Shown: one piece after another, positions 1 to 64,000 of the stretch | How the letters are laid out: each line of letters starts with the position of its first letter | Numbering within the stretch: position 1 is the stretch's first letter | Virus record (IMG/VR): IMGVR_UViG_3300000976_000010 | Strand: one strand, 5' to 3' | DNA from: a virus | DNA length: 64,000 bases | The notes under the pieces: generated by a model | What the model was told of the DNA's origin: nothing | Seen by the model: the letters and a program-made list of their open reading frames with translations, nothing else | Database searches by the model: none | Program-made: the position numbers and the translations under genes

Positions 1-602
1 ACAAACACATACAGTAAAATATATACAATTAAATGAATAATAAAGCCCTCAATTGTCGTTTTAATAACTGCCTTGGTTGTTCCAAAATAGGTAGGGTATA
101 GTGTTACTATCACACATCTCAATTCTTCACTTTGAATATAACCTCTCAATTCAGACAATTCGTTTGCGTTCATCTTATTTGCTGTGATGTCTATTTTAGA
201 GGCATACATATTACCTGCACCACCCTCTATAAATCTTGAGTGTATTTCATTGCTCATAAAAGTTTGAACAGATGATACCAATTTTGAATCTTTCCAAGAT
301 AACATTTCTGCCGAAGCGTAATGGTATATGCGTAAAAAAGTTCCATCATGCTCTGCGTTATAATCCTCTAATACCTTTCCCAACACACCATCTTCATTTA
401 TAACCCTCTTCATACCATCCAATTGTTCATGAAAAGTTTTCCATGATTGAAGAGCTACAAATAAGCCAAATAGAGGAAACGAGTAAATATAATTTCTAAG
501 TAATTTAGGATCTCTGTGTGTTATTAAGCCATGTACAAATAATTGATTGGAGAATGGCTGTTTAACATATCCTTTTTTACCATCTTCATTATTATTTTTC
601 AT
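1..602 (-). CDS. Hypothetical protein with hydrophobic segments, truncated by the window edge (not in ORF track)
   Basis: ATG at 602 (MKNNNEDGKKGYVKQPF...) reads open to base 1 and ends in ...EGFIIHLIVYIFTVCV; it follows the 607-1374 gene in the same orientation. Confidence 0.65.
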   Translation of the reverse strand, partial: MKNNNEDGKKGYVKQPFSNQLFVHGLITHRDPKLLRNYIYSFPLFGLFVALQSWKTFHEQLDGMKRVINEDGVLGKVLEDYNAEHDGTFLRIYHYASAEMLSWKDSKLVSSVQTFMSNEIHSRFIEGGAGNMYASKIDITANKMNANELSELRGYIQSEELRCVIVTLYPTYFGTTKAVIKTTIEGFIIHLIVYILLYVF

Positions 603-606
603 ACTA

Positions 607-1374
607 CTATTTAACGGTGAATGAATCTGTGCTACTGTTCCCATCCGCATCGGACACTTTGGTAATAACGGTTACACCCTTAATAACGTTTTTGACATCT
701 AAATCGTTGTTATTTAAAAAATCAGTCTCAGAGCCTTTCGATGATGTGCTATAGCCATGCCCACCACTCCTCAAATCATAAAATCCGAAATTGGCATAGT
801 TCCCTAGAACGGTTATGCTTGTTCTTATTGTAGGGTACATGTCTTCATACTCATCCCCATTTCCTATTTTGAAGTCTATGTCAAGATTTGAAATATCTAT
901 AAACATCAAAGCTTCATTCATCATACCATCAGAATCAAAGCTTATTGGAATGGTTGTGCTAGTAAATGCTTCTTGTAAATACTGTATAAATTGCATAACC
1001 TTTAAGGAGTCGGGTAGTGTGAAAAGCACATCCAATTCTATCTCATAGCCCATCACTTTCATCGGCCGTGTTTTTTTTGAGCTAGTTCCATGTACCGATA
1101 TTTTGTATTGGCTATCTTGTCTGCCCAAGCTTCTTTTGCTTTCGGGATATTTAACGGACTTGATAGACATTTTACAAGATGGGACTCTTTCAATGAGGTA
1201 TTCCTCAGCCTCGTTTAAGCCTTCGTCTTTTGAAAGATATACCTTGTCTCCTGTGCCTCTTAAAAATACAGGAAACCCATCTTTAAATGCGTACCTACCG
1301 TAAAACATTAAATAATTGGAAGTTGTGTTAACAACAGATGTAATACAATTTTGGATAACATTTAATTCATTCAT
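607..1374 (-). CDS. Probable tail terminator/sheath stabiliser (T4 gp15-like)
   Basis: 255 aa; VPSCKMSIKSVKYPESKRS followed by YEIELDVLF..MQFIQYLQEAF resembles the gp15 pattern; virion-gene context. Confidence 0.45.
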   Translation of the reverse strand: MNELNVIQNCITSVVNTTSNYLMFYGRYAFKDGFPVFLRGTGDKVYLSKDEGLNEAEEYLIERVPSCKMSIKSVKYPESKRSLGRQDSQYKISVHGTSSKKTRPMKVMGYEIELDVLFTLPDSLKVMQFIQYLQEAFTSTTIPISFDSDGMMNEALMFIDISNLDIDFKIGNGDEYEDMYPTIRTSITVLGNYANFGFYDLRSGGHGYSTSSKGSETDFLNNNDLDVKNVIKGVTVITKVSDADGNSSTDSFTVK

Positions 1375-1382
1375 GGGATACT

Positions 1383-1784
1383 CTATGTATTAATGCCTCT
1401 CTTAAAAAAGTTTTGTAATTCAAGTGGGAGACTATCGAAGAATTTTTTACATTTATCGTAATCTATGTCCAAGGTTTCAGTTATTATATGAAATAGTTGA
1501 GCAGTGGAAAGATTAGTCTTTAGCCGAACTGCTGTTTGTGTGATATAAAATTGTATATTGCTATTGCTTATATTTGGATGCGATTTTTTATAAGACTCGG
1601 ATAAATCCCACAAATGAGTTTCGACTCGTTCCATTTCTCTCTTTTCTATAGAGTCATATTCATTTCCACTGCTCAAGTTTAGTAGAGTTAATCTACTCTC
1701 ATTTCTCTCTGCTCCTTGTGGTGCTTCGTGGAATCTATTGCTTAGATCGTCTAAACGCTTCTTTCCATCGTTTTTGTGTGCCAT
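1383..1784 (-). CDS. Hypothetical protein
   Basis: 133-aa ORF preceded by a GTACATA motif. Confidence 0.6.
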   Translation of the reverse strand: MAHKNDGKKRLDDLSNRFHEAPQGAERNESRLTLLNLSSGNEYDSIEKREMERVETHLWDLSESYKKSHPNISNSNIQFYITQTAVRLKTNLSTAQLFHIITETLDIDYDKCKKFFDSLPLELQNFFKRGINT

Positions 1785-1809
1785 TTTATTTTATTATTAT
1801 GTGTTATTG

Positions 1810-1816
1810 TATGTAC
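1810..1816 (-). promoter_or_regulatory. Candidate phage late promoter (GTACATA)
   Basis: GTACATA 25 nt upstream of ATG 1784. Confidence 0.5.
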
Positions 1817-3595
1817 CTACTCCATCGTTGATGTGTGTACTATTCTTTTATATTCATAGCCAAGCCTTTCTTTAAGTGTTTTTAATCTGTGGAATTGATG
1901 ATTGTACAAATACCCGTGTTTTTTAGTTGTGTAGTCGCTCTCAGCATATTTTCGGTTTGTTTTAGAAGGGGAAGCCCAAAGCTTAGTAGACCAATCATGT
2001 ATAAATACTAATGGTATATCGGAATGTTTTCGTATAATCCTACCAAAGGACTGCATGAATCTTACACTTTCCTTACACGAAGAGTAGAAGTGCATTCTAT
2101 GGAGTTTTTTAATAGACACACCAACTGACATCAATTGATAATTGGATACTAATATAACACCCTCTCCGTTCTCTAATCTATTCATTATTATTGGTCTATC
2201 TTCTGCTTTTACGCCCCCATGGAAGATTATTACCTCTCTACCAATACCTTTCAATTCTTCTTCTAATTTATATAAGTCTTTGAGATTGTCCACAAAAACG
2301 AGTTGGTTTTCTTTTGGGGGGTGCGATTGTATGTTTTGCAGTATTGTGTTTTTATAAGCTTCTGAAACAGACCAATACATTTTACTGAAATTATAAGCAA
2401 GCGATTCATTATACTTTACGATTTTATAATCGGTCTTTTTACTTATGCTATCATCTTTGCGATTGGCTACGGATTTCAGTATTTTTTTATCTCCCAATGC
2501 CCAATATTTATCCTTGTATATTCTCTTAACTATTATATTTTTTGGTAGTGTTTCTATAAAATTATTATGGTTGAAAAAGGTAGCCACATTACCATTTAAT
2601 ACCTTTGATTTATACTGTTCCATTTTCGATTCAAACTTCTTGGTGTCTATTTCTCCTATTTCTATAACATGAGCTTCGTATATATGTTTTGCGGATTGTC
2701 CTGCATCCTCAAGCTCGCGCGCACTAGCCCTATACATAATAGTACCCAAATGATTATCCATGAGAAGTGATTTAGCCCCTTTTATATGTGGGCTTCCCGT
2801 GTATCCGAATTTGGACTTTATATTAGCGCAAGAATTTAGTATTTTTAAATAATCACTGTCTTTTTTATAATGTCCGTCTCCAATCATAGTATGACATTCA
2901 TCAAAAATAATATAGTCGATTTCATCAAAAAAAGTCTTGCAATTCTCGTAATCGGGGTGACTCTTATTCTTGGATTTAATTGCCATGTTGCGAAGTGAAG
3001 CAGCATTACCTATTATAATATTACTTTTATTTCGCTCGGATTTATTATATATAGTGTCCACCTTAAATTCACCGCCTAGCATATCTAAAACGTGCGCTTT
3101 TAAGAATTGAGAATTCTCATAAAAGTTACTTCTCATCTGTGTAGCTAACGTGACTTTTGGGACAACAATCAAAGTCTTATAGCCCTTAATAGCCCTCATA
3201 AGGCAAAATAAATAAGAAATGAATGATTTGCCTGCATTCATACTTAGATCAAACCTGCCGAATTTCAACTCAAGCATTAAATGCAAGGTTTCGGCTTGCC
3301 AATACAATAATGAATATTGAAGACCAAAAGATTCTAGAGCCTTAAGCATTTTTTCTTTATCGACCCGCCTCCTAAGTACGCCTGAATTTTTAATTTGAAG
3401 ATTATTAATTCCGCTTAACCGCTTTAATAAAGTACATGGGATGTACTTCCCATTCATGCAATTGGTGGTTACATAATACCCTTCTCCACTAGGAATGTAG
3501 GTGTTTTCGGTTAACAATTTAAGGGTATTGGAATATTCGTCCTTATTTGCCTTAATTATTTTTGCTCGATCTTTATCAATCACTTTTAGTATCAT
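1817..3595 (-). CDS. uvsW: SF2 DNA helicase, UvsW-like
   Basis: Walker A SMNAGKS, Walker B IIFDECH, motif III GYTGSP, motif VI QSFGRIIR. Confidence 0.85.
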   Translation of the reverse strand: MILKVIDKDRAKIIKANKDEYSNTLKLLTENTYIPSGEGYYVTTNCMNGKYIPCTLLKRLSGINNLQIKNSGVLRRRVDKEKMLKALESFGLQYSLLYWQAETLHLMLELKFGRFDLSMNAGKSFISYLFCLMRAIKGYKTLIVVPKVTLATQMRSNFYENSQFLKAHVLDMLGGEFKVDTIYNKSERNKSNIIIGNAASLRNMAIKSKNKSHPDYENCKTFFDEIDYIIFDECHTMIGDGHYKKDSDYLKILNSCANIKSKFGYTGSPHIKGAKSLLMDNHLGTIMYRASARELEDAGQSAKHIYEAHVIEIGEIDTKKFESKMEQYKSKVLNGNVATFFNHNNFIETLPKNIIVKRIYKDKYWALGDKKILKSVANRKDDSISKKTDYKIVKYNESLAYNFSKMYWSVSEAYKNTILQNIQSHPPKENQLVFVDNLKDLYKLEEELKGIGREVIIFHGGVKAEDRPIIMNRLENGEGVILVSNYQLMSVGVSIKKLHRMHFYSSCKESVRFMQSFGRIIRKHSDIPLVFIHDWSTKLWASPSKTNRKYAESDYTTKKHGYLYNHQFHRLKTLKERLGYEYKRIVHTSTME

Positions 3596-3904
3596 TAAAT
3601 GATAACGCTAAAGTTGATGTTTTGTTTAATTGAATAGTATTATTTTTTTTTGTTTATATAGTAAACACACTCTATTCACACTAAAATTTACTGCATATAG
3701 TGTTGATTTTAAAGGAGAAATCAATAGAACGCTATAATTATTTTTCTATGAAAAATGTATAATTCATCAATACTTTAATAACAAGTGGTTGGGATAAGAC
3801 TCATTTTAATGAAAGAGGTTTAAATGCCCATTAATGAGCACTATATTTATTCTTTTTTTTAAATAAAAAACCTCTATAATTTAAATGATAATCAACCAAT
3901 TGTA

Positions 3905-3956
3905 ACACTTTGCTGTAATAGAGAATTTGGCTAAAAATCCTATTACAGCAAAGTGT
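3905..3956. repeat. Perfect 17-bp inverted repeat in a 495-bp divergent intergenic region
   Basis: ACACTTTGCTGTAATAG-N18-CTATTACAGCAAAGTGT. Confidence 0.85.
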
Positions 3957-4069
3957 CTACTTTGAGCGTTGTTTAGCTCAATAATCAACATAAATTCATT
4001 ATTCACGCTTTTGTTAAAAAAAATGTACATACACACTTTGAAATTATTTATTCAATGTGGTCATAATAG

Positions 4070-4076
4070 GTACATA
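4070..4076 (+). promoter_or_regulatory. Candidate phage late promoter (GTACATA) for the operon leading to the endolysin
   Basis: GTACATA 14 nt upstream of ATG 4091; a second copy at 4025-4031. Confidence 0.5.
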
Positions 4077-4090
4077 TTAAAAACTATATA

Positions 4091-4294
4091 ATGAAAAGTA
4101 ATAATAAGTTTTCGCACCTACAGAAAAACAAAGCATCAAGAGAGATTGCTTGGACGGATAATATATTAACATCAAAATTACCTAAAAGAGCATTCACTAA
4201 CCCAACCACCTCTATGTTTATTCTCCACATAGAAAACTTTATAAAGCCGATTTATCAAAATGTTGACCTGATTAAAAATTGGTGGAAAGTGTAA
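4091..4294 (+). CDS. Hypothetical protein
   Basis: 67-aa ORF with an A-rich leader. Confidence 0.5.
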   Translation: MKSNNKFSHLQKNKASREIAWTDNILTSKLPKRAFTNPTTSMFILHIENFIKPIYQNVDLIKNWWKV

Positions 4295-4337
4295 AAATGC
4301 GTTATATGTTTATTAATTTAACAAAAAAATATATTTT

Positions 4338-4670
4338 ATGCCTATAGTAAGATATGAACACAGAATAAACAACACTGTATTAACACCTGATTCTCCTGTA
4401 ACCGAGCAGCATATCAATAGCCTAGTTGCAAATGAAATGGGGCGACACTTAATGGATAATGGGTTTATTAAAATGGAGATACTTCCAAAATATGATACTT
4501 CGAGCGATTATGAAACTAAACTTTATCAACTGCGTATATTAAGCGATGAAGTTTACTATAAAACACTAAGGGGGCTATTGGATTTAAGAGACGAATTGAA
4601 TTTAAGACATTTAGATAAATCTATTCTAGACCAAGTTAAAGACTTGATTGAATTGTTAAGAAATTGTTAA
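4338..4670 (+). CDS. Hypothetical protein
   Basis: 110-aa ORF tightly packed with its neighbours. Confidence 0.65.
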   Translation: MPIVRYEHRINNTVLTPDSPVTEQHINSLVANEMGRHLMDNGFIKMEILPKYDTSSDYETKLYQLRILSDEVYYKTLRGLLDLRDELNLRHLDKSILDQVKDLIELLRNC

Positions 4671-4671
4671 T

Positions 4672-5004
4672 ATGAAAATTAGTAGAAAGGGCGTTGACTT
4701 AGAAAGGTTAGTCGATTTAAACGACTTTGAAGAACTTATCATTACATGTAGAAGAGTGTGTAACACCCAAAAGCACGTAGATAAAGTAATAGAGCTTTTA
4801 TTTGATGGTCATATTGTGTTAGTGGAAAGTAGTCCGCAAGTTTCAAAAAGCTACAAGCAATCTAGTAGAATTCTAATGCGTAGAATTATAAGAAGGTTGG
4901 CCGAGGAATACAACATTCTATCTACAGGCAATAGGGATGCTGTTAAGTATTTGTTGAGCAATAACAAATCATGTATTGAATTGGTTAATTGGATTAATTA
5001 TTAA
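4672..5004 (+). CDS. Hypothetical protein
   Basis: 110-aa ORF starting 1 nt after the previous stop. Confidence 0.65.
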   Translation: MKISRKGVDLERLVDLNDFEELIITCRRVCNTQKHVDKVIELLFDGHIVLVESSPQVSKSYKQSSRILMRRIIRRLAEEYNILSTGNRDAVKYLLSNNKSCIELVNWINY

Positions 5005-5062
5005 TAAAAAATATCACCTCGTTGAACCCAACGGGTTGATATTTTTTAGCAAAAATAGAAAC

Positions 5063-5974
5063 ATGGAAAAAAGTACAGTAAAGGACATACAGAAAAAGTT
5101 GAATTCTGTATTAGGCATTAATTTGATTGTAGACGGGGGCTATGGACGAAAAAGCAAAAACGCGGTTAGAAAATTTCAGAGAAAATACGACTTACATGTA
5201 GATGGTGTGGTGGGTGTCAAAACACTGAATAAGCTAAACTTTTTATATGAAAGGGGGTATAGTAAAGACTCGGAACTATTGAATTTTAACAAGAGTAGAT
5301 TTGTTGTTTTTGTTGATGCAGGACATGGTGGAATAGACGATAATGGAAAATACACCACATCGGGTAAACGTGCATACCACAAAAATTCAAATTTACATGA
5401 TGGCGGCAATTATTATGAAGGACATGAAAATAGGATTGTCGCGGAAAGTTTTATAGAAGAATGTTCTAAATTGGGCATAATGTGCATAAGAACATACCAC
5501 CCCTATAAAGACACTTCGTTAAAAGAGCGCGTAGAATTGATTAGGGGCTATCTAAATAGAGGGTATTATGGATACCTACACTCATTTCATACTAATGCTA
5601 TTTCTTCTAAAAATAGTCCTTCAACGTTGGAAAATACGGTCGGTTTTTGTGTATACACAACTCTAGGAAACACATTATCTGATAAAATATCGCAAACGCA
5701 TTTCAATAATGTTACAAACATTGTTGGAAAGGGTAATTGGAAATTTAGGACACAGTCAGTTGATGGGGATTCTGATTATGAGGCCGATTTTTATATACTC
5801 AGAAAAACTGATAACGCACACTCCCCCAATTTTGGTGCAATATTAGATGAATGGGGCTTTCATACCTCAAAAAAAGATTGCGAATTTATTGTTGACCAAA
5901 AAAACAGAGATAAGCATGTCTCGGCTTCGATAAAAACAGCAATTTGGACAAAAAATTTGATGGAAAACTTGTGA
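5063..5974 (+). CDS. Endolysin: peptidoglycan-binding domain + N-acetylmuramoyl-L-alanine amidase (Amidase_3)
   Basis: N-terminal VDGGYGRKSKNAVRKFQRKYDLHVDGVVG (PG_binding_1); Zn-amidase motifs DAGHGG, YYEGHEN, SFHTNA, LDEWGF; start moved to ATG 5063. Confidence 0.9.
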   Translation: MEKSTVKDIQKKLNSVLGINLIVDGGYGRKSKNAVRKFQRKYDLHVDGVVGVKTLNKLNFLYERGYSKDSELLNFNKSRFVVFVDAGHGGIDDNGKYTTSGKRAYHKNSNLHDGGNYYEGHENRIVAESFIEECSKLGIMCIRTYHPYKDTSLKERVELIRGYLNRGYYGYLHSFHTNAISSKNSPSTLENTVGFCVYTTLGNTLSDKISQTHFNNVTNIVGKGNWKFRTQSVDGDSDYEADFYILRKTDNAHSPNFGAILDEWGFHTSKKDCEFIVDQKNRDKHVSASIKTAIWTKNLMENL

Positions 5975-5999
5975 TTGCGGATAAATTTTATTATATTTA
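5968..5999 (+). promoter_or_regulatory. Bacteroidota sigma-type (host RNAP) promoter
   Basis: CTTG-N20-TATATTTA, close to the TTTG-N19-21-TAnnTTTG consensus, upstream of 6027. Confidence 0.5.
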
Positions 6000-6026
6000 C
6001 ATAAACTAAAACTTAATTGGATAATT

Positions 6027-6254
6027 ATGGAAGATAAAGTTTATGCGTTTCAATATAATCCCTGTATATATGAAAGTGGTTATTGTACCATAAGCTTGCA
6101 TAAGACATGTAAAGGTGCTTATCAAGCAATGAGAACTTTTATTTTAAGAGAATATAACATTTGGCGTGAAAACGGGATTAGACGAGGCAAGCAACCGTTT
6201 AAGCATGGTGCTTTTGAAGATTGGCGTATGATCGTACTCCCTATTTATGAATAA
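6027..6254 (+). CDS. Hypothetical protein
   Basis: 75-aa ORF after a host-type promoter. Confidence 0.6.
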   Translation: MEDKVYAFQYNPCIYESGYCTISLHKTCKGAYQAMRTFILREYNIWRENGIRRGKQPFKHGAFEDWRMIVLPIYE

Positions 6255-6291
6255 ATAATAAAACTTAAATTTTTTAAATAAGATAGAAAAA

Positions 6292-7081
6292 ATGACACTA
6301 AGAGACTTGATTTTAAGATATGGCATTGAAAAGATTAATACACTTACCAAATATCCATCAATACTAACCCTACACAAATTGGGAAAATAGGGGGTTATTG
6401 AGTGATAATTTGAATTACGATATTAATTTGGATGATTCATGGTTTATAACAGAAAGATTGATGGGGCGAATGCAAGAATTATACTTTTAGGTGATGAGCA
6501 TTTAATTGGATCAAGAAAAGAGATTCTAACACACTCTGATGACTTAATATATAACTCAGCTTTGGGGATCGTGGACGGTTTACAAAAAATGATTAATATA
6601 CCCAAATCATTTGACAAACTTACTATTGTTTACGGTGAGTTTTATGGCGGTAAAGTATCAAAGGCTTCTAAGCAGTATGGAAATTCGGAAGATTTGGGAT
6701 TTCGCGTCTTTGACGTTTCTGTTATAGATGATTTTTCAATTTTAGAAAGTGATATTAAGTCTATTTCCAATCACAGAAAACACAAATTTGGTAATGGACT
6801 AGTTTATGGGAATCCGTTTTTATCACCCGTTGATTTGACCAATTTCTGCCAAAACACACAAACTTGATAGGGTTTCTGATGTAAACCTAGACTTAAAAGA
6901 TTTCGACCATGATAGCATTTTAAAAAGTCTAGAAATTGCGCTCCCACAAACATTAGTCGCCTTATCTGATAGCGCAAAAATGAAATCAGAGGGGTGTATT
7001 TTAAGAAATGGAGATAGGACTATTATTGCTAAATTGAGATTCGAGGATTACCAAAGAACATTGAAAAGAAATGGAAGATGA
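6292..7081 (+). pseudogene. RNA ligase (Rnl2-like nucleotidyltransferase) gene broken by three frameshifts
   Basis: Fragments in different frames join to KINTLTKYPSILTLHKLG / RGLLSD..WFITE / KIDGANARII..GEFYG..FRVFDV / ..KSEGCILRNGDRTIIAKLRFEDYQRTLK; breaks near 6385 (A run), 6455 (A run) and 6855 (CA run). Confidence 0.75.
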
Positions 7082-7498
7082 AGATAATTCATTAAGAGAA
7101 AAAATTGCTAGATAGTTTTTAAGGAGTGGTGATAAAATACTAGGAATTAAACAGGATAGAGTACAAAAAATGTTAATGGGTATATAAATTTACCACTTAA
7201 AATCCCCCATTAATCGCTCCTTTGTTGAATTATCATCACCTAGCCAAAATTTTAGATATAAGCTGCCTATAGAGGAGAAGTATCATTAACTCTCAGAATT
7301 CCGTTTAACGAAGAATCCAACGCGGTATGTATTTTCATTCTATCGTATCAGAATGAATGTATAAGATATGGGATAACACATTTAGAATCACTAATTAAAG
7401 CCACATTGGGATTTATTGAAGCGTTTTAAAGTGAATAGATACAAAACATCAGGCATTTTCATGCAAGTTTTACATAAAATTAAATAAAATATTTAATC

Positions 7499-8206
7499 AT
7501 GAAATACTTAGGTAGTAAGAATAAATTAGCAAAACACATCCTTCCTATAATATTAAAAAATAGAAAGAAGGGTCAATATTATGTAGAACCCTTTGTTGGA
7601 GGTGCTAATTTAATTGATAAGGTTAGTGGGAATAGAATGGGCAATGATAGTAATGAATATATCATTGCACTATTAAAAGCATTGCAAAACGGGTGGTCTC
7701 CTCCTAAATATATCACAAAAGAAGAATACAATAGAGTTAAAAACAATAGAGCGAAATACCCAAAAGAACATGTTGGATATTTCGCCACGCAATTGGTATT
7801 TGGTGGTATTTGGTTTGGTTCATTCAGAAGAGATAATACAGGTAAAAGAATGTATGATATAGAAGCTTATAATAATGTAATGAAACAAGTGCCGAACCTC
7901 AAGGGTATAGATTTTTATTGTGGAGATTACAAAGATTTTTATATCCCTAATAATAGCATTATTTACTGTGACCCACCATACAAGGGTGCAAGACCTTATA
8001 TAGGTGGTAATAAAATACAACACTCAGAGTTTTGGGAATGGTGTAGAAATCTAGCCAAATGCGGTCATACTGTTTATGTATCAGAATATAATGCTCCGAT
8101 AGACTTCACTTGTGTATGGGAAAAGATTGTCAAAGTTAGTGGTAATAATATTACCGCTAAAAAGCCCCAAGACTCAATAGAAAAATTATTTACATACAAC
8201 ATATAA
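7499..8206 (+). CDS. DNA adenine methyltransferase (D12/Dam-like)
   Basis: MKYLGSKNKL, YVEPFVGG (SAM binding), YCDPPY (catalytic). Confidence 0.9.
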   Translation: MKYLGSKNKLAKHILPIILKNRKKGQYYVEPFVGGANLIDKVSGNRMGNDSNEYIIALLKALQNGWSPPKYITKEEYNRVKNNRAKYPKEHVGYFATQLVFGGIWFGSFRRDNTGKRMYDIEAYNNVMKQVPNLKGIDFYCGDYKDFYIPNNSIIYCDPPYKGARPYIGGNKIQHSEFWEWCRNLAKCGHTVYVSEYNAPIDFTCVWEKIVKVSGNNITAKKPQDSIEKLFTYNI

Positions 8207-8244
8207 GATGTTATTTTAAATTCGTATACAATCACTTTTAATTT

Positions 8245-8490
8245 ATGAAATGGACTGAAAATAACCCACCAATCGAAGGTATAAGTTTTTACAACCACAC
8301 TATAAGCGAAACACCAATCGGAAAAATTATAATAGAATGGAAAGCTTGGAAGGACAACATTAGCTATGACGTAATGATAGACGGTGAATGGATTGGTGTT
8401 GAATATGATTTGACAAAAGCTAAAGATATTGCACTATTATATATAAAGGAAAAGTCAGAAAATCTATTATCTTTTTTAAATTCGGACTAG
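8245..8490 (+). CDS. Hypothetical protein
   Basis: 81-aa ORF. Confidence 0.65.
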   Translation: MKWTENNPPIEGISFYNHTISETPIGKIIIEWKAWKDNISYDVMIDGEWIGVEYDLTKAKDIALLYIKEKSENLLSFLNSD

Positions 8491-8715
8491 TTTATCAACT
8501 TTAAGTGTGTTTTTTTTGGTGTCTTAATGGTTACTACAATAAGACACCCTCTCCTTTTATGTCGAATTCGAGGTGTATAAAAGGACTATATTGCTATTTA
8601 TGCGCTAAATCAAAAAAGTGGGATATGTTTAGCTAATAATTGTATCCAAAAATGAGATGGATGATAGCCAATATTGATACTAAAAGAAGTTCTCTTATGG
8701 GTTCAAAACTAAATC

Positions 8716-9444
8716 ATGAAAGTAAGTATAGAAGACCTTAACAACCTAGTAAGTACAGGGACAGCCGAAAATATTGAGTTGGCCTATATGCTCTGTGAGA
8801 GTCAGAGAATAGATTTTGATAGTCTTGAGAGTGTACAGAAATATGTTCCTATTATTAATTGGTTAAATAATTATCATCATGGTTATCAGGATATAAAAAT
8901 GGGATTAATTAAATGCCTTGGTTTAGAAGTGCTAGATTTAGAGTTCCGTATAACAGAAAAATTGCCTCACTCTTTAGGATTATTGAATACACTAAATGCT
9001 CTTTTTTTAGATGACAATTTTTTAACAAACTTGCCCGATTCATTGGGAGAACTGTTACTTTTAGAAATCCTTAGTCTAAGCGGTAACAAATTACTAAAGC
9101 TGCCCGAATCAATTGGAAACTTAACGAGCTTGGAGTCTCTTATATTGTACAATAACAGATTGATTGAGATCCCCGATTCAGTATGCAATCTATTAGAATT
9201 GGAAAATTTAAACTTAGGTAAAAATAGCTTGACGTTTTTGCCCAAATCCATAGGGAATTTAACCAATTTGAAAAGGTTAAGTCTATACAATAACAAATTA
9301 ATAAAACTGCCCGAATCACTTGGAAATTTAAAAAATATAACACGGTTAGACCTGCGCCAAAACCCTCTAGAATTAGGCGAATCTATGACTGCAAAGGTGA
9401 TAAGTAAACTAAAGTTGAGGGGTGTCAACATTGAATTAGATTAA
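8716..9444 (+). CDS. Leucine-rich repeat protein (LRR copy 1, intact)
   Basis: Repeated 23-aa units LxxLxLxxNxLxxLPESIGNL after a helical N-terminal domain; C-cap NPLEL. Confidence 0.95.
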   Translation: MKVSIEDLNNLVSTGTAENIELAYMLCESQRIDFDSLESVQKYVPIINWLNNYHHGYQDIKMGLIKCLGLEVLDLEFRITEKLPHSLGLLNTLNALFLDDNFLTNLPDSLGELLLLEILSLSGNKLLKLPESIGNLTSLESLILYNNRLIEIPDSVCNLLELENLNLGKNSLTFLPKSIGNLTNLKRLSLYNNKLIKLPESLGNLKNITRLDLRQNPLELGESMTAKVISKLKLRGVNIELD

Positions 9445-10106
9445 ACTTCAAAACGCACGAAGAATTGAACTATTTGGTAAAAAAGATTTATCCGAAACAA
9501 TGAGGTGGCATACATTCTTTGTGAGACTCAGGCTATAGATTTCCTTGAGGCATTAGAGTGTGTATAAGTATGTTCCTATTATTAATTAGTTGAGCAATTA
9601 CTCTGAAGGCCGTGGCGAGATTAAACTTCAATACCAAAGGCTATCAGACTTAAGAGCCTCGACTTAAGCAACAAAAAATAAAAGGCTTCCTGAATCAATT
9701 GGCACACTAACCAATCTTTTTTGGCTTGATTTAAGTGAAAATTATTTGGAGACCATCCCCGATCCATTCGCAAATTTGATAAATACGAAAGCACAATACT
9801 TAGAAAATAATGACACACAGCATTTTCATGAGGCAATTTTAAGCATAAACACATTAGAACTTTTAGTTCTGTCTAATAATATTATAACAACACTTCTATC
9901 TTCAATTGGTAATTTAAGCTGTATTAAAATATTAACTTAGGGAAAAATAAAATTGTAAATTTGTCCTTATCTATAATTAATTAAAAGGGTTAGAAGTTCT
10001 TTCATTGCACAATAGCCCATTAGACTTAACAGAACCGACGATACCGCGTGTGATAGATGAATTAGGGAATAAAAGGAAAGGGGGTGTTAATGTAACATTG
10101 TATTAG
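9445..10106 (+). pseudogene. Decayed tandem paralogue of LRR copy 1 (copy 2)
   Basis: Fragments EVAYILCETQAIDF, KYVPIIN*LSNY, LPESIGTLTNLFWLDLSENYLETIPD, PLDLTEPT..VI, GGVNVTLY*; multiple stops and frameshifts; tatgttcctattattaat identical to copy 1. Confidence 0.8.
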
Positions 10107-10145
10107 AGACATCGCTAAATTTATTTTTAACTTTTTTTTCAATAG

Positions 10146-10177
10146 CTTGGTCGATTCACTTTTTAGCCTTATATTGT
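10146..10177 (+). promoter_or_regulatory. Bacteroidota sigma-type promoter
   Basis: CTTG-N20-TATATTGT upstream of ATG 10205. Confidence 0.45.
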
Positions 10178-10204
10178 GGTATTAATAAACACAACAACAA
10201 AATA

Positions 10205-10660
10205 ATGAAAACATTAGAAGACTTGAACGCGCTTGTTGATATAGGCAAAAAGGACAATATTGAGTTAGTCATTCAATTCTGTGAAGAACAGGACTTGTTA
10301 TTTGAAGAAATTGATACTGTGAAGGAGCATGTTCCTATTATTAAGTGACTGTCCCAATTAATTGATGTTCAAGTTTATGTTAGAGATAAGACTCCCGAAC
10401 CACAACTTTTACAAACTCATGCCCCTATGAAATCGAATGCAGTTTTCTTTTTTCAATTCAACATAAAAAACTACAGAAATAATTAAGCTCAATTTATCAG
10501 GATTATATGGTCAATATAATGGAACGTATGACACTTATTTTTAGCGAAAAAAAATTCAAAAACGCCCTGAGTCGCTATTAAAATAATAATATTTGGATGA
10601 CATATACTTAGAATACCACATCCATTAGAATTAACAGAACCAATTAAAAGTGCGTGTTAA
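10205..10660 (+). pseudogene. Truncated LRR-family paralogue (copy 3); the 47-aa N-terminal domain is still an intact ORF (10205-10348)
   Basis: MKTLEDLNALVDIGKKDNIELVIQFCEEQDLLFEEIDTVKEHVPIIK* aligns with the N-terminus of copy 1; remnant HPLELTEP C-cap near 10620. Confidence 0.75.
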
Positions 10661-10712
10661 GATCAGGCCAAAGTATTAATTTTATCTTATTTAATCAGTA
10701 ACAATATACAAA

Positions 10713-10964
10713 ATGCTCAAAAATAAATATATCTATTGCTCTGATTGTGATTCAGACTTAGATGGACGGAATCATATACGAAGTTCAGAAAATAAAATTG
10801 GTTGGCCTATTGACTTTTACAAATGCCATGTTTGCGGAACCACAACCACAGATATTACATTCCCCAAAGATGCTAAACTTGTCAAAATTGAGGAGATTAG
10901 GTGCAATCCCGATAAGTATTTATTAAAAGAAGGTGAATACTTAAGCTTGGAATGTCTTAAATAG
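10713..10964 (+). CDS. Small zinc-finger-like protein
   Basis: CSDC...CHVC pairs in 83 aa. Confidence 0.6.
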   Translation: MLKNKYIYCSDCDSDLDGRNHIRSSENKIGWPIDFYKCHVCGTTTTDITFPKDAKLVKIEEIRCNPDKYLLKEGEYLSLECLK

Positions 10965-10986
10965 TCTTAAACACAACACAAAAAAA

Positions 10987-11649
10987 ATGAGCGAATTAAG
11001 AACAAGTACACGTGTAATAAGACTATTTAGATGTCTCGAAGATATTGAGCGCGGAGTCATCCATGTACCCTCATTTCCTAGAGGAGATGTATGGTCTGAT
11101 TATCAGAAAATTTCCCTGTTTAATAGCATAAAACGCGGCTTTCCGATTGGTATGTTTGTGTTTTGGAACCCCAAGAAAAGTGAAACATCGCACTGTGAAA
11201 TACAACAAATAGGTGGATACCAATTACCAAAACAAGAAGCTCACTCTTATATAATAGATGGCTACCAACGCCTTTCCGTTCTTTTGGGTTGTTTGGTTGA
11301 TCCAAAAACCACACATCTACAGCGAACGGAAGGTTATTATGAGAATGGCTCCGATCTTTGTTATGATTTAGAAAACGATTCGGTAGTTAGTCGGAGTAAT
11401 GATGAAGACTTTTTTTGGAGAATACCACTCCATGAATTGGTTGGAGGAGGTAAATACTTCGACTTTACGGATCGTTTGGGGGTGGAAAAAATTTCTCAGG
11501 AAATGGTAGATATATATACAAAACGTTATAAAAGTTTTAGCAAGAGGTTGTTTGAATGTGAGATACCAATCACTTACATGGAAGGCGGGGACTTACAGGA
11601 GACTGAGGATCTATTTAGTCAATTGAATGGAGCTTTGTCTAATCTTTAA
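10987..11649 (+). CDS. Stand-alone DUF262 (GmrS/ParB-Srx-like) domain protein
   Basis: VPSFPRGDVWS..QKISLFNSIKRGFPIG and YIIDGYQRL match the DUF262 motifs PxFQRxxVW and DGQQR, with substitutions. Confidence 0.8.
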   Translation: MSELRTSTRVIRLFRCLEDIERGVIHVPSFPRGDVWSDYQKISLFNSIKRGFPIGMFVFWNPKKSETSHCEIQQIGGYQLPKQEAHSYIIDGYQRLSVLLGCLVDPKTTHLQRTEGYYENGSDLCYDLENDSVVSRSNDEDFFWRIPLHELVGGGKYFDFTDRLGVEKISQEMVDIYTKRYKSFSKRLFECEIPITYMEGGDLQETEDLFSQLNGALSNL

Positions 11650-11659
11650 AAATGATAGT

Positions 11660-12387
11660 ATGAAAGTTTTGATAGCATGTGAAGAGAGCCAACAGATATG
11701 CAAAGCCTTTCGAGAATTGGGGCTTGAAGCTTATAGTTGCGATATACAAAATTGTAGTGGCGGAAAACCTGAATGGCATATAAAGGCGGATGCGCTAATA
11801 GAAGCATACAGTGAAAAATATGATTTAATGATTGCACATCCACCATGTACATACATGAGTAACGCAGGGGCGCGTTGGATGTATCCAAGTGCAGGTAATG
11901 TTGATGCACAGAGATATGAAAAATCCATAATAGCTAAAGATTTTTTTTGAAACTTATGAACGCACCAATTAAACACATTTGTATAGAGAATCCCATCCCA
12001 CTTAAAATCGTGGGTCTTCCTAAATACAGCCAAGTAGTTCAGCCATACGAATATGGACATCCCTTTAGTAAAAATATACAAGACCTAAATGAATTGGAAG
12101 TTCGTTTTGCCAAAAAGAAAATGCGAGGATTATACTTTTTAAATCCTAGGCTCAATGATATTATTCCTGTAATTGATAGCACTACAAGACATTTCGGTCG
12201 AGAGGAATCCATTTTGCTTATATTAGATTTATTTGAATTGGCATACTACAGAGGTGAAGTTTTGGATGTTGAGCTTGAATTTTTTTTTGAAAAATATTTC
12301 TCTGATAGTGTTCTAAGAACTTTAAGTTGTGGTAAAAAAATATTAAAACATGCACAAGACATGTTAACTGAATTAAACTTTAAATAG
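11660..12387 (+). pseudogene. Phage-type C5 cytosine methyltransferase, frameshifted at a T8 tract and fused to an unrelated helical domain
   Basis: MKVLIACEESQ, AHPPCTY, then a frame change at T8 (11941-11948) to IENPIP..QPYEYGHPFSK, then a switch near 12070 to sequence similar to ORF 13234-13632. Confidence 0.75.
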
Positions 12388-12388
12388 A

Positions 12389-13213
12389 ATGAAAACTAAA
12401 AAAATAGTAAGTGTTTTTGATGGTTTATCTTGCGCCCAAATCGCAATTAATAACTTGGGTTGCAAAGACTATGAATACATAGCATCCGAAGTTGACAAGT
12501 ATTCCATGAAGGTGTGTCTACAAAACTATCCTAACACCAAGCAATTGGGATCAATTGAAGACATAGACTTTACAAAAATTAAAGACACGTATCTATTAGT
12601 TGGAGGGAGTCCATGTCAATCTTTTTCTAGACTAGGAAATGGTGCAGGCTTTGATGGCAAAAGTAAACTGTTTTTTGAATACCTTAGAGCATTAGATGAA
12701 ACAAAACCAAAATATTTTCTTCTAGAAAATGTGTCAATGAAAAGGGAATGGAGAGATGAGATAACAAAACTAGTCGGTGTAGAGCCAATATCTTTGAATT
12801 CGGCTAAACTTTCTGCCCAAAACAGACCTAGATTATATTGGACTAATATTCCCAATATACTAGAGCCTATTGATTTGGGACTAAAAATAATTGATGTAGT
12901 CAATCCAATATTCTCTGACAAGTATCCAAAATTTTTGGATGGAAAATTTGGCAATAAAATTAGAAAGGATTATATAAAGCTACCAAATCAAAAGGCTTCT
13001 TGCTTGACAGCTTCAATGTATAACGGCCAAACACCTAGTTTTTGCAAGAATGAGAAGGGCGAAATTTACAAATATACTGCCGAGGACTTGGAGGCACTAC
13101 AGACAATACCTAAAGGGTATACCAATCACGTTAGTAAAACTCAGCGAATGAAAATGATTGGAAATGGAATGACCGTTCGCGTAATAGAGCATTTATTATC
13201 CAATATATTTTAA
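12389..13213 (+). CDS. DNA (cytosine-5)-methyltransferase
   Basis: SVFDGL (I), GGSPCQSFS (IV), LLENV (VI), QNRPRLYW (VIII), KMIGNG (X). Confidence 0.92.
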   Translation: MKTKKIVSVFDGLSCAQIAINNLGCKDYEYIASEVDKYSMKVCLQNYPNTKQLGSIEDIDFTKIKDTYLLVGGSPCQSFSRLGNGAGFDGKSKLFFEYLRALDETKPKYFLLENVSMKREWRDEITKLVGVEPISLNSAKLSAQNRPRLYWTNIPNILEPIDLGLKIIDVVNPIFSDKYPKFLDGKFGNKIRKDYIKLPNQKASCLTASMYNGQTPSFCKNEKGEIYKYTAEDLEALQTIPKGYTNHVSKTQRMKMIGNGMTVRVIEHLLSNIF

Positions 13214-13233
13214 TCCAACCCCAAATAGAACAG

Positions 13234-13632
13234 ATGAATCATTATGCCTTTGGCAAGCACACGCCACTAAACGAAGAGATTAAAAGTAATTTCACGCTAT
13301 ATTTAAACGAAGTTCCCATACCTAAATTAGAAAAACATGACATTCGATATGCCAAGTGTATAGGGGAAGAACACTTTATTGATATAATGCCTACTAATGA
13401 CATTATGCTCAATTTTGAAAGTAATTTGGCAATAGTGGGTATGATGAGAATATACATAGAACTTAAAATTTTATTTGCTAGAGCTTTTTATCGCGGTCAG
13501 GTTGGTATTAGTAAAATAGACGAGCTGTACGATTTGTATCTATCAAACCATGCTATAGATAAAATTTTCATGGAAGGTAATATCTTAAATCATGCCCATA
13601 TACTTTTACATGAATTGGGCTATTATGGATAG
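13234..13632 (+). CDS. Hypothetical protein, paralogue of the domain fused at 12070-12387
   Basis: LFARAFYRGQV..ILNHAHILLHELGY versus LFELAYYRGEV..ILKHAQDMLTELNF. Confidence 0.65.
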   Translation: MNHYAFGKHTPLNEEIKSNFTLYLNEVPIPKLEKHDIRYAKCIGEEHFIDIMPTNDIMLNFESNLAIVGMMRIYIELKILFARAFYRGQVGISKIDELYDLYLSNHAIDKIFMEGNILNHAHILLHELGYYG

Positions 13633-13835
13633 TATTTTTGTTTAACATGTAGTACTTAATATTAATTAACCTAAAATTAATATGAAAAGAATCAGAACGA
13701 TATGTTATTGCTGAAAGTCAATGTGTTAATAACTTACTTTAAAATAGTGCTCTTAAGGGGCTTGCAAAATAACATTGACATCTTTTTATCGTTATTGAAC
13801 AGCAATATAAAATTACTAATAATATAAACATTAAA

Positions 13836-14792
13836 ATGAAGGTAGAGCCTATATTAAAAGAAAACGAGAGTAGATTTGTAATGTTCCCTATTGAACATTC
13901 TGATATTTGGGAATTTAGAAATAATGCCATTGCTTCCTTTTGGACTGTTGATGAGTTAGATTTGGTTGACGACATAGAGGATTGGAATAATAAACTCAAT
14001 GACAATGAAAGACATTTCATTAAGCATGTTTTGGCTTTTTTTGCAGCATCCGATGGTATCGTGAACGAGAATCTATGTATCAATTTCTATAGTGATGTCC
14101 AAATCGCGGAAGCGCGTTCATTCTATGCAGCTCAGATTCAAATTGAAGATATACATGCAGAAACTTACAGTCTACTGATTGATACCTATATATCCGATTC
14201 TAAGGAAAAGGTAGATTTGTTTAATGCTATTACAACTCTTCCATGCGTTTCAAAAAAAGCTACTTGGGCATTGGATTGGATAGAAAACTCACCTTCATTT
14301 GCACACAGGCTAATTGCATTTGCTGTTGTGGAAGGCATTTTCTTTTCGGGTTCTTTTTGTGCTGTTTTTTGGCTAAAGCAAAGAGGGTTGATGAACGGTT
14401 TAACCTTCTCCAATGAGTTAATAAGCAGAGACGAGGGGTTACATTGTGATTTTGCTTGTCTTTTGTATAGCAAGCTAGTCAATAAATTAAGCCCAACAGA
14501 AATTCAAAGGATAGTGAGTGAGGCTGTTGAGATTGAGAAGGAATTTGTCACCAACGCGCTCCCCGTTTCATTGATTGGGATGAACTCCGAAACGATGTGC
14601 GAATATATAGAATTTGTATCAGACAGACTATTAGTTGATTTGGGTGTACCTAAATTATTTAATGCGGAAAATCCATTCCCTTTCATGGAATCCATAGCAC
14701 TTAACGGAAAAACAAACTTCTTTGAAAGGGAGGTGTCGGAATATCAATTGGGTATAGATACGGAAATTGATGAGTCATCATTTGGTAATTAA
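13836..14792 (+). CDS. nrdB: Ribonucleotide reductase class Ia beta subunit
   Basis: [45 protein letters not shown]. Confidence 0.97.
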
Positions 14793-14835
14793 TGAGTCAT
14801 CATTTGACAATTAATGTGTATCCATTTGGTAATTA
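14770..14835 (+). repeat. Three degenerate 22-bp tandem repeats spanning the nrdB stop codon
   Basis: atgagtcatcatttggtaatta / atgagtcatcatttgacaatta / atgtgtatccatttggtaatta. Confidence 0.85.
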
Positions 14836-14859
14836 ATAATTTATTACCATTGTAATAAT

Positions 14860-14898
14860 AATAGTCGCTGTTGATTCAGCGACTATTTATTTCTTTTA
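14860..14898 (+). terminator. Intrinsic terminator after nrdB
   Basis: aatagtcgctg-ttgatt-cagcgactatt followed by a T-rich tail. Confidence 0.75.
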
Positions 14899-14915
14899 AT
14901 AAAACATAAGCAATC

Positions 14916-15428
14916 ATGCACCATTTTTTTTCAACAGTAGTATTTATAATGATTGCTTTGGCATCACTATACCTCTCATTAGCTCTTAACAATATACAAA
15001 ATTATAGATCAAACAAGGCTTCAATGAATGAAGCAAAACAGATTAAAGTGAATAATCTGCTTGCTTTTTACATACTCGCTCTTGTTTTTATCTTGAATAT
15101 GAGTGTACGAGTCGGGCAGTGGATTTACCCCAATGAAATTGGAGGGTTTCATCTCCATGGTGTTTTTATATCTGCTGCTTTATGTGTAGGAGCTTCAATT
15201 TTATCCTCTAAAAATATTTCACACTTCTGTGCCACCTTCCTTTTTATTGTCCCTTCCTTTTTCATGCTAAAATCTAGCCTTTATGTTGTTTTGTTAGCAC
15301 CATTTTTTCTATCACTTGGTTCAATATTGGCTCATGTACTTTTTGCTAGACTGACTTTATTCAAAATAATACAGAATTCAATAACTAATAGAGTGAATAG
15401 AGATATATCAAAATATATTGAATCATAG
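14916..15428 (+). CDS. Multi-pass membrane protein
   Basis: 170 aa with about five hydrophobic segments. Confidence 0.7.
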   Translation: MHHFFSTVVFIMIALASLYLSLALNNIQNYRSNKASMNEAKQIKVNNLLAFYILALVFILNMSVRVGQWIYPNEIGGFHLHGVFISAALCVGASILSSKNISHFCATFLFIVPSFFMLKSSLYVVLLAPFFLSLGSILAHVLFARLTLFKIIQNSITNRVNRDISKYIES

Positions 15429-15460
15429 AATAATATTCTTGATAAAAATATAACACAAAT

Positions 15461-18400
15461 TTATAATATTTGAACGCTATCATTTGAACTAGACACTATA
15501 GGAGTACTATTAAGTGATGATCTACCTGATTGTAGGGTGGGCTTAAAATCGGCAAACACTTCCAAATCAAACTGAATTTTACTTCCTGCAAAAATATCAA
15601 ATCCTATTTTTTTTGTGTACCTTAGCGTGGATGCGGCCAAGTTTTTTGAACCATCTCCGTTCAGTCTGCCCAACGCATCGGTCATTCTATACTGAAAAAT
15701 TATAGGTATTTTTTTTGACTTTCCTCCTTCAATAAGAAATGGAGATGAAGCATCGGCCGTTTCAACTTGTATACTAGACTGATTTTGTGGTCTAACAAAA
15801 AGCATAGAGCCACATGATTCTGCACCCACTAAATATTTATCGTCTATTTGGTATTGTGGGACTTGGTATTGTGGAATGGGGCTACTGAGTGAATCATAAT
15901 CTCTTTGCGCTTTACCGTCTCTTAAAATTTTTGTATAATTTGAAACCCTACTAAACTCTGCACTCAGCAGAGATAGATTTCCACTTGTCGGATTATTCTG
16001 ATACTGTAAATATAAAGGGTGGCTTTTTAACATAGAAACATACCCCGTTGAGTTAGCACCATCAAGAAGCTTTACCAAGGTGGCCGATGACCCATCCCAA
16101 GATACTACATTTTTTAATGTACTTACTACACCCGAATCAACATCAGAAGGCGTGACTTCATTCGATGATGAAGTCACGTCAGACACATAAAAACTTTCAG
16201 CACCGCTGAGTGAACCCTCCCTCAAGTAAATAATTTGTCCATTTTTCTGATTAGATAATGGATTATTAAACGTTTGAAATGGTGCATTAGTGTAATTGCT
16301 ATCTGTGGTTCTTGCTGTTATATCACCTGCTGAAAGTGTTAAAATATCCCCCGAAGAACTGCTATTATTAGTTATTACTAAATAAAAGGTCTCTTCCAAA
16401 TAATCACCATAATTTGAACTATCATTAACATCTACAGACTCGCTGTAATATCCCGCAAATAGCTCTATACTACTACGATCCGTTATTGGATATACCTTTC
16501 CCCTAGAATCTTCAATATAAATAGACCATGAAACGGTTTGTCTTAGAACCGTTTCTTCTAAAGAGGCTACCTTGTCTGACAGCTCTTTTAAGAAAACGAA
16601 TAGATTCTGAACAACTCCATCTCGTTTAAATCCCGAATCAATTGTAAATGCTTTGGTTGTAAAATATTGATCGCTTGCTTCATAGCTCTCCGCTGTTAGT
16701 AAATTATACCCCCTAGAATCCAAGAATTCATCTAACTTCACCACTTGCTCATCTTCTGCATTTTGAGAAACAATGGAACCTATTGTCTCCTCCTGAGCCA
16801 AAGAAGTTGGAAACTCAATCCTCATTTCGTCAGACCATTCAGATTTGGCAGGGTTTGAGGGGTATCCTGCTTCACTAACTGCTCTCACTTGTATAATTAC
16901 TGCCTCGCCATATACTATTGGAATATCAATTTGATTGATATTATTTTTTTGTGCATCCGCAATATTGTTTTGCTCCCATTCGTATTTATCAGTATCAGAA
17001 TTATACTCTTTTTCTAGTGTTATTGGGGCGACATCAATCCAAGGCGATTTCGTTCCGTCAATTCCGCCTATTTTACTGAGTGTTTGTGATATTGAAGCAC
17101 TTGAATTAGATGGAACATACTTATGCCTAACATCATAGGATACTATTCGCTGAACACCCCCATCACTCGAAACAGGCTCCACAATCTCAAAAAACCCCCT
17201 CACTTTATATTTTGGTGATACATTGTTTGCAGAAGTAGTTGAACTTACAGTACTTATTTCTTTTATTGTTGTTCTCAATTGAGCAGAGATTAAATTTTTA
17301 CTATTGACTTTAGCCTTTAGCGTTATCTCATCCTGTTTTTGCTGTGTAGAACTCCTGTAAACTGTTCTAGAAATTCTATTTCTTATTTCAAAAATTTCAT
17401 TTGAAAGTGAAGTTATTTTTGAACTTAAATTATTTTTTTCTTCCGATAGCCTTTTTATCTTTTCAAAATCGCCTGTTCGTGAAAGGTGAGAATTTATTTG
17501 AACTACATCAAAATTGGTTGGGTCTAATTCAGGCTTATCTATATCTAGTGCAACAGAACGCGAAACAGCCTGATCTGATACCTGACTCAATAGCCAATTT
17601 CCCACTGCCAATACATTCGTATTATAGTACTCATCAAAGGGTACTGCTATTCCACCACTTTCCACCGAGTAATCAGCACTAGAAACGGCCACCATGCTGC
17701 TCCACTCCCCTGCTATTCCTGTGTCGGTTGATATAGGGGCAAAAAATACAAAGGAACGCTCTCCACCTTCTATTGAAATTGAAACTTCTTTTTTAATATC
17801 ATTTTGATCGTGAAAAAGTAGCGTCTCTATTCCTGTGGATATTGCTCTATACCCCCCCCTTTTTCTAAGGGTTATAGAAATTTTATTAATTAAAGCAATT
17901 TCAACGATTTCCCAAATAGAATCTCCGTCAGATGTAACCAAAAAATCACCAATAGTGATTTCTTTACTATTTAAAACCGCGCTTTCCGAATCGGTATACG
18001 TATTTTTGTCAATGGTGCATATCAGGTCTCCATTTTCCTTTAAATTCATTTCAAAGACAGAGAACGAACCATAGTATCGCACCTTTTTTGCATCCAATGT
18101 TACCACATCATCAAAAATTTTATATGTTGCATTTTGGTCATTCAAAGACTGCAATACAACCCCTCTTGTGCTATTGGCTGCTAGAGTACCGCGTAAAGTT
18201 TCAAATTTATCAGATTTATCACTTGCCGTTAAAACGTATTTAAGCACACGTGCCGCTTGTATGTGTGCATACTTTGATGGCAGTGCTATTTGAACTCTGC
18301 ACAAAGGATCAGCAAGTGCTTCAAAAATGGGATTTGATTTAATAGAAAGGGTGGAACTTACAATGAATTCAGAACTCAATATAGAACGAAAGGAACGCTC

Positions 18401-18697
18401 AAAGGAAGATATAAAAAGGGTTCTTGTTGATGGATCGGCTATGGATGTAGCCAAGGTCTGCCCACTATCTGTCAGCGAAGTGAGTTCGTCAATTGTGTTT
18501 TGAAGAGACTTTAACTTTCTGTCAATATTTATATTAGATGGTATATTATATACAGTATTTGACCCATCTTCATTTAAAAAGTTGATTTCTGCGAAAGCTG
18601 CATCAGAAAAGTTCGCGTCATTAAATGCGCTAAGTATCGCTAGAGCATTCCCTTGTAATATCTCTAGCCTTTTAATCTGATCGTTGAGTGTACTCAT
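15461..18697 (-). CDS. Large probable virion protein with a central coiled coil
   Basis: About 1078 aa, S/T/D-rich, coiled-coil segment LSEEKNNLSSKITSLSNEI; GTACATA motif upstream; start moved to ATG 18697. Confidence 0.55.
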   Translation of the reverse strand: MSTLNDQIKRLEILQGNALAILSAFNDANFSDAAFAEINFLNEDGSNTVYNIPSNINIDRKLKSLQNTIDELTSLTDSGQTLATSIADPSTRTLFISSFERSFRSILSSEFIVSSTLSIKSNPIFEALADPLCRVQIALPSKYAHIQAARVLKYVLTASDKSDKFETLRGTLAANSTRGVVLQSLNDQNATYKIFDDVVTLDAKKVRYYGSFSVFEMNLKENGDLICTIDKNTYTDSESAVLNSKEITIGDFLVTSDGDSIWEIVEIALINKISITLRKRGGYRAISTGIETLLFHDQNDIKKEVSISIEGGERSFVFFAPISTDTGIAGEWSSMVAVSSADYSVESGGIAVPFDEYYNTNVLAVGNWLLSQVSDQAVSRSVALDIDKPELDPTNFDVVQINSHLSRTGDFEKIKRLSEEKNNLSSKITSLSNEIFEIRNRISRTVYRSSTQQKQDEITLKAKVNSKNLISAQLRTTIKEISTVSSTTSANNVSPKYKVRGFFEIVEPVSSDGGVQRIVSYDVRHKYVPSNSSASISQTLSKIGGIDGTKSPWIDVAPITLEKEYNSDTDKYEWEQNNIADAQKNNINQIDIPIVYGEAVIIQVRAVSEAGYPSNPAKSEWSDEMRIEFPTSLAQEETIGSIVSQNAEDEQVVKLDEFLDSRGYNLLTAESYEASDQYFTTKAFTIDSGFKRDGVVQNLFVFLKELSDKVASLEETVLRQTVSWSIYIEDSRGKVYPITDRSSIELFAGYYSESVDVNDSSNYGDYLEETFYLVITNNSSSSGDILTLSAGDITARTTDSNYTNAPFQTFNNPLSNQKNGQIIYLREGSLSGAESFYVSDVTSSSNEVTPSDVDSGVVSTLKNVVSWDGSSATLVKLLDGANSTGYVSMLKSHPLYLQYQNNPTSGNLSLLSAEFSRVSNYTKILRDGKAQRDYDSLSSPIPQYQVPQYQIDDKYLVGAESCGSMLFVRPQNQSSIQVETADASSPFLIEGGKSKKIPIIFQYRMTDALGRLNGDGSKNLAASTLRYTKKIGFDIFAGSKIQFDLEVFADFKPTLQSGRSSLNSTPIVSSSNDSVQIL

Positions 18698-18713
18698 TGT
18701 TCCTATTTTATGG

Positions 18714-18747
18714 TATGTACATAATTGTTGATATACCAATGTACATA
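18714..18747. promoter_or_regulatory. Divergent late-promoter region: palindromic TATGTACATA plus a second GTACATA
   Basis: TATGTACATA at 18714-18723 and GTACATA at 18741-18747, between divergent ATGs 18697 (-) and 18772 (+). Confidence 0.55.
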
Positions 18748-18771
18748 ACACAAATAAATACAAATTGTGTT

Positions 18772-20670
18772 ATGAAAATCTTGCAACCAAAACAAAAAAA
18801 CAAAAACACGGTCACGAAGCCCGAAAAGCGTGAAAGAAAGCAAGTAAGAAGAAAACTAAAGAAGAAGGCTGTGGGCATTCAGCACTACGACCCTAGAAAA
18901 GACATATCAGGAGACAAGAGCAAGAGTTCGGTTGTTTGGACAACACACAGTGCAAGTCTAGCATTGGATGCCATTTCTGTAGGTCGTCCATTAAAAAAAA
19001 GTCCATTTTTTGAGAATAATCCTAAACTAAGAAAACAGGATTTGGTTTTCCGCACATCGGATGTGGAGGTATTAGAACTAGCTAAGTGTGTCACTAACAT
19101 GATGTATTTTGCTCGTGAATATGTACAGCTAAAGCAAAGAGATGGATCTTATCAGAGGTGTACTTTGTACCCTCACCAAATGAAACAGTTAGTTTCATAT
19201 CTAAGTTATGGTAAGCATATACAAGCATGGTCAAGACAGGCATCCAAAACAACGAGTGCAGCAATTTATATTTTATGGAATGTTCTTTTTCACAAAAACA
19301 GGCAGTGTGCCATACTATCTAACAAGCAAAAGACATCCAACGAGGTGCTTGATAAGATAAAAGAAATATATTATCGTCTTCCTTTTTGGATGAAAGCAGG
19401 TGTTGAGTTATGGAATGAGAAATTTATTAAATTTGATAATGGCTGTTCTATACTTGCTGCGCCATGCACAAAAGATGCGATTAATGGAAAAACAATTCAT
19501 ACACTTTATATTGATGAGTTTTCGTTCTGTTTTGATGGGAACAAAGAAAAGCAGTCCGATTTTTTATCTAATGCTATACCTGCACAAGCTCAAATAGAAG
19601 ATCCTAAATTAATAATAACATCTACACCAAATGGAAAGGATTTATTTTATGAGCTATATGACGAGTCGGTAAAAGGGAAAAATGCTTACCGTTCATCTAC
19701 TGTATATTGGTGGCAAATTCCCAACCGAGATGTTGAATGGGCGACCGAAATGATTAATACGATTGGGCTGCAAAAGTTCAAGATTCAATTTGAAATGTCT
19801 TTTGACACCAAGTTGAATAAGCTATTATCTGCCTTCACAATGCGTGAACTTGAGCAGAAAAAGAACGTATTTGTTAACCACGAACTTAAATTTGAGGGTA
19901 TAGAAAGGTACTCTGAAAAAATTAGATTTAGACCAAATTTGGTCAACACTAAAAAAGAGCATTATCTAATTTTAATAGACTTAGCGGAAGGCATGGGGGG
20001 CGACTCAACGACCGCCCACTTCTTAAGTCTTAAACATAAAAAACGGAATGATCTAAATTGTCAAATATCATTTAAGCAAGATTTTGTATTGGAGGCCAAC
20101 GATGTTCCACTTGAAAGTGAAATGCCTGAATTGATAGTCAGAACAATATCCACGTTTACCAAACTCGAAAATGTGCGAATAATCATTGAGTGGAATACTT
20201 ACGGTTCTTTTTTTATGGCACAAATACAGGAGGCAATGCAAAGGCTAGGTGTGCTAATCCCCCCCTCTTGTTTTCTTAGGTTTACATCAAGAAACACATC
20301 AAGGGAAAATAGTAGGAGAAGGGGTGGACGACCCGTGGGCATACGAACAGATAGAAAAATCAAAAAACTTTCCGTAAACGCCTTTAAATTGGCTATGGAA
20401 AATAGTCTATTTGATATTAGGGATTCAAAAACAATCGAGCAGATTGGATTTTTTCAGGTAAACAAAAAGGGAACCTACCAAGCGGAATTAGGCCACGATG
20501 ATAATGTTGTTCCGTATTTACATTTGGGATACACTATACTTACTAGGAATATTGGATTAATGGCTTTTATAGAGCAATATTTAACATTACAGGGATTGGG
20601 AGGAATAAAATCTACCTTTGCTTATAACTTTGACGATTTAAGAAATAGATTGAAATTTGACGATTCGTAA
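18772..20670 (+). CDS. terL: Terminase large subunit (T4 gp17-like)
   Basis: LYPHQ (Q motif), SRQASKTT (variant Walker A), LYIDEF (Walker B), ITSTPNG, nuclease IDLAEGMGGDS and HDDNV; start moved to ATG 18772. Confidence 0.92.
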   Translation: MKILQPKQKNKNTVTKPEKRERKQVRRKLKKKAVGIQHYDPRKDISGDKSKSSVVWTTHSASLALDAISVGRPLKKSPFFENNPKLRKQDLVFRTSDVEVLELAKCVTNMMYFAREYVQLKQRDGSYQRCTLYPHQMKQLVSYLSYGKHIQAWSRQASKTTSAAIYILWNVLFHKNRQCAILSNKQKTSNEVLDKIKEIYYRLPFWMKAGVELWNEKFIKFDNGCSILAAPCTKDAINGKTIHTLYIDEFSFCFDGNKEKQSDFLSNAIPAQAQIEDPKLIITSTPNGKDLFYELYDESVKGKNAYRSSTVYWWQIPNRDVEWATEMINTIGLQKFKIQFEMSFDTKLNKLLSAFTMRELEQKKNVFVNHELKFEGIERYSEKIRFRPNLVNTKKEHYLILIDLAEGMGGDSTTAHFLSLKHKKRNDLNCQISFKQDFVLEANDVPLESEMPELIVRTISTFTKLENVRIIIEWNTYGSFFMAQIQEAMQRLGVLIPPSCFLRFTSRNTSRENSRRRGGRPVGIRTDRKIKKLSVNAFKLAMENSLFDIRDSKTIEQIGFFQVNKKGTYQAELGHDDNVVPYLHLGYTILTRNIGLMAFIEQYLTLQGLGGIKSTFAYNFDDLRNRLKFDDS

Positions 20671-20678
20671 ATGGTATA

Positions 20679-20685
20679 GTACATA
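20679..20685 (+). promoter_or_regulatory. Candidate late promoter (GTACATA)
   Basis: 36 nt upstream of the sheath ATG. Confidence 0.5.
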
Positions 20686-20721
20686 TTACAAAAGATTTTT
20701 AACCGTACTAAATAATTTTAA

Positions 20722-23673
20722 ATGGCACTTCCTGTTAGAATACAACAGATAACCAAAAAAGCAGCGGGACTATATTTCATTGAGAGAACTTCACGGTCAA
20801 TTGTAGCTGCTGCCGAATTGGATGGATTTAGATTGTTGATAGGTCAGTCTAAAAAGGGTGTTACCAACAAGATTGTTGTTATTGAAAACTATCAGGAGTT
20901 TGTTCAACTCTTTGGTAATATTGACACAAGACTTGAAAGACGGGGTGCTTATTTCCATCGTTCCGCACAGATAATGCTACAGCAAGGGGCAATAAAGGTT
21001 CTTAATCTAAGGAGCTATGACGATACACTTGATGTTGTTCAGGGAATTGGACTGAATACAAAGTTTACAGAAGATAGTAACAACATACTCGCCAATAGAC
21101 CGTATACCAATTATTTTAACACTGACAGGAATTGGTTTGTTGATGAAGAAAATATTGTTCCTAGTAATAATAATGAATTATTGCATATTGTTAACATTGG
21201 AAGTAAAGACCTGACAGTGTTTGTTCGACCACTTAAAGCTATTGGATATAATCAAACACTAAGTGAATACTATTCGCTTTTGGGTGTACCGTCTCCAATT
21301 TATCTAGAGCCTACTATGTTATTGAATGATACATTTGTAGAAGTTTATGTATTCAATATCGACCTTTCTTATGGAATTCCCTCAAACATTTCATACTTGT
21401 TTAATAGCAGTGGCGGTTTGATTAATAATATAATTGACGCTAATGGAAGAAAAATTGACGGTTTAACTCAATTGGCACAAGAGGAAGATTCTAGATTTAT
21501 AGGATCTTACGAGGGTTCTTTAATCCCAACACTTGTGACACAAACAGGCGCAACACTAGCGATTGATAATTTGATTAACGTTGACACAAACACTACAGGT
21601 CTAATTAGTAAAATTAATGAAGACGTGTTGGATTTGGCGGCAGACTACATAGCCCCCCCTTTACAGCAGCTAAATGCCGTATTTACCGCATCTAATTGGA
21701 GTGGAGGAAAACGTCCAATAGCAATTGATTTCTATGGGACTTCTGATATTTTTTGGTCGGGTTCAAACATGGTATATACGGCTTCTGCTGACATTGGTGC
21801 TTTAAGTTTTGACAATTCAACCACCACTTTGAACTACGACTCCTTGAGTAATGATTCTAACACACTCACCCAAGCCTATGCACTTGAAGGGGGGAAGGTG
21901 ACAGCCCAAGAAGATGTTAGCATCTATTCTATATTTGGAAATCATATTGTTCACAATAACCCAATGGTACTTGGTAAGGAAACTCTTGTAACTAATACGG
22001 GCGACTATTTATACTCAAGGCCAACCGAAGTGCAGACAATCAATGGAAAACAATACCACACAAGAAATACACTCATTTTAACAAACATCACGGGAGTTAA
22101 GGTTGGGCAGCTATTTCTAGGTATGGACGGAAATCCTACAAGGGTTATCAACGTTGACTTTTTGGGTACAAAGGTGGTATTTGATGGTCTACACACCTCA
22201 TCCTTCCCCCTAGATGCCTCAGGGTCTCCATTGGGAACATTCAATACAGCCACGGGTAATTGGGAGTACATCGGGGGGGTGAGTATTGGTCTTCCAATAG
22301 AGTACAATTATATTACGGATGTTAATGGCGCACAATATGGATACCCCCTGACACATGTTGGCGGAACGGTCATACCTTTTCCACCCCTTAGTGATGCGGA
22401 TATTAATAATTTAATTACCTCCAACCCAACATACGCATCCGATAGAAGTTATTTTATTGCAACTTTTGATCGACCCGTTTATTGTGGTGACGATGATACC
22501 ACAGTTGTTACAAAGGTCGGAGCAAGAAGCAACACTTCAATATTAACATTAGACAATTCCTTGGAATTGGTTCTCTATAGAGAGCCTAGCGCAAATACCA
22601 ATTATGCCGTTCAATTGAATAGGGTTGTTGACACAGCTAAGGAATTAATTCCAATCCCAATGAAGGGATTGTCTGCGAGAGATAAACAATTTGTTAATGG
22701 TACGTCTACTAGGCTAGAAGAAGTACTTAATGATACAATGAACGGTTCGCTAAGAGACCTTTTAGTTGATAGGGATTATGAATCTTATAATTATATTGTT
22801 GACTCTTTTTCTAGCTACCCAACGTCCAATATAAAGTATCAGTTCACGAATATTGGCAATATTAGACAAGGTGGAGTAACCGCTTTAATTAATATGCCAT
22901 TTGTTAAAACATTAAAAGATAGTACCGATCCATACTTTAAGGATCAAGCAATTGGCTCAAAGTTGAATGTTGAATACTTAGAGAGTGGGGGAAACACATC
23001 GCTACCCTATACACAAAGTTTCTCACTCCCAACAAAGCAGCAAGGGGCAGCTTATGGCGCAACCTTTTTTCCAAATGCTACCATAATTGATAACGGTAGA
23101 ACAATAAGGATGCCTATGGCTCCCATCGTTTCAAATCTATTTGCAGCTAAATGGGTAGCAGGTGTGCCATATAGGGCTGTTTTTGGGAGCGATTATAGAA
23201 TATCTGCTTCGGGTTTAGGAAAAATAGGCTTAGAGCTGACCGATGAGGATCGTGAAGTACTTGAGAGAATTGGTGTTAATCCGATTATGCAGGACTTAAT
23301 GGTTTTGGGGAATAAAACACTAAACCAAGATGGGACGGCATTCAAGAGTTTACATGTAAGAGAAACACTTAATGTTATTCAAGAGGAAGTGAAGCCAATA
23401 GCACGTGCTGCATTGGGGAAGCAAAATACAGAACAGGAAAGGGCTAGGGTTAAAGCTAGGATTGACACTGTTTTAGAAAGATACCGCGCCAATGGTGCTT
23501 TGGAATATGCACAATCAATTGTTGACCGTACTAACAATACTGATGAGGTATTGGAGAATCAATTGATGATTATAGACATTGAATTGGTTGTTGCGTCTAT
23601 TGCAGAAAAGGTGATAATCAGGACTACCGCATACAATAGCGTTGGTGAAGTCGGAAGTGTGGTAATAGGTTAA
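20722..23673 (+). CDS. Contractile tail sheath protein (gp18-like) with insertion domains
   Basis: N-terminal GLYFIE..GQSKKGVTNK..FVQLFG; C-terminal RIGVNPI..LGNKT..LHVRETL..IDIELV; located between terminase and tube. Confidence 0.9.
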   Translation: MALPVRIQQITKKAAGLYFIERTSRSIVAAAELDGFRLLIGQSKKGVTNKIVVIENYQEFVQLFGNIDTRLERRGAYFHRSAQIMLQQGAIKVLNLRSYDDTLDVVQGIGLNTKFTEDSNNILANRPYTNYFNTDRNWFVDEENIVPSNNNELLHIVNIGSKDLTVFVRPLKAIGYNQTLSEYYSLLGVPSPIYLEPTMLLNDTFVEVYVFNIDLSYGIPSNISYLFNSSGGLINNIIDANGRKIDGLTQLAQEEDSRFIGSYEGSLIPTLVTQTGATLAIDNLINVDTNTTGLISKINEDVLDLAADYIAPPLQQLNAVFTASNWSGGKRPIAIDFYGTSDIFWSGSNMVYTASADIGALSFDNSTTTLNYDSLSNDSNTLTQAYALEGGKVTAQEDVSIYSIFGNHIVHNNPMVLGKETLVTNTGDYLYSRPTEVQTINGKQYHTRNTLILTNITGVKVGQLFLGMDGNPTRVINVDFLGTKVVFDGLHTSSFPLDASGSPLGTFNTATGNWEYIGGVSIGLPIEYNYITDVNGAQYGYPLTHVGGTVIPFPPLSDADINNLITSNPTYASDRSYFIATFDRPVYCGDDDTTVVTKVGARSNTSILTLDNSLELVLYREPSANTNYAVQLNRVVDTAKELIPIPMKGLSARDKQFVNGTSTRLEEVLNDTMNGSLRDLLVDRDYESYNYIVDSFSSYPTSNIKYQFTNIGNIRQGGVTALINMPFVKTLKDSTDPYFKDQAIGSKLNVEYLESGGNTSLPYTQSFSLPTKQQGAAYGATFFPNATIIDNGRTIRMPMAPIVSNLFAAKWVAGVPYRAVFGSDYRISASGLGKIGLELTDEDREVLERIGVNPIMQDLMVLGNKTLNQDGTAFKSLHVRETLNVIQEEVKPIARAALGKQNTEQERARVKARIDTVLERYRANGALEYAQSIVDRTNNTDEVLENQLMIIDIELVVASIAEKVIIRTTAYNSVGEVGSVVIG

Positions 23674-23675
23674 TG

Positions 23676-23718
23676 GTACATATATAACAACGTCAGGAAT
23701 TGTAATTACCTGACGTTG
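23676..23718 (+). promoter_or_regulatory. GTACATA motif followed by a 10-bp hairpin upstream of the tube gene
   Basis: GTACATA at 23676-23682; caacgtcagg-N11-cctgacgttg at 23688-23718. Confidence 0.45.
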
Positions 23719-23755
23719 ATTATATCGGGGTAAAATAAAAATAAAAAATAAAGGT

Positions 23756-24298
23756 ATGTTATCACACATCACACAAACACAGGCAGGTCGAAATAAATGG
23801 GAAGGATTTCAGACAGACAGTTTTAGAATCACATTCCTATTCTCCGATTCAATTGCAGACCAACCTTTGTTAACAGAACACGTAACAACTGTAACGGGGT
23901 GGAAGGTTCCTGAAATAGAAATTGTAGAGCAAGACCAAGGAGCACAGCGACTCTTTGCCTCAAATAAAATAACCACAAGACAGGATTTAGCAATTTCACT
24001 AACACTAAATTTTGATGACGAAGCAGACCTTTACGTGTACACATCACTTTTAGCCGTTAAACAATTGACTAATAATCACGATACTTTTGAAAAAGGATTG
24101 AAGAAAGATTATACTTTTGATATTGTGGTTGAGTATTTCCTAAGAAACGGTCAAAAGGTTTACGAAAGGAAGTTGAACAACTGCATATTAAACGGTGGGT
24201 TTGCGGATGGTGTATTTGATGCCGATATTGCAGATTCGGAAATGAAACTAATGGAAATAAATGTTTCGGGGGAATGGTACAACGAAGATGCTAAGTAA
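23756..24298 (+). CDS. Tail tube protein (gp19-like)
   Basis: 180 aa directly after the sheath; all-beta pattern FRITFLF..ISLTLNF..IVVEYF..MEINVSGEWY. Confidence 0.8.
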   Translation: MLSHITQTQAGRNKWEGFQTDSFRITFLFSDSIADQPLLTEHVTTVTGWKVPEIEIVEQDQGAQRLFASNKITTRQDLAISLTLNFDDEADLYVYTSLLAVKQLTNNHDTFEKGLKKDYTFDIVVEYFLRNGQKVYERKLNNCILNGGFADGVFDADIADSEMKLMEINVSGEWYNEDAK

Positions 24299-24314
24299 AA
24301 CAAAACGGCCTGCT

Positions 24315-24351
24315 AAAAATCCCAATCAACACTTATTGATTGGGATTTTTT
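24315..24351 (+). terminator. Intrinsic terminator after the tube gene
   Basis: aaaaatcccaatcaa-cactta-ttgattgggattttt. Confidence 0.85.
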
Positions 24352-24597
24352 GCGTTAAGGCATAAACAATAACATTAAAAATCTAATTTTAGATATGATA
24401 AACTGTTACAAATTAAAAGATGCCATCCTTCCCAAATTACAAGGAATTGGGTTGGATGTAGTAGTCAACACCCCAAAAAGGGTTACAGTTTTTCCATTCC
24501 AACCTAAAATAAATAAAAATAGTCCAAAAACTTGCTTGCTAAACTTTTATTTTGTAAATTTACGTTATCGAACAAGCAGAGATTATTCTTTGCAATT

Positions 24598-24671
24598 GGT
24601 TCAGTAGCTCAGTTGGTCAGAGCATCGGACTCATAACCCGTTGGTCGTGGGTTCAAGTCCCACCTGAACCA
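24598..24671 (+). tRNA. tRNA with CAT anticodon (elongator Met or Ile2); CCA not encoded
   Basis: GGTTCAG/CTGAACC acceptor stem, GCTC/GAGC D stem, CTCATAA loop, GTGGG-TTCAAGT-CCCAC T arm. Confidence 0.9.
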
Positions 24672-24823
24672 CAATTATGTTTTAAGCCACCCTCGCCTCT
24701 GTCTAGTAGAAGAAAGGTTCCGATCAAACTTTTTTGGACATGCTCAATTTTGGGTGGCTATCTTTTAAAGCTTATTTATTTAAAGACACTTTTACTTAAC
24801 ATTTCAACATAAAAAAGCATAGT

Positions 24824-25141
24824 ATGAATTTTATTGAGCGTGACATGGCATTCATAAAAAACACTAAGCAAGGATTCATTAATAGAATCTGTAAAAATGT
24901 TTACCTAAAATGGGACGGCAACTTGGAAGATATAGTAAAAAATGAAAAGCTCTTTTTTGAAGAAATGATGCAATTCGTTAATGGTTGTCATGAATTGGTA
25001 GAGCATTCCATACCGCTAATTCTTTACAGAGACCTTAAATCATATAGCGCGATTGATTGGAATTTTACCGAAGAGCAGTATAAAGAAGAAATAGAAAGAA
25101 GTGAATCGGCCTGCCATTTATACTACAATACGGTAGATTAA
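24824..25141 (+). CDS. Hypothetical protein
   Basis: 105-aa ORF. Confidence 0.65.
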   Translation: MNFIERDMAFIKNTKQGFINRICKNVYLKWDGNLEDIVKNEKLFFEEMMQFVNGCHELVEHSIPLILYRDLKSYSAIDWNFTEEQYKEEIERSESACHLYYNTVD

Positions 25142-25193
25142 TCCCTAAAAAACCTTGTATCTATTTACCTGTAAAAAATAAATCTTCCTTCAA

Positions 25194-26180
25194 ATGAAAA
25201 ATAAAAACATTGAAATTGAAACTATCTTAGAAGAATTAAGCAAGGAAAACATTGATACCTTCTTTGAAATAGCGGAACGAGAAAGTATAGACATTGATAA
25301 AATTCCTTTGGTCGCTGAATATAAAGAGTTGATAGAATTTCTAAATAATTCACTAACAACAGATCTAAAATTTAGAGAGGGTCTTTTTAAAATAATGAAC
25401 TGTAAACATCTTCACTTTGATTTTGGGAGTATGTTTGAAATGATTAAGGTAATTCCCGAAAGCTTTCATAGGTTAAAAAAGTTGGAACACTTAACCATTT
25501 ATGATGCAGAATTTGAAAAATTTCCAAACAGCTTTCATAGGCTAAAAAATCTTAGAACTCTAGCATTATGTGGGTGTAATATTAGAACTCTCCCTAAAAA
25601 TTTTAGTGAGTTTATCAATTTAGAACATGTAAATTTAAGGGAAACTAGAATTAAAAATTTCCCCAATGAATTGCTCAAAATGGAAGGGCTGACTTCTTTA
25701 AATTTATCAGATACTCCAATAGAATCTCTCCCCGATAACATTTCAAATCTCAAAAAAATAAGAACACTTGTATTAAAAAATACTAAAATTACTAGTATTC
25801 CAAGCAGTATCTCAAAAATGGATTCCTTAGAGTATTTAAACATATCCAACAATAGCATAGACTCATTACCAACCAAACTTCCGCCTTTTTTAGAGTCTTT
25901 AAATGTTTCTAACACTAATATATCTGTGTTGCAAGTAGAGCAATTGAAAAATTTGGAAAGACTAATTTTAAAGGGTTGTCCTATCAATAAATTGAATGAT
26001 AATATTTTTAATTTGTGTTCTTTGGAACACTTAGATATTAGAGAAACTAACGTAGAAAACCTCCCAATCGCCAAGTTGTCATCTATGGAAAATTTACGTT
26101 TAATAGAAACGGAGGGGAGTGGTGTCGATTTGAATGATAGTTGTTATGACCAAATAAAAGAGGTTATTACAATAACATAA
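25194..26180 (+). CDS. Leucine-rich repeat protein (LRR copy 4, intact, about 10 repeats)
   Basis: LxxLxLxxTxIxxLPxxIxxL units; N-domain ENIDTFFEIAERESIDIDKIPLVAEYKELIEFLNN is similar to copy 1. Confidence 0.93.
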   Translation: MKNKNIEIETILEELSKENIDTFFEIAERESIDIDKIPLVAEYKELIEFLNNSLTTDLKFREGLFKIMNCKHLHFDFGSMFEMIKVIPESFHRLKKLEHLTIYDAEFEKFPNSFHRLKNLRTLALCGCNIRTLPKNFSEFINLEHVNLRETRIKNFPNELLKMEGLTSLNLSDTPIESLPDNISNLKKIRTLVLKNTKITSIPSSISKMDSLEYLNISNNSIDSLPTKLPPFLESLNVSNTNISVLQVEQLKNLERLILKGCPINKLNDNIFNLCSLEHLDIRETNVENLPIAKLSSMENLRLIETEGSGVDLNDSCYDQIKEVITIT

Positions 26181-26238
26181 GCAATGCTTATTCAATACTT
26201 AAATTTATTTTATTTTTATTTATATTAAATAGTCAATT

Positions 26239-26736
26239 ATGAAGTTTGAGTTCTTAGAAGGTGATGATGTTGTTAAATATACAGTTATTAAAGACGGAAT
26301 TAAAAAATCTGAAACCGATAAATTCAGATTTATGGGATTTCAAGATACCATTCACCCATTTTTCAAAAGACAAGTTGATTTTGCCGCAAAGGCGTTGAAG
26401 TCAAGAGGAATAATTTTGAATATTACTACAGTTCCTACTGTTGATGATATGTTCATTAACAATGATAAGGACTATATAGATAATGAAGACCTAAGACCAT
26501 TTGTTTCAAAATTGGAAAAATCGGAAGATGGGAACTTTTATGGTTTACTCAGAGATGAAGAAATGGGAAATGGTTGGGCTATTCTTTACAAAGTTATGGA
26601 CGACAAAATAGAAATCATTAGACAAGAGCATAGAAGTACAGTCAGAGAAGAGATCGTTAGAGGTGATTTTATTCGTTCTTTTGGGGTTGATTATTCATAC
26701 TTGTATGATAATGAATTAGCCCGAGCGCAATTATAA
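26239..26736 (+). CDS. Hypothetical protein
   Basis: 165-aa ORF. Confidence 0.65.
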   Translation: MKFEFLEGDDVVKYTVIKDGIKKSETDKFRFMGFQDTIHPFFKRQVDFAAKALKSRGIILNITTVPTVDDMFINNDKDYIDNEDLRPFVSKLEKSEDGNFYGLLRDEEMGNGWAILYKVMDDKIEIIRQEHRSTVREEIVRGDFIRSFGVDYSYLYDNELARAQL

Positions 26737-26747
26737 TTGAATCATAC

Positions 26748-26805
26748 TTAGATTGCTAATCCGCGTTTAATATGCCTCCCTTTAACGCATAGATTGGCAA
26801 TCTAA
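26748..26805. other. 58-nt imperfect hairpin with a C-rich loop (candidate structured RNA)
   Basis: TTAGATTGCTAATC...GATTGGCAATCTAA outer stem, GCGTT(T)AA/TTAACGC inner stem, loop TATGCCTCCCT. Confidence 0.5.
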
Positions 26806-26823
26806 TATTTAAAACTAAAAAAC

Positions 26824-26994
26824 ATGATTGAATACAAATTTGAAAAAAATGAAGCTTCTAAGAGCAAAAGGTTCATTAAGAATGGGCATACCATGCTCGA
26901 ATTTGATGTTCTGAAAGACCTTAAAAGACTCGCTCAACTTGAAGAAAATATAAAAAATGGAAGCCTCATACAGAACAATAGCACTCCTGTGTGA
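26824..26994 (+). CDS. Small hypothetical protein (not in ORF track)
   Basis: MIEYKFEKNEASKSKRFIKNGHTMLEFDVLKDLKRLAQLEE..., 56 aa with an A-rich leader. Confidence 0.55.
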   Translation: MIEYKFEKNEASKSKRFIKNGHTMLEFDVLKDLKRLAQLEENIKNGSLIQNNSTPV

Positions 26995-27115
26995 TGGGTC
27001 TGAATTAATCAAAAGCGAACATAAAGAAGAAAGCCTCAAAGGTGGCGAAATTCTTGGCGTTTTATGAAGAAGAGTTTTTAGTACCGAAAAAATAAGTTAA
27101 AATTAATTGTAAACT
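26957..27115 (+). CDS. Small hypothetical protein (not in ORF track)
   Basis: MEASYRTIALLCDGSELIK...KLIVN, 52 aa, ends just before ATG 27129. Confidence 0.4.
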
Positions 27116-27128
27116 AACCAAAAAAAAA

Positions 27129-27938
27129 ATGAAAGACAAACTAGAAAGAATTGAAAAGATTAATCAAGGTGTATTGGAGGAATTAGAATCATTTGACCTG
27201 CTTAAAGAAATTGGAATTGATGCGGAAGATTTTGAAAATCTTCATATTGCTCTTGACAGTATGAAAGCATTATACCATCGAAGTATAGCAAATACGGTGG
27301 AAGAGGGGTGTGAATTCCCAATTGAAGCGAGACTACTGTTTGAATCTTTTTTCAGTAAAATGGACATTTCGCTCGGCTTACTTTTTGATGGGTATTATGA
27401 GGTTGGATCATGTCTTTACATTAGTACCATAAACAACGAATTATTCTTACTAGATTCAAATATACGTATGTGGTATCAGATAGAAATTTTCGATAAAAAC
27501 GAAAGGGTATCACTCAATAAACTAATAAATAAATTAAAGAGTGTCGATTTAATCTTCAGAATGTGCAGAGTAACAGAAGAACTGTTGTACCCAAAAAAAC
27601 ATAACAAAACAATAGACAGGGCTATTGCTTTGGAAATTTTGTATTCATTTAAAAACTTTAAACAGTTAATTTTAATGAATTATAAAAATATAAACTCTGT
27701 ACACCGTCCTTATTTAGACAATTTAATTGATTCTATAAGTAAGGTAGAATGTGTTATGGACATTTTTTATAGAAGTGATTGTGACCTCGCAAACTTTTTT
27801 TATAATCACATCATAAAAGTGGAAATAGAGTCCTTAGATTATTCTGAATCAATTAAGGGGGAATGTGCTCCATATTCAAATGACTTCCAATCAACTTTAG
27901 AAAAATTTAAGAGTGGAAAATTTTTCATCACATCCTAG
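27129..27938 (+). CDS. Hypothetical protein
   Basis: 269-aa ORF. Confidence 0.7.
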   Translation: MKDKLERIEKINQGVLEELESFDLLKEIGIDAEDFENLHIALDSMKALYHRSIANTVEEGCEFPIEARLLFESFFSKMDISLGLLFDGYYEVGSCLYISTINNELFLLDSNIRMWYQIEIFDKNERVSLNKLINKLKSVDLIFRMCRVTEELLYPKKHNKTIDRAIALEILYSFKNFKQLILMNYKNINSVHRPYLDNLIDSISKVECVMDIFYRSDCDLANFFYNHIIKVEIESLDYSESIKGECAPYSNDFQSTLEKFKSGKFFITS

Positions 27939-27944
27939 ATCATC

Positions 27945-28319
27945 GTGCTTATGAGTAAAAAGTTGGACTTTGAGCTATTAGCTTCTAAGGGCTTTGATTC
28001 AGAAGCCTTATTGGATGCACTAGCACAAATAACGTACGTAGAAAAGTGTATTAGACACTTCAGCATGGATGATGAATTATCATACCTGTACTCATCTCTC
28101 GTTAATGTTAAAAACAATCTGTCCAATTTTATAGCAAGCTTAACATCTAATAACATTGATACTTTTAAGAAGCGGAGCTTAATCAATAGCGACAGCGATA
28201 TTCCTCCAATATTTAAAATGTGTAATAGAAAATTTATGTCTGAAATGGTTTTACTAATGCTTGATGAATCGTTTGAAGTTATAAAATATTACTACTATAT
28301 AATTAATGTTTTAGTTTAA
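27945..28319 (+). CDS. Hypothetical protein
   Basis: 124-aa ORF. Confidence 0.6.
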   Translation: MLMSKKLDFELLASKGFDSEALLDALAQITYVEKCIRHFSMDDELSYLYSSLVNVKNNLSNFIASLTSNNIDTFKKRSLINSDSDIPPIFKMCNRKFMSEMVLLMLDESFEVIKYYYYIINVLV

Positions 28320-28340
28320 TTTTTAATTGTGTTTATCATC

Positions 28341-28379
28341 AAAAAAACCCCAATCACGATTCCGCGATTGGGGTTTTTT
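28341..28379 (+). terminator. Intrinsic terminator closing the accessory island
   Basis: aaaaaaaccccaatc...gattggggtttttt. Confidence 0.85.
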
Positions 28380-28386
28380 GTACATA
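28380..28386 (+). promoter_or_regulatory. Candidate late promoter (GTACATA)
   Basis: Immediately after the terminator, 20 nt upstream of ATG 28407. Confidence 0.55.
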
Positions 28387-28406
28387 TATAAAAATATCAA
28401 GAAACA

Positions 28407-30887
28407 ATGAAAAATCTTTCTCAGCTCGGTTTAAATCTTAAAACGCTAAAGATTAGCGATATGGGAACTTTGGTTTCTTCGCTAAACTATAACTTTTCTA
28501 TGCTCCTAAAGCTCCCTGCATTTAAGGGAATAAAAGGAGACGAGGGAGACGATGGGATAGGAATTTCGGGTGTTAGAGGTTCTGCTTGGTCTGTAATAGA
28601 CACCACATTAAGCACGGACATTTTAAGTTTTTATAACCTAAATTCTCCGAATCAGATAACATTATCATTCGTCAACACACAACTATCTTTTGATTTGCCC
28701 AATTTTTTGATAAATTTTGGCTATTCGGAATTGGTTGATGGGGATATACTAGTTCTGCCCGATTTAAGTGTAATTACATACGATGAATTGCAGACACAAT
28801 TCACAGACACGGGAATTACCTTTTCAAATGGATCATCCCTAACCGTTAGTCAGGTTCAGACTATTGTTACCAATATGCTTTCAGGAGTAAGCTCGAATGA
28901 CTCTGTGGATACAATATTTTTGGCCGTGGCAAAGCTATACTCTGATTTGGGAGGAGGCATAAACACGACTTCAAATAATGATAGTGTGCTAGATATTCCT
29001 GTTGTCGGTGCAGGGGGAGGTGTTCAATTGCCTGACTACAAGATAATATCCCCAAAAGAAAGTAAGTTAGCGGTGACAGATAATCCCATGTATGTTAGGG
29101 GTGTTAGTCAAGACTATCATACTCTTGTACAATCAACTCTAACAGTTGATACGCATGATTATGCAGCAGGTGTAGACAATACACCAATAATGACAATTTT
29201 GCAGAATGATTATAAAAGTGGATTATTCTTAGGCCATCGGCACGAGACCTCAATGAGACTTTTTTCTAAGATATACAAAACAGGTTCAAACTCTTTAAGA
29301 ATAACAAGTAGGAATGAGCTTAACGATGAGAACATGGCGTTTTTGGACTTAGGGGCTGTGGAGGCTACTCTTTTTGCAAAGGACACGGTAAAAATAGGTA
29401 CACAATCAGCCAATGGAAGCCTAGAAATATTAACTGAAACAGTAATTCAAAAATTTTTAACATTAGATAGCATCAGTGAATTTGGGAATTCTATTGATGG
29501 TCTTAGATTAAATACAAGGTTCGATGAATTATTCATATATTCAGATATAGGCCAAGAAGCAAATTTTCTATCCCTAAACAATAATAAACTCGTTGATTCG
29601 GGATATGGCGTTTCAATAAATTATTTAGATAATAGCCCGACACAATTAGTAACATCTGATTTAATGCAACAAATGGCTGCTGCATTACAGGGAAACATAA
29701 ATAACAATAGCACAAATATAGGGAATTTCATTCAGCAAATAATGGATGAAAACCATTTCATACAAAGAGGGACAGCCCCACAAGATTTGAACCTTGCTAT
29801 TAATGCAGGAATATATGAAATATCTCCCAATCAACCGCTTCAATATAGTAATATGCCTTTACAGGGAGGCGTAAACCCCACACTAATTGATTTGTCATCG
29901 GGTGGAACGGATGGTGGTCAGTTATTAACATTTAGGTACGATGAAAATAAAACGCTTTCATTCTCTTCATATGGAACAATTTTTCAAGTACTTGTAATGA
30001 ATATCCCTCCTGATTTTGCTCTTGATCCACCACCGCGCGATAGGGGGCAAAGTATATTTATGCGTAATGCCACCAATTCGTCAGGAAGTTGGTTATTTAC
30101 TCCTTGGTCATTAATGTATCATACAAGCAATTATGATATGCAAGGGACAGGTTTGCAATTCGTTTATGAGCTTTTGGATAACAAGTTCACTTTAAATTTG
30201 GAAGGTGGTGTATCATCTCACACGTCACTTTCTACAGGAGTTAATTATCCAACCGCCTCTATTGTTGAGCCTATCGTGCAGAACTTGTCAGTAGACACAC
30301 ATGGGCGTGTGCATAGCGCAACAATCTCTGACATGAATGAGATAATGAAAAAATACGTTCCCGAAGGAACTGTTATCATGTGGTCAGGAGACTTAATTGC
30401 ACAGCAGGCAATAATGGCAAATAATGGTTGGCTGCTGTGTAATTCTACGGGTAATAGCATAAATAGCATAGTGCCCGATTTATCAGGGAGATTTATAGCA
30501 GCGTTGGATCAGGGAAATCTTAATTTTGATACAATTGGAAAAGCAACAGATAACCAATATAACTCACAGGGTATTACTGTGACAGGAGAGGGTGGGGCAG
30601 CTTTGGTAAGAAAGATAAATCTTCCTAGCATAAACCTAACTGTTCAGGGAAATTCAATAGAAGATACGCCAACAATTCCACCCTTCCTAAGTCAGGCATA
30701 CGGACTTTTCCCGAATATTAACTCAGACCCCGTTACTTATAACACTGTTTTAAATTCAGATCCAAATAAAACAGAGGCGAATTTAACAAGGCAGTATGCC
30801 CTTCAAACAGAACTTTTAGGAAATGACATACCAATACAAGTTTTGCCAAGATACTACACGCTTGCATTCTTCTGCAAGGTGTACTAA
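28407..30887 (+). CDS. Tail fibre/baseplate fibre protein with a C-terminal tail-collar-like domain
   Basis: Short Gly-x-y stretch GIKGDEGDDGIG; VPEGTVIMWSG..GWLLCN..VPDLSGRFI..LPRYYTLAFFCKV collar signature. Confidence 0.75.
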   Translation: MKNLSQLGLNLKTLKISDMGTLVSSLNYNFSMLLKLPAFKGIKGDEGDDGIGISGVRGSAWSVIDTTLSTDILSFYNLNSPNQITLSFVNTQLSFDLPNFLINFGYSELVDGDILVLPDLSVITYDELQTQFTDTGITFSNGSSLTVSQVQTIVTNMLSGVSSNDSVDTIFLAVAKLYSDLGGGINTTSNNDSVLDIPVVGAGGGVQLPDYKIISPKESKLAVTDNPMYVRGVSQDYHTLVQSTLTVDTHDYAAGVDNTPIMTILQNDYKSGLFLGHRHETSMRLFSKIYKTGSNSLRITSRNELNDENMAFLDLGAVEATLFAKDTVKIGTQSANGSLEILTETVIQKFLTLDSISEFGNSIDGLRLNTRFDELFIYSDIGQEANFLSLNNNKLVDSGYGVSINYLDNSPTQLVTSDLMQQMAAALQGNINNNSTNIGNFIQQIMDENHFIQRGTAPQDLNLAINAGIYEISPNQPLQYSNMPLQGGVNPTLIDLSSGGTDGGQLLTFRYDENKTLSFSSYGTIFQVLVMNIPPDFALDPPPRDRGQSIFMRNATNSSGSWLFTPWSLMYHTSNYDMQGTGLQFVYELLDNKFTLNLEGGVSSHTSLSTGVNYPTASIVEPIVQNLSVDTHGRVHSATISDMNEIMKKYVPEGTVIMWSGDLIAQQAIMANNGWLLCNSTGNSINSIVPDLSGRFIAALDQGNLNFDTIGKATDNQYNSQGITVTGEGGAALVRKINLPSINLTVQGNSIEDTPTIPPFLSQAYGLFPNINSDPVTYNTVLNSDPNKTEANLTRQYALQTELLGNDIPIQVLPRYYTLAFFCKVY

Positions 30888-30934
30888 ATTAAATAATACA
30901 TACATTAATAATAGTACTGCATAAACTAAATGGT

Positions 30935-31615
30935 GTGGAAACGGAAAACAATAATAAGGATACAGTCGTCCAAGAAAAAACGGGTTCAGGTCAAGAATTC
31001 ACAAAATCGAAGGATTTTGCTAGGGTTAGCAATATGGTAGTAGTATTATTAACAATGCTTGAAAGACTTAGTATTCTTAAGATTTTTTTTGGTTTAATAA
31101 TAGCATACAGCTTTTTTATACCAATTTACTTTAAGGAGGAGGTAAAAAACTATTTTTATAAAAAAAACGAGTATGTTAAAATAAATGATTTAAAATGTGT
31201 TTCAGATATACTCTACAAAACACAAAAAGAACAATCAATTTATGGGATAGAGCTATACCTTTTCCAACCCAAGGGAGTTTCAAAAAAATTTGCACAACGC
31301 TTTTTTAGTAAATGTCAAGATAATATAAGAACTCCTGAAAAAATGCCAATAAAGGATATACATGATACATACAGCACGTTAACCAATAAGTCTTTATGTA
31401 TAAAAGATGGAAATAATGGAATGAGTGGAGATTTAATCGGCTTTGCTGTTGGTTCATCCAAAGTTAAAGAAATGGCCTACATTTTTAAAATTTCCGATCC
31501 CAATGGAGGTGTCTATGGAATGATAATAATTTATTCGGAAAAAATACTTCCGACTAAAAGTATAATAAGCCTAGCAGGCGTGTCTAAATATCTATTTACA
31601 TATTGCGATAAATAA
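30935..31615 (+). CDS. Membrane protein with a soluble GAF-like domain (T4 holin T-like?)
   Basis: N-terminal TM segments, then GIELYLFQP...YIFKISDPNGGVYGMIIIY; GTG start. Confidence 0.4.
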   Translation: METENNNKDTVVQEKTGSGQEFTKSKDFARVSNMVVVLLTMLERLSILKIFFGLIIAYSFFIPIYFKEEVKNYFYKKNEYVKINDLKCVSDILYKTQKEQSIYGIELYLFQPKGVSKKFAQRFFSKCQDNIRTPEKMPIKDIHDTYSTLTNKSLCIKDGNNGMSGDLIGFAVGSSKVKEMAYIFKISDPNGGVYGMIIIYSEKILPTKSIISLAGVSKYLFTYCDK

Positions 31616-31621
31616 AAAACC

Positions 31622-32200
31622 ATGAGCCATAAAAAAATAAAAAAAATAGCAAACAAAACCAAAGCCGCTACTTTGGCTATTATGAAATTAGCCACTGCAA
31701 TTATAACTATTTTAGTCCTTTCTCAATTTTTAGTTAGTTCCTATTTAATTGAAAGTTATAAATTAAAAAGTGATAAGCGAGTTATCATTTCACCACAAGA
31801 CGTTGAGCATTTGATTAAAAATTTTAATGATAATACGCTCAATGCAAATGGGGTGATAGTTTACATTTATCAACCTGTAAAGAAGTGTAACTATAAGGAA
31901 ATGTCGGCTTCATTTTTTGATGAAAAGACTTCAAACACATTTCTTAGAACTAGAACCTTAAAGTCAGATGGTGATATTATGCTGAGTCTACAGGAATATG
32001 GATATTGCTTATATCACAGATATGATAGTGATCTATGTGAAAATTTGAAAGGGTGTGAATGTATTATTATACTTCCTATAAAAAATGATGGTGTTATAAT
32101 TGGAGAAGCTTGGGGCGTTTATACCACTAACCCCGTGCCATTATTCAATCCCCAAGCAGCAGCTAAGGAGTTGGGATTGTTATCACGTGCGCTTAATTGA
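31622..32200 (+). CDS. Single-pass membrane protein with a GAF-like domain, paralogue of the previous gene
   Basis: TM at about aa 18-42, then GVIVYIYQP...IILPIKNDGVIIGEAWGVY. Confidence 0.4.
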   Translation: MSHKKIKKIANKTKAATLAIMKLATAIITILVLSQFLVSSYLIESYKLKSDKRVIISPQDVEHLIKNFNDNTLNANGVIVYIYQPVKKCNYKEMSASFFDEKTSNTFLRTRTLKSDGDIMLSLQEYGYCLYHRYDSDLCENLKGCECIIILPIKNDGVIIGEAWGVYTTNPVPLFNPQAAAKELGLLSRALN

Positions 32201-32205
32201 TTATA

Positions 32206-33894
32206 ATGAGCTATCTAGCATTTTTTGAAAACGAGGCAATAGAAATATACATATTCAATTCGTTGGATTGGAAGGTAAACAGTATAAATTCTGTTTGGGG
32301 GGGATCCATTTTAGATTATGACTATGATATAAAATATTCCTACACAATTAATGGAACGGTATACTCCGACTTCTTTGAAGAAAACATATTCAACACAATT
32401 ATACAAGGCTTAAATTATACAAATTTACAAATAAAAGCTAAGGTTGATGTTAAGCCCAATAAAATAACATACAATCCAATTTTTCTTGATTCCATTAGCG
32501 CGGATGGAATAAAGCTATGTGTTCAATCGGTTGAAATGGCCGAAAATGTACCAACGTTTAAAAATGTTGTTAATGCGAACATTCTAAGATACCATGATGA
32601 TTTAACTCGTGTACATGAACTTAGGCGTGTGTTAAATTATACTATGACCAAAAATATGGGGTTTCCTGTAACGTATTTCAGAACTGAAAGCAGTGGTAGG
32701 AACTTGACATTTAAAGTATACACCTTACACAATGTTGTGGAGCATGGCGAAATGATGGTCGTCATGAATAAAGAAAATACACCCGAAGATGAGATTTCCA
32801 TAGACGAGTTCCAACTTTATTATGGAGGCATTAAAATATATATAGACCTAACTGAATGGAATTCTAAGTTTAGTGCCCCTCCCACCCCCAAAGACTCTGT
32901 TTATATAGAATATTTTAATAGAAGAATGACTGTTTCAAAGGTTGTCGGAGATGTGCATTTTATGGATAAATTTGTCGCTTATGAAGTGTCGTTAATAAAA
33001 TATGTAGATGATGCTACTGTCAATGATAGTGACGTGGAGCACATAACGGAAGACTTTAGCAATTTTATTGATGGTGCAGGGATAATGCAATCAATTGGAG
33101 AAAATAAAGAATATATAGAAGCCACACGAGCCGATAGCAGTATTCAAGATACAGAGCTAAGTTTGGGAACTAATAGTCATAACTATCACTCTTCACTAAC
33201 CTACAGAATAAATGAAATAGGAGCAAGCAGGGCTTCTATACTACATAATGGTATAGTTGGGGCTGATTGGGTCTATCTAAGCCCCGATGTAACAAGTTCT
33301 GAAATAATGCTTAGGTATGATGTGAATAAATACAACACCGACACATTTTCACTTTCATTTTGGGTTAAGTTTAGCGTTATTAACGATAAGTATATTTATC
33401 AAACCAAAGTGGGAGAAGATATTTCACACTTATTCATGTTAAATAAAGAGGGGGGAGTAACTTTACAGGTGTTTAGTGGTTCAAATTCCATTAAGTACAA
33501 GACTATACCAAGCAAAAAGATTGTTGTGGGGGAGTACTATAATTTTCACATCAATAAAACACAATCGCATATAACAATTTTTATAAGTTCGTATGATTCC
33601 GAATTGGGATTGCTCAATAGCATTCAGGAAGGCGTTTATGTGAATAGAATTGACGATAATAGAATTGAGGAATTGGAATTTTTATGCAATGAAGAGCAGC
33701 ACGAGTTGGGGATGATTAAAATGAACGATAGCATTGTTACAAAGTCAGGTTTACAAAATCATTTATTCCCGATAAAACACTTTGATAGTATCTTAACAGA
33801 TGATAGCAAGATAATACAAGTAAATAAGCGGTTATTAATTCGAGATAACAATGACATTTATGGTCTGTCTGATGATTATTTGGGGGGATGTTAA
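32206..33894 (+). CDS. Neck/head-closure protein (gp14-like) with a C-terminal LamG/ConA-like extension
   Basis: PPTPKDSVYIEYFNRRMTVSKV..YEVSLIKY resembles gp14 PxEGDLIY..FEIxxVE..YxLxC; FSLSFWVKF LamG-like strand. Confidence 0.5.
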   Translation: MSYLAFFENEAIEIYIFNSLDWKVNSINSVWGGSILDYDYDIKYSYTINGTVYSDFFEENIFNTIIQGLNYTNLQIKAKVDVKPNKITYNPIFLDSISADGIKLCVQSVEMAENVPTFKNVVNANILRYHDDLTRVHELRRVLNYTMTKNMGFPVTYFRTESSGRNLTFKVYTLHNVVEHGEMMVVMNKENTPEDEISIDEFQLYYGGIKIYIDLTEWNSKFSAPPTPKDSVYIEYFNRRMTVSKVVGDVHFMDKFVAYEVSLIKYVDDATVNDSDVEHITEDFSNFIDGAGIMQSIGENKEYIEATRADSSIQDTELSLGTNSHNYHSSLTYRINEIGASRASILHNGIVGADWVYLSPDVTSSEIMLRYDVNKYNTDTFSLSFWVKFSVINDKYIYQTKVGEDISHLFMLNKEGGVTLQVFSGSNSIKYKTIPSKKIVVGEYYNFHINKTQSHITIFISSYDSELGLLNSIQEGVYVNRIDDNRIEELEFLCNEEQHELGMIKMNDSIVTKSGLQNHLFPIKHFDSILTDDSKIIQVNKRLLIRDNNDIYGLSDDYLGGC

Positions 33895-33910
33895 CTAATA
33901 AAATTGGTAT

Positions 33911-34708
33911 ATGTTTGATGATACAGAAGACTTCGGTGATTTAATTGATGGTGGCGAAAATATGGAATACAAAGCCACCTACAAAAAAATTAAAATAAAA
34001 AAGGTAGAGCTTGAGATAGAAAAACTATGCCGCAAATTCGTTCATTCCATGGCCGATGTTTATGCAGGTCTTGACTTGGAAACAGACATAGAGGGCGCGG
34101 AGACGGATTCTATTAGTGATGTTGTCACATACACCAACAAATATAAAATAGCAGCAGCAAATCAAGCTAGAATGGAGGAATTTTCACTAAAAACAATGAT
34201 GTTTCAGGTGAAAATGGGTAAACATGTCTTAAAGTCTCTCGTTAGCCATTTAAATGGTGGTGGTCAAGTAGACGACACTCTTTTTGATAGAATATTTAAG
34301 GCACAGACATCACTTAGTAATGTTACACAGATATTATATAAATATATGAGAACACTACCAACACACTTCAAGACCATAGCAGAAGAAATGAAGACCTTTG
34401 AAAGGGCGGTTGAGGAAGAATATGATTATCACGATTATGAAGAGGCGGACGGAGAAGAACTAGAGATGTTAGAGGCTTCATCAGATGATTACACAATGCT
34501 AGATAAGCCTTGTCGTGGTCATGGGGCACTCCTAGATAGACTTAGTGAGGTAATGGAAGCCCAAAAAAAGGAGCTAGAAAAAGATATAACGGATGCCGAT
34601 AAAATTGATGTGACCAAAGAGGGCAATATCGGAATGAACCCCCTTAGAGGCGAAGACGGTAAAATAGATACCAATGCTCTTTTAGGTGATGACTCCAATT
34701 CGAGTTAA
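33911..34708 (+). CDS. Acidic helical hypothetical protein (possibly small-terminase-like)
   Basis: 265 aa; helical core flanked by acidic tails; the assignment is only a guess from composition. Confidence 0.4.
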   Translation: MFDDTEDFGDLIDGGENMEYKATYKKIKIKKVELEIEKLCRKFVHSMADVYAGLDLETDIEGAETDSISDVVTYTNKYKIAAANQARMEEFSLKTMMFQVKMGKHVLKSLVSHLNGGGQVDDTLFDRIFKAQTSLSNVTQILYKYMRTLPTHFKTIAEEMKTFERAVEEEYDYHDYEEADGEELEMLEASSDDYTMLDKPCRGHGALLDRLSEVMEAQKKELEKDITDADKIDVTKEGNIGMNPLRGEDGKIDTNALLGDDSNSS

Positions 34709-34876
34709 TATTAAATTATAAAACAGATTTTGTGCTATTTTTCCAATAAATTCACATAACATACAAATATTTTTTTTCGGACAATCCTATTTTATTTAAA
34801 AAAGTAGGCGACATTTTTGTTTAATTCGGATTTAATTATTAAATTTTAGTATTGATAACATTTAAAAGAATTAAAA

Positions 34877-35059
34877 ATGGAAAATGAAGTGTGGGATTTT
34901 TACTATTCTAAGGAAGCTTATAACTATTGGAAAAAGTTAAATCGGAATAGTGAGATTCATAATGAAACGGTTGGCTTTGTAAAAGGTATTGCATTTACCG
35001 AAATGATAAGCAGTGGCCTTAAGCCTCTTGGTAATTTTAACGATGCTATTATGGTTTAA
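34877..35059 (+). CDS. Hypothetical protein
   Basis: 60-aa ORF; weak host-type promoter TTTG-N20-TAAATTTT at 34816-34847. Confidence 0.5.
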   Translation: MENEVWDFYYSKEAYNYWKKLNRNSEIHNETVGFVKGIAFTEMISSGLKPLGNFNDAIMV

Positions 35060-35282
35060 GGATTTTGTAGTAAAATTCCCAAAAAATGTGATGGGTCACT
35101 AGTTATGCACCATTTAATAAAAGACATACTAGAATACAGAATACCCTCAAAGCAAAATTCCCTACCTTATAATTTTTAAGTTACAAACTTTGTAAAAGAG
35201 TTGAATAGGAGAGGTTATGATACAAAACCCTAAAATTCTCAATTGAACTTAAGAAATAAAACATTATATTAATACACCCACT

Positions 35283-35540
35283 ATGGAAAAGGAGCGTCAA
35301 GCTATTAGAAAGATCATTGGTGAACATGTTAAAGATTGTCCTAGTATATTAAGCCTTGAGAACGCTATCATTTCATTTTTTAAGCTTGAGAAGCAAAGTG
35401 TTTCAACAAATGATAATAATGAGCAGAAACGGGAGCTTTTGATGGATTATGAAAAATTTATATCAAATCTTATTTGTGGGGAGGAAGACAATAGAAACGA
35501 AAAGTCATTGGTTAATGCTTACCTAGATTCAATTGATTAA
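35283..35540 (+). CDS. Hypothetical protein
   Basis: 85-aa ORF. Confidence 0.6.
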   Translation: MEKERQAIRKIIGEHVKDCPSILSLENAIISFFKLEKQSVSTNDNNEQKRELLMDYEKFISNLICGEEDNRNEKSLVNAYLDSID

Positions 35541-35599
35541 AATAACCACCTTTAGTGTTCTAGTTAAAGCACAAATTCGTTAATATTTTAAATACAAAA

Positions 35600-35606
35600 G
35601 TACATA
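35600..35606 (+). promoter_or_regulatory. Candidate late promoter (GTACATA)
   Basis: 60 nt upstream of ATG 35667. Confidence 0.45.
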
Positions 35607-35666
35607 AACAAAATGGATAAGCGTTAATATAACTAAGGCGGTTCGTTTTAAGAAACATGAATTAAT

Positions 35667-38600
35667 ATGCCATTTAAAGACGAAGTACTAAATCACAAAC
35701 TCCTAAAGAATTCCTTTTCAATAAGTTCGGCCAACCCTAAATTTTCGGGAAATTTAAAGATTCTTATTGATGATGGATTGTATTATATGGAGAGTATATC
35801 CGCCAATGAGGAATTGAACCGATCAACCTTAAAAACCTTCATTCTAGACACAACGAAGCCCCTTCGTTCCAATATAAAGAATTTTTGTAATTTAATACCC
35901 AACAAAACTGCTTTATACACACTCCCCGATCCCAATTTTGGTGTTGTTGATGAATATGTTTCACAACCATCAAACCTATATAGATATGGTGCTATAAGTG
36001 ACACTGATAAAAGGGTTGATTCGACACATAGATTCTTTGCCCCCCTATTCATTGGCGATGATGGTATACCTGACGGCTTTTCTATTTTTAAGGTTAAGCG
36101 TGGAACTATTAGCGGAAACACGATAGCCCTAACCGACCCCAATACCTTAAATGTATTAACCAATGAAAATTGTGAATTGGTCAAATATTATGATTTAACC
36201 GATTCTTCCAAAATAGGTCTTTTTTTACAGGAGCATGTAAGAGAAATACAAGAAAGGGAAATGGGAATTAGTATTAATTTTAACGATACCGTTTCTGTTG
36301 TTGGAATTGATATTAATTCAGGGGTTATAACGGAAAGAGATGCCTATATTAATAGCGATCTGATGTCAGAAATGACAATAACTGAATCAGAGGCTCAGAT
36401 AACAAATTCGTTTGAAAGGACTAATATGATAGACCCTAGATTTATTAATCTAGAATTCACTTTCAATTTGGATTTAAGTAATATTGATAATAATGATAAT
36501 TTTGTTGAATTGGTTGGTTTTTATGTAAAGAATGATCCTATATCAGAAAATGATTTAGACCCTTTCAATTCTATACACATTGCTAATTCAGATACTTATA
36601 TACAAGTTGATTCTCCTGTTTTACTATCCGAGCCTTTATATAATAGAGTTGGATCATTTAGGGGGGCTAGTATCGGGATTTCAAAACCACCTATAGGAAT
36701 AATTATATTTAACGGAATACCAAATATAAACCAACGGTTTTCTTTTGAGTATGGAGGCACTGTTGAAATATCCCTGACTATATCAGAAGATTTGAGGGGT
36801 GTAGATATAAAATCAACTATAGACCTATTAAGCGACAAGTTGACAGAAGAGTTTCGTAATAATGCAACAAATCTTGTACTTAAATTTTCTAGGTTTGGGA
36901 ATAATGAACTACATGTAATATCCACCATTGCCTCCCCTATTTTAGAAGGGGTTAAAATAACAGAAATGCCGTTGGTTTGCCATGTTTTACCACCTTTCAT
37001 TGGTAGTTTCTCATCAACACCAAATCTTATAGGGACAAATAAAAATACAATAACACTCTCATCTAAGAGTATAGCGTCTGACATTGATGCCATTGAATTT
37101 TCGGATGGGACTATTGCTGTTCCACTTCTAGGATTTAGATATTTATCCAATTACGCATATCAAACAAACAAAGACTTGAGTGGTAAAGGGCTTTTGGATA
37201 TAAAACTACTTAAAGAACGATCAGTTGAATACTACAGAGTAAACAACTTGGAACATAGAAAATTTGATTATAACAGAGACGTTAGTTATCACTCAGACCC
37301 CCTAGATTTTAATTTGGAAAGCTATTACAACTACTTAATTAATAAAGTGAATAGCCAAGTTTTTTATGGTAAACTTCCACAAACTTCAACACCCACAGAA
37401 CTCCTTTTATACAAAGGGGAGCTTTTATCGGTAATAAATAGGTACTTTGATAGTATAGGCATTCTGTCAAGAGAAATGTTGGTTGAAAAAATAAACAAAA
37501 GCGATTTCTCTTTTTCTACAACCGAAAGTGAATACACACCTTTACAAGAATATAACGAATTGTCATTACTTGAAAATTCGTTATATGAATGGGTGGCAAA
37601 GTTTGCCATAAGGGATGGAAAAGATGTTACCAATGCCCCTCAAAGATTCAACACATCCATGATATTTAGGTATGATAGTTTCACGCCATCACTTAATATA
37701 CCTAGTAGAAGCTTAGGCCAATTTACACATTCTTGGTATTTAATAGGATCGGGTACACCACCTTGGTATAATCAAGAAACAATTGATGGATATACAAGAA
37801 ATTCTGTCAGCGAGTCTATTATTTTGGATAAGAATATAAACACTTATGGAAATGACATTTTTGAATGGTCAGTTATAAAAACAGATCCAAGTAGTAATAT
37901 CACATCAACCTTTTTCAGGGGGGTTCGCCTTATTTTTCCCCCCGATTACAATGGGTATAAATTCTCTTCCATACTTATTTCAAACACCGCTCCTAGTGGA
38001 AGCGATGTTGAATTGAAAGTATTAAAAAATTCAACGTTTAAGACGCTAACACTTGTCGTTAATCAATTTATACCTGAACCAATACTAACAGGCTTAGAGG
38101 TGGCAGGAGATTACAATTTAGATAGGTCGTTGCTTTATTATTCAGCAGGAGGGAACACCACCGAAACCTCCTTGGCCTCTATTGGGGTAGAGCCAATCTC
38201 TCTACTGCTTTTCGAGAACACAACCGATAAATTTTATAACAATGTTTTGGTGGGCAGCGAATGGATTTACAATGATTTAGGTACAAATATAGCACATATA
38301 AAACTAAACACTGCTATTAATAACTTCGACCTTAGAACAATGTTAAATGTTGGCAGCAATTTGCAAATTTTTTATGGTGATATAAACCCTTTATCAACGA
38401 CTACATTTGGAATACAAATTGATTTTAAGAATATTGTAGAAGTGAAATCTGACTATTTTTGGTGTACCGAAATTGATGTTTTAATTAAGGAGAATGGGAT
38501 TTTAACACCAAGTATAGAAGTCGTGGGTGATTACGTGGCAGACAATACAATACTTTTTAACGATAACAGATATGCCACAACAGAAAGTATAGCAAGATAC

Positions 38601-39518
38601 AACGCATCATTTAATAGGACTATATCTAATAATTTGAATAATGATAGATATGAATTAATTTCATTGGGGAATATCAGTGAAACGATGAATAGTGGCGCAA
38701 TAATTATGCTAGATGATAATTTGTTGGAGGGGGTAATAAATATAAACACTGCATTTAGGAATGAGATTCCCTTAAATCAATCTTTGGTTTATGATTACAC
38801 CTCATTCTCTGTTTCTAGGGAAGCCGAGGTGCATCAATTTTCCGCAACTAGACCTTCTTTCTTTTATGATCCAATAACATCTGTTATTGTTCCTCAACAA
38901 AAAGAACGAATAGATATATCCCACAAAGATTATGTTTGGTTTAGAAAGGCTTCAAAGTCTTTGGACATAATAAACACATCAAATAAAAGCAGAATCAATC
39001 AAAACATTCCAATTCTTGAAAAGGAAGTTGGTAGTTTTAATTTTGATAAATACTACTCTTATAGTCTTAACAAAAATGACATATCAGAGGTTAAGTGGAT
39101 GTATAACCCAAGTGAAATAAAGGGTTATTTATCAAAGGTTATAAGTGTGCCTTCGTCTTTAATTATAGAATCACAATTTAATGGTGGCAAAATTGATATA
39201 AACCAAACATTAAAGGGATATGCTAATAAAATAATGAATAAGCAAGGACTACTTGACTACGAATTTATTAAGATTGATTACTCAACAGCCTTTAGGATTT
39301 ATGGCATTAGCACGGATAATATGTCAGACGAAGAAATACGCAATGTAATAGTAACATCATTTATTAAAAATGTTTTGATAACTGTATTGCGTGTGGAAAG
39401 TGTTGAGATAGATGGTATAAATTACGACACGACCGAAGAAAGAAACAATACAATTAAAATACTATCACTCGATAGTAACCTAAGTGGTACATGCACTGTT
39501 AAATTTACACATCAATAA
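35667..39518 (+). CDS. Large probable virion (baseplate/tail-associated) protein
   Basis: 1283 aa, N/S/T/I-rich beta composition, GTACATA upstream. Confidence 0.55.
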   Translation: MPFKDEVLNHKLLKNSFSISSANPKFSGNLKILIDDGLYYMESISANEELNRSTLKTFILDTTKPLRSNIKNFCNLIPNKTALYTLPDPNFGVVDEYVSQPSNLYRYGAISDTDKRVDSTHRFFAPLFIGDDGIPDGFSIFKVKRGTISGNTIALTDPNTLNVLTNENCELVKYYDLTDSSKIGLFLQEHVREIQEREMGISINFNDTVSVVGIDINSGVITERDAYINSDLMSEMTITESEAQITNSFERTNMIDPRFINLEFTFNLDLSNIDNNDNFVELVGFYVKNDPISENDLDPFNSIHIANSDTYIQVDSPVLLSEPLYNRVGSFRGASIGISKPPIGIIIFNGIPNINQRFSFEYGGTVEISLTISEDLRGVDIKSTIDLLSDKLTEEFRNNATNLVLKFSRFGNNELHVISTIASPILEGVKITEMPLVCHVLPPFIGSFSSTPNLIGTNKNTITLSSKSIASDIDAIEFSDGTIAVPLLGFRYLSNYAYQTNKDLSGKGLLDIKLLKERSVEYYRVNNLEHRKFDYNRDVSYHSDPLDFNLESYYNYLINKVNSQVFYGKLPQTSTPTELLLYKGELLSVINRYFDSIGILSREMLVEKINKSDFSFSTTESEYTPLQEYNELSLLENSLYEWVAKFAIRDGKDVTNAPQRFNTSMIFRYDSFTPSLNIPSRSLGQFTHSWYLIGSGTPPWYNQETIDGYTRNSVSESIILDKNINTYGNDIFEWSVIKTDPSSNITSTFFRGVRLIFPPDYNGYKFSSILISNTAPSGSDVELKVLKNSTFKTLTLVVNQFIPEPILTGLEVAGDYNLDRSLLYYSAGGNTTETSLASIGVEPISLLLFENTTDKFYNNVLVGSEWIYNDLGTNIAHIKLNTAINNFDLRTMLNVGSNLQIFYGDINPLSTTTFGIQIDFKNIVEVKSDYFWCTEIDVLIKENGILTPSIEVVGDYVADNTILFNDNRYATTESIARYNASFNRTISNNLNNDRYELISLGNISETMNSGAIIMLDDNLLEGVININTAFRNEIPLNQSLVYDYTSFSVSREAEVHQFSATRPSFFYDPITSVIVPQQKERIDISHKDYVWFRKASKSLDIINTSNKSRINQNIPILEKEVGSFNFDKYYSYSLNKNDISEVKWMYNPSEIKGYLSKVISVPSSLIIESQFNGGKIDINQTLKGYANKIMNKQGLLDYEFIKIDYSTAFRIYGISTDNMSDEEIRNVIVTSFIKNVLITVLRVESVEIDGINYDTTEERNNTIKILSLDSNLSGTCTVKFTHQ

Positions 39519-39688
39519 TGAATAAATTAGCATTTCTAAAAAGTAAGCTGAAGCAATTAAAGACGCTAGAAGAGTATTACAGAACATTAAATGACCCCAA
39601 ATCTAGCGATTTATCAAACGCGATTTCCACAATAGACGAAATTGGTGTGCTTTCAAAAAAAATAAAAAAGCTAGAAAAAGGGAAATAA
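39518..39688 (+). CDS. Small basic coiled-coil protein (not in ORF track)
   Basis: TAATG stop/start overlap; MNKLAFLKSKLKQLKTLEE...KGK, 56 aa. Confidence 0.6.
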   Translation: MNKLAFLKSKLKQLKTLEEYYRTLNDPKSSDLSNAISTIDEIGVLSKKIKKLEKGK

Positions 39689-39689
39689 C

Positions 39690-39720
39690 TTTGAATTTTC
39701 GCTTAATTGTTTTATATTTA
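39690..39720 (+). promoter_or_regulatory. Bacteroidota sigma-type promoter
   Basis: TTTG-N19-TATATTTA upstream of 39754. Confidence 0.55.
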
Positions 39721-39753
39721 AACATTATTTAAAATAAAATAAAATAAAACGAA

Positions 39754-40077
39754 ATGAAGAAATTGTATACAATAGCGGACATGCTCATGGCCTTTGATGC
39801 AGGGAATAGAACCTTGGACTGTTCGGGTGAAGATTTAAAGGTTGTATTTGAAATGTGGCACAATGATAATTACCAATTGCACCACCAATTAATTAGTAAA
39901 GCCTTGGAAGATTGTGTGCTAGTACGAGTTCAGGACATATTGAATACTTGTGGTTGGTCGGAATTTTGTGATTGTACTGATAATGATTATAGGGCTTTGG
40001 AAAAGGGTGTTTACTGTAAATCGTCTACAATAGCCATGAGTCTTTCTTCTGCTAAATCATTGGGTATTATAAAATAG
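39754..40077 (+). CDS. Hypothetical protein
   Basis: 107-aa ORF. Confidence 0.65.
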   Translation: MKKLYTIADMLMAFDAGNRTLDCSGEDLKVVFEMWHNDNYQLHHQLISKALEDCVLVRVQDILNTCGWSEFCDCTDNDYRALEKGVYCKSSTIAMSLSSAKSLGIIK

Positions 40078-40109
40078 AAAAGGGACACTCCCTTTTGGAG
40101 TATCCCTTT
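40078..40109. terminator. Bidirectional terminator between convergent genes
   Basis: aaaagggacactcc-cttt(t)-ggagtatcccttt. Confidence 0.75.
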
Positions 40110-40130
40110 AATTGGTTTAAAAATAAACCA

Positions 40131-42032
40131 TTACGACCACAAGCCCGTTGCTGTTTCAGCAATGAATGTCAAGTAGTTAATTTCAGGGTGATGTCCTGCC
40201 GCAAGTAAAAGATAAGATGTAGAAACCAAAGCTTTTTTAGACATAGACTGACCTTCAATAGTTTGAACATCTGAGAGTAAATCATAGATGAAACACTTTA
40301 AGCCACTATCCATTTCTTCGCCTCTTCGACCCACCAAAATTCGGTTATCAGTTAAGTCCATTCTAGGATCAACATACATATCCATACCCTCAACTTGTCC
40401 AAAGTAAGTTAATACATCAGAACCACTCATTAGTGTTTGGTCATGAGGACTTGAAGTGTAATTGCGAGAGTCTACCAATGCTGATTGTAAACCCGTTCCA
40501 CAAACAACAAAGTCTGCTTTAGTGGTTCGGTTTAACTTTCCAATTAGTGACGATGCAAGACCGACACGACCCTTTACCATACGAACAATATCCAATTGTC
40601 CATCGGCATTGTTATTTTCACGGAAGTTTGGAATTACACCAAAGTCAGCACTAACATCAGTACCATCTAAAGTCTCAAGCTTAAATGTATTAGTGTCTGA
40701 TATTGCCATATTTGCGATTGAAGCACCTGCAACTAATGGATCATCAACATAAAGGTGTAACGAAATTCCCGTTCCTTCATAAACCTGAACATGATTTGAT
40801 ACGCCCAACTTAAACATAGTGTCTAAGATGTGGTTATTGATTTCCTGCATTAACTGCGTTTTAGCAGCTTCAAGTGCAATCTCAAATGCGTCAAAACCCA
40901 TTGGTCGCAAATCGCGCTCCTGTTTGTTTGTTACAGCACAAAGAATGTCTCTATCTGAAACTTTAGCAGAAGTAGACCAAGTTCGTATTGTAATTGCATT
41001 TTCGGTTCCCAATTCAGAAACCTCCCTTGGCATTGGGGATTCTGTAAACCCATCAGAATTTCCTGCTCCATAAATAGGAGACTGTTTAGTATCCACCAAG
41101 TCAACAGATATGACATCTGCATTTGTTGTGCTAGACCCCAATAAAACAGTCTGTGCGTCTGCAAATGCCAAAACATTGGGTGCGGTTTCATACGTCAACG
41201 CATAACCGTTAGCACCAATAGTAGCCACTTCATTGAGGAACGTTGATATGTATTCTGTAGGAACTGTAGTGTATACACCTGTGGCTGCACCTGTCACTTC
41301 AATATTTTCCAATACCTGAAACTGATAGTCAGCAGTTATGTGATGCTGTCCAACATAGCGTAGCTGAACCCCTTTATTGGCTACCAATTCGTTTGCAGTA
41401 GAGCCGTTACCAACTATGAAGTAAACAGAATTCTTAACCAACTTTACATTTTCCCCTTGAGCAAATGAATTGCCTGCTGTCTGAAAATCGGTTGTATTGG
41501 CATCTAAAGCCTTAAAGAATTTTAGCGGTATTTCAATGTATTGTGGTGACTTTGTTTCATCAGAAACTCTAGTACCGCCATACACGGATTCAACGAATGT
41601 CATCGTTACGATGGGAACTTCTACAGGAATAACAGGCAAAAGCTCAAAGGCGATTGTGGACGCTGCAATGTGCATAGAAGTCATAGTAAGATTCTTCTGA
41701 TAATCTCCACTACCCTTATCCGCGTTATTAGTTGTGCGCGTATTTCCCGTATTTGTTATGTTGGTATTTCGGATAGCCCCCATACCACTTAGGTTTTGCG
41801 GGTTGATGGAGCCATAACCACTTTCCAAAAGAAGGGAGCGTCTATTATCGCGACTTGAAGCCGATTCTCCCAATGCGCCCATCCAAGCTAACTTCCTTTT
41901 GATATTTGGATTTTCAATTTCCATGGTAATATCAAAATTGCTTTCCACTAATTCCTTTAGCGGTTTTTCCCATTTCTTAGTTGCCTTGTTTCGGTCTAAA
42001 AATTGGTACTTGTAATCTCTAGAGATGTTCAT
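40131..42032 (-). CDS. Major capsid protein (T4 gp23-like, HK97 fold) with a large insertion
   Basis: IAFELLPVIPV, TWSTSAKV..QERDL, EINNHIL, YFGQVEGMDMYVDP; downstream of portal and protease. Confidence 0.85.
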   Translation of the reverse strand: MNISRDYKYQFLDRNKATKKWEKPLKELVESNFDITMEIENPNIKRKLAWMGALGESASSRDNRRSLLLESGYGSINPQNLSGMGAIRNTNITNTGNTRTTNNADKGSGDYQKNLTMTSMHIAASTIAFELLPVIPVEVPIVTMTFVESVYGGTRVSDETKSPQYIEIPLKFFKALDANTTDFQTAGNSFAQGENVKLVKNSVYFIVGNGSTANELVANKGVQLRYVGQHHITADYQFQVLENIEVTGAATGVYTTVPTEYISTFLNEVATIGANGYALTYETAPNVLAFADAQTVLLGSSTTNADVISVDLVDTKQSPIYGAGNSDGFTESPMPREVSELGTENAITIRTWSTSAKVSDRDILCAVTNKQERDLRPMGFDAFEIALEAAKTQLMQEINNHILDTMFKLGVSNHVQVYEGTGISLHLYVDDPLVAGASIANMAISDTNTFKLETLDGTDVSADFGVIPNFRENNNADGQLDIVRMVKGRVGLASSLIGKLNRTTKADFVVCGTGLQSALVDSRNYTSSPHDQTLMSGSDVLTYFGQVEGMDMYVDPRMDLTDNRILVGRRGEEMDSGLKCFIYDLLSDVQTIEGQSMSKKALVSTSYLLLAAGHHPEINYLTFIAETATGLWS

Positions 42033-42066
42033 ACGTACATTTTTATTAATAAATAATTATTTAACT

Positions 42067-42076
42067 TATGTACATA
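42067..42076 (-). promoter_or_regulatory. Candidate late promoter of the capsid gene (palindromic TATGTACATA)
   Basis: 34 nt upstream of the capsid ATG, just downstream of a terminator. Confidence 0.55.
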
Positions 42077-42088
42077 GAAAAAATAAAT

Positions 42089-42126
42089 AAAAAAAGTGCC
42101 AAATAAGATTATTTGGCACTTTTTTT
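42089..42126 (-). terminator. Intrinsic terminator after the protease gene
   Basis: aaaaaagtgccaaata-agat-tatttggcacttttttt. Confidence 0.85.
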
Positions 42127-42128
42127 AT

Positions 42129-44135
42129 TTATTTTTGTTTCCTTTTAAGGCTAGGGTCAAGTATGAACTCGGGCGTATCGCCCCTTAAAACCTTTTCCAT
42201 AGGAGTTATAATTCTCTGCTCAAATAAAAACTTTTCCTGTGATTCCCAAAACACCTTCACACTCTTTTCATTGACAAATTCTCTAGCACTCGCCTTTTTC
42301 TCAATCTTTCTCTTATCTTCAATGCTTAGAGATTCCCAAAAGGGCTTATATTCTTTTGGTATTTTTGAAAAAACAGCCGTGGCTTCAAAGCCCTCTGCTG
42401 CCTCTCTACTTTCCTCTAGTGTCATATTATCAACACTTTCTAGCATAGTATCTATATCTTCAATATCTCCAAGTGTAACATCCTTAGTATCCTCTAAACT
42501 CCTATTCTTGGAGTAGCTTTCGCTTAATAATTTTGCTGCTAATACAGATTTTCCGCTTTCGTTTAAAAGTGGTAGAACAGATTCAACTATAAAACCATTC
42601 TTTATCCATGTATTTAGGCTATTAATCTTATCTTCAAATTCTTTTTTTAATTTATCCGATTTTACTAAAATTCCATCGCCATTTAATTGAAGTTTATCAA
42701 TTCTTTCTGCAAGACTTTTTTCGGCTTCGTAAATCTTACAATCGACCTCTGATAGTTCTTTGGAGACACCCCCGATTAGTGTTTTGATATATTTTTTGTT
42801 ATCTAAAAAACAGTCGGAATTTTTATTCTCAAAAATTAACAAAGCATTTTCTATTTTGGATAATTCGGCACTTAATCTTGTCTCTACCGATTTTTTATGC
42901 TCCCTTAGTATCTTATTAACCATCCCTGTAATGTCCGCCTTCACCTTTCTCTCATTAAAATTTGAATTATGAGAAAATTCTTTCTTGTGGGATTCGTGTT
43001 GATTGTGTAACTTTTGATTATTTTTTTTGAATTCTTCAACAATTAATACTGAGTTATCCTTAATGACCTCATCAATTATTGAACCAAGGTAGCTATTGTT
43101 TTCCTTTATACTCCTCGTTGTAAATTCTTCAACGTGATTGGTGTATGAATTCTTTAAAAAGGATTTTACTCCTTCCCCGAATTCATGCAATGTTTCAGCA
43201 ACTCTAAAAAGCACCTTTGATTCTGATTTTGATAACATTTCACGTATCTTTTCAGTAGTACTCTCCAATCGAGCATTTAGGTATTCTTGTCTTTTTTTTG
43301 TTTTTTCTTGGTCTGTATTAGCCCCCCTCTTAATTGCATCTTCCAATTCTTTTTGGTTGGTATCATCTGCTTTAAATTGTGCTATTGATTTAACCATTTC
43401 ATCCATATCCTTGGACATTTTTGAAATAACCTTTTTATTAGAATCCAACTCTTTTTTTAGGTCAGATACGTAACTTTCCATTTCTTGAAAAACAATATTG
43501 TTAGCTTGTGCTGTCTTTGGCTTAGATTCAAAAAGGTATGTTAAATATTTTGACCCCCTATCTTTCCCCTCTGTTATAACTTCACACTTTCTCATAATTG
43601 CTTCTGAGAATCCACCCAAATTAACAATGTCCCAAGTAGCTAAAGTGTCCAATGTGACATGCTTTCGGTCATCAATGGAACCATATCCACGTGATGACAC
43701 GGGCAAATTTCCACCACACTTAACAACCGATTGACACTGCCTGCCATGAAAATTGTCCATTAGAAGAAATTTCCCCCACACATTTCCATTTTCTAACAAT
43801 TTTATTTCAAGGATTCTGTGTGTCATCCTTTCAATATTGACATCCATTCCATCGGGGTGAAATAGTTCCCCAAACAATCCACTATTTATAGACTCTTGCA
43901 TTTGTGAAATATGCCTCTTGTATTCATTGAATGGATATATTCTATCATTTGTATTAAGTATATCTGCAACACCAATAATACCTTCAATTACCATTGTACC
44001 TTCGGGTATGAAAAATTTTTGTCCCTCGTTGATTAAAGTGTAAGCCTTTCCGTTTTCGCTAATCTGAACAGAGTCCGTTTTGCTCTCTCCTAATACCATT
44101 TTTGGGTGCGTTTGGACGATTATCTGCTTGTTCAT
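42129..44135 (-). CDS. Prohead protease (gp21-like) fused to a long coiled-coil scaffold
   Basis: NTNDRIYP, GELFHP (His), PVSSRGYGS (Ser), TWDIV..GGF; the C-terminal ~450 aa are coiled-coil-like. Confidence 0.88.
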   Translation of the reverse strand: MNKQIIVQTHPKMVLGESKTDSVQISENGKAYTLINEGQKFFIPEGTMVIEGIIGVADILNTNDRIYPFNEYKRHISQMQESINSGLFGELFHPDGMDVNIERMTHRILEIKLLENGNVWGKFLLMDNFHGRQCQSVVKCGGNLPVSSRGYGSIDDRKHVTLDTLATWDIVNLGGFSEAIMRKCEVITEGKDRGSKYLTYLFESKPKTAQANNIVFQEMESYVSDLKKELDSNKKVISKMSKDMDEMVKSIAQFKADDTNQKELEDAIKRGANTDQEKTKKRQEYLNARLESTTEKIREMLSKSESKVLFRVAETLHEFGEGVKSFLKNSYTNHVEEFTTRSIKENNSYLGSIIDEVIKDNSVLIVEEFKKNNQKLHNQHESHKKEFSHNSNFNERKVKADITGMVNKILREHKKSVETRLSAELSKIENALLIFENKNSDCFLDNKKYIKTLIGGVSKELSEVDCKIYEAEKSLAERIDKLQLNGDGILVKSDKLKKEFEDKINSLNTWIKNGFIVESVLPLLNESGKSVLAAKLLSESYSKNRSLEDTKDVTLGDIEDIDTMLESVDNMTLEESREAAEGFEATAVFSKIPKEYKPFWESLSIEDKRKIEKKASAREFVNEKSVKVFWESQEKFLFEQRIITPMEKVLRGDTPEFILDPSLKRKQK

Positions 44136-44173
44136 TTATATAGTGTTATTGGTTTCAATATTAAATATTGTTG

Positions 44174-44180
44174 TATGTAC
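44174..44180 (-). promoter_or_regulatory. Candidate late promoter (GTACATA)
   Basis: 38 nt upstream of the protease ATG. Confidence 0.5.
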
Positions 44181-44197
44181 TATTAACTATTGGTATT

Positions 44198-46021
44198 TTA
44201 CCATCTCTTTCCCCCACCTCCATTGTCATTGGTAGAAATTCCATGTTTCTTCTTAAGGTCTTCTATCTTTTTTGTTTCTTTTATAACCCGTTCCAATTCT
44301 TCATATCTAGCATCTGATATTTGATCTAGGTCTTCTTGAGTGTAGCCAAGATATTTTTTAAGAAGTATTGTCCAAGGTATAATTTGAATATCATCCCCAT
44401 TTGCATCTTGCATAACTAAGGAATCTTTTATTTTATCAATATAACTCAGCTTTTCGGTCAACACTGTTAAATCCAATAGCTCTTTGAATTGATTAACACC
44501 ATTCCATTGAATATTTATATTATCAAAAATTGAAACGTCATTATCCAATTCGGGAATTTTTAATCCCAATTCTATGAACAAAGGCTTTAAAAGAACGGGC
44601 GCAAAGGTGTTTTTAATTTTCATACACATGCCTGCAAAAAATACCTCTTCACGTTGAGCACGAGAGGGGTCTAATGCCCATTCACCACCATCAGAGTCGA
44701 ATCTAGACTGAGGCATCTTTGAAGCCCTGTATAGTTTCCCTTTAAAGTAGTCTACAACATCTGTTTTATCCAAAGAAGCACCTCTATCATTTAACACTTC
44801 CACACTAGGCTCTCCATATTCGCCATCAGACACGAAAGTTGTCCTTTCAAATGGAATGTTTGGCGAGTCTTCTATGAATATTTCACCCGTTTCACCTATA
44901 TACTGAATATCGGTGGAATATTCCTCCTTTTCTTGAAGAACCGCAGTTGCGGCATAAGTACCCATCAAACCCTGAGTAGGAACTTTATGTAGTGTTCTGT
45001 ATGAGGAGTTTGTAACATACCAAACTAGCATTGTCTCCTCCATTATACGAAGTACATTCGCTGACTTCATTAAGCCGTGGACATAACTAACATGCCCATT
45101 AACACTATCTTCGCTCCAATCTATATAATTTACTTGCCAATCATATAAAATTCTAAAACCGTTATTGTAGTTTTTGTTTTTTAATAAATCCTTATTGTAG
45201 CTACTTACTGTCCTAGCATAAGAAGAGTCTAAATTGAATTGATACTTCCATTTTATTGCCCCATTGTCATAAAACTTGGTTAAATTATTTGCATCAATTT
45301 CAACACATGTAATTAATTGGGTTGGTTTATCAGGATTGTCATAGACAATCTCATACGCCTTTTTTCCATCAATCAAAAAATTGTGCATTGCATTATTAGC
45401 ACCGTTCAATTTAAAGCCCAATTCTCTATATATTTTGGGGTGAAAGTCCGTTGCTATTTCTTCTATTTTATCAATGTACTCTTTTTTAATGCCTAATTGT
45501 TCTAGTGCTAATCTATCTATTTTGTAGTTAAAAAAGTGTTTTTCTTTGTTAGTTGGTAGCGTGAGTTCTGTAGTAAGCTTTGATAGTATCTCATCCACCT
45601 CATCCAATGAGGCTATCCTTCTAAGACGTTTTTGTTGTTGGATAGCATTAGTGCTTCCAAACCCGAGACCGTTTTTTGTAGAACCTAGTTTACTATTATA
45701 GTTAGAGAGCATACTATAATAGTTCCGCACGAAATCTTGTTTTTTGGGCATAGTCTCCATCTTGGTTAGAGTATCTACGCTTAATGCCTGTGTACCACTG
45801 TTATATTGAGATAGTCGCTGTAGTGTGGCTTGATGCTTTCCTAAATTGTTTCGTATACGATCAAAGTTGTTAGTTGACCCTTTTATATTTCCGCTATTAC
45901 TGAAATTGCTATTAGTTCCACTTAATGAAACTTTAACATTCACGTTTTTACTCCCCTTGCTTTCTGATATTCTGTCTGAAAGGTTGGGATTTGGATTACG
46001 AGGCTTTAAAAAACCGAACAT
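44198..46021 (-). CDS. Portal protein (T4 gp20-like)
   Basis: FLIDGKKAY, SYVHGLMKSANVLRIMEE..V.Y, YFKGKLYRASKMP.SRF, REEVFF. Confidence 0.92.
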   Translation of the reverse strand: MFGFLKPRNPNPNLSDRISESKGSKNVNVKVSLSGTNSNFSNSGNIKGSTNNFDRIRNNLGKHQATLQRLSQYNSGTQALSVDTLTKMETMPKKQDFVRNYYSMLSNYNSKLGSTKNGLGFGSTNAIQQQKRLRRIASLDEVDEILSKLTTELTLPTNKEKHFFNYKIDRLALEQLGIKKEYIDKIEEIATDFHPKIYRELGFKLNGANNAMHNFLIDGKKAYEIVYDNPDKPTQLITCVEIDANNLTKFYDNGAIKWKYQFNLDSSYARTVSSYNKDLLKNKNYNNGFRILYDWQVNYIDWSEDSVNGHVSYVHGLMKSANVLRIMEETMLVWYVTNSSYRTLHKVPTQGLMGTYAATAVLQEKEEYSTDIQYIGETGEIFIEDSPNIPFERTTFVSDGEYGEPSVEVLNDRGASLDKTDVVDYFKGKLYRASKMPQSRFDSDGGEWALDPSRAQREEVFFAGMCMKIKNTFAPVLLKPLFIELGLKIPELDNDVSIFDNINIQWNGVNQFKELLDLTVLTEKLSYIDKIKDSLVMQDANGDDIQIIPWTILLKKYLGYTQEDLDQISDARYEELERVIKETKKIEDLKKKHGISTNDNGGGGKRW

Positions 46022-46048
46022 ACGTTTTTATATTAATTATTGGAATGT

Positions 46049-46708
46049 TTAGCGTTTTTTATTTTTCATAAAGGCTTTGTATTCCTTTTCTAATTTAACC
46101 AAATTGGTCTTTCTGTAACGCCTACTTGGTATATGTACCGCTTTTACCCAATCCGCTGTGTCAAATTCAATTGCTTTATCAATTCTAGAAGGGGCATACA
46201 TGCGAATGCCAAAATCACCCCCATATTTACCTATTTTATTTTCCAAAGCCTTTATCGAAAATTGGAATGTCGGCTGCTTTTCTTTTTCATTAAGACCCCT
46301 CTTAAATGTACTTTTATGCGAGTCCCATATATCCGCAAAAAGTCTAACTCTAACTAAGGGTGGTAAAAGGTGGAAGTTTATACCTAGAACACGCCTCTCT
46401 CCTTTAATAGTAACAAATGAAGAAGACATTAACACTAGTGGTTCAGCATCCCACCAAGGAAGCGTTTTTTCGTGCAGTGGCTTCTCGTATTTAAACCAAT
46501 ACAAACGCCCTCCCTTTGGCTCTTTTTTTCCGTATATATATTTTTTATTCTTCTTTATTTCTCTAAACCAACGCAATGCTTCTGTTGCCTTGTTTGGTGC
46601 TGAGTCAAATGCCTTTTCAGCCTCTTCTAAGAAGTCGTATTTGTTCTGCTGTTTTAAATTGCTAAAGAAACCCTTTAATTTAGCAATTGAGTTGTCTATG
46701 AGTCCCAT
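46049..46708 (-). CDS. DNA end protector protein (T4 gp2-like)
   Basis: GRLYWFKY..LHEKTLPWWDAEPLV..GINFHLLPP..R. Confidence 0.85.
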   Translation of the reverse strand: MGLIDNSIAKLKGFFSNLKQQNKYDFLEEAEKAFDSAPNKATEALRWFREIKKNKKYIYGKKEPKGGRLYWFKYEKPLHEKTLPWWDAEPLVLMSSSFVTIKGERRVLGINFHLLPPLVRVRLFADIWDSHKSTFKRGLNEKEKQPTFQFSIKALENKIGKYGGDFGIRMYAPSRIDKAIEFDTADWVKAVHIPSRRYRKTNLVKLEKEYKAFMKNKKR

Positions 46709-46751
46709 TTATTTTTAATTATTGGCTTATTTTTTTTTATTTGAAAGCTAT

Positions 46752-47975
46752 GTGAACTGTCTACTATTAGTAGACTCAAAGCTTCAATGGGTGTGCTATT
46801 TGTGTAGTCTTACCACCCTCCACTTATGTAATGGCGAGTCCCTCACCATGTATTTTTAAACCTTCATTTAAAATATTCTTTGCTGCGTTTATATCCCTAT
46901 CTAATTGATGGCCGTTTACACAAGTCCATTTTCTGTCTGATAGCTTTAAATCTTTATTTACCCAACCACACTTATGACAAGTTTTGGTTGAGGGATAAAA
47001 TCTTCCAACTTTAATCAAATCTCTTCCATACCATTTCGATTTATACTCAAGTTGTCTTGTGAACTCCCCCCAACTTGCATCTAATATGTGTGCTGAAAGG
47101 CTATTGCCCTTAAGTAGCCCCTTTATATCCAAGTCTTCGATTGATATTAAGCTATTGCCCTTTACTATTTTACTACTTAATTTGTGCAAATCATCCTTTC
47201 TGCTATTTGAAATATTCTCGTGAATTTTAGTCACTTTGAGTCTTTGGTTTTCATACCCATTGCTCCCTTTGATTTTACGATATAAGTGCCTTTGGGCTTT
47301 TTTTTAATTTGCGTTCTCCACTTTTTCTATACCTTTTATTCTCAAATTTATCACCATCACTTGTAATTACAAGATGTTTTAATCCCAAGTCTAGACCCAC
47401 ACTTTTTTTAATAAATGGCTGAATTTCAATTTCTTGTTTAGTAAGTATAGACACATAATATTTGTTGGTGGGCGTTTTTGAAACTACCATTTTACGCACA
47501 TCTCCGCGTAATTCTTGGTGTTGAATTAGCTTTATGCCTTTTGAAAATTTTGGGATTTTAATTCTGCCATCCCTTATTGCGAATGTTTGTGGTATCGTGA
47601 AGCTATGTCTGTTCCTTTTACATTTTAATTTGGGGTATTCAGCAAGCCCGTTGAAGAATCTCTTGTATGCTTTATCTAATGATATTAGCGCACTTTGCAA
47701 TGATTGAGAATTAACATCTTTTAGCCATGTATTCCTCTTTTTAAGAAGTGTGAGTTTTTTTGATTTTGTACTGAAACTATCACTGTTTTTAGTGGTTTCA
47801 TATTGCCTCTTATGTTCACACAAAAAATGATTATAAACAAATCGAGCACAACCAAAATGTTTTGAAAGTAGAATTTCCTGTTCTTTGGTTGGTAATAGTC
47901 TAAATTTGTAAGTCTTGTGTATAATCATTACCCCATTGATAAACAGACAAGTTATCAAAAACTTGTCTGTTATTT
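46752..47975 (-). mobile_element. IS200/IS605-family TnpB-only (IS1341-type) element
   Basis: Left hairpin AACAGACAAGTT-ATCAAA-AACTTGTCTGTT (47942-47971); right end GAAGC..GTCTACTA-A-TAGTAGAC-AGTTCAC; no tnpA; left boundary approximate. Confidence 0.8.
46824..47928 (-). pseudogene. tnpB: TnpB RNA-guided nuclease with a +1 frameshift in an A8 run
   Basis: HKTYKFRLLPT HTH, GLDLGLK (RuvC I), IEDL (RuvC II), CHKCG..C zinc finger, DRDINAAKNI (RuvC III); removing one A at 47298-47305 restores KKAQRHLYRKIKGSN. Confidence 0.88.
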
Positions 47976-48002
47976 TTTATTACAAAATAATTAAAATGTG
48001 GC

Positions 48003-48704
48003 TTATTCGCCCCTCAAAAGAATTTGCAGGTTTTCTATTTCACCAATCACATCTTTCTTTAACTTGGAAACGCCATATTCAGAGACTTCAATTGAGCTAT
48101 TAGAACATGCTTCAATTAAATCATCTCTCATTTTTCTAAGCTCTTTAAGACGCATTGATTTTAGGGAATCGGTAGAGGCCAAAGCCGTTGATTCCTCTTT
48201 GACGGCATTGTTTTCGGATTCATCTTTATCAAGTGGGACTTCTTCTACTATAGTATCTAGTGTTTCTGCTTGATCCTCAATTGTGGATAAATCTGATTTG
48301 GGGTCTAAAGAACCTTCTTCGGGGATAAAATGATCCTCTTTTGAAAGTGACCCTTCATTGATACTGTCGGGGTTTTGAATTGGGACAATAGGGGCATTTG
48401 CATCATTATCTACCATTTCCAAGGGGATATTGGGTGTAACTTCTACAAACAATTCTCCCGAATTTATGTCGTTCTCTGCAATAACTGCTTTATTAGGGGG
48501 TGTATCATCGACCTTTACATCATGCCTAAAGGAATAGTAGTTACCCCTTACAATCAGTGTGCCGTCCGTGGGCTTGTCACAAACATAAGGAAGGGGGTAT
48601 GATTTTCCATTGTATGAAATAGAATCGCGCCAAACACGGGCATTATATTCTCCATCTTTAAGGGGTGGGCTTATAATGTTTTCACCCAAGTTGCTAACTT
48701 TCAT
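48003..48704 (-). CDS. Hypothetical protein with an acidic linker and C-terminal helical domain
   Basis: 233 aa; D/E/S/P-rich middle, LKSMRLKELRKM tail. Confidence 0.6.
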   Translation of the reverse strand: MKVSNLGENIISPPLKDGEYNARVWRDSISYNGKSYPLPYVCDKPTDGTLIVRGNYYSFRHDVKVDDTPPNKAVIAENDINSGELFVEVTPNIPLEMVDNDANAPIVPIQNPDSINEGSLSKEDHFIPEEGSLDPKSDLSTIEDQAETLDTIVEEVPLDKDESENNAVKEESTALASTDSLKSMRLKELRKMRDDLIEACSNSSIEVSEYGVSKLKKDVIGEIENLQILLRGE

Positions 48705-48728
48705 ATTTATATGAATTTTGTTTATAAA

Positions 48729-51038
48729 TTAAGCACCACACATCAAACATTCATCAGAGTTTTCCAATGAACACTGCCGACTTAGTGCATTTTGTTTCGA
48801 TTCCATTTCTGTCATTAGTGTTTCTATAGTACCCTCCACACCCAATCCCGTCAATCCCTTTCGAGTTGTTTCCCTTCTTAGGTAGTATTGAAGTGTTTTT
48901 AAGCCTTTAGACCAACCATAGAAAATGGCAGATGTCCAATTGTTTGCACTTGGCTTTGAAATAAATAGATTTAGGCTCTGAGATTGACAAGTAAACGAGG
49001 CTCTATCTCTGCTCATGTCTATTAAAACGGATGGTTCTATTTCAAAGGAAGTTTTGTAAACATCTTTAATCCATTGGGGGAAGGGTAAATTTTGTACTGA
49101 ACCACCACTTAACAACAATGCTTTTTGTGTTGTTTCATCCCACAATCCCAATTCCTCTAAATCTCTAACAAGGTGAGGGTTTATTACAGTAAACTCGCCT
49201 GTTTTGGTTCTTCTAAGGTAGAGATTATAAGTGTAGGGTTCAAAGCATTCATTATTCCCCAATAATTGAGATGTGGTAGCTGTTGGTGGGTCGGTCAAAA
49301 GAAGGCTATTACACAAACCATATTTTTTAATATCGCTTCTAAGTGCATCCCAATCCCACATGTCAAATGTCGGTTCATCGGGAAAATTGGAAGTATTGTA
49401 GCCCGATTTTTTCCAAAGATCAAATGCTAATTCCCCATTAGCATAACAGCTTTTATCAAAATCTTTGAATTTTTCTTGAGTACCACCTTTACAAAGTTCC
49501 ATGCTTGCGGTGTATGAAGCATGTAACATTGTCTCGCGTATATTTCGATTTATTTCTATTGATTCTTTGCTACCAAACTCCACTCGCATAAGACAGAAAA
49601 GATCGGCTAGACCTTGACATCCTAGACCAATGGGTCGGTGTCTCATATTTGAACGCCTAGCATTTTCTGATGGGTAGTAATTGGTGTCAATCACAACATT
49701 AAGACCCTTGATAATATACTTAACAGTTTTGTATAGTTCTTGGTAGTTGTATTTTTTATCAATCTTGTCATAAAAATGATTTAAAGACACGGTTGCTAAG
49801 TTGCATACAGCGGTTTCCTCCTTGCTACTAAATTCCGTTATTTCGGTACACAAATTGGAACACTCTATTGTTCCTGCATAAGACTGAGCATTCATTTTAT
49901 TAATAGGGTCTTTGTTGACAATATACGGTGTGCCTGTTTCCCCTACTGCAACCGTTATGTGCTTCCAAAGATCACGTGCCTCTATCTGTTTAGTGTATAT
50001 CCCGTTTCTTTCATAATATTCATAACGCTCTTTGAACTCCGTGCCAAATAAGCTCACTAAATCAGGACATTTACTAGGACACATTAATGACCACTTCTCA
50101 TTTTTCTTAACCCTTTCCATGAAGAGATCGTTGATATACAAAGAAAGGTATAGATCACGAGTTCTTAGTTCCACCTTTCCGTGATTCTTTCTTAGGTCAC
50201 AGAAAGCAAAAACTTCGCCATGCCAAATCTCTAAGTATGCAGCAAAAGAACCCTTTCGCCTTCCTCCTTGATTGACAGCCCGTGCTGTGGAGGCATAGGT
50301 TTTTAAAAATGGAATTATCCCTGTACTAGGACTCCCCGTTGATGGAATTAGCGAACCTTTAGCGGTAACATTTGTAAAATTGAAACCTATACCTCCTGCA
50401 CGTTTTGATATTAAAGCCATCTCTAGCACCTTTTCGTATATCCCACCAATACTATCAGGAACAGTAAGTAGGAAACATGATGATAGCTGCCCCTTTATTC
50501 TACCACCATTAATTAGTGTGGGTGTAGCAAATGTATATTTTTTATTACATAGGTCTTCGTATGCTTTCAGGACACTATCTATACCATAGACATGATTTGT
50601 TGTTATAGCCTCACGCATGAATAATTGGAACAAATCTTCTGTGACTCCGTCTGATTTAAGTAAATAAACATCCTTTGCCGTGCAAACACCAAAAACTGTA
50701 AATAAGAAATGACCTTTATTAAATTGCTCAATCTTTTCATTATAAGAGTTTTCTAAATCGTTGATATTTTCGTTGTAAAATTTAACGAAAGTATCGTTTA
50801 GTTGATTACCGAAAAAATTTATATACTCAATTAGTACAGGGCTTTGAGAAATCAATTGCTCATTTGTGATATAACCTGCCAAATCTGCATAATCAGGATG
50901 TATGGTTGTTTTTGAAGATATTGTATCAATTAAAAAATCATAATTTATATCTTCACCTTTATACCCTCTCTTGTATTCTGCTTCTATTTTAGAAAAATTG
51001 CATTTGTTGAATAGGTATTTATGCTTGGTTGTGAACAT
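48729..51038 (-). CDS. nrdA: Ribonucleotide reductase class Ia alpha subunit
   Basis: FATPTL, QLSSCFL, RRKGSFAAYL, CSNLCTEI, VCNLA, PTATTSQLLG, GLKTLQYYLR, C-terminal CLMCGA. Confidence 0.97.
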   Translation of the reverse strand: MFTTKHKYLFNKCNFSKIEAEYKRGYKGEDINYDFLIDTISSKTTIHPDYADLAGYITNEQLISQSPVLIEYINFFGNQLNDTFVKFYNENINDLENSYNEKIEQFNKGHFLFTVFGVCTAKDVYLLKSDGVTEDLFQLFMREAITTNHVYGIDSVLKAYEDLCNKKYTFATPTLINGGRIKGQLSSCFLLTVPDSIGGIYEKVLEMALISKRAGGIGFNFTNVTAKGSLIPSTGSPSTGIIPFLKTYASTARAVNQGGRRKGSFAAYLEIWHGEVFAFCDLRKNHGKVELRTRDLYLSLYINDLFMERVKKNEKWSLMCPSKCPDLVSLFGTEFKERYEYYERNGIYTKQIEARDLWKHITVAVGETGTPYIVNKDPINKMNAQSYAGTIECSNLCTEITEFSSKEETAVCNLATVSLNHFYDKIDKKYNYQELYKTVKYIIKGLNVVIDTNYYPSENARRSNMRHRPIGLGCQGLADLFCLMRVEFGSKESIEINRNIRETMLHASYTASMELCKGGTQEKFKDFDKSCYANGELAFDLWKKSGYNTSNFPDEPTFDMWDWDALRSDIKKYGLCNSLLLTDPPTATTSQLLGNNECFEPYTYNLYLRRTKTGEFTVINPHLVRDLEELGLWDETTQKALLLSGGSVQNLPFPQWIKDVYKTSFEIEPSVLIDMSRDRASFTCQSQSLNLFISKPSANNWTSAIFYGWSKGLKTLQYYLRRETTRKGLTGLGVEGTIETLMTEMESKQNALSRQCSLENSDECLMCGA

Positions 51039-51062
51039 TCTTTATTAATTTTTAGTGTTTAA

Positions 51063-51069
51063 TATGTAC
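51063..51069 (-). promoter_or_regulatory. GTACATA motif upstream of nrdA
   Basis: 24 nt upstream of ATG 51038. Confidence 0.45.
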
Positions 51070-51109
51070 TACTACAACGCTTAAAAAAAATAAAAAATTA
51101 AGGCTTTGA

Positions 51110-51141
51110 TTTGGTTTTTTAATTTATTATCTGTACTTTTG
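51110..51141 (+). promoter_or_regulatory. Consensus Bacteroidota sigma promoter driving clamp-polymerase
   Basis: TTTG-N20-TACTTTTG, an exact match to TTTG-N19-21-TAnnTTTG. Confidence 0.7.
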
Positions 51142-51178
51142 AAAAAATGATGATCTAATTCTTAAAAATTGCACTTAA

Positions 51179-51985
51179 ATGAATATAAAAAACTTTCAAG
51201 CCCTTATACAAGGCACAAAAATTAATGGTGTTGATTCTGATACTGTATATTTTGTAACTCCTGAAAAAACTTATGCAACTAACGAAAACCAAGGCGTTAG
51301 TCTAATTCAAACTTATGAAACGTCAGATATTTTTGATAACGTAGAAACGAATTTTACATTTTCCTTTTTCAATATCAAAAAGGTGTTAGATAAAATTAAG
51401 GGTCTTTTATCGGATGATCCTGAAAACATAATAATGGATTTTGAATTTGTAGATAGTAAATACAACGGATTCAAAGAAATTCGGAGAACTTCTATAAAAC
51501 GGAAGAGTCCGAAGTTGCAATTTCATTTACCTCACCCATCCGTTTCTTATACCCTAAAAAGTGCTACAAGGACACCACACTCAAGCAAGTTTAACTTAAA
51601 AGGTGATATTATAGATATTACTGATGGTGCGTTATTTATGGAAAATCTTTCTAGGATTGATTCTGCTGATAAGAGTGGCAAACTTAATCATATTAGCTTT
51701 TCTAACGAAAATGGTTTGGGAACGGTCATTGCGAGATGTGGAGATGATTATTTTGAGTGTGGTTTGTCAGAACTTACCAAACCATTTAAAGTTTATAAAA
51801 GAGATTTGGAATCTTTAAAAGCGAGGCCATTTAGTATAACAGTTGGAGAAGGTGCTATAATAATTGAGCAGGGGACTACAAGATTCCATTTGCCAACATC
51901 TACCATGAATGAAGAGCTTGAGGCTTCACAAATGGCAGCAATAGAAAATCTTTGTGGTTTAACAGATATTGATTATGGATATTAA
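51179..51985 (+). CDS. Putative sliding clamp (gp45-like)
   Basis: 268 aa, two-domain alpha/beta pattern, overlaps the polymerase gene; assignment from size and context. Confidence 0.45.
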   Translation: MNIKNFQALIQGTKINGVDSDTVYFVTPEKTYATNENQGVSLIQTYETSDIFDNVETNFTFSFFNIKKVLDKIKGLLSDDPENIIMDFEFVDSKYNGFKEIRRTSIKRKSPKLQFHLPHPSVSYTLKSATRTPHSSKFNLKGDIIDITDGALFMENLSRIDSADKSGKLNHISFSNENGLGTVIARCGDDYFECGLSELTKPFKVYKRDLESLKARPFSITVGEGAIIIEQGTTRFHLPTSTMNEELEASQMAAIENLCGLTDIDYGY

Positions 51986-53483
51986 TTTCCCCCCTAGAGA
52001 AAGTGTAGGAGAAACTGATTTGATGTATTGGGATTTAGTAGAACCGCTAAATCCCACATACGACAATGTGAAGGAGATTATTAAGCCCTATAACGAAAAA
52101 GGTGAGAAAACAGCAGAATTCTTAGAAGCGGTTAAGGCGGTTAAAAAGTTAGGGCTAGTTGAAGCAAAAGAACTTCTTGTTAAGATGAAAAATGCCAAAG
52201 CTTTTTATTCCGAATTGGAGCAAAATAAAAAATTGGATTCAAATGGATTGTATGGGTATGTTGGGGCTTCCTTTGCTGAATACACATCTATGAGAGTCGC
52301 GGGAGATATTACAGCAGAGGGGCGTAATATTTTTAAAATAATGGATACTGAAACTACAAAATTGTTAGACAATGTTTTAGTTAATTACAAGGGGGGCAAA
52401 AAAGGGTTATTGGACATATTCGTTGATTTTAAGGAAGCCAAAGAGAGGTTTGGAGATATTATCAGAGTTAATGAAAATCCTAAAAAAATACCACACCTAG
52501 TAGAATCAACACAAGTATGTGAATATAAATCACGTGGTAGTAGAGGTAATCCACATGTTGAATATGTAGGTAAAACCACAAGACACACGGTACTTTACGG
52601 AGACACGGATTCTGTTTGTATAGGATTTGAGAATATATGTCGCTCTTATGGCATTATTCCTGAATCCGATGATCCAAAGCGTGTGTCTAGGTTTGTTGAA
52701 TGGTTTTGTTTGAAAGTATTAATACCTTTTTATCATAAAATTATACAAAACTTGTGTGATAAGAGAAATGTTACCAATACTTATATACTAGAATGTGAGC
52801 AGATTTTAGAAAAAATGCACTTATATGCAAAGAAGTGTTATTGCAGCTCTCTCGCTATATTGGATGGGAAGAGTGTTTATGAAAAGGGCGATGTTAAAGC
52901 AGGGGGGATTGTTATTAAAAAGACATCCTATCCGAAAATAATAAGAAAAAAGCTCAAGGATTTGGAAAATATTATGCTACGAAGCGTGAATAAAGACAAG
53001 AATAATTTGGATTATATCACCAAATTGATGAGCAAACATATTGATATTTTTTCAAATAGACCTGTTGAAGAACTCTGTAATACACAAACAGTAAGAAAGT
53101 TTAGCGAAAAAACAGAATTGGTTAATGGTTACTATAAAACCATAAAGGGAGCAGGCGTTAATGAAAAGGGGATGGTCATGTACAACAATCATGTGATAGC
53201 TAACAATCTTAATATACCACTTTTAGGAAATGGTTCTAAGGTTAAGACATATCCGCTACTTTCAGATGGTGGAGAAGAAGAGTATTTTTCTTGGGATATT
53301 GATAGTAGTGAAAGTCCACCATCTTGGTCTCCAAAGCCAAACTTTGAAACTTTGATATACAAGAAGTACACAAAGAATGCTATACTTTACGTTACCACGG
53401 AATATCCACATTTGATAGGTAGAGAGGATTATCTTAGAGACCCAAAAACATTTCCAAAATTATTTATGAAAGTTCCCGATTAA
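51975..53483 (+). CDS. Family B DNA polymerase, C-terminal subunit of a split enzyme
   Basis: Motif B KLDSNGLYG, motif C YGDTDS, KKCY; lacks the exonuclease domain and motif A (DxxSLYPS). Confidence 0.88.
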   Translation: MDINFPPRESVGETDLMYWDLVEPLNPTYDNVKEIIKPYNEKGEKTAEFLEAVKAVKKLGLVEAKELLVKMKNAKAFYSELEQNKKLDSNGLYGYVGASFAEYTSMRVAGDITAEGRNIFKIMDTETTKLLDNVLVNYKGGKKGLLDIFVDFKEAKERFGDIIRVNENPKKIPHLVESTQVCEYKSRGSRGNPHVEYVGKTTRHTVLYGDTDSVCIGFENICRSYGIIPESDDPKRVSRFVEWFCLKVLIPFYHKIIQNLCDKRNVTNTYILECEQILEKMHLYAKKCYCSSLAILDGKSVYEKGDVKAGGIVIKKTSYPKIIRKKLKDLENIMLRSVNKDKNNLDYITKLMSKHIDIFSNRPVEELCNTQTVRKFSEKTELVNGYYKTIKGAGVNEKGMVMYNNHVIANNLNIPLLGNGSKVKTYPLLSDGGEEEYFSWDIDSSESPPSWSPKPNFETLIYKKYTKNAILYVTTEYPHLIGREDYLRDPKTFPKLFMKVPD

Positions 53484-53500
53484 TTTTTCATGGTGGTATT

Positions 53501-53540
53501 AATAATCCCCAAGACACCTTTGTGTGTGTTGGGGGTTATT
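53501..53540. terminator. Bidirectional terminator between the polymerase and the LRR locus
   Basis: aataatccccaa...ttgggggttatt hairpin. Confidence 0.65.
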
Positions 53541-53585
53541 TGTTAGTAAAATCTAATTCCTTAAATGAAATCTATCTATTAAATA

Positions 53586-54522
53586 CTAATAAACTCCTAA
53601 TATTGTATACATAAAAGTGTTATCCACATTATCCTTCAAAGTATAAATAACATGTGATGTTGTTGCATCTGTTAAATCTATTGGGTTTTTATTCAAGCTA
53701 AACCAATCCAAATTAACCAAATTTGAAATTGATTTAGGCAATTTTATCAGACTATTATTAGACAAGTGAAGCGTGTCTAAGGATTTTAGTCTACCCATTG
53801 AATCGGGTAATTCCTTTAATCTATTATCATCAACCGATAAGTTTTTAAGATTACTTAATTTGCCTATTGACTCAGGCAATGTTATCAGACTATTATTAGA
53901 CAGGTTAAGAGTTCTAAGAGATAATAGCCTCCCTATTGATTCGGGCAACTCCTTTAAGCTGTTATCCTTGGCCGTTAAATAAATCAAATGAACAAGTCTA
54001 CCTATAGATGTTGGTAACGTTTTTAAATCATTGTTTGATACGGGAAGCTGCTTCAAAGAGGAAAGCCTCCCTATTGATTCGGGCAACTCCTTTAAACTGT
54101 TGTTCCATAATCCAAGATTCTCCAAAAGTGATAGATTGCCTATTGATTCGGGCGAAAACTGTAATTTATTGTCGCTTAAAAAAAGACCCCTCAAGGAGGT
54201 GAGTTTCCCTATTGACTCGGGGAATAAATGCCAAATCATTTTCTCCCAAAGCCAATATTTCTAAGTTAACCAATTTACCTATTGAATTTGGGACATAATT
54301 TATCCCCATTTCACTTAGATCAACCTCTTTAAGTGCCATACAATATTCAACAGCCTTCTCAAAAGGCTTTCGTTTGAGCCGCTTGTATTTTTTAGAAAGC
54401 CAAGAAATTAGTTCTCTCTATCCTTCCTCGTCTTCAACAGATTCAAAAAAGCGATGGTTGTTACTTCGACTTTCAAATTTGTCAACAGGTGATTCGCTTA
54501 GATAACGTTTTCCGCTTTCCAT
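53586..54522 (-). pseudogene. LRR copy 6: tandem paralogue of copy 5 with a nonsense codon and a frameshift
   Basis: MESGKRY..FESRSNNHRFFESVEDEEG*RELISWLSK (TAG at 54418-54420), extra C at 54219-54222, then about nine LRR units; ORF 53586-54239 is the remnant. Confidence 0.85.
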
Positions 54523-55960
54523 TTCTAGTTTCTCTAATATTTCGTGGCAAATCAAAAGTACGCAAATAACCTTTTAATTTAGAAACAACCCATTCGGTTG
54601 TTGGATCTTTTATGTCTAGTGGATTATCAGACAAGCTAAGATGATCCAATTTTACTAAACCGCCCATTGATTTTGGCAAATATTTTAATCTATTGTCCTG
54701 TACGTAAAAATCCCTCAAAGCAGTGAGGTTGCCTATTGATTCGGGCAATTCCTGTAATTTGTTATCGGGGAGCACGAGGATGCGAAGTGATGTTAAATAT
54801 CCAACCGTTTCGGGCAATCTTATTAATTCATTCCTTCCTAAATAAAGTCTAATGAGGGATGTTAGCTTACCGATTGATTTTGGTAAAATGGTCAGTTCAT
54901 TCTCCTGTACGTAAAAATTCTTCAAAGAAGTGAGGTTGCCTATTGATTCGGGCAATTCCTGTAATTTGTTTCGATGTAATTTTAGATCCCTCAAAGAAGT
55001 AAGCTTGCCTATTGATTCGGGCAATTCCTGTAATTTGTTGTCATGTAATACAAGTACCTCCAATCGAGAAAGGTTGCCTATTGATTCGGGCAATTCCTGT
55101 AAGCTATTGTTGGACAAAACTAGAACTCTCAGTGATGGAATTGCACCGATTGTATCAGGAAGAGAGGTTAATTTATTCCCATCCAAAAACAGCATATCCA
55201 AATTTGACAATTTACCTATTGAATTTGGAAGTTGCTTCAAGCCCATTAAGCGTAGGTTAACCTCGGTAAGACCTATACAATAATCAATTGCATCCTCCAA
55301 AGTCATAAATTCAAGCTGTCTGTGTCTTTTAGAAAGTAAGAGAATTAGCTCTCTCCATTGTTCCTCATCTTCAACAGATTCATCAACGCGATGATTATTA
55401 ATTCGACTTTCAAGCATGACCATTTCATCATAAAGCTCCATTCCATCAATGAATAGACGGGAACTATATTGACCTCCAAATCTTGATTTTGGTTGTCTAT
55501 TCAAAACCTCTGTGGCTCTCGTCTTAACACTTTTTAGATTTCCTCTATAAACCTCTTCAAAAAAGCAATGAGAACCATCGTAATACTTTATTTTGAAAAT
55601 GTGAGCCTGTTTTTGGTTATCAAAATCTAATTTTGGGAATAATCTATTCCCCCTACTTTTGTACTTTTCAATCATGGAAATAACTCTTGCTTTAATATCC
55701 GAATCAATGATATAATCATCCTCATAGTCTTTTGCCATATCAACTACCAAGGTTTTAATTCCATTCGTTAAACCTACTGTTTTTAACTTTCTTTCAACTT
55801 CTTTTATTTTTTCCTTGCTTTCGTTATCAATGTGCATGATAGCAAGATTTGTTAATAATTCAACAGCCACATTTTCGTTGGCGTATTGATTTTTGTAGTA
55901 TTCCTTTGTGTATGATGATTCTTTTTCATCAAGTCTTTGTTTTATTTTATGTAGACGCAT
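54482..55960 (-). CDS. LRR copy 5 (intact): ~200-aa unique N-terminus + about 9-10 LRR units
   Basis: LQELPESIGNL repeats; C-cap NPLDI. Confidence 0.95.
   Translation of the reverse strand: MRLHKIKQRLDEKESSYTKEYYKNQYANENVAVELLTNLAIMHIDNESKEKIKEVERKLKTVGLTNGIKTLVVDMAKDYEDDYIIDSDIKARVISMIEKYKSRGNRLFPKLDFDNQKQAHIFKIKYYDGSHCFFEEVYRGNLKSVKTRATEVLNRQPKSRFGGQYSSRLFIDGMELYDEMVMLESRINNHRVDESVEDEEQWRELILLLSKRHRQLEFMTLEDAIDYCIGLTEVNLRLMGLKQLPNSIGKLSNLDMLFLDGNKLTSLPDTIGAIPSLRVLVLSNNSLQELPESIGNLSRLEVLVLHDNKLQELPESIGKLTSLRDLKLHRNKLQELPESIGNLTSLKNFYVQENELTILPKSIGKLTSLIRLYLGRNELIRLPETVGYLTSLRILVLPDNKLQELPESIGNLTALRDFYVQDNRLKYLPKSMGGLVKLDHLSLSDNPLDIKDPTTEWVVSKLKGYLRTFDLPRNIRETRNGKRKTLSKRITC
54731..55102 (-). 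repeat. Near-identical 27-bp cores with 69-bp period inside the LRR coding sequence
   Basis: gcctattgattcgggcaattcctgtaa at 54731, 54938, 55007 and 55076. Confidence 0.9.
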
Positions 55961-55973
55961 ATCATTTTATAAA

Positions 55974-56006
55974 TACACCTCCCCCTTTCGTTTTTTGGGA
56001 GGTGTA
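55974..56006 (-). terminator. Hairpin/terminator immediately upstream of LRR copy 5
   Basis: tacacctccc-N13-gggaggtgta. Confidence 0.65.
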
Positions 56007-56042
56007 TATTTATTATTAATTTGACAACTTTATTTTTATAGA

Positions 56043-56213
56043 TTATCTAACATCTCCAATAGAACAATCTATTTCATTTTTAATACCTTCTAAGGAATCT
56101 GAGACCAAGCCAAAGCCGTTGGTGTGATAATCGGTGTAGTATCCTGTATTAAAACTGCCTACTCTTTTAATGAGAATATCATAGCCCCTGTATTCTTCTT
56201 CTTCAAATTCCAA
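56043..56213 (-). CDS. Small hypothetical protein, TTG start (not in ORF track)
   Basis: MEFEEEEYRGYDILIKRVGSFNTGYY...DVR, 56 aa, fills the gap between 56228 and 55960. Confidence 0.45.
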   Translation of the reverse strand: MEFEEEEYRGYDILIKRVGSFNTGYYTDYHTNGFGLVSDSLEGIKNEIDCSIGDVR

Positions 56214-56227
56214 TTTGTTATAAACCC

Positions 56228-58072
56228 CTATCTTCCACCAAAGGCATCCTTTGCGCTACCAAAACCAACGGATTGTCTAGTCTTTAACTTACTCTCAAGA
56301 AGATTCTGTAGTTTATGCTTTCCAACCCTTCCGCTCCCCTCATAAAAACGGTTTCTAGTTTCGGGATCAAGATTTTCAATAATGTTTTCATGCAAGCTTT
56401 TCTTACCACCCTTAGTGTGATACTGCTCCATAAACACCCTAACTCGCTCTTTTCGATTAGACTCCATGACTTCTTCTTTATTCTTGGCTGTGTCTTCTTT
56501 TTCGGACTTGCCTTTCGGTTTAGACTTGACTTTCGGTTTAGACTTCCCCTTCTCTTTAGATTCTTCGTCATCGTCGTCTTCGTCTTCATCTTCGTCATCT
56601 TCGTCATCGTCATCTTTTTCAGACTCCTTATCGACATAAACCTCTTTCTTAGGCACTTCTTTCTCATCGTCATCACCCTCTCCCCCTTTCGTGTCATCGG
56701 GTGTTTTCTTATCCTTTGTATCCTTAACTTCCTTATCCGTCTCGCTATCGGTTTCTTTTTCATATAAAGAAACCTTTCGCTCATGCAATGGCACAAAACT
56801 TCCATCATCAACCTTACCATCCATTATATCCTGAACCTTAGCGATTAAAGTGTCTGTTTTTGATAAAACGGATTCCAAAACTTTATATGCTTTTGAACCC
56901 TCAACTAAAACATTCATCCTATCAATAACATCTCGCTTTCGTTCTAGAAGGCTGCTCATTTTTTTCTCTTGAAGCTTGATGAATGCCTGTTGCTCACTTT
57001 TGGTTCGCTTTTCATTGTCGATAACTTCGACCATGGCCTCATGCAAATTAATACCAACAATTTTACTAGCCATTTCTGTAGCAGCTTCCACAGTTTCTAC
57101 GAATTTACAAGATGGTTGGTATCTACCCTCCATTACAATAACAAGGGGCTGATTCTCAATTTTACCTGATACGACTTTATCCCCATATTCATTGGTAGAT
57201 AGAACGCACTCATGGAATTCATAAATTTGGTCAAAATTCTCAGCCAAATAAAGAACAACATTTGCTGCATCGTGGCAAGAGTTGTCCATAAGTCTAGCCT
57301 TTTCTGCAAATTTGTCAACATCATACTTCAATCTGCCTTCAAAAATGCCCTTCTCATTAACAGAATATTTAGTGTCACCAACAACAACACAATATCGTTT
57401 CTCGTCCTTCTTCCATTCACAGCACAATTCCATTGAATTGCTTAGTTTAATGAATTCAATAGGGGCTTTTGCAACCTCAACAACATCTTTATTTTCTGTA
57501 ATAGCTAAAATAGTAGAACCAAATCTAACAAAAGACTTCCCATCTTTTTCCATGACCAATCCCATTGGAACGGAAACATCATAAAGGCTTTCCTTGTTAT
57601 GGTTTAATGTTATTTCTCTGCACTCCTTAACCAAATCATTTAATTCTTGATCTTGTTCCCTATAGGTGGAAACTCCATCCGAAACTACATGGGTTAGCCT
57701 TGAGTCTTCGTTAATTAATATATTGTCGATGTCATTGACAATAGTTTCTGCCACCACATTATCCTGTGTCGATAATCTTTCTGCAATGGATAATAGTCGA
57801 GTGCGAGTCATGTTTGTTTCAAAACCCTCTTTTATAACATCCATCACATGACCAAATTTTTTATCGGTTGGGTTTTTGTTGATGTATGCCTCCAAGCACA
57901 TGTATACATGGTTGGCCTCGTTAACTGTATTAACACCATTAGCGTACTCTTTTAATAGGTCTTGACGCAGACTCACGCCCTCTAGCGACACAGCCTTTGT
58001 TTCGGAGAGCAATTGTTTAATGTTCATTGCTTCTACCAATTTCTTGGCCTGTGAATTGAAATTCCTTTTCAT
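56228..58072 (-). CDS. Probable head/core protein with coiled coil and acidic/basic low-complexity tail
   Basis: 614 aa; DDDDEDDEDEDEDDDDEE then KSKPKVKSKPKGK; GTACATA upstream. Confidence 0.55.
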   Translation of the reverse strand: MKRNFNSQAKKLVEAMNIKQLLSETKAVSLEGVSLRQDLLKEYANGVNTVNEANHVYMCLEAYINKNPTDKKFGHVMDVIKEGFETNMTRTRLLSIAERLSTQDNVVAETIVNDIDNILINEDSRLTHVVSDGVSTYREQDQELNDLVKECREITLNHNKESLYDVSVPMGLVMEKDGKSFVRFGSTILAITENKDVVEVAKAPIEFIKLSNSMELCCEWKKDEKRYCVVVGDTKYSVNEKGIFEGRLKYDVDKFAEKARLMDNSCHDAANVVLYLAENFDQIYEFHECVLSTNEYGDKVVSGKIENQPLVIVMEGRYQPSCKFVETVEAATEMASKIVGINLHEAMVEVIDNEKRTKSEQQAFIKLQEKKMSSLLERKRDVIDRMNVLVEGSKAYKVLESVLSKTDTLIAKVQDIMDGKVDDGSFVPLHERKVSLYEKETDSETDKEVKDTKDKKTPDDTKGGEGDDDEKEVPKKEVYVDKESEKDDDDEDDEDEDEDDDDEESKEKGKSKPKVKSKPKGKSEKEDTAKNKEEVMESNRKERVRVFMEQYHTKGGKKSLHENIIENLDPETRNRFYEGSGRVGKHKLQNLLESKLKTRQSVGFGSAKDAFGGR

Positions 58073-58114
58073 AATGAGGTTATGTAAATTAAATTTTAAA
58101 AATGTATTTGGATT

Positions 58115-58168
58115 TATGTACCAATTCCCTTTTTAAACGTTTTTATTTGTATTAATTAATGGTACATA
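58115..58168. promoter_or_regulatory. Back-to-back GTACATA motifs for divergent operons
   Basis: Minus-strand copy at 58115-58121 (42 nt from ATG 58072); plus-strand copy at 58162-58168 (13 nt from ATG 58182). Confidence 0.55.
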
Positions 58169-58181
58169 ACAAAAAAAAACA

Positions 58182-58349
58182 ATGAAAAAAAGTATAAACA
58201 CAAAGGTGTTTCATCCTATACATGGAGTAGGTGTAATTAATACACAAATCTATGAATCTAAATTGGGAAGCGATAGTATAACTGTTTTATTTAAAGAGGG
58301 TAGCACAAGCGTTCCCAAAGCTGAACTAAGAATTCAGCTCTTATCATAA
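58182..58349 (+). CDS. 55-aa Tudor/SH3-like protein resembling the CarD/Mfd RID or UvrD C-terminal RNAP-binding domain (not in ORF track)
   Basis: MKKSINTKVFHPIHGVGVINTQIYESKLGSDSITVLFKEGSTSVPKAELRIQLLS; VxHPxHGxGxI and TVxFxxG motifs. Confidence 0.55.
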   Translation: MKKSINTKVFHPIHGVGVINTQIYESKLGSDSITVLFKEGSTSVPKAELRIQLLS

Positions 58350-58352
58350 AAA

Positions 58353-58715
58353 ATGTCCATGGCTAGAAATTCAAGTAAAAAATTAAACATTGACAAAGAG
58401 GAAATGTATAATGAGTTGGTCATTTCGATGTGGGAAGGCGAGCCAACAAACAGGCTTGTTAATATGTTTTATGACATGACCGAGGGTTTAGTGGGAAAGT
58501 TTAACTATGTCATAGAGGAGGATGCAAGGGATGCCCAAGCATTTGCAATGGAAGGGTTATTAAGTAGGTATCATAAGTTTGACTTCAATAAAAAGAATCC
58601 GTTCTCCTACTACACATCAACTATAATTAATTTAATTATTAACAATTATCCCAAATTGAAAAGGGATGGTGTTTCCATTGATGCTATATTAAGTGGAATG
58701 GACACGGAAAATTAA
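58353..58715 (+). CDS. Late-transcription sigma factor (T4 gp55-like)
   Basis: IDKEEMYNEL..., AMEGLLSRYHKFDFNKKNPFSYYTSTI matches the gp55 NFDxxKxxNPFAYFT region; C-terminal SIDAIL resembles the SLDFL clamp-binding motif. Confidence 0.75.
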   Translation: MSMARNSSKKLNIDKEEMYNELVISMWEGEPTNRLVNMFYDMTEGLVGKFNYVIEEDARDAQAFAMEGLLSRYHKFDFNKKNPFSYYTSTIINLIINNYPKLKRDGVSIDAILSGMDTEN

Positions 58716-58718
58716 AAC

Positions 58719-59609
58719 ATGGCTAAAAAAGACAAAGAGCTGAATGCCTTAGAAGGTATGCTCTCAAAAAATTTATCTAAAAGGAGTAAGCCCTCACCAT
58801 TAGGGTGGAAAAATGTGCCGTTATCAACTTTGCAGTATGAGGGAAAGTATTATCCCGAAGGGACAAAGATTGAAATAGCGGCCATGACAGCAAAAACTTT
58901 GAAGTGGATTGGTGGGATAGACCTCAATGATCCTGTTCAGTTGGCTAGGATGTGGAATTATGTAGTTTCCGAACACTCACGGATAATTGTTAATGGAAGC
59001 AGAAAGCCCATTAAGGGGTCGCATGTATTTGGATTTGATAGAAGCAGACTTCTTTTAATGATTCGGGAGTTAAACGAATTTGGGAATACATTACAATTTA
59101 AGACTAAATGTACTCACAAGGGCTGTGGTTCGACTCAAATGAATCCATTCACACCAAACATGACGAGTGTTACAAAAGATAGTCTTTCTAAATATTGGGA
59201 CGGATTAATTTTTACCATACCACAAAACGATAGTTTTGAAACAACTTGGTACTATAGTCCACCCACTATAGCAGAAGTTAATGAGGCTAGTGAGCTAATT
59301 ATACCAAAGGTAAGATCGGGTGATTTGTCGGTAGAAGAAACTACTTTCTTTGCCAATGTATTCGCTTTCTTACGGGCTTACCCGAATAAAGAAAACGAAT
59401 CCCTCAATACAATGAAAAACTATTATAGAAAATTCAAACTACTTAACGCGCGCGAAATAGAGGAACTTAATTTCCTAAAAAAGCATGTGTTGGACGGAAC
59501 CGAGGAGGGTACTGTTGAATGTAATGCCTGCTTTCAGAAATACAGCGCACGAGCTTTCCCAACCGATTGGTCGGATTTTGCCAAATCTGAAAGAGTCTTT
59601 GAATTGTAG
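58719..59609 (+). CDS. Baseplate hub/tail assembly chaperone (gp26-like)
   Basis: LLLMIREL..FKTKCTHKGCG and VECNAC zinc motifs, YSPPTI. Confidence 0.65.
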   Translation: MAKKDKELNALEGMLSKNLSKRSKPSPLGWKNVPLSTLQYEGKYYPEGTKIEIAAMTAKTLKWIGGIDLNDPVQLARMWNYVVSEHSRIIVNGSRKPIKGSHVFGFDRSRLLLMIRELNEFGNTLQFKTKCTHKGCGSTQMNPFTPNMTSVTKDSLSKYWDGLIFTIPQNDSFETTWYYSPPTIAEVNEASELIIPKVRSGDLSVEETTFFANVFAFLRAYPNKENESLNTMKNYYRKFKLLNAREIEELNFLKKHVLDGTEEGTVECNACFQKYSARAFPTDWSDFAKSERVFEL

Positions 59610-59619
59610 CCTAAGTGTT

Positions 59620-59853
59620 ATGGAATATCAAGTGATTCAATCCTTTAAGTCTGAAATAGATTTTGATTCACTTTGGCTTAGAATGAAAAGGGAGCAAAAT
59701 ATTAGCAAAGAAGAGTTTGACAATATGACCTTTAAGCAGTTGAGTTTATTCACAAAGGATTTGGAGGGTATATACAAACAAAGAAAGGCACAAAACAGAA
59801 AGCAGGAAGAAGCTATAGCAAAACAAAAAAGAAACTCACATAAGTATAAATAA
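59620..59853 (+). CDS. Baseplate hub assembly protein (gp51-like)
   Basis: LRMKREQNISKEEFDNMTFKQLSLF..LE followed by a coiled tail; directly after the gp26-like gene; start moved to ATG 59620. Confidence 0.55.
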   Translation: MEYQVIQSFKSEIDFDSLWLRMKREQNISKEEFDNMTFKQLSLFTKDLEGIYKQRKAQNRKQEEAIAKQKRNSHKYK

Positions 59854-59869
59854 TAAACCTTTATGTTCT

Positions 59870-59896
59870 AAAAGTACTCCACAATGGAGTACTTTT
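59870..59896 (+). terminator. Intrinsic terminator
   Basis: aaaagtactcc-acaat-ggagtactttt. Confidence 0.7.
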
Positions 59897-59910
59897 AGCG
59901 TTATAGGAAT

Positions 59911-60561
59911 ATGGAAGAAATACTAGGGAAAATAGCAACAGAATCACTAAATAAATTAGAAGGGTCATTTGATAGCTACAGAATACAACCGCATCAAAAT
60001 AATTTGAACATTAAATGTGCTAATCATATAAAATCCCCATCAAAGTTTTGGGCGGATGTTGGCATAGTTCAAACTATAAATCTAGCTATAGAAAAGTTTT
60101 TGGAAGACATTAGACTGTTTAAATTAAAACAGTCACAATACGGTGATTCGGTTTCTTCTTATAGCTTGAATAGCATGTTAGAACAAACTCTATTCAAGGT
60201 TGTGGCCGCAAAGGTAGCCGAAGGAATGGGAAATATTGACTCTGTACACAGTATATTACAAGAGATTAGAATGTACTCTGCTATGATTCTGAAAGATATT
60301 AACTTTGAAGATAATTATAAAAATTCTTTAGGAATTATAGCATACAAAGAACTCAATTATGGTTCTGCTTGGAAATTAGCACATCCCGAAACCATTATAG
60401 ACTTGATTTGTTCAAAGCTTAATCGTCACAAAGGAAAGGGTGTACATACCAAGAAAATGGAGATGGATATTCAAGACATTATAAACTATACAATTTACGC
60501 ACAAATTCTAATAGAAAGGGAAACCAATAAAAAATATGAAAGACAAGAAGATGAAATCTAG
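59911..60561 (+). CDS. DUF1599 (Nmad1, all-alpha NTP-pyrophosphatase-like) protein
   Basis: KELNYGSAWK..TIIDLICSKLNR..DIINYTIYA resembles the DUF1599 motif KNxDYGxAW..LxDxIxxKxxR..DxxNY. Confidence 0.65.
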   Translation: MEEILGKIATESLNKLEGSFDSYRIQPHQNNLNIKCANHIKSPSKFWADVGIVQTINLAIEKFLEDIRLFKLKQSQYGDSVSSYSLNSMLEQTLFKVVAAKVAEGMGNIDSVHSILQEIRMYSAMILKDINFEDNYKNSLGIIAYKELNYGSAWKLAHPETIIDLICSKLNRHKGKGVHTKKMEMDIQDIINYTIYAQILIERETNKKYERQEDEI

Positions 60562-61495
60562 CGTTGACTACAAATTTAAAGAATGTGTACAATTTATACT
60601 TAATTCGGAAGATAGTAGTTTGTCTGATGATAGGACGGGTACAGGCACACTTAAAAATCCGATTTTACCCCAAATGCTTTTTGATATGAGAGACGGCTTT
60701 CCGTTGTTGGGGTTAAAGAAAACATCATTCAGAAATGTATTCCACGAATTGAAATGGTTTATTTCGGGAGACACCAACATTAAATACCTTTTAAAGAACG
60801 ACTGTAATATATGGAATGCGAATGCTTATGACTACTACAAAAAACTATTTAAAGAATATGACGGTGCTTATATGAGCATGGAAGTTTTTTTAGAACTCGC
60901 TGTAATAGGTCAAAAAACCTCGCTAATACAACCAAATGGAAAGGAATATGTATTTGGGGATTTGGGGAATGTTTACGGAAAGCAGTGGAGAGGTGGACAT
61001 AACGACCAATTAGCAGATGCAATTAAGCTAATACGAAATAATCCCAACTCTAGAAGAATCATCGTAGATTCTTGGAATCCATCAGATATGAACAAAAGGG
61101 CATTGCCCCCTTGTCATGTTCTATTTCAATTTTTAGTTCATGGGATTGAAAATGAAAAACTATCAATTAATGTTTACATGCGTTCTAATGATATTATGAT
61201 TGGTGCTCCTTACAACATTGCTTCATACGCACTTCTATTGGAAATAGTTGCTGCTATAACAGGAAAGGAGGCTACATTTTTGAAGTATAATGTGGGAGAT
61301 GCACACATCTACAAAAACCATTTGGATTCCGCCAAATTAATTTTGAATAGAGAATGCAGCACAATGCCTAATTTAATTTTTAAAAATGGGCGCAAACAGT
61401 ACAATGATTGCTCAATTGAAGACTTTAATTTTGAGCATTTTAGCTTGGAGGGGTATAACCCACATCCAAGTATGAAATTAAAAATGTCCGTTTAG
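60536..61495 (+). CDS. thyA: Thymidylate synthase
   Basis: DRTGTGT, ELKWFISG, RRIIVDSWNP, LPPCH, RSND, YNIASY. Confidence 0.97.
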   Translation: MKDKKMKSSVDYKFKECVQFILNSEDSSLSDDRTGTGTLKNPILPQMLFDMRDGFPLLGLKKTSFRNVFHELKWFISGDTNIKYLLKNDCNIWNANAYDYYKKLFKEYDGAYMSMEVFLELAVIGQKTSLIQPNGKEYVFGDLGNVYGKQWRGGHNDQLADAIKLIRNNPNSRRIIVDSWNPSDMNKRALPPCHVLFQFLVHGIENEKLSINVYMRSNDIMIGAPYNIASYALLLEIVAAITGKEATFLKYNVGDAHIYKNHLDSAKLILNRECSTMPNLIFKNGRKQYNDCSIEDFNFEHFSLEGYNPHPSMKLKMSV

Positions 61496-61618
61496 AACTA
61501 ATAAATGGACACTTAAATGTTATTTTTAGGAAAAATTTGTTTATATTTATGATTCAAAGAAATAATACGCACTATTAATAGTGCTTTAACACAATTAATA
61601 TTAAAAAATAAATTTATT

Positions 61619-61831
61619 ATGGCACGATTTAAGAATCTATTGGATGGTATGTCTATTATGGCAAAATATATCGAAGATGATGAATCATCGGAAATTGAGG
61701 TTGAATCTTATGAAGCACACAGCACTATTAGTGTTGGAAAAACTGATTTAAAAATGTGCGATGTGGATTTAGAAAAATTGATAGGATTGGGGTGGGAACT
61801 TGACGAAGAAGGGTATTGGTTATTGTTTTAA
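61619..61831 (+). CDS. Small acidic hypothetical protein (paralogue of 62548-62748)
   Basis: MARFKNLLDGMSIMAKYI...LIGLGWELDEEGYW. Confidence 0.65.
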   Translation: MARFKNLLDGMSIMAKYIEDDESSEIEVESYEAHSTISVGKTDLKMCDVDLEKLIGLGWELDEEGYWLLF

Positions 61832-61846
61832 GTAAAAGTAGAAATA

Positions 61847-62155
61847 ATGAAAACTAAAAGAGAAAAATTCTTAGAACTTGTATCCGAAGACAAAAATAAT
61901 ACGGCAGAAAAAAATAGGGAACTAATTTCTAATAGGGGGATGTATAGGATTTCGGGTAGAATTGCATTTTGGGTATTAGAACGTATAGATGACTTGGGGT
62001 GGGATCAGGCAAAATTAGCACAAGAGATGAAGGTGAGTCCTGAGTTCGTTAATAAATTGGTCAGAGGGAAGGAAGATTTAAAGTTATCAACTATCGTAAA
62101 ACTCCAAGAAGTTCTTAATATTGAAATTTTTAACAAGTTTTATTTTTCTAGATAG
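61847..62155 (+). CDS. XRE-family HTH protein (HigA-like)
   Basis: WDQAKLAQEMKVSPEFVNKLVRGKEDLKLSTIVKLQEVL. Confidence 0.85.
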   Translation: MKTKREKFLELVSEDKNNTAEKNRELISNRGMYRISGRIAFWVLERIDDLGWDQAKLAQEMKVSPEFVNKLVRGKEDLKLSTIVKLQEVLNIEIFNKFYFSR

Positions 62156-62250
62156 TAGTTATTGTTTTAACTACATTAAATATATTAAAAATATGAAATA
62201 TACTTTCATCGTTAAAGACAATAAACGACTAAAAAAAATTACAGCAATTT

Positions 62251-62463
62251 ATGAGTAATAATATGCCAACAGCTAGATTTGTCAAGGAACCTCTTGAATT
62301 GTTTAAAGGTGACTATATGATTAAATTGGCTCTTAATAGTTCTGACGCGTTCGAGCTAAATAAACTAACTAATAAGTGGCACGAAGAAGATGGATTAGGC
62401 TCTAAAGCAAAAAATGAGGGGGGGATAAGTAATATCAAAAACTTTTTAAAGGCTATATTTTAA
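62251..62463 (+). CDS. Hypothetical protein
   Basis: 70-aa ORF. Confidence 0.55.
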   Translation: MSNNMPTARFVKEPLELFKGDYMIKLALNSSDAFELNKLTNKWHEEDGLGSKAKNEGGISNIKNFLKAIF

Positions 62464-62507
62464 AGTGTTAATCAGACTAAACCAAATAATGCCGTACAAA
62501 AAGGGTT

Positions 62508-62548
62508 AAAGAACCATGAAGGTAAAATTAATACCTTCATGGTTCTTT
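62508..62548. terminator. Bidirectional terminator
   Basis: aaagaaccatgaaggta-aaattaa-taccttcatggttcttt. Confidence 0.85.
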
Positions 62549-62748
62549 TAACAAATAGCCCAAATACCTTCATCTTCTAAATAGTACCACCCAAGTCTTT
62601 CCAACTCTAACTGATCTTCATAGGAAACTGTAATTTTTACAACAATTGTAGAATCGTCTTCATAAGTGCCAATATCTTTATATTCATAATTGGATATGTA
62701 TTTTTTGAATATTTTTAAACCTTCAAACGTTTTCCTAAATTCCGCCAT
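62548..62748 (-). CDS. Small hypothetical protein (paralogue of 61619-61831)
   Basis: MAEFRKTFEGLKIFKKYI...LERLGWYYLEDEGIW. Confidence 0.6.
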   Translation of the reverse strand: MAEFRKTFEGLKIFKKYISNYEYKDIGTYEDDSTIVVKITVSYEDQLELERLGWYYLEDEGIWAIC

Positions 62749-62776
62749 TATTCTTTTTTTAAGCAATCTTAATTAA

Positions 62777-63601
62777 TTATTTCCAATATGTTCTAGAATT
62801 AGCATTAGTGGTTTTGTAGTATTCCTTGGCCTCTTGAACCTTTTCTTTCCCATCGCTTTTAATCTCTTGCCAATTTATTGTAGCATCACCTGCTAATTTC
62901 AAATCAAACGTGCCGAATATACGAGCAGCACCGATCATACACTCCCCCATGACGTGTTCTCTGAAATAATAATCATCATATAAATTGGAAGGGTCTGTTT
63001 TGTACTGAACCCTTAGTGCAATATCGTGTGGAACGTCTCTAAATACAGTAAATTTTTTTGAAGAAGAATTGAAATTAAATGGGATGCCTGACTTGAACTT
63101 GTCTGTGTATGAGCTATGTTCATAAAGTGCTATTGTTGCATCCGAAACTGCGTAGTTGTTATACCTAGAATTATTCACCTCTACACCAAAGTTGCCCGAT
63201 GAAGATGCAAAGGAAGAAGCACTCAATAAAGGTATGTCAAGTATTCTAGATGATAGTGAATAATTCCCACCATTAACAAACTTTATCGAGTCCATTCCCA
63301 TAATGGAATTTGGTAAATATACATGGGAAGAAAGACCCCCATTCCCCTGTCTTGAATTCATTAGGTCTTGTCTTCTGATTACCACAACCGCATGTTCCAA
63401 AGACTTGAATTGATAATTATCATAACAATACCTACACACCTTGCGTATTTTATTTATTATTTTCTTAGCATCAATATCCAAAGAAAGTCCACAGTCTTCA
63501 TTAAGACTATAGGATATTTCACGTATAAATGCAGCATCAACCTCACGTATTGAAGGTAGCGGCCTTGAGTCGTAGTAGTCTTTAGGAGTTACCGTTGCCA
63601 T
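62777..63601 (-). CDS. Neck/head-tail adaptor protein (gp13-like)
   Basis: C-terminal FGTFDLKLAGDATINWQEIKSDGKEKVQE matches gp13 KFxGxxLPGGxTLNGxxI. Confidence 0.7.
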   Translation of the reverse strand: MATVTPKDYYDSRPLPSIREVDAAFIREISYSLNEDCGLSLDIDAKKIINKIRKVCRYCYDNYQFKSLEHAVVVIRRQDLMNSRQGNGGLSSHVYLPNSIMGMDSIKFVNGGNYSLSSRILDIPLLSASSFASSSGNFGVEVNNSRYNNYAVSDATIALYEHSSYTDKFKSGIPFNFNSSSKKFTVFRDVPHDIALRVQYKTDPSNLYDDYYFREHVMGECMIGAARIFGTFDLKLAGDATINWQEIKSDGKEKVQEAKEYYKTTNANSRTYWK

Positions 63602-63608
63602 TATAAAT

Positions 63609-64000
63609 TTATGTTAGTGAGAACAAAATTGTTCCATTTTCTTTAATGTAATCGCCCAATGGTTTTGGAAATTTGAATAGCCTCAACCCCTTGTATTTGT
63701 TTTTTGGGAAACCTCTAGATACAGGATATGGGTGTACTTGTGGGTAATCGGTGTTGTAAGCAATAACAGAAATGGGTCTGCCTCTATCTTGACTATATTT
63801 AATTCTATGCTCAAAATACTTCCTAAGTGCATCGCTCTTTTGATTAAGATAGCCACCTTTATAAACGATGGCATCATACGAACCTCCACTATAATCATCT
63901 TCTATTAAAACAACATCCCAATTCTTCCCCTTAATAGGAACTACTTTTAAATCGACACTTTCTGTTTTAGGGATGTGGTAATCTGTTATTCTATTCAGTT
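63609..64000 (-). CDS. Hypothetical protein, 5' end outside the window (true frame differs from the track ORF 63683-63898)
   Basis: Frame ...DVVLIEDDYSGGSYDAIVYKGG...GTILFSLT* is open from the window edge and stops 7 nt before the gp13-like ATG. Confidence 0.65.
   Translation of the reverse strand, partial: LNRITDYHIPKTESVDLKVVPIKGKNWDVVLIEDDYSGGSYDAIVYKGGYLNQKSDALRKYFEHRIKYSQDRGRPISVIAYNTDYPQVHPYPVSRGFPKNKYKGLRLFKFPKPLGDYIKENGTILFSLT

Follow-up and report, generated by a model that had tools for sequence, protein, structure and literature searches.

The DNA analysed here, referred to as the window, is a 64,000-nt stretch of the 137-kb record IMGVR_UViG_3300000976_000010, which is estimated to be 37% complete and comes from an uncultured giant T4-like phage whose host is probably a member of the Bacteroidota. 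Genes were called with a simple longest-ORF caller and two starts were corrected by hand. A first-pass annotation had proposed, from a scan by eye, that the word GTACATA upstream of mostly virion or late genes is a late promoter replacing that of T4; the scan proved exhaustive and matches our exact search of the window, which gave 20 copies. These are listed below, together with the two genes of the sigma operon. The distance d is the number of bases separating the motif end from the start codon, and the relative is a complete 368-kb phage genome whose capsid protein is 67% identical.

1810..1816, minus strand: box, d 25 to ORF 1383-1784 (133 aa); the relative's ortholog has ATACATA here
4025-4031 and 4070-4076, plus strand: two boxes, d 59 and 14 to ORF 4091-4294; not conserved in the relative
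11847..11853, plus strand: intragenic copy, probably chance
18714-18720, minus strand: box, d 16 to ORF 15461-18697 (1078 aa); one half of the palindrome TATGTACATA
18717-18723, plus strand: box, d 48 to 18772; other half of the palindrome TATGTACATA
18741-18747, plus strand: box, d 24 to the large terminase gene 18772-20670
19120-19126, minus strand: intragenic copy, probably chance
20679..20685, plus strand: box, d 36 to the tail sheath gene 20722-23673; 38 nt in the relative
23676..23682, plus strand: box, d 73 to ORF 23756-24298 (180 aa); 60 nt in the relative
28380..28386, plus strand: box, d 20 to the tail protein gene 28407-30887; 23 nt in the relative
35600..35606, plus strand: box, d 60 to ORF 35667-39518 (1283 aa, phrog_31887); 53 nt in the relative
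42067..42073, minus strand: box, d 34 to the major capsid gene 40131-42032
42070-42076, plus strand: 20th copy of the window, reverse half of the palindrome TATGTACATA, facing the terminator 42084-42131
44174..44180, minus strand: box, d 38 to the prohead protease/scaffold gene 42129-44135; 39 nt in the relative
46132..46138, minus strand: box, 110 nt before the portal gene 44198-46021; 121 nt in the relative
51063..51069, minus strand: box, d 24 to the ribonucleotide reductase (RNR) large-subunit gene 48729-51038
58115..58121, minus strand: box, d 42 to ORF 56228-58072 (614 aa); 46 nt in the relative
58162..58168, plus strand: box, d 13 to 58182, the start of the 55-aa ORF heading the sigma operon; GTACATT at the same place in two relatives
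58182..58349, plus strand: 55-aa ORF, separated by 3 nt from the sigma gene
58353..58715, plus strand: predicted gp55-family late sigma factor, 120 aa, sigma region 2 fold, C-terminal S-I-D-A-I-L
60442-60448, plus strand: intragenic copy, probably chance

All 13 gene starts listed in the first-pass annotation have a sense-strand GTACATA 13-73 nt upstream. The four copies that it placed within coding sequence (11847, 19120, 46132 and 60442) are the only ones fully within ORFs, but the copy at 46132, which sits in the 3′ end of the gp2-like (DNA end protector) ORF 46049-46708, is not a chance coding copy, since it is on the sense strand 110 nt before the portal gene and is conserved in the relative. 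The other three probably are, given that the coding count is at chance expectation, and copy 60442 is absent at the matching place in the 368-kb relative. At the divergent control region 18714..18747 both flanking orthologs keep the box in that genome. The ORF 23756-24298, next after the sheath gene, is probably the tail tube. ORF 4091-4294 is the first of a rightward gene run that contains the endolysin-like gene 4976-5974, and the stretch separating box 23676 from the start at 23756 contains an inverted repeat (AACGTCAGG...CCTGACGTT).

Among genes with a recognisable product (many box-headed genes have no known function), the box precedes those for the terminase, the sheath, the likely tube, a tail protein, the major capsid, the prohead protease, the portal and a baseplate wedge, as well as the endolysin-containing run. 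It is absent before the helicase, the methyltransferases, the RNR small subunit and the DNA polymerase parts. The genes concerned are thus mainly virion and lysis genes as had been proposed, except that the sigma operon and the RNR large-subunit gene are also boxed, the latter with a perfect copy that makes it an exception to the virion-gene rule. The RNR large subunit is not a late gene in T4.

The 20 copies of the window compare with 8.0 +/- 2.6 (largest 15) in 100 dinucleotide-preserving shuffles. The first-pass annotation had suggested an exhaustive count with an intergenic enrichment test, and its outcome is extreme: the 8.9% of the window that is intergenic holds 15 copies where a second-order Markov model predicts 0.89 (P 6e-14), and the coding DNA holds 5 where 7.6 are expected. 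The 137-kb record as a whole has 30 intergenic copies vs 2.5 expected, its coding copies being at chance level, and GTACATA is the top-enriched 7-mer of its sense-upstream DNA (26 of 46 copies, 1.9 expected, P 3e-24). None of the one-mismatch variants is enriched, and all seven positions are invariant. A chance or compositional artefact could be suspected, since the intergenic DNA is rich in A and T and mild enrichment is seen for many A/T-rich words. However, models fitted to the intergenic sequences themselves predict 0.9 copies for the window, which has 15, and the pattern is replicated in a second genome and conserved at orthologous genes. An origin by chance or composition is refuted on these three grounds and has next to no probability.

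The replication comes from the 368-kb relative, where the top word is again GTACATA (42 of 93 copies vs 3.4 expected, P 5e-35) and 42 of the 46 intergenic copies are correctly oriented. In 72 reciprocal-best-hit pairs (median 51% identity), from which the RNR large-subunit gene was left out because it has no pair, the box was present in both phages for 21, in neither for 40 and in one for 11, an agreement with an odds ratio of 28 (P 1e-8). Box-to-start distances in ortholog pairs are often within 0-5 nt of each other, and the intergenic DNA flanking the boxes has diverged. The box of the capsid gene is kept in three phages, among which the stem of the neighbouring terminator shows compensatory changes. 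GTACATA is therefore a real, strictly conserved signal before virion genes. It also precedes genes on contigs whose sigma is 65%, 45% or 37% identical to that of the window, and judging from these sequences its usage is specific to the window's clade, with sigmas at least 37% identical.

In the 137-kb record 29 of the 30 intergenic copies face the adjacent gene start (15 of 16 between tandem genes are sense-oriented), and convergent intergenic gaps hold none. The distance to the start codon ranges from 10 to 73 nt with a median of 28. T4 run through the identical pipeline as a control gave ATAAATA/TATAAAT as top words, 13-73 nt from the start with a median of 25. The proposed absence of a -35 element holds up: the positions -45 to -1 upstream of GTACATA show neither such an element nor any other conserved block. 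The remark that the word often sits right after a terminator is overstated, because in the window only boxes 28380 and 42067 directly follow a terminator-like hairpin. The latter lies 20 nt past the bidirectional terminator 42084-42131, and directly 5′ of the former is a G+C-rich hairpin plus a T-run.

The gene-sense orientation and the position 10-73 nt before start codons would also fit an element of the RNA leader, such as a ribonuclease processing site or the site of a translational regulator, in transcripts starting further upstream. We consider this very unlikely. Fourteen copies belong to control regions between divergent genes, some of these regions being only about 110 nt long, with opposite copies back-to-back or overlapping, and such tight regions with opposed copies leave neither room nor signal for upstream promoters. 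Furthermore, some copies stand just past terminators, the promoter-like upstream block that such transcripts would call for is absent, and the spacing distribution is the same as that of T4 late promoters.

The base preceding the G of GTACATA is never C and is frequently T, giving the palindrome TGTACA, and full TATGTACATA palindromes occur at two sites (the 18714 and 42067 regions). A short conserved word within control regions, with such symmetry, could be the operator of a phage DNA-binding activator or repressor acting beside host sigma-A promoters. Yet the Bacteroidota sigma-A promoter type, with TAnnTTTG at -7 and an upstream TTG at -33, is absent from GTACATA sites and no other conserved element accompanies the word; ten boxes are so close to the start codon (10-16 nt) that a separate downstream promoter would not fit; and the strict strand orientation would be unusual for operators. 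An operator role is accordingly highly improbable.

Enrichment, orientation, strictness, conservation, the virion and lysis gene class and the presence of a gp55-family sigma gene all support the late-promoter interpretation. T4 late promoters carry TATAAATA at -13 to -6, which gp55 recognises together with gp33 and the gp45 sliding clamp (PMC7892883; PDB 7D7C/7D7D). As in T4, a strict -10-like word of 7-8 bp stands with no -35 element and near-identical spacing before virion genes, and both phages encode a gp55-family sigma. The T4 word itself is not used, and TATAAATA is not enriched upstream in the record (4 of 33 copies sense-upstream). Aligned to it from -13 to -6, nGTACATA matches at 5 of 8 positions, and the specific differences at -12 (A to G) and -9 (A to C) fall on two of the three bases (A-12, A-9 and A-8) that T4 gp55 flips into protein pockets (PMC7892883). 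The sequence evidence indicates that GTACATA is most likely the counterpart of the T4 late promoter in this lineage, recognised by the phage's own miniature gp55-type sigma.

The protein encoded at 58353-58715 was indeed found to belong to the gp55 family. Its family profile matches T4 gp55 (PDB 7d7c_F) with an E value of 6.7e-13, hhalign gives 97.6% and an E value of 3e-12 over gp55 residues 4-116, and the structure model (pLDDT 87) has the same chain (7D7C chain F) as its best Foldseek match, with a TM score of 0.74. The model consists of four helices and a short C-terminal helix and ends at residue 120. The window sigma thus has 120 aa against 185 in T4 and lacks the helix-loop-helix module that follows about residue 117 of gp55, a module that T4 gp55 requires for full activity (PMC7892883); members of its family mostly have 110-140 aa. 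When used as a tblastn query it retrieved homologues from phages of Tenacibaculum and Chryseobacterium as well as cyanophage 'sigma factor for late transcription' genes. The window phage also differs from T4 in a conserved 55-aa ORF before the sigma gene, in the 368-kb genome of its relative and in a host that is probably a member of the Bacteroidota. The pair of 55-aa ORF and sigma gene is conserved in three relatives, and the ORF has no Pfam or PHROG match.

After gp55, the next-best fold matches of the window sigma were to region 2 of ECF sigmas (E. coli sigmaE; PDB 4LUP, 2MAP, 5OR5). The likeness lies in single sigma-2 domains that would read a short non-template-strand word via base flipping. 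ECF sigmas additionally require region 4 and a -35 element, whereas neither a region 4 (searched in the 137-kb record) nor a -35 element was found in the window phage.

Less improbable than the leader and operator readings is a real phage promoter read by something other than the 58353 protein, either a further phage factor whose gene lies in the two thirds of the genome not sequenced or host polymerase modified in some other way. Such a promoter could serve middle as well as late genes. The sigma operon is itself headed by GTACATA, and its control region of 110 nt shows no host-type promoter, which poses a chicken-and-egg problem; the RNR large-subunit gene is boxed too, and only an estimated 37% of the genome is in the record. 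Against such a reader, there is a single gp55-family gene in the complete 368-kb relative, as in the 137-kb record, and no sigma region 4 match in the latter. A strict word at -10 alone, spaced as in T4, is also the hallmark of gp55-type recognition, and a gp55-family sigma is likewise encoded by a 38.9-kb phage that is unrelated and has three boxes with the GTACATA core. On balance, we regard another reader as unlikely, and GTACATA is probably the core, -10-like element of a late promoter used by the host core RNA polymerase together with the 58353-58715 sigma.

We infer that transcription from the box is late, depends on this sigma, begins at the site proposed below and may be activated by a sliding clamp. 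The host RNA polymerase core would carry the 120-aa sigma, and the holoenzyme would need no -35 element to bind and melt the DNA at the 7-bp word. Transcripts of T4-type late promoters begin about 6-7 nt past the word, late in infection and in dependence on the phage sigma. In the window phage the first base of the mRNA would lie a few nucleotides 3′ of GTACATA, where an A-rich stretch is found at 4-7 nt, and the genes so expressed would be those for head, tail, packaging and lysis. In regards to the clamp, the gp45-type models gave no match (PF09116 and phrog_223 in both genomes, PF02916 in the relative) and neither did the bacterial beta-clamp model, but a diverged clamp may have been missed, since the relative has a gp44-like clamp-loader match (E 2e-22). 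The S-I-D-A-I-L end of the sigma (SLEKLF, NIDAIF, SLNQVF and SYDAIF in relatives) bears a mere resemblance to the T4 clamp-binding motif L-D-F-L-Y/L/F.

Other phages with a short late box and a gp55 homologue keep an A/T-only TAAATA-type core, in contrast to the G and C that GTACATA has at two positions. The late promoter consensus of T4-like cyanophages is given as NATATAATA (PMC3184105), and in Tenacibaculum phage pT24 we found TATAAATA ahead of the terminase gene, among others. The GTACATA core does occur in the uncultured 38.9-kb phage mentioned above (IMG/VR UViG 3300010411_000004, 55% G+C), as three GGTTGCGTACATAG boxes on one strand before genes, and the same profile finds its gp55-family sigma (E 1e-8). 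It differs from the window phage in a fixed 6-bp upstream extension, in being small, G+C-rich and unrelated, and in a sigma that keeps His at the position of gp55 H95. The window sigma has Phe there, and an argument from this pocket residue is weak because Phe is the family consensus and His is kept in this other GTACATA-using sigma. A more doubtful, tentative proposal is that the giant Bacteroidota phage clade re-tuned gp55-type recognition at -12 (A to G) and -9 (A to C) by means of a minimal 120-aa sigma without the helix-loop-helix, always paired with the 55-aa partner, and that gp55-like sigmas of unrelated small phages recognise the same core. If so, GTACATA would be a second widespread specificity class of the minimal sigma family, and would offer a natural specificity-swap pair for learning how a lone sigma-2 domain reads DNA.

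Sigma-70 type promoters are no more frequent than in shuffles. A separate host-type promoter class (TTG ... TAnnTTTG, often TATATTTG) stands before clusters of small ORFs, a different set of genes.

We found 20 copies of GTACATA in the window, where shuffled versions gave 8.0 ± 2.6, and each of the 13 gene starts at which the first-pass annotation had seen this candidate late-promoter word does have a sense-oriented copy (hereafter the box) 13-73 nt upstream, with a second copy at three of them. The four copies which that annotation had placed in coding sequence proved to be the only ones inside ORFs; the 20th window copy belongs to a TATGTACATA palindrome, of which it forms the reverse half. 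Using a gene map from a simple longest-ORF caller and expectations from a second-order Markov model of the same DNA class, we counted 15 copies in the intergenic 8.9% of the window where 0.89 were expected (P = 6e-14), which bears out the proposed intergenic enrichment, and 5 in coding DNA, against 7.6 expected. In the whole 137,393-bp IMG/VR virus record (33.8% G+C), of which the window is bases 28257-92256, the figures were 30 against 2.5 (intergenic) and 16 against 17 (coding), and GTACATA is the most enriched 7-mer of all in the sense-upstream intergenic DNA of the record (26 of 46 copies, 1.9 expected, P = 3e-24). The adjacent gene start is faced by 29 of the 30 intergenic copies; in gaps between tandem genes 15 of 16 face a start, the sole exception being the reverse half of the palindrome, and gaps between convergent genes in the record hold none. 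The claim that the word often follows a terminator was overstated, since in three hairpin plus T-run scans of the window only the copies at 28380 and 42067 lay directly after a terminator-like hairpin. A literature search returned no paper tying GTACATA to a phage promoter.

Late transcription in T4 is the textbook case of a promoter pared down to one 8-bp word, with a minimal sigma as its reader, and to our knowledge the natural late-promoter variants described to date all retain an A/T-only core of the TAAATA type. When the identical pipeline was run on the T4 genome, the top words were ATAAATA and TATAAAT (24/65, P = 3e-22), the next one being the early-promoter word GTTTAC, and the box-to-start distances were 13-73 nt with a median of 25. 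The pipeline recovers known late promoters, and GTACATA shares the T4 positional signature; in the record it lies 10-73 nt (median 28) from the start codon, and the called starts are supported by PHROG alignments beginning at residue 1-9 of several downstream proteins. As had been proposed, the T4 late-promoter box TATAAATA would be replaced, that word not being enriched in the record, and no -35 element accompanies the new one, nothing being conserved from -45 to -1 of GTACATA apart from the preceding base, which is never C. An A-rich stretch lies 4-7 nt downstream. None of the 21 single-mismatch variants was significantly enriched, and GTACATA is therefore as strict as the T4 late box. Aligned to TATAAATA, nGTACATA keeps T-11, A-10, A-8, T-7 and A-6, but has G at -12 and C at -9; the T4 late sigma, gp55, flips A-12, A-9 and A-8 of TATAAATA into pockets (PMC7892883). 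The single-step intermediates between the two words are of the GTAAATA and TATACATA types.

The association with mostly virion genes also stood, boxes heading the genes for the large terminase, tail sheath, a tail protein, the major capsid protein, the prohead protease and a baseplate wedge. They further head the ORF after the sheath gene, which is probably the tube gene, a run with an endolysin-like gene among its members, and several large ORFs without assigned function, and the portal gene's box sits inside the gp2-like ORF. Genes without a box include those for a helicase, two methyltransferases, the small subunit of RNR and both parts of the DNA polymerase. Two boxes do not fit the late rule, one before the gene for the RNR large subunit (51063) and one before the operon of the candidate late sigma (58162). 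Just 3' of the box at 23676, the tube-like gene has a 9-bp inverted repeat (AACGTCAGG ... CCTGACGTT, window 23683-23755) in what is presumably its leader. Homology to family-B DNA polymerase is divided over two ORFs, window 51969-53483 and record 98825-100804, separated by about 45 kb; Chryseobacterium phage MA9V-2 likewise carries a pair of polymerase ORFs, which flank a TnpB gene.

The record, 37% complete according to CheckV, encodes portal, prohead protease, major capsid, sheath, terminase and gp2-like proteins that are T4-type but distant, the portal having 29-31% identity to those of Tenacibaculum phages pT24 and PTm1 and Sphingomonas phage PAU, and its DNA was found in metagenomes associated with algae and plants. 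Neither a megablast of 22 kb against GenBank phages nor an IMG/VR single-protein scan using the capsid protein gave a match; relatives were found through protein searches together with an 18-base coding pattern. Among them is a complete genome of 368,109 bp with direct terminal repeats and a capsid protein 67% identical to that of the record (hereafter the relative), which, together with the T4-type proteins, places the window in a jumbo T4-like phage. The provirus label that the record bears in IMG/VR is doubtful, because the gene content matches a lytic T4-like jumbo phage and a relative this close has a 368-kb genome with terminal repeats.

In the relative GTACATA is again the top word, with 42 of 93 copies sense-upstream (3.4 expected, P = 5e-35) and 42 of 46 intergenic copies facing a gene start; the preceding base is C at none of the 42 sites, and A occupies +4 to +6 at 29-32 of them. 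Pairing record and relative by reciprocal best hits gave 72 ortholog pairs (median identity 51%), of which 21 have the box upstream in both phages, 40 in neither and 11 in one only (odds ratio 28, P = 1e-8). The box distances are often equal within 0-5 nt between the phages (e.g. 13/13, 31/32, 36/38, 38/39 and 10/12), and several discordant pairs carry a one-base variant in the same place, which is GTACATT at the sigma operon and, at the others, ATACATA or TTACATA. Leader alignments of the capsid, protease and 1283-aa genes present the box as a conserved island amid diverged DNA. The terminator ahead of the capsid box (42084-42131) is bidirectional, lying between the protease and capsid genes, and its stem is kept by compensatory changes in three phages (GTGCC/GGCAC, GCACC/GGTGC and GTATC/GATAC in the window and the related sequences L006 and L007). 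At the level of sequence, GTACATA is thus a real, conserved and oriented promoter-like signal, with all the properties of a gp55-type late promoter that can be read at that level. The sigma-operon box at 58162-58168 is GTACATA in the window and GTACATT at the same position in the relative and in the related sequence L011, and this may give the sigma gene a promoter that is weaker by design or timed differently.

This phage, which does not use TATAAATA, encodes a gp55 homologue, the 120-aa product of 58353-58715 (the sigma, or mini-gp55), with 98 relatives at E <= 0.001, mostly of 110-140 aa. A profile from 77 sigma relatives matches T4 gp55 (7d7c_F) with E = 6.7e-13, hhalign of the family against gp55 gave 97.6% over gp55 residues 4-116, and Pfam Sigma70_r2 is touched by 46 of the 77. 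In fold, the AlphaFold model (pLDDT 87) is closest to 7d7c_F (TM 0.74) and next closest to ECF sigma-2 domains. Sigma region 4 had no match in the record. T4 gp55 has a helix-loop-helix module, and the sigma ends where that module would start; its tail, S-I-D-A-I-L, has counterparts of the same kind in relatives and is similar to L-D-F-L-Y/L/F, the T4 clamp-binding motif (PMC7892883, supplementary table 2). Directly upstream of the mini-gp55 gene there is always an ORF of 50-55 aa with a conserved H-P-x-H-G-x-G core:

window 58182-58349, first ORF of the sigma operon
L011 382-534, ORF ahead of the mini-gp55 gene in this related sequence
L012 1800-1955, ORF ahead of the mini-gp55 gene in this related sequence
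relative 261163-261321, ORF ahead of the mini-gp55 gene

Neither Pfam nor PHROG gave a match for this ORF, and its product might be a partner of the sigma.

Sequence searches with Pfam gp45 models, phrog_223 or a bacterial beta-clamp model returned no clamp of the type of gp45, the T4 sliding clamp. The relative has a gp44-like clamp loader, and the 233-aa ORF upstream of that clamp-loader-like gene has one homologue only and a poor Atlas model; a clamp-loader match in the window's own record was rejected as a generic AAA+ protein. The undetected clamp and the sigma operon being headed by GTACATA itself are both gaps in the reading of GTACATA as a late promoter served by this sigma, and the alternative, to which we give a small chance, would be a promoter that has another reader or is not exclusively late. 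The sigma is the only gp55-family gene in the record and likewise in the complete relative, and we regard a late promoter read by the 120-aa sigma as the probable function of GTACATA.

On short contigs with sigmas 65%, 45% and 37% identical, GTACATA also stands ahead of genes, in two cases directly after a terminator; on contigs with sigmas 31-34% identical it was not found ahead of genes. In 40-kb pieces of Tenacibaculum phage pT24 and Chryseobacterium phage MA9V-2 the enrichment test gave no single strict word; by eye, TATAAATA-like boxes can be seen in pT24 and GTATAC[AT]TA-like words in MA9V-2. Between 12000 and 30000 of MA9V-2 (L017), GTATACTA, GTATACATA and GTGTACATATA lie ahead of several genes, those of the protease and the gp2-like protein among them, and these words, which are not significant in the 40-kb sample, may be an intermediate late-box variant with the same C. 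A search of IMG/VR for GGTTGCGTACATAG found one complete 38.9-kb phage of 55% G+C with three copies, which are its only GTACATA copies and lie all on one strand ahead of genes. It encodes a gp55-family sigma matched by the same profile (E = 1e-8), and the GTACATA core is therefore not limited to one clade.

The gp55 residues N13 and H95 of the -9 pocket correspond to K15 and F84 in the sigma; L54, F86, Y97 and T99 are unchanged, and K49 is a conservative replacement of R57. These differences are only suggestive as an explanation of GTACATA specificity, and we claim no recognition code, because Phe at the H95 position is the consensus of the sigma family, K15 is lost in the 37%-identical sigma, and the sigma of the 38.9-kb GTACATA phage retains His. 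GTACATA is a well-supported candidate variant with G and C at two positions that gp55 flips, and, with its presumed cognate sigma in hand, the code by which sigma-2-only factors recognize DNA can be approached by direct experiment. For a large uncultured group of marine and algae-associated jumbo phages, in which most proteins are without known function, the word also gives a practical rule for annotating late genes.

A second promoter class consists of TTG and, 17-21 nt on, TAnnTTTG (often TATATTTG), and was found ahead of clusters of small ORFs and of ORF 51179:

window 51111-51141, TTG/TAnnTTTG promoter ahead of ORF 51179
record, beyond the window, TTG/TAnnTTTG promoters upstream of the ORFs ending at 16003, 95386, 97970, 110990, 131275, 134495 and 135983

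We take this to be the -33/-7 pattern of Bacteroidota sigma-A, and as such it is a clue to the host phylum and to the early genes; the boxes and these promoters together point to a putative Bacteroidota host. A scan for E. coli-type (sigma-70) promoters stayed at shuffle level in all three 20-kb blocks. Other than A/T runs, the next upstream-enriched word of the relative is AACGTTA/ACGTTAA (21 of 63 copies), and to the right of the window a block of about 40 nt with AACGTTAAAAT recurs before two neighbouring genes (record upstream regions 106814 and 107259); these could be another regulatory site.

What the first reader, a model, noticed from the sequence alone, without database searches (positions are those of the whole stretch)
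8716..55960. Phage-encoded LRR gene family (six copies, three loci) in birth-and-death evolution
Seen in sequence: intact copies at 8716, 25194 and 54482-55960, and decayed tandem copies at 9445, 10205 and 53586-54522. All share a helical N-cap (e.g. KYVPIINWL / EYKELIEFL / QWRELILLL, with AxxxCxxLxxxDL in most copies) before 23-aa LRRs, and five share a PL(D/E)L-type C-cap. The extreme N-terminus is swapped: a short ~50-aa type at loci 1-2 and a ~200-aa type at locus 3. Established: LRRs are variable protein-binding scaffolds, abundant in some Bacteroidota (Saprospiraceae, Microscilla) and in immune receptors, and uncommon in tailed phages; ankyrin-encoding sponge phages are a precedent for phage repeat proteins acting on a third party. 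Inference: a diversifying repertoire of binders, either anti-defence decoys/inhibitors of host immune sensors or effectors that help the host against eukaryotic predators or hosts.
Basis: partly seen in the sequence, partly recalled or inferred. Interest (0 to 1): 0.85.

Follow-up and report, generated by a model that had tools for sequence, protein, structure and literature searches.

The report
Huge phage's expanding LRR binder family
A marine, alga-associated huge phage spends about 6% of its DNA on a fast-turning-over family of small leucine-rich-repeat binding proteins, and a complete 368-kb relative has 27 to 28 of them, which has not been described for tailed phages and gives no clue yet to what they bind.

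Summary
The window has three intact LRR genes (8716-9444, 25194-26180, 54482-55960) and three decayed ones (9445-10107, 10205-~10650, 53586-54522).

The "genome" is a 137-kb fragment, about 37% complete, of a huge myovirus-like phage from an alga metagenome. Its 148-kb source contig holds at least 13 copies. Three further contigs from the same sample carry more. LRR is the phage's only multi-copy gene family.

A complete 368-kb relative (sheath 66% identical, colinear) has 27-28 copies at 14 loci, or 6.4% of its DNA. One copy, outside the window, is a positional orthologue next to a baseplate-wedge gene. Most other copies are lineage-specific expansions. Copy 6 fuses an LRR array to the N-terminal part of a conserved non-LRR phage gene. 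This shows birth-and-death evolution and conservation in a related phage, and it rules out recent neutral host pick-ups.

The proteins are LRR-only: 23-aa SHOC2/Leptospira-type units with family-specific caps. They have no enzyme domain, no signal peptide and no membrane segment.

Function is inferred, not shown. Most likely they are a repertoire of binders acting inside the infected cell, with a minority wired into late or baseplate operons. Virion display is a serious rival. A role as eukaryote-directed effectors is poorly supported.

The parts
8716..9444 (+). LRR copy 1, intact, 242 aa. It has a 5-helix N-cap (aa 5-68), 7 LRR strands, and a C-cap helix plus strand.
   Evidence: AF2 model has pLDDT 97.6. 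Foldseek matches Leptospira LIC12234 and SHOC2. A G>A change at 9231 in other samples is synonymous.
9445..10107 (+). LRR copy 2, a pseudogene and tandem duplicate of copy 1. Its parts lie in three frames with stops.
   Evidence: Its N-cap is 67% identical to copy 1. Contigs of two other samples leave the window after 10015.
10205..10650 (+). LRR copy 3, a pseudogene. The 47-aa N-cap ORF (10205-10348) is followed by degraded repeats and a PLELTEP C-cap remnant.
25194..26180 (+). LRR copy 4, intact, 328 aa and the most divergent. It lies after tRNA-Met, between a tube-like gene and tail genes. There is no counterpart at this site in the 368-kb relative.
   Evidence: One low-depth variant contig in another sample carries K66stop plus a 1-nt insertion, while another sample keeps it intact.
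53586..54522 (-). LRR copy 5, a pseudogene and partial tandem duplicate of copy 6. It has an in-frame stop, a frameshift and a residual 217-aa ORF. It contains a 138-bp (two-unit) repeat at 53728-54101.
   Evidence: It is 50% identical to the copy 6 LRR part.
54482..55405 (-). LRR copy 6, LRR array and C-cap (aa 186-492). It includes a 69-bp unit repeat at 54922-55102.
55406..55960 (-). LRR copy 6, N-terminal ~185-aa non-LRR domain. It is homologous (~31% identity over the whole pairwise alignment, almost all matches in the N-domain) to the N-part of a 353-aa non-LRR gene at the same site in the relative.
   Evidence: It is otherwise an orphan. The single-sequence AF2 model is unusable, pLDDT 38.

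Best explanation
WHAT IT IS
The six window copies belong to a multigene family specific to one huge-phage lineage. The members are small, soluble, LRR-only proteins. Each has 4-10 units of 23 aa of the SHOC2/Leptospira type, between a family-specific helical N-cap and a helix-plus-strand C-cap.

The carrier is a ~370-kb myovirus-like phage from an alga-associated marine community.

HOW THE FAMILY TURNS OVER
- Tandem gene duplication.
- Duplication of single 69-bp repeat units.
- Fusion of LRR arrays to other N-terminal domains.
- Pseudogenisation.
Both this phage and its complete 368-kb relative built their own expansions. About 6% of each genome is LRR-coding. Only a few old orthologues are kept.

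HOW IT MOST LIKELY WORKS (inferred, not shown)
The proteins have no catalytic domain, so they act by binding. Each copy offers a different concave surface.

Most copies lie in long arrays in regions without the phage's late-promoter-like motif. None has a secretion signal. The majority are therefore most likely made in the infected cell. There they would bind host proteins or proteins of competitors. They could block or decoy defence sensors, or act as adaptors in host takeover. The turnover would be driven by an arms race.

A minority sit directly behind late genes: the conserved copy beside the baseplate wedge, and perhaps copies 4 and 6. These may instead be built into or onto the virion.
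For: IDENTITY
- Phage genes: TerL, sheath, portal, protease and MCP-like. MCP kin are pT24 and PAU.
- The record is 37% complete. It is colinear with a 368,109-bp DTR genome, with 78 of 171 ORFs shared at a median 49% identity.

FAMILY SIZE
- 11 loci in the record and 13 on the source contig.
- It is the only multi-copy family apart from one two-member pair.
- The relative has 27-28 ORFs at 14 loci, 6.4% of its DNA. This record has 5.9%.
- Sister contigs from the same sample carry tandem arrays. Their non-LRR genes match the relative's LRR-rich part.

STRUCTURE
- AF2 pLDDT is 97.6.
- Nearest solved folds are Leptospira LRR proteins and SHOC2.
- Only LRR Pfam domains are found.
- 0 of 47 proteins have a TM-like segment.

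BIRTH AND DEATH
- Decayed copies.
- Unit repeats.
- Own-genome best hits for nearly all copies, and one reciprocal orthologue pair.
- The copy 6 fusion.
- A 69-bp unit skip and an inactivated copy 4 variant in other samples.

CONSTRAINT
- The orthologue pair is colinear at 38% identity, with conserved concave residues in units 5-8.
- Substitutions between strains in intact copies are synonymous.

TIMING
- GTACATA lies within 120 nt upstream of 0 of 36 LRR genes, against 83 of 670 other ORFs (one-sided p = 0.0098).
- The big arrays of the relative lie in stretches with no gene that has the motif within 120 nt upstream.

NARROW DISTRIBUTION OF THE N-CAP
- 21 hits in 1.84 billion proteins.
Against: - There are no expression data. 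No RNA run was listed.
- No partner is known, and there is no hit to any known defence or anti-defence family.
- No LRR anti-defence protein was found in the papers searched.
- Many copies sit in operon-like arrays, so lack of their own late motif does not fix their timing.
- The one clearly conserved orthologue is in a late baseplate-wedge unit. This points to the virion rather than the cytoplasm for at least that copy.
- The host is unknown.
Confidence: 0.42

Rival explanations
1. Virion-displayed binder set. The LRR proteins dock through their conserved N-terminal part onto the baseplate, fibres or head. They would then serve as interchangeable adhesins or receptor-binding modules for bacterial or algal surfaces, like the 'fibre cloud' proposed for phage Goslar.
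For: - The only reciprocal orthologue (G000 109601-110533 and relative 212904-213845) directly follows a 71%-identical baseplate wedge gene (phrog_219) that has the late motif. This forms a conserved 2-3 gene unit.
- Copy 6 follows a gene with the late motif, and the orthologue of its N-domain in the relative has its own late motif.
- Copy 4 lies between tube-like and tail genes.
- Another copy of the relative follows a head-tail adaptor-like gene.
- A conserved N-part plus a variable binding C-part is the usual layout of receptor-binding proteins.
- Kin phages PTm1 and PAU carry unusual head or tail fibres (PMC7824862).
- Goslar has paralogues with an N-module plus LRR/beta-helix domains, assigned a role in host recognition (10.64898/2026.04.21.720040).
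Against: - 0 of 36 copies have their own late motif.
- About 19 of 27 copies of the relative lie in arrays far from structural genes.
- The N-cap folds as an integral cap of the solenoid rather than a free docking module.
- There is no trimerisation or fibre domain, and no DUF7941.
- pT24 and PAU have no LRR genes.
Confidence: 0.28
2. Eukaryote-directed effectors. These would be eukaryote-like proteins carried by the phage that help its bacterial host deal with the alga or with grazers, as proposed for ankyrin-encoding sponge phages.
For: - The phage comes from an alga metagenome and recurs in plant-labelled and seawater metagenomes.
- LRR families are otherwise typical of giant viruses of eukaryotes and of symbiont 'eukaryotic-like proteins' (papers).
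- The repeats resemble SHOC2 and RSU1.
Against: - There is no signal peptide, no TM segment and no secretion-type C-terminal domain in 47 proteins.
- The phage has the gene set of a large lytic myovirus, and the 'provirus' label looks like an artefact. A lasting benefit to the host is therefore hard to see.
- The proteins could reach a eukaryote only through lysis.
Confidence: 0.1
3. Little or no function. The repeats spread by unequal recombination as tolerated ballast, or are recent pick-ups from a Bacteroidota host.
For: - 4 of 11 copies in the record are decayed.
- Copy 4 has an inactivated variant in one sample.
- Cellular look-alikes that include the N-cap region occur in Microscilla marina.
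Against: - The family is present and mostly intact in a relative with ~50% protein divergence.
- An orthologue is kept colinear.
- Open frames of 200-490 aa in 34% GC DNA retain all scaffold residues, and the fold is predicted with confidence.
- Changes between strains are synonymous.
- The N-cap was not found in 185,579 species genomes, with the limited patterns used.
Confidence: 0.06

Closest known systems
Bacterial and eukaryotic 23-residue 'SHOC2-like' LRR proteins (Leptospira LIC12234, LIC11098 and LIC10831; human SHOC2, RSU1)
   Same: They share the repeat length and consensus (LxxLxLxxNxLxxLPxxIGxL) and have 35-40% identity to the Leptospira proteins. Foldseek E-value is about 1e-13, TM 0.6-0.7 over the solenoid. 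They are binding-only scaffolds.
   Different: The phage family has its own helical N-cap and its own helix-plus-strand C-cap, which none of these match. It lacks the signal or lipoprotein leader seen in some other bacterial LRR hits. It is phage-encoded and multi-copy.
LRR paralogue family of the 462-kb uncultured phage LR756500.1
   Same: It is a huge phage with a distantly related major capsid protein (27% identity). It has 7 dispersed LRR-only paralogues with the same 23-aa unit and family-specific conserved ends. The alignment to copy 1 runs into the C-cap.
   Different: Its N-terminus (MKYIKEYEDF...) and C-terminus (...ANADDFGFFDN) are different, and a non-LRR neighbour shares them. No copy has the N-cap of this family.
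Repeat-protein multigene families of giant viruses of eukaryotes (LRR, ankyrin, F-box in Klosneuvirus, Marseillevirus and others)
   Same: These are large viral genomes with lineage-specific expansions of binding-repeat genes. Nearly all viral structural matches to copy 1 are such proteins (PMC5753266).
   Different: Those viruses infect eukaryotes, and their repeats are often joined to F-box or other eukaryotic adaptor domains. Here the virus is a tailed phage and the proteins are LRR-only.
Ankyrin-encoding sponge phages ('ankyphages')
   Same: A phage in a eukaryote-associated community carries a eukaryote-like binding repeat. This comparison rests on my own knowledge; no paper was read here.
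   Different: The repeat type is different. From memory, the ankyrin protein is secreted. Here there is no secretion signal, and there are dozens of paralogues rather than one gene.
Goslar DUF7941 family (conserved N-module plus carbohydrate-binding, hydrolase or LRR/beta-helix domains)
   Same: It has several paralogues per huge phage, with a conserved N-part and a variable binding C-part that sometimes includes LRR. A host-recognition role is proposed (10.64898/2026.04.21.720040).
   Different: There is no DUF7941 here. Goslar belongs to another phage lineage, the nucleus-forming Chimalliviridae. Virion presence is untested here.
LRR proteins of Leptospira LE1-type phages
   Same: These are the only other phage records with LRR matches, annotated as 'leucine rich repeat protein'.
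   Different: They match the repeats only, up to 38-45% identity, and have no shared caps. They occur in a host genus that is itself rich in LRR genes. The phage type is unrelated.

Membership tests
Leucine-rich repeat superfamily, 23-residue SHOC2/Leptospira-like class (Pfam LRR_8, LRR_14) | Tandem units with LxxLxLxxN(x)L and a fixed period | tested here: met
   Pfam E-values range from 1e-13 to 1e-33. The 23-aa register holds across 51 units, with L1, L4, L6, N9, L11, L14, P15 and L21 conserved.
Leucine-rich repeat superfamily, 23-residue SHOC2/Leptospira-like class (Pfam LRR_8, LRR_14) | Curved solenoid with a parallel beta-sheet on the concave face and capping elements | tested here: met
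   The AF2 model of copy 1 has pLDDT 97.6, with 7 short strands alternating with short helices plus N- and C-caps. Foldseek matches 4tzh, 4u08 and 7tyg.
Secreted eukaryote-directed repeat effectors (ankyphage type; T9SS or Sec cargo) | N-terminal signal peptide or other export signal | tested here: not met
   No hydrophobic N-terminal stretch or TM-like segment in 47 family proteins by hydropathy scan. No dedicated signal-peptide predictor was available.
Secreted eukaryote-directed repeat effectors (ankyphage type; T9SS or Sec cargo) | Effect on a eukaryotic cell | not testable with these tools
   Needs an experiment.
LRR plus NEL (IpaH/SspH-type) or other LRR-enzyme effectors | Catalytic domain fused to the LRR | tested here: not met
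   Only LRR families were found in 4 window proteins and 9 proteins of the relative. The copy 6 N-domain has no Pfam hit.
Goslar-type DUF7941 virion fibre family | N-terminal DUF7941 module | tested here: not met
   No such Pfam hit.
Goslar-type DUF7941 virion fibre family | Presence in purified virions | not testable with these tools
   The phage is uncultured. Indirect timing evidence is mixed.
Diversity-generating retroelement targets | Reverse transcriptase with template and variable repeat | tested here: not met
   No RVT_1 in either genome. Intact copies show few differences between samples, and the two seen are synonymous.
Known anti-phage defence proteins (NLR/Avs-like and others) | Match to a defence-system model, or an NTPase or effector domain | tested here: not met
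   No PADLOC hit for 8 copies.
T4-type head-internal proteins | Short free N-terminal capsid-targeting tag ending in an (I/L)xE cleavage site | tested here: inconclusive
   The N-terminus of the main type is helix 1 of a confidently folded cap, which argues against a free tag. The protease's cleavage rule in this phage is unknown. Such a tag-like N-terminus is seen in LR756500.1, but not here.

The most novel reading that the evidence does not exclude
A clade of huge marine phages maintains a germline repertoire of dozens of LRR binders. The repertoire is remade in each lineage by gene and repeat-unit duplication, fusion and loss. It would be a viral counterpart of LRR-based recognition repertoires. 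Its use would be either to neutralise many different host defence or sensor proteins from inside the cell, or to serve as a swappable set of virion adhesins that widens what the particle can stick to.
Probability: 0.3. Interest if true: 0.9.

Novelty: new variant of a known kind. Interest (0 to 1): 0.72.

Why it matters
Large paralogous families of binding repeats are a hallmark of giant viruses of eukaryotes and of immune receptor repertoires. They are not a known feature of tailed phages.

Here two related huge phages each give about 6% of their genome to such a family and rebuild it independently. That pattern points to strong, changing selection on what the proteins bind.

If the targets are host defence proteins, this would be a new and very broad class of counter-defence. 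If the proteins are on the virion, it would be a new kind of modular host- or surface-recognition system.

Either way, the copies are compact, confidently folded and naturally diversified binders. They come with a clear comparative framework (orthologue, young expansions, pseudogenes, one fusion), which makes the question testable.

The case also shows a practical pitfall. Bacterial-looking repeat genes probably caused part of a phage contig to be trimmed as 'host' and the record to be labelled a provirus.

Tried and rejected
SEARCHES THAT FOUND LITTLE OR NOTHING
- Word-index search with the N-cap region alone found nothing.
- Pattern scans for the N-cap in viral, genome and metagenome collections gave one unrelated 59%-GC locus and otherwise nothing. 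The first attempt, with the loose alignment, failed for lack of conserved columns.
- MCP as a single query found no IMG/VR relative. The sheath did. A sheath alignment found no further clade members.
- Copy 6 N-domain gave no homologue by word search, Atlas, Pfam or the phage collection. The single-sequence AF2 model was unusable.
- N-cap profile against PDB sequences gave nothing significant.
- The earlier-findings sequence look-up found nothing.

REGULATORY SIGNALS
- Sigma-70-type promoter and terminator scans around the three loci were at chance level.
- Bacteroidota-type TAnnTTTG showed no enrichment.
- K-mers enriched upstream of LRR genes turned out to be C-cap coding sequence of the preceding tandem copy.

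EXPRESSION
- No RNA-seq run was listed.

COMPLEX PREDICTION
- Predicting the conserved orthologue with the neighbouring baseplate wedge gave no verdict. It is no evidence either way.

SELECTION
- dN/dS between paralogues was not attempted. Identities are 30-65% at the protein level, so synonymous sites are saturated.
- Concave positions being more variable between units is normal for LRRs. It was not taken as positive selection.

CONSIDERED AND DROPPED
- DGR-type mutagenesis: no reverse transcriptase.
- Integrated prophage of a bacterial chromosome: the trimmed 10 kb has phage-like composition and further family members, and the relative is a DTR genome.

Full report
1. THE OBSERVATION

Intact copies. 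Translation of the three stated intact genes gives clean LRR proteins of 242, 328 and 492 aa. Pfam LRR_8 and LRR_14 E-values range from 1e-13 to 1e-33, and no other domain is found.

Decayed copies:
- 9445-10107 carries recognisable N-cap, repeat and C-cap pieces in three different frames, with several stops.
- 10205-10348 is a 47-aa N-cap ORF followed by wreckage that still spells a PLELTEP C-cap.
- 53586-54522 starts within the equivalent of copy 6's N-domain. It has a stop where copy 6 has tryptophan, then a frameshift, then a residual 217-aa ORF.

Repeat unit. The repeats are 23 aa in strict register: LxxLxLxxNxLxxLPxSIGxLxx, over 51 units.

Rarity. Chance is not an issue. Only 3 of 50,697 phage records match. 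None of 80 other viral loci (1.2 Mb) matches.

2. WHAT CARRIES THE FAMILY

The window lies in a single 137,393-bp record of 33.8% GC.

It encodes a large terminase, sheath, portal, prohead protease and an MCP-like protein. The MCP-like protein's nearest cultured kin are the jumbo phages Tenacibaculum pT24 and PTm1 and Sphingomonas PAU, at about 30% identity.

The record is classed by IMG/VR as a provirus with a CheckV completeness of 37%. It begins exactly at a start codon because about 11 kb were trimmed off. A contig from the source run restores 10 kb of this. The restored part has the same GC, contains two more LRR genes, and none of the ORFs scanned there matched a host-type family.

The sheath has a 66%-identical homologue in a 368,109-bp IMG/VR genome with direct terminal repeats and 100% estimated completeness. 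The record is colinear with roughly half of that genome. 78 of 171 ORFs are shared, at a median 49% identity.

So the window belongs to a fragment of a ~370-kb phage, and the provirus label is probably an artefact.

The DNA comes from an 'algae metagenome'. Near-identical strains occur in two 'plant metagenome' runs, with traces in seawater.

3. SIZE AND SPREAD OF THE FAMILY

In the record. A tblastn and ORF scan finds 11 loci, five of them outside the window. With the restored 10 kb there are 13. An all-against-all comparison shows LRR is the only gene family with more than two members. LRR-similar DNA is 5.9% of the record.

The N-cap elsewhere. An exhaustive profile search with the ~70-aa N-cap against 1.84 billion proteins gave only 21 hits. 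The close hits are short metagenomic proteins.

Sister contigs. Contigs for three of these close hits come from the same run as the phage and hold tandem arrays, one of them frameshifted. A fourth close hit lies on a contig from an unrelated run.

Several lines tie the same-sample contigs to this phage:
- One of them has the same k-mer depth as the phage contigs.
- Their non-LRR genes have homologues in the part of the 368-kb relative that the record lacks. These are an NA37-like gene at 47% identity, a 962-aa late gene at 63% and an HslV-like peptidase at 41%.
- In the relative, the NA37-like gene lies between two LRR arrays.

I conclude (inference) that these contigs are further pieces of the same phage.

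The relative. It has 27-28 LRR ORFs at 14 loci, 6.4% of its DNA, with little decay. Most start with the same kind of N-cap (LLxSGxxxNIELAxxLxxSN). The profile hits eight of them. Nine proteins examined have only LRR Pfam domains.

4. HOW THE FAMILY EVOLVES

Orthology. Best-hit analysis shows one reciprocal pair between the two phages: record 109601-110533 and relative 212904-213845. They are 38% identical and colinear over N-cap, about nine units and C-cap.

Both genes directly follow a 71%-identical baseplate wedge gene (phrog_219) that carries the late-promoter-like GTACATA motif.

Lineage-specific expansion. Almost every other copy is closest to paralogues in its own genome:
- a subfamily of 11 in the relative, at 50-63% identity;
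- the group of copy 1, copy 9 and the sister-contig copies here, at 44-66% identity.
This means separate expansions after the split.

Site-specific gain or loss. Copy 4 has no counterpart at its site in the relative.

Fusion. Copy 6's first ~180 aa align to the N-part of a 353-aa non-LRR gene at the same position in the relative, between the DNA polymerase and a 614/799-aa gene. Identity is ~31% over the whole pairwise alignment, with almost all matches in this N-domain. Copy 6 is therefore a fusion of a resident gene's N-part with an LRR array.

Unit duplication. A 69-bp repeat in copy 6 and a 138-bp repeat in copy 5 show recent unit duplication.

Variation between samples:
- A diverged homologue of copy 1 in another sample lacks exactly one 69-bp unit.
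- Contigs of two samples diverge from the window inside pseudogene 2.
- One low-depth variant of copy 4 carries a stop and a 1-nt insertion. Another sample keeps copy 4 intact.
- Two substitutions seen in intact copies 1 and 4 are synonymous.

Together this is birth-and-death evolution, with purifying selection on the intact copies.

Conserved surface. In the orthologue pair, identity is 64% at scaffold positions, 27.5% at concave positions and 22% at convex positions. Concave positions 5 and 7 are conserved in units 5-8. This suggests a retained binding patch (inference).

5. WHAT THE PROTEINS ARE

Fold. An AF2 model of copy 1, built with a 15-sequence family alignment, has pLDDT 97.6. It shows five N-terminal helices, seven LRR strands, and a C-cap helix plus a final strand.

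Nearest solved structures. These are Leptospira LRR proteins (35-40% identity), SHOC2 and RSU1. The matches cover the solenoid only.

Nearest predicted structures:
- In AlphaFold DB clusters, Microscilla marina LRR proteins align across the N-cap as well. This is a hint of an old Bacteroidota source.
- In the viral structure library, almost all matches are giant viruses of eukaryotes.

Other properties:
- No TM-like segment in 47 proteins, and pI values from 4.3 to 9.7.
- No PADLOC hit.
- No reverse transcriptase in either genome.
- PHROGs places the copies in phrog_6688, of unknown function.

6. HOW THEY MAY WORK

With no catalytic domain, they must act by binding. Two readings remain open.

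For action inside the infected cell:
- None of 36 LRR genes has GTACATA within 120 nt upstream, against 83 of 670 other ORFs (p = 0.0098).
- The large arrays of the relative lie in long stretches with no gene that has the motif within 120 nt upstream.
- Locus 1 of the window sits among methyltransferase genes.
- Fast lineage-specific turnover is what arms-race genes show.

For virion display:
- the conserved wedge-LRR unit;
- copy 6 behind a gene with the late motif;
- copy 4 in the tail region;
- the fibre-rich virions of kin phages (PMC7824862);
- the Goslar precedent of paralogues with a conserved N-module and LRR/beta-helix parts (10.64898/2026.04.21.720040).

I rate intracellular binders, with a late or virion-linked minority, at about 0.4, and a mainly virion-displayed set at about 0.3.

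Eukaryote-directed effectors are unlikely without any export signal. Functionless ballast is unlikely given the conservation.

A complex prediction of the orthologue with the wedge protein gave no verdict and is not used as evidence.

7. COMPARISON AND NOVELTY

The repeats are ordinary members of the SHOC2/Leptospira-like LRR class. The caps, the phage setting and the copy number are not ordinary.

The only comparable phage case found is the 462-kb LR756500.1. It has seven dispersed LRR paralogues with different conserved ends.

The papers searched, including a comparative survey of 224 jumbo phages (PMC7824862), describe no LRR expansion in a tailed phage.

I class it as a new variant of a known kind: viral repeat-protein multigene families, here in a tailed phage. 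The function is still open.

Noticed in passing
L005:2704-4400 and L011-L015 (LR756500.1): All seven LRR paralogues of this 462-kb phage, and a non-LRR neighbour, share an N-terminus MKYI(K/Q)xY(E/K)DF(I/L)xE(A/S) and a C-terminus ...ANADDFGFF. From memory, the N-terminus resembles the T4 capsid-targeting tag of internal proteins, with an (I/L)xE cleavage-type site. This may be a head-packaged cargo family.
   Followed up: partly
G000 whole record; L016:1-10000: IMG/VR labels the record a provirus at 37% completeness. The trimmed 10 kb has phage-like GC and two more LRR genes, and none of its ORFs scanned matched a host-type family. The close relative is a 368-kb DTR genome. The provirus call is probably an artefact of bacterial-looking LRR genes.
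   Followed up: yes
L010:6521-7468 versus the relative at 196277-197245: An IS1595-family transposase is 80% identical between the two phages, while the genome median is 49%. This suggests an insertion sequence moving among these huge phages. The same contig carries a HigB-like toxin with an XRE-type neighbour, RadC and an HslV-like peptidase.
   Followed up: no
window 24598-24672: tRNA-Met (CAT) lies just upstream of LRR copy 4. Many unrelated metagenomic contigs map to it.
   Followed up: no
window 20679, 23676, 28380, 35600 (+); 42067, 44174, 51063, 58115 (-): GTACATA sits 25-80 nt upstream of the sheath, tube-like, tail, MCP-like and protease genes. It is also found upstream of their orthologues in the 368-kb relative (52 of 535 ORFs there). 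It looks like a conserved late-promoter-like element.
   Followed up: partly
G000 107908-110533 (window 79652-82277, outside the window): A baseplate wedge gene (phrog_219, 71% identical between the phages) and the LRR orthologue form a conserved two- to three-gene unit behind the GTACATA motif.
   Followed up: partly
P0010 and P0019 (metagenomic proteins): The first two helices of the N-cap resemble a ~33-aa unit (TKDNLPLAxxLCTDKELxFP) that is tandemly repeated 7-11 times in unrelated long proteins. The N-cap may derive from a helical repeat.
   Followed up: no
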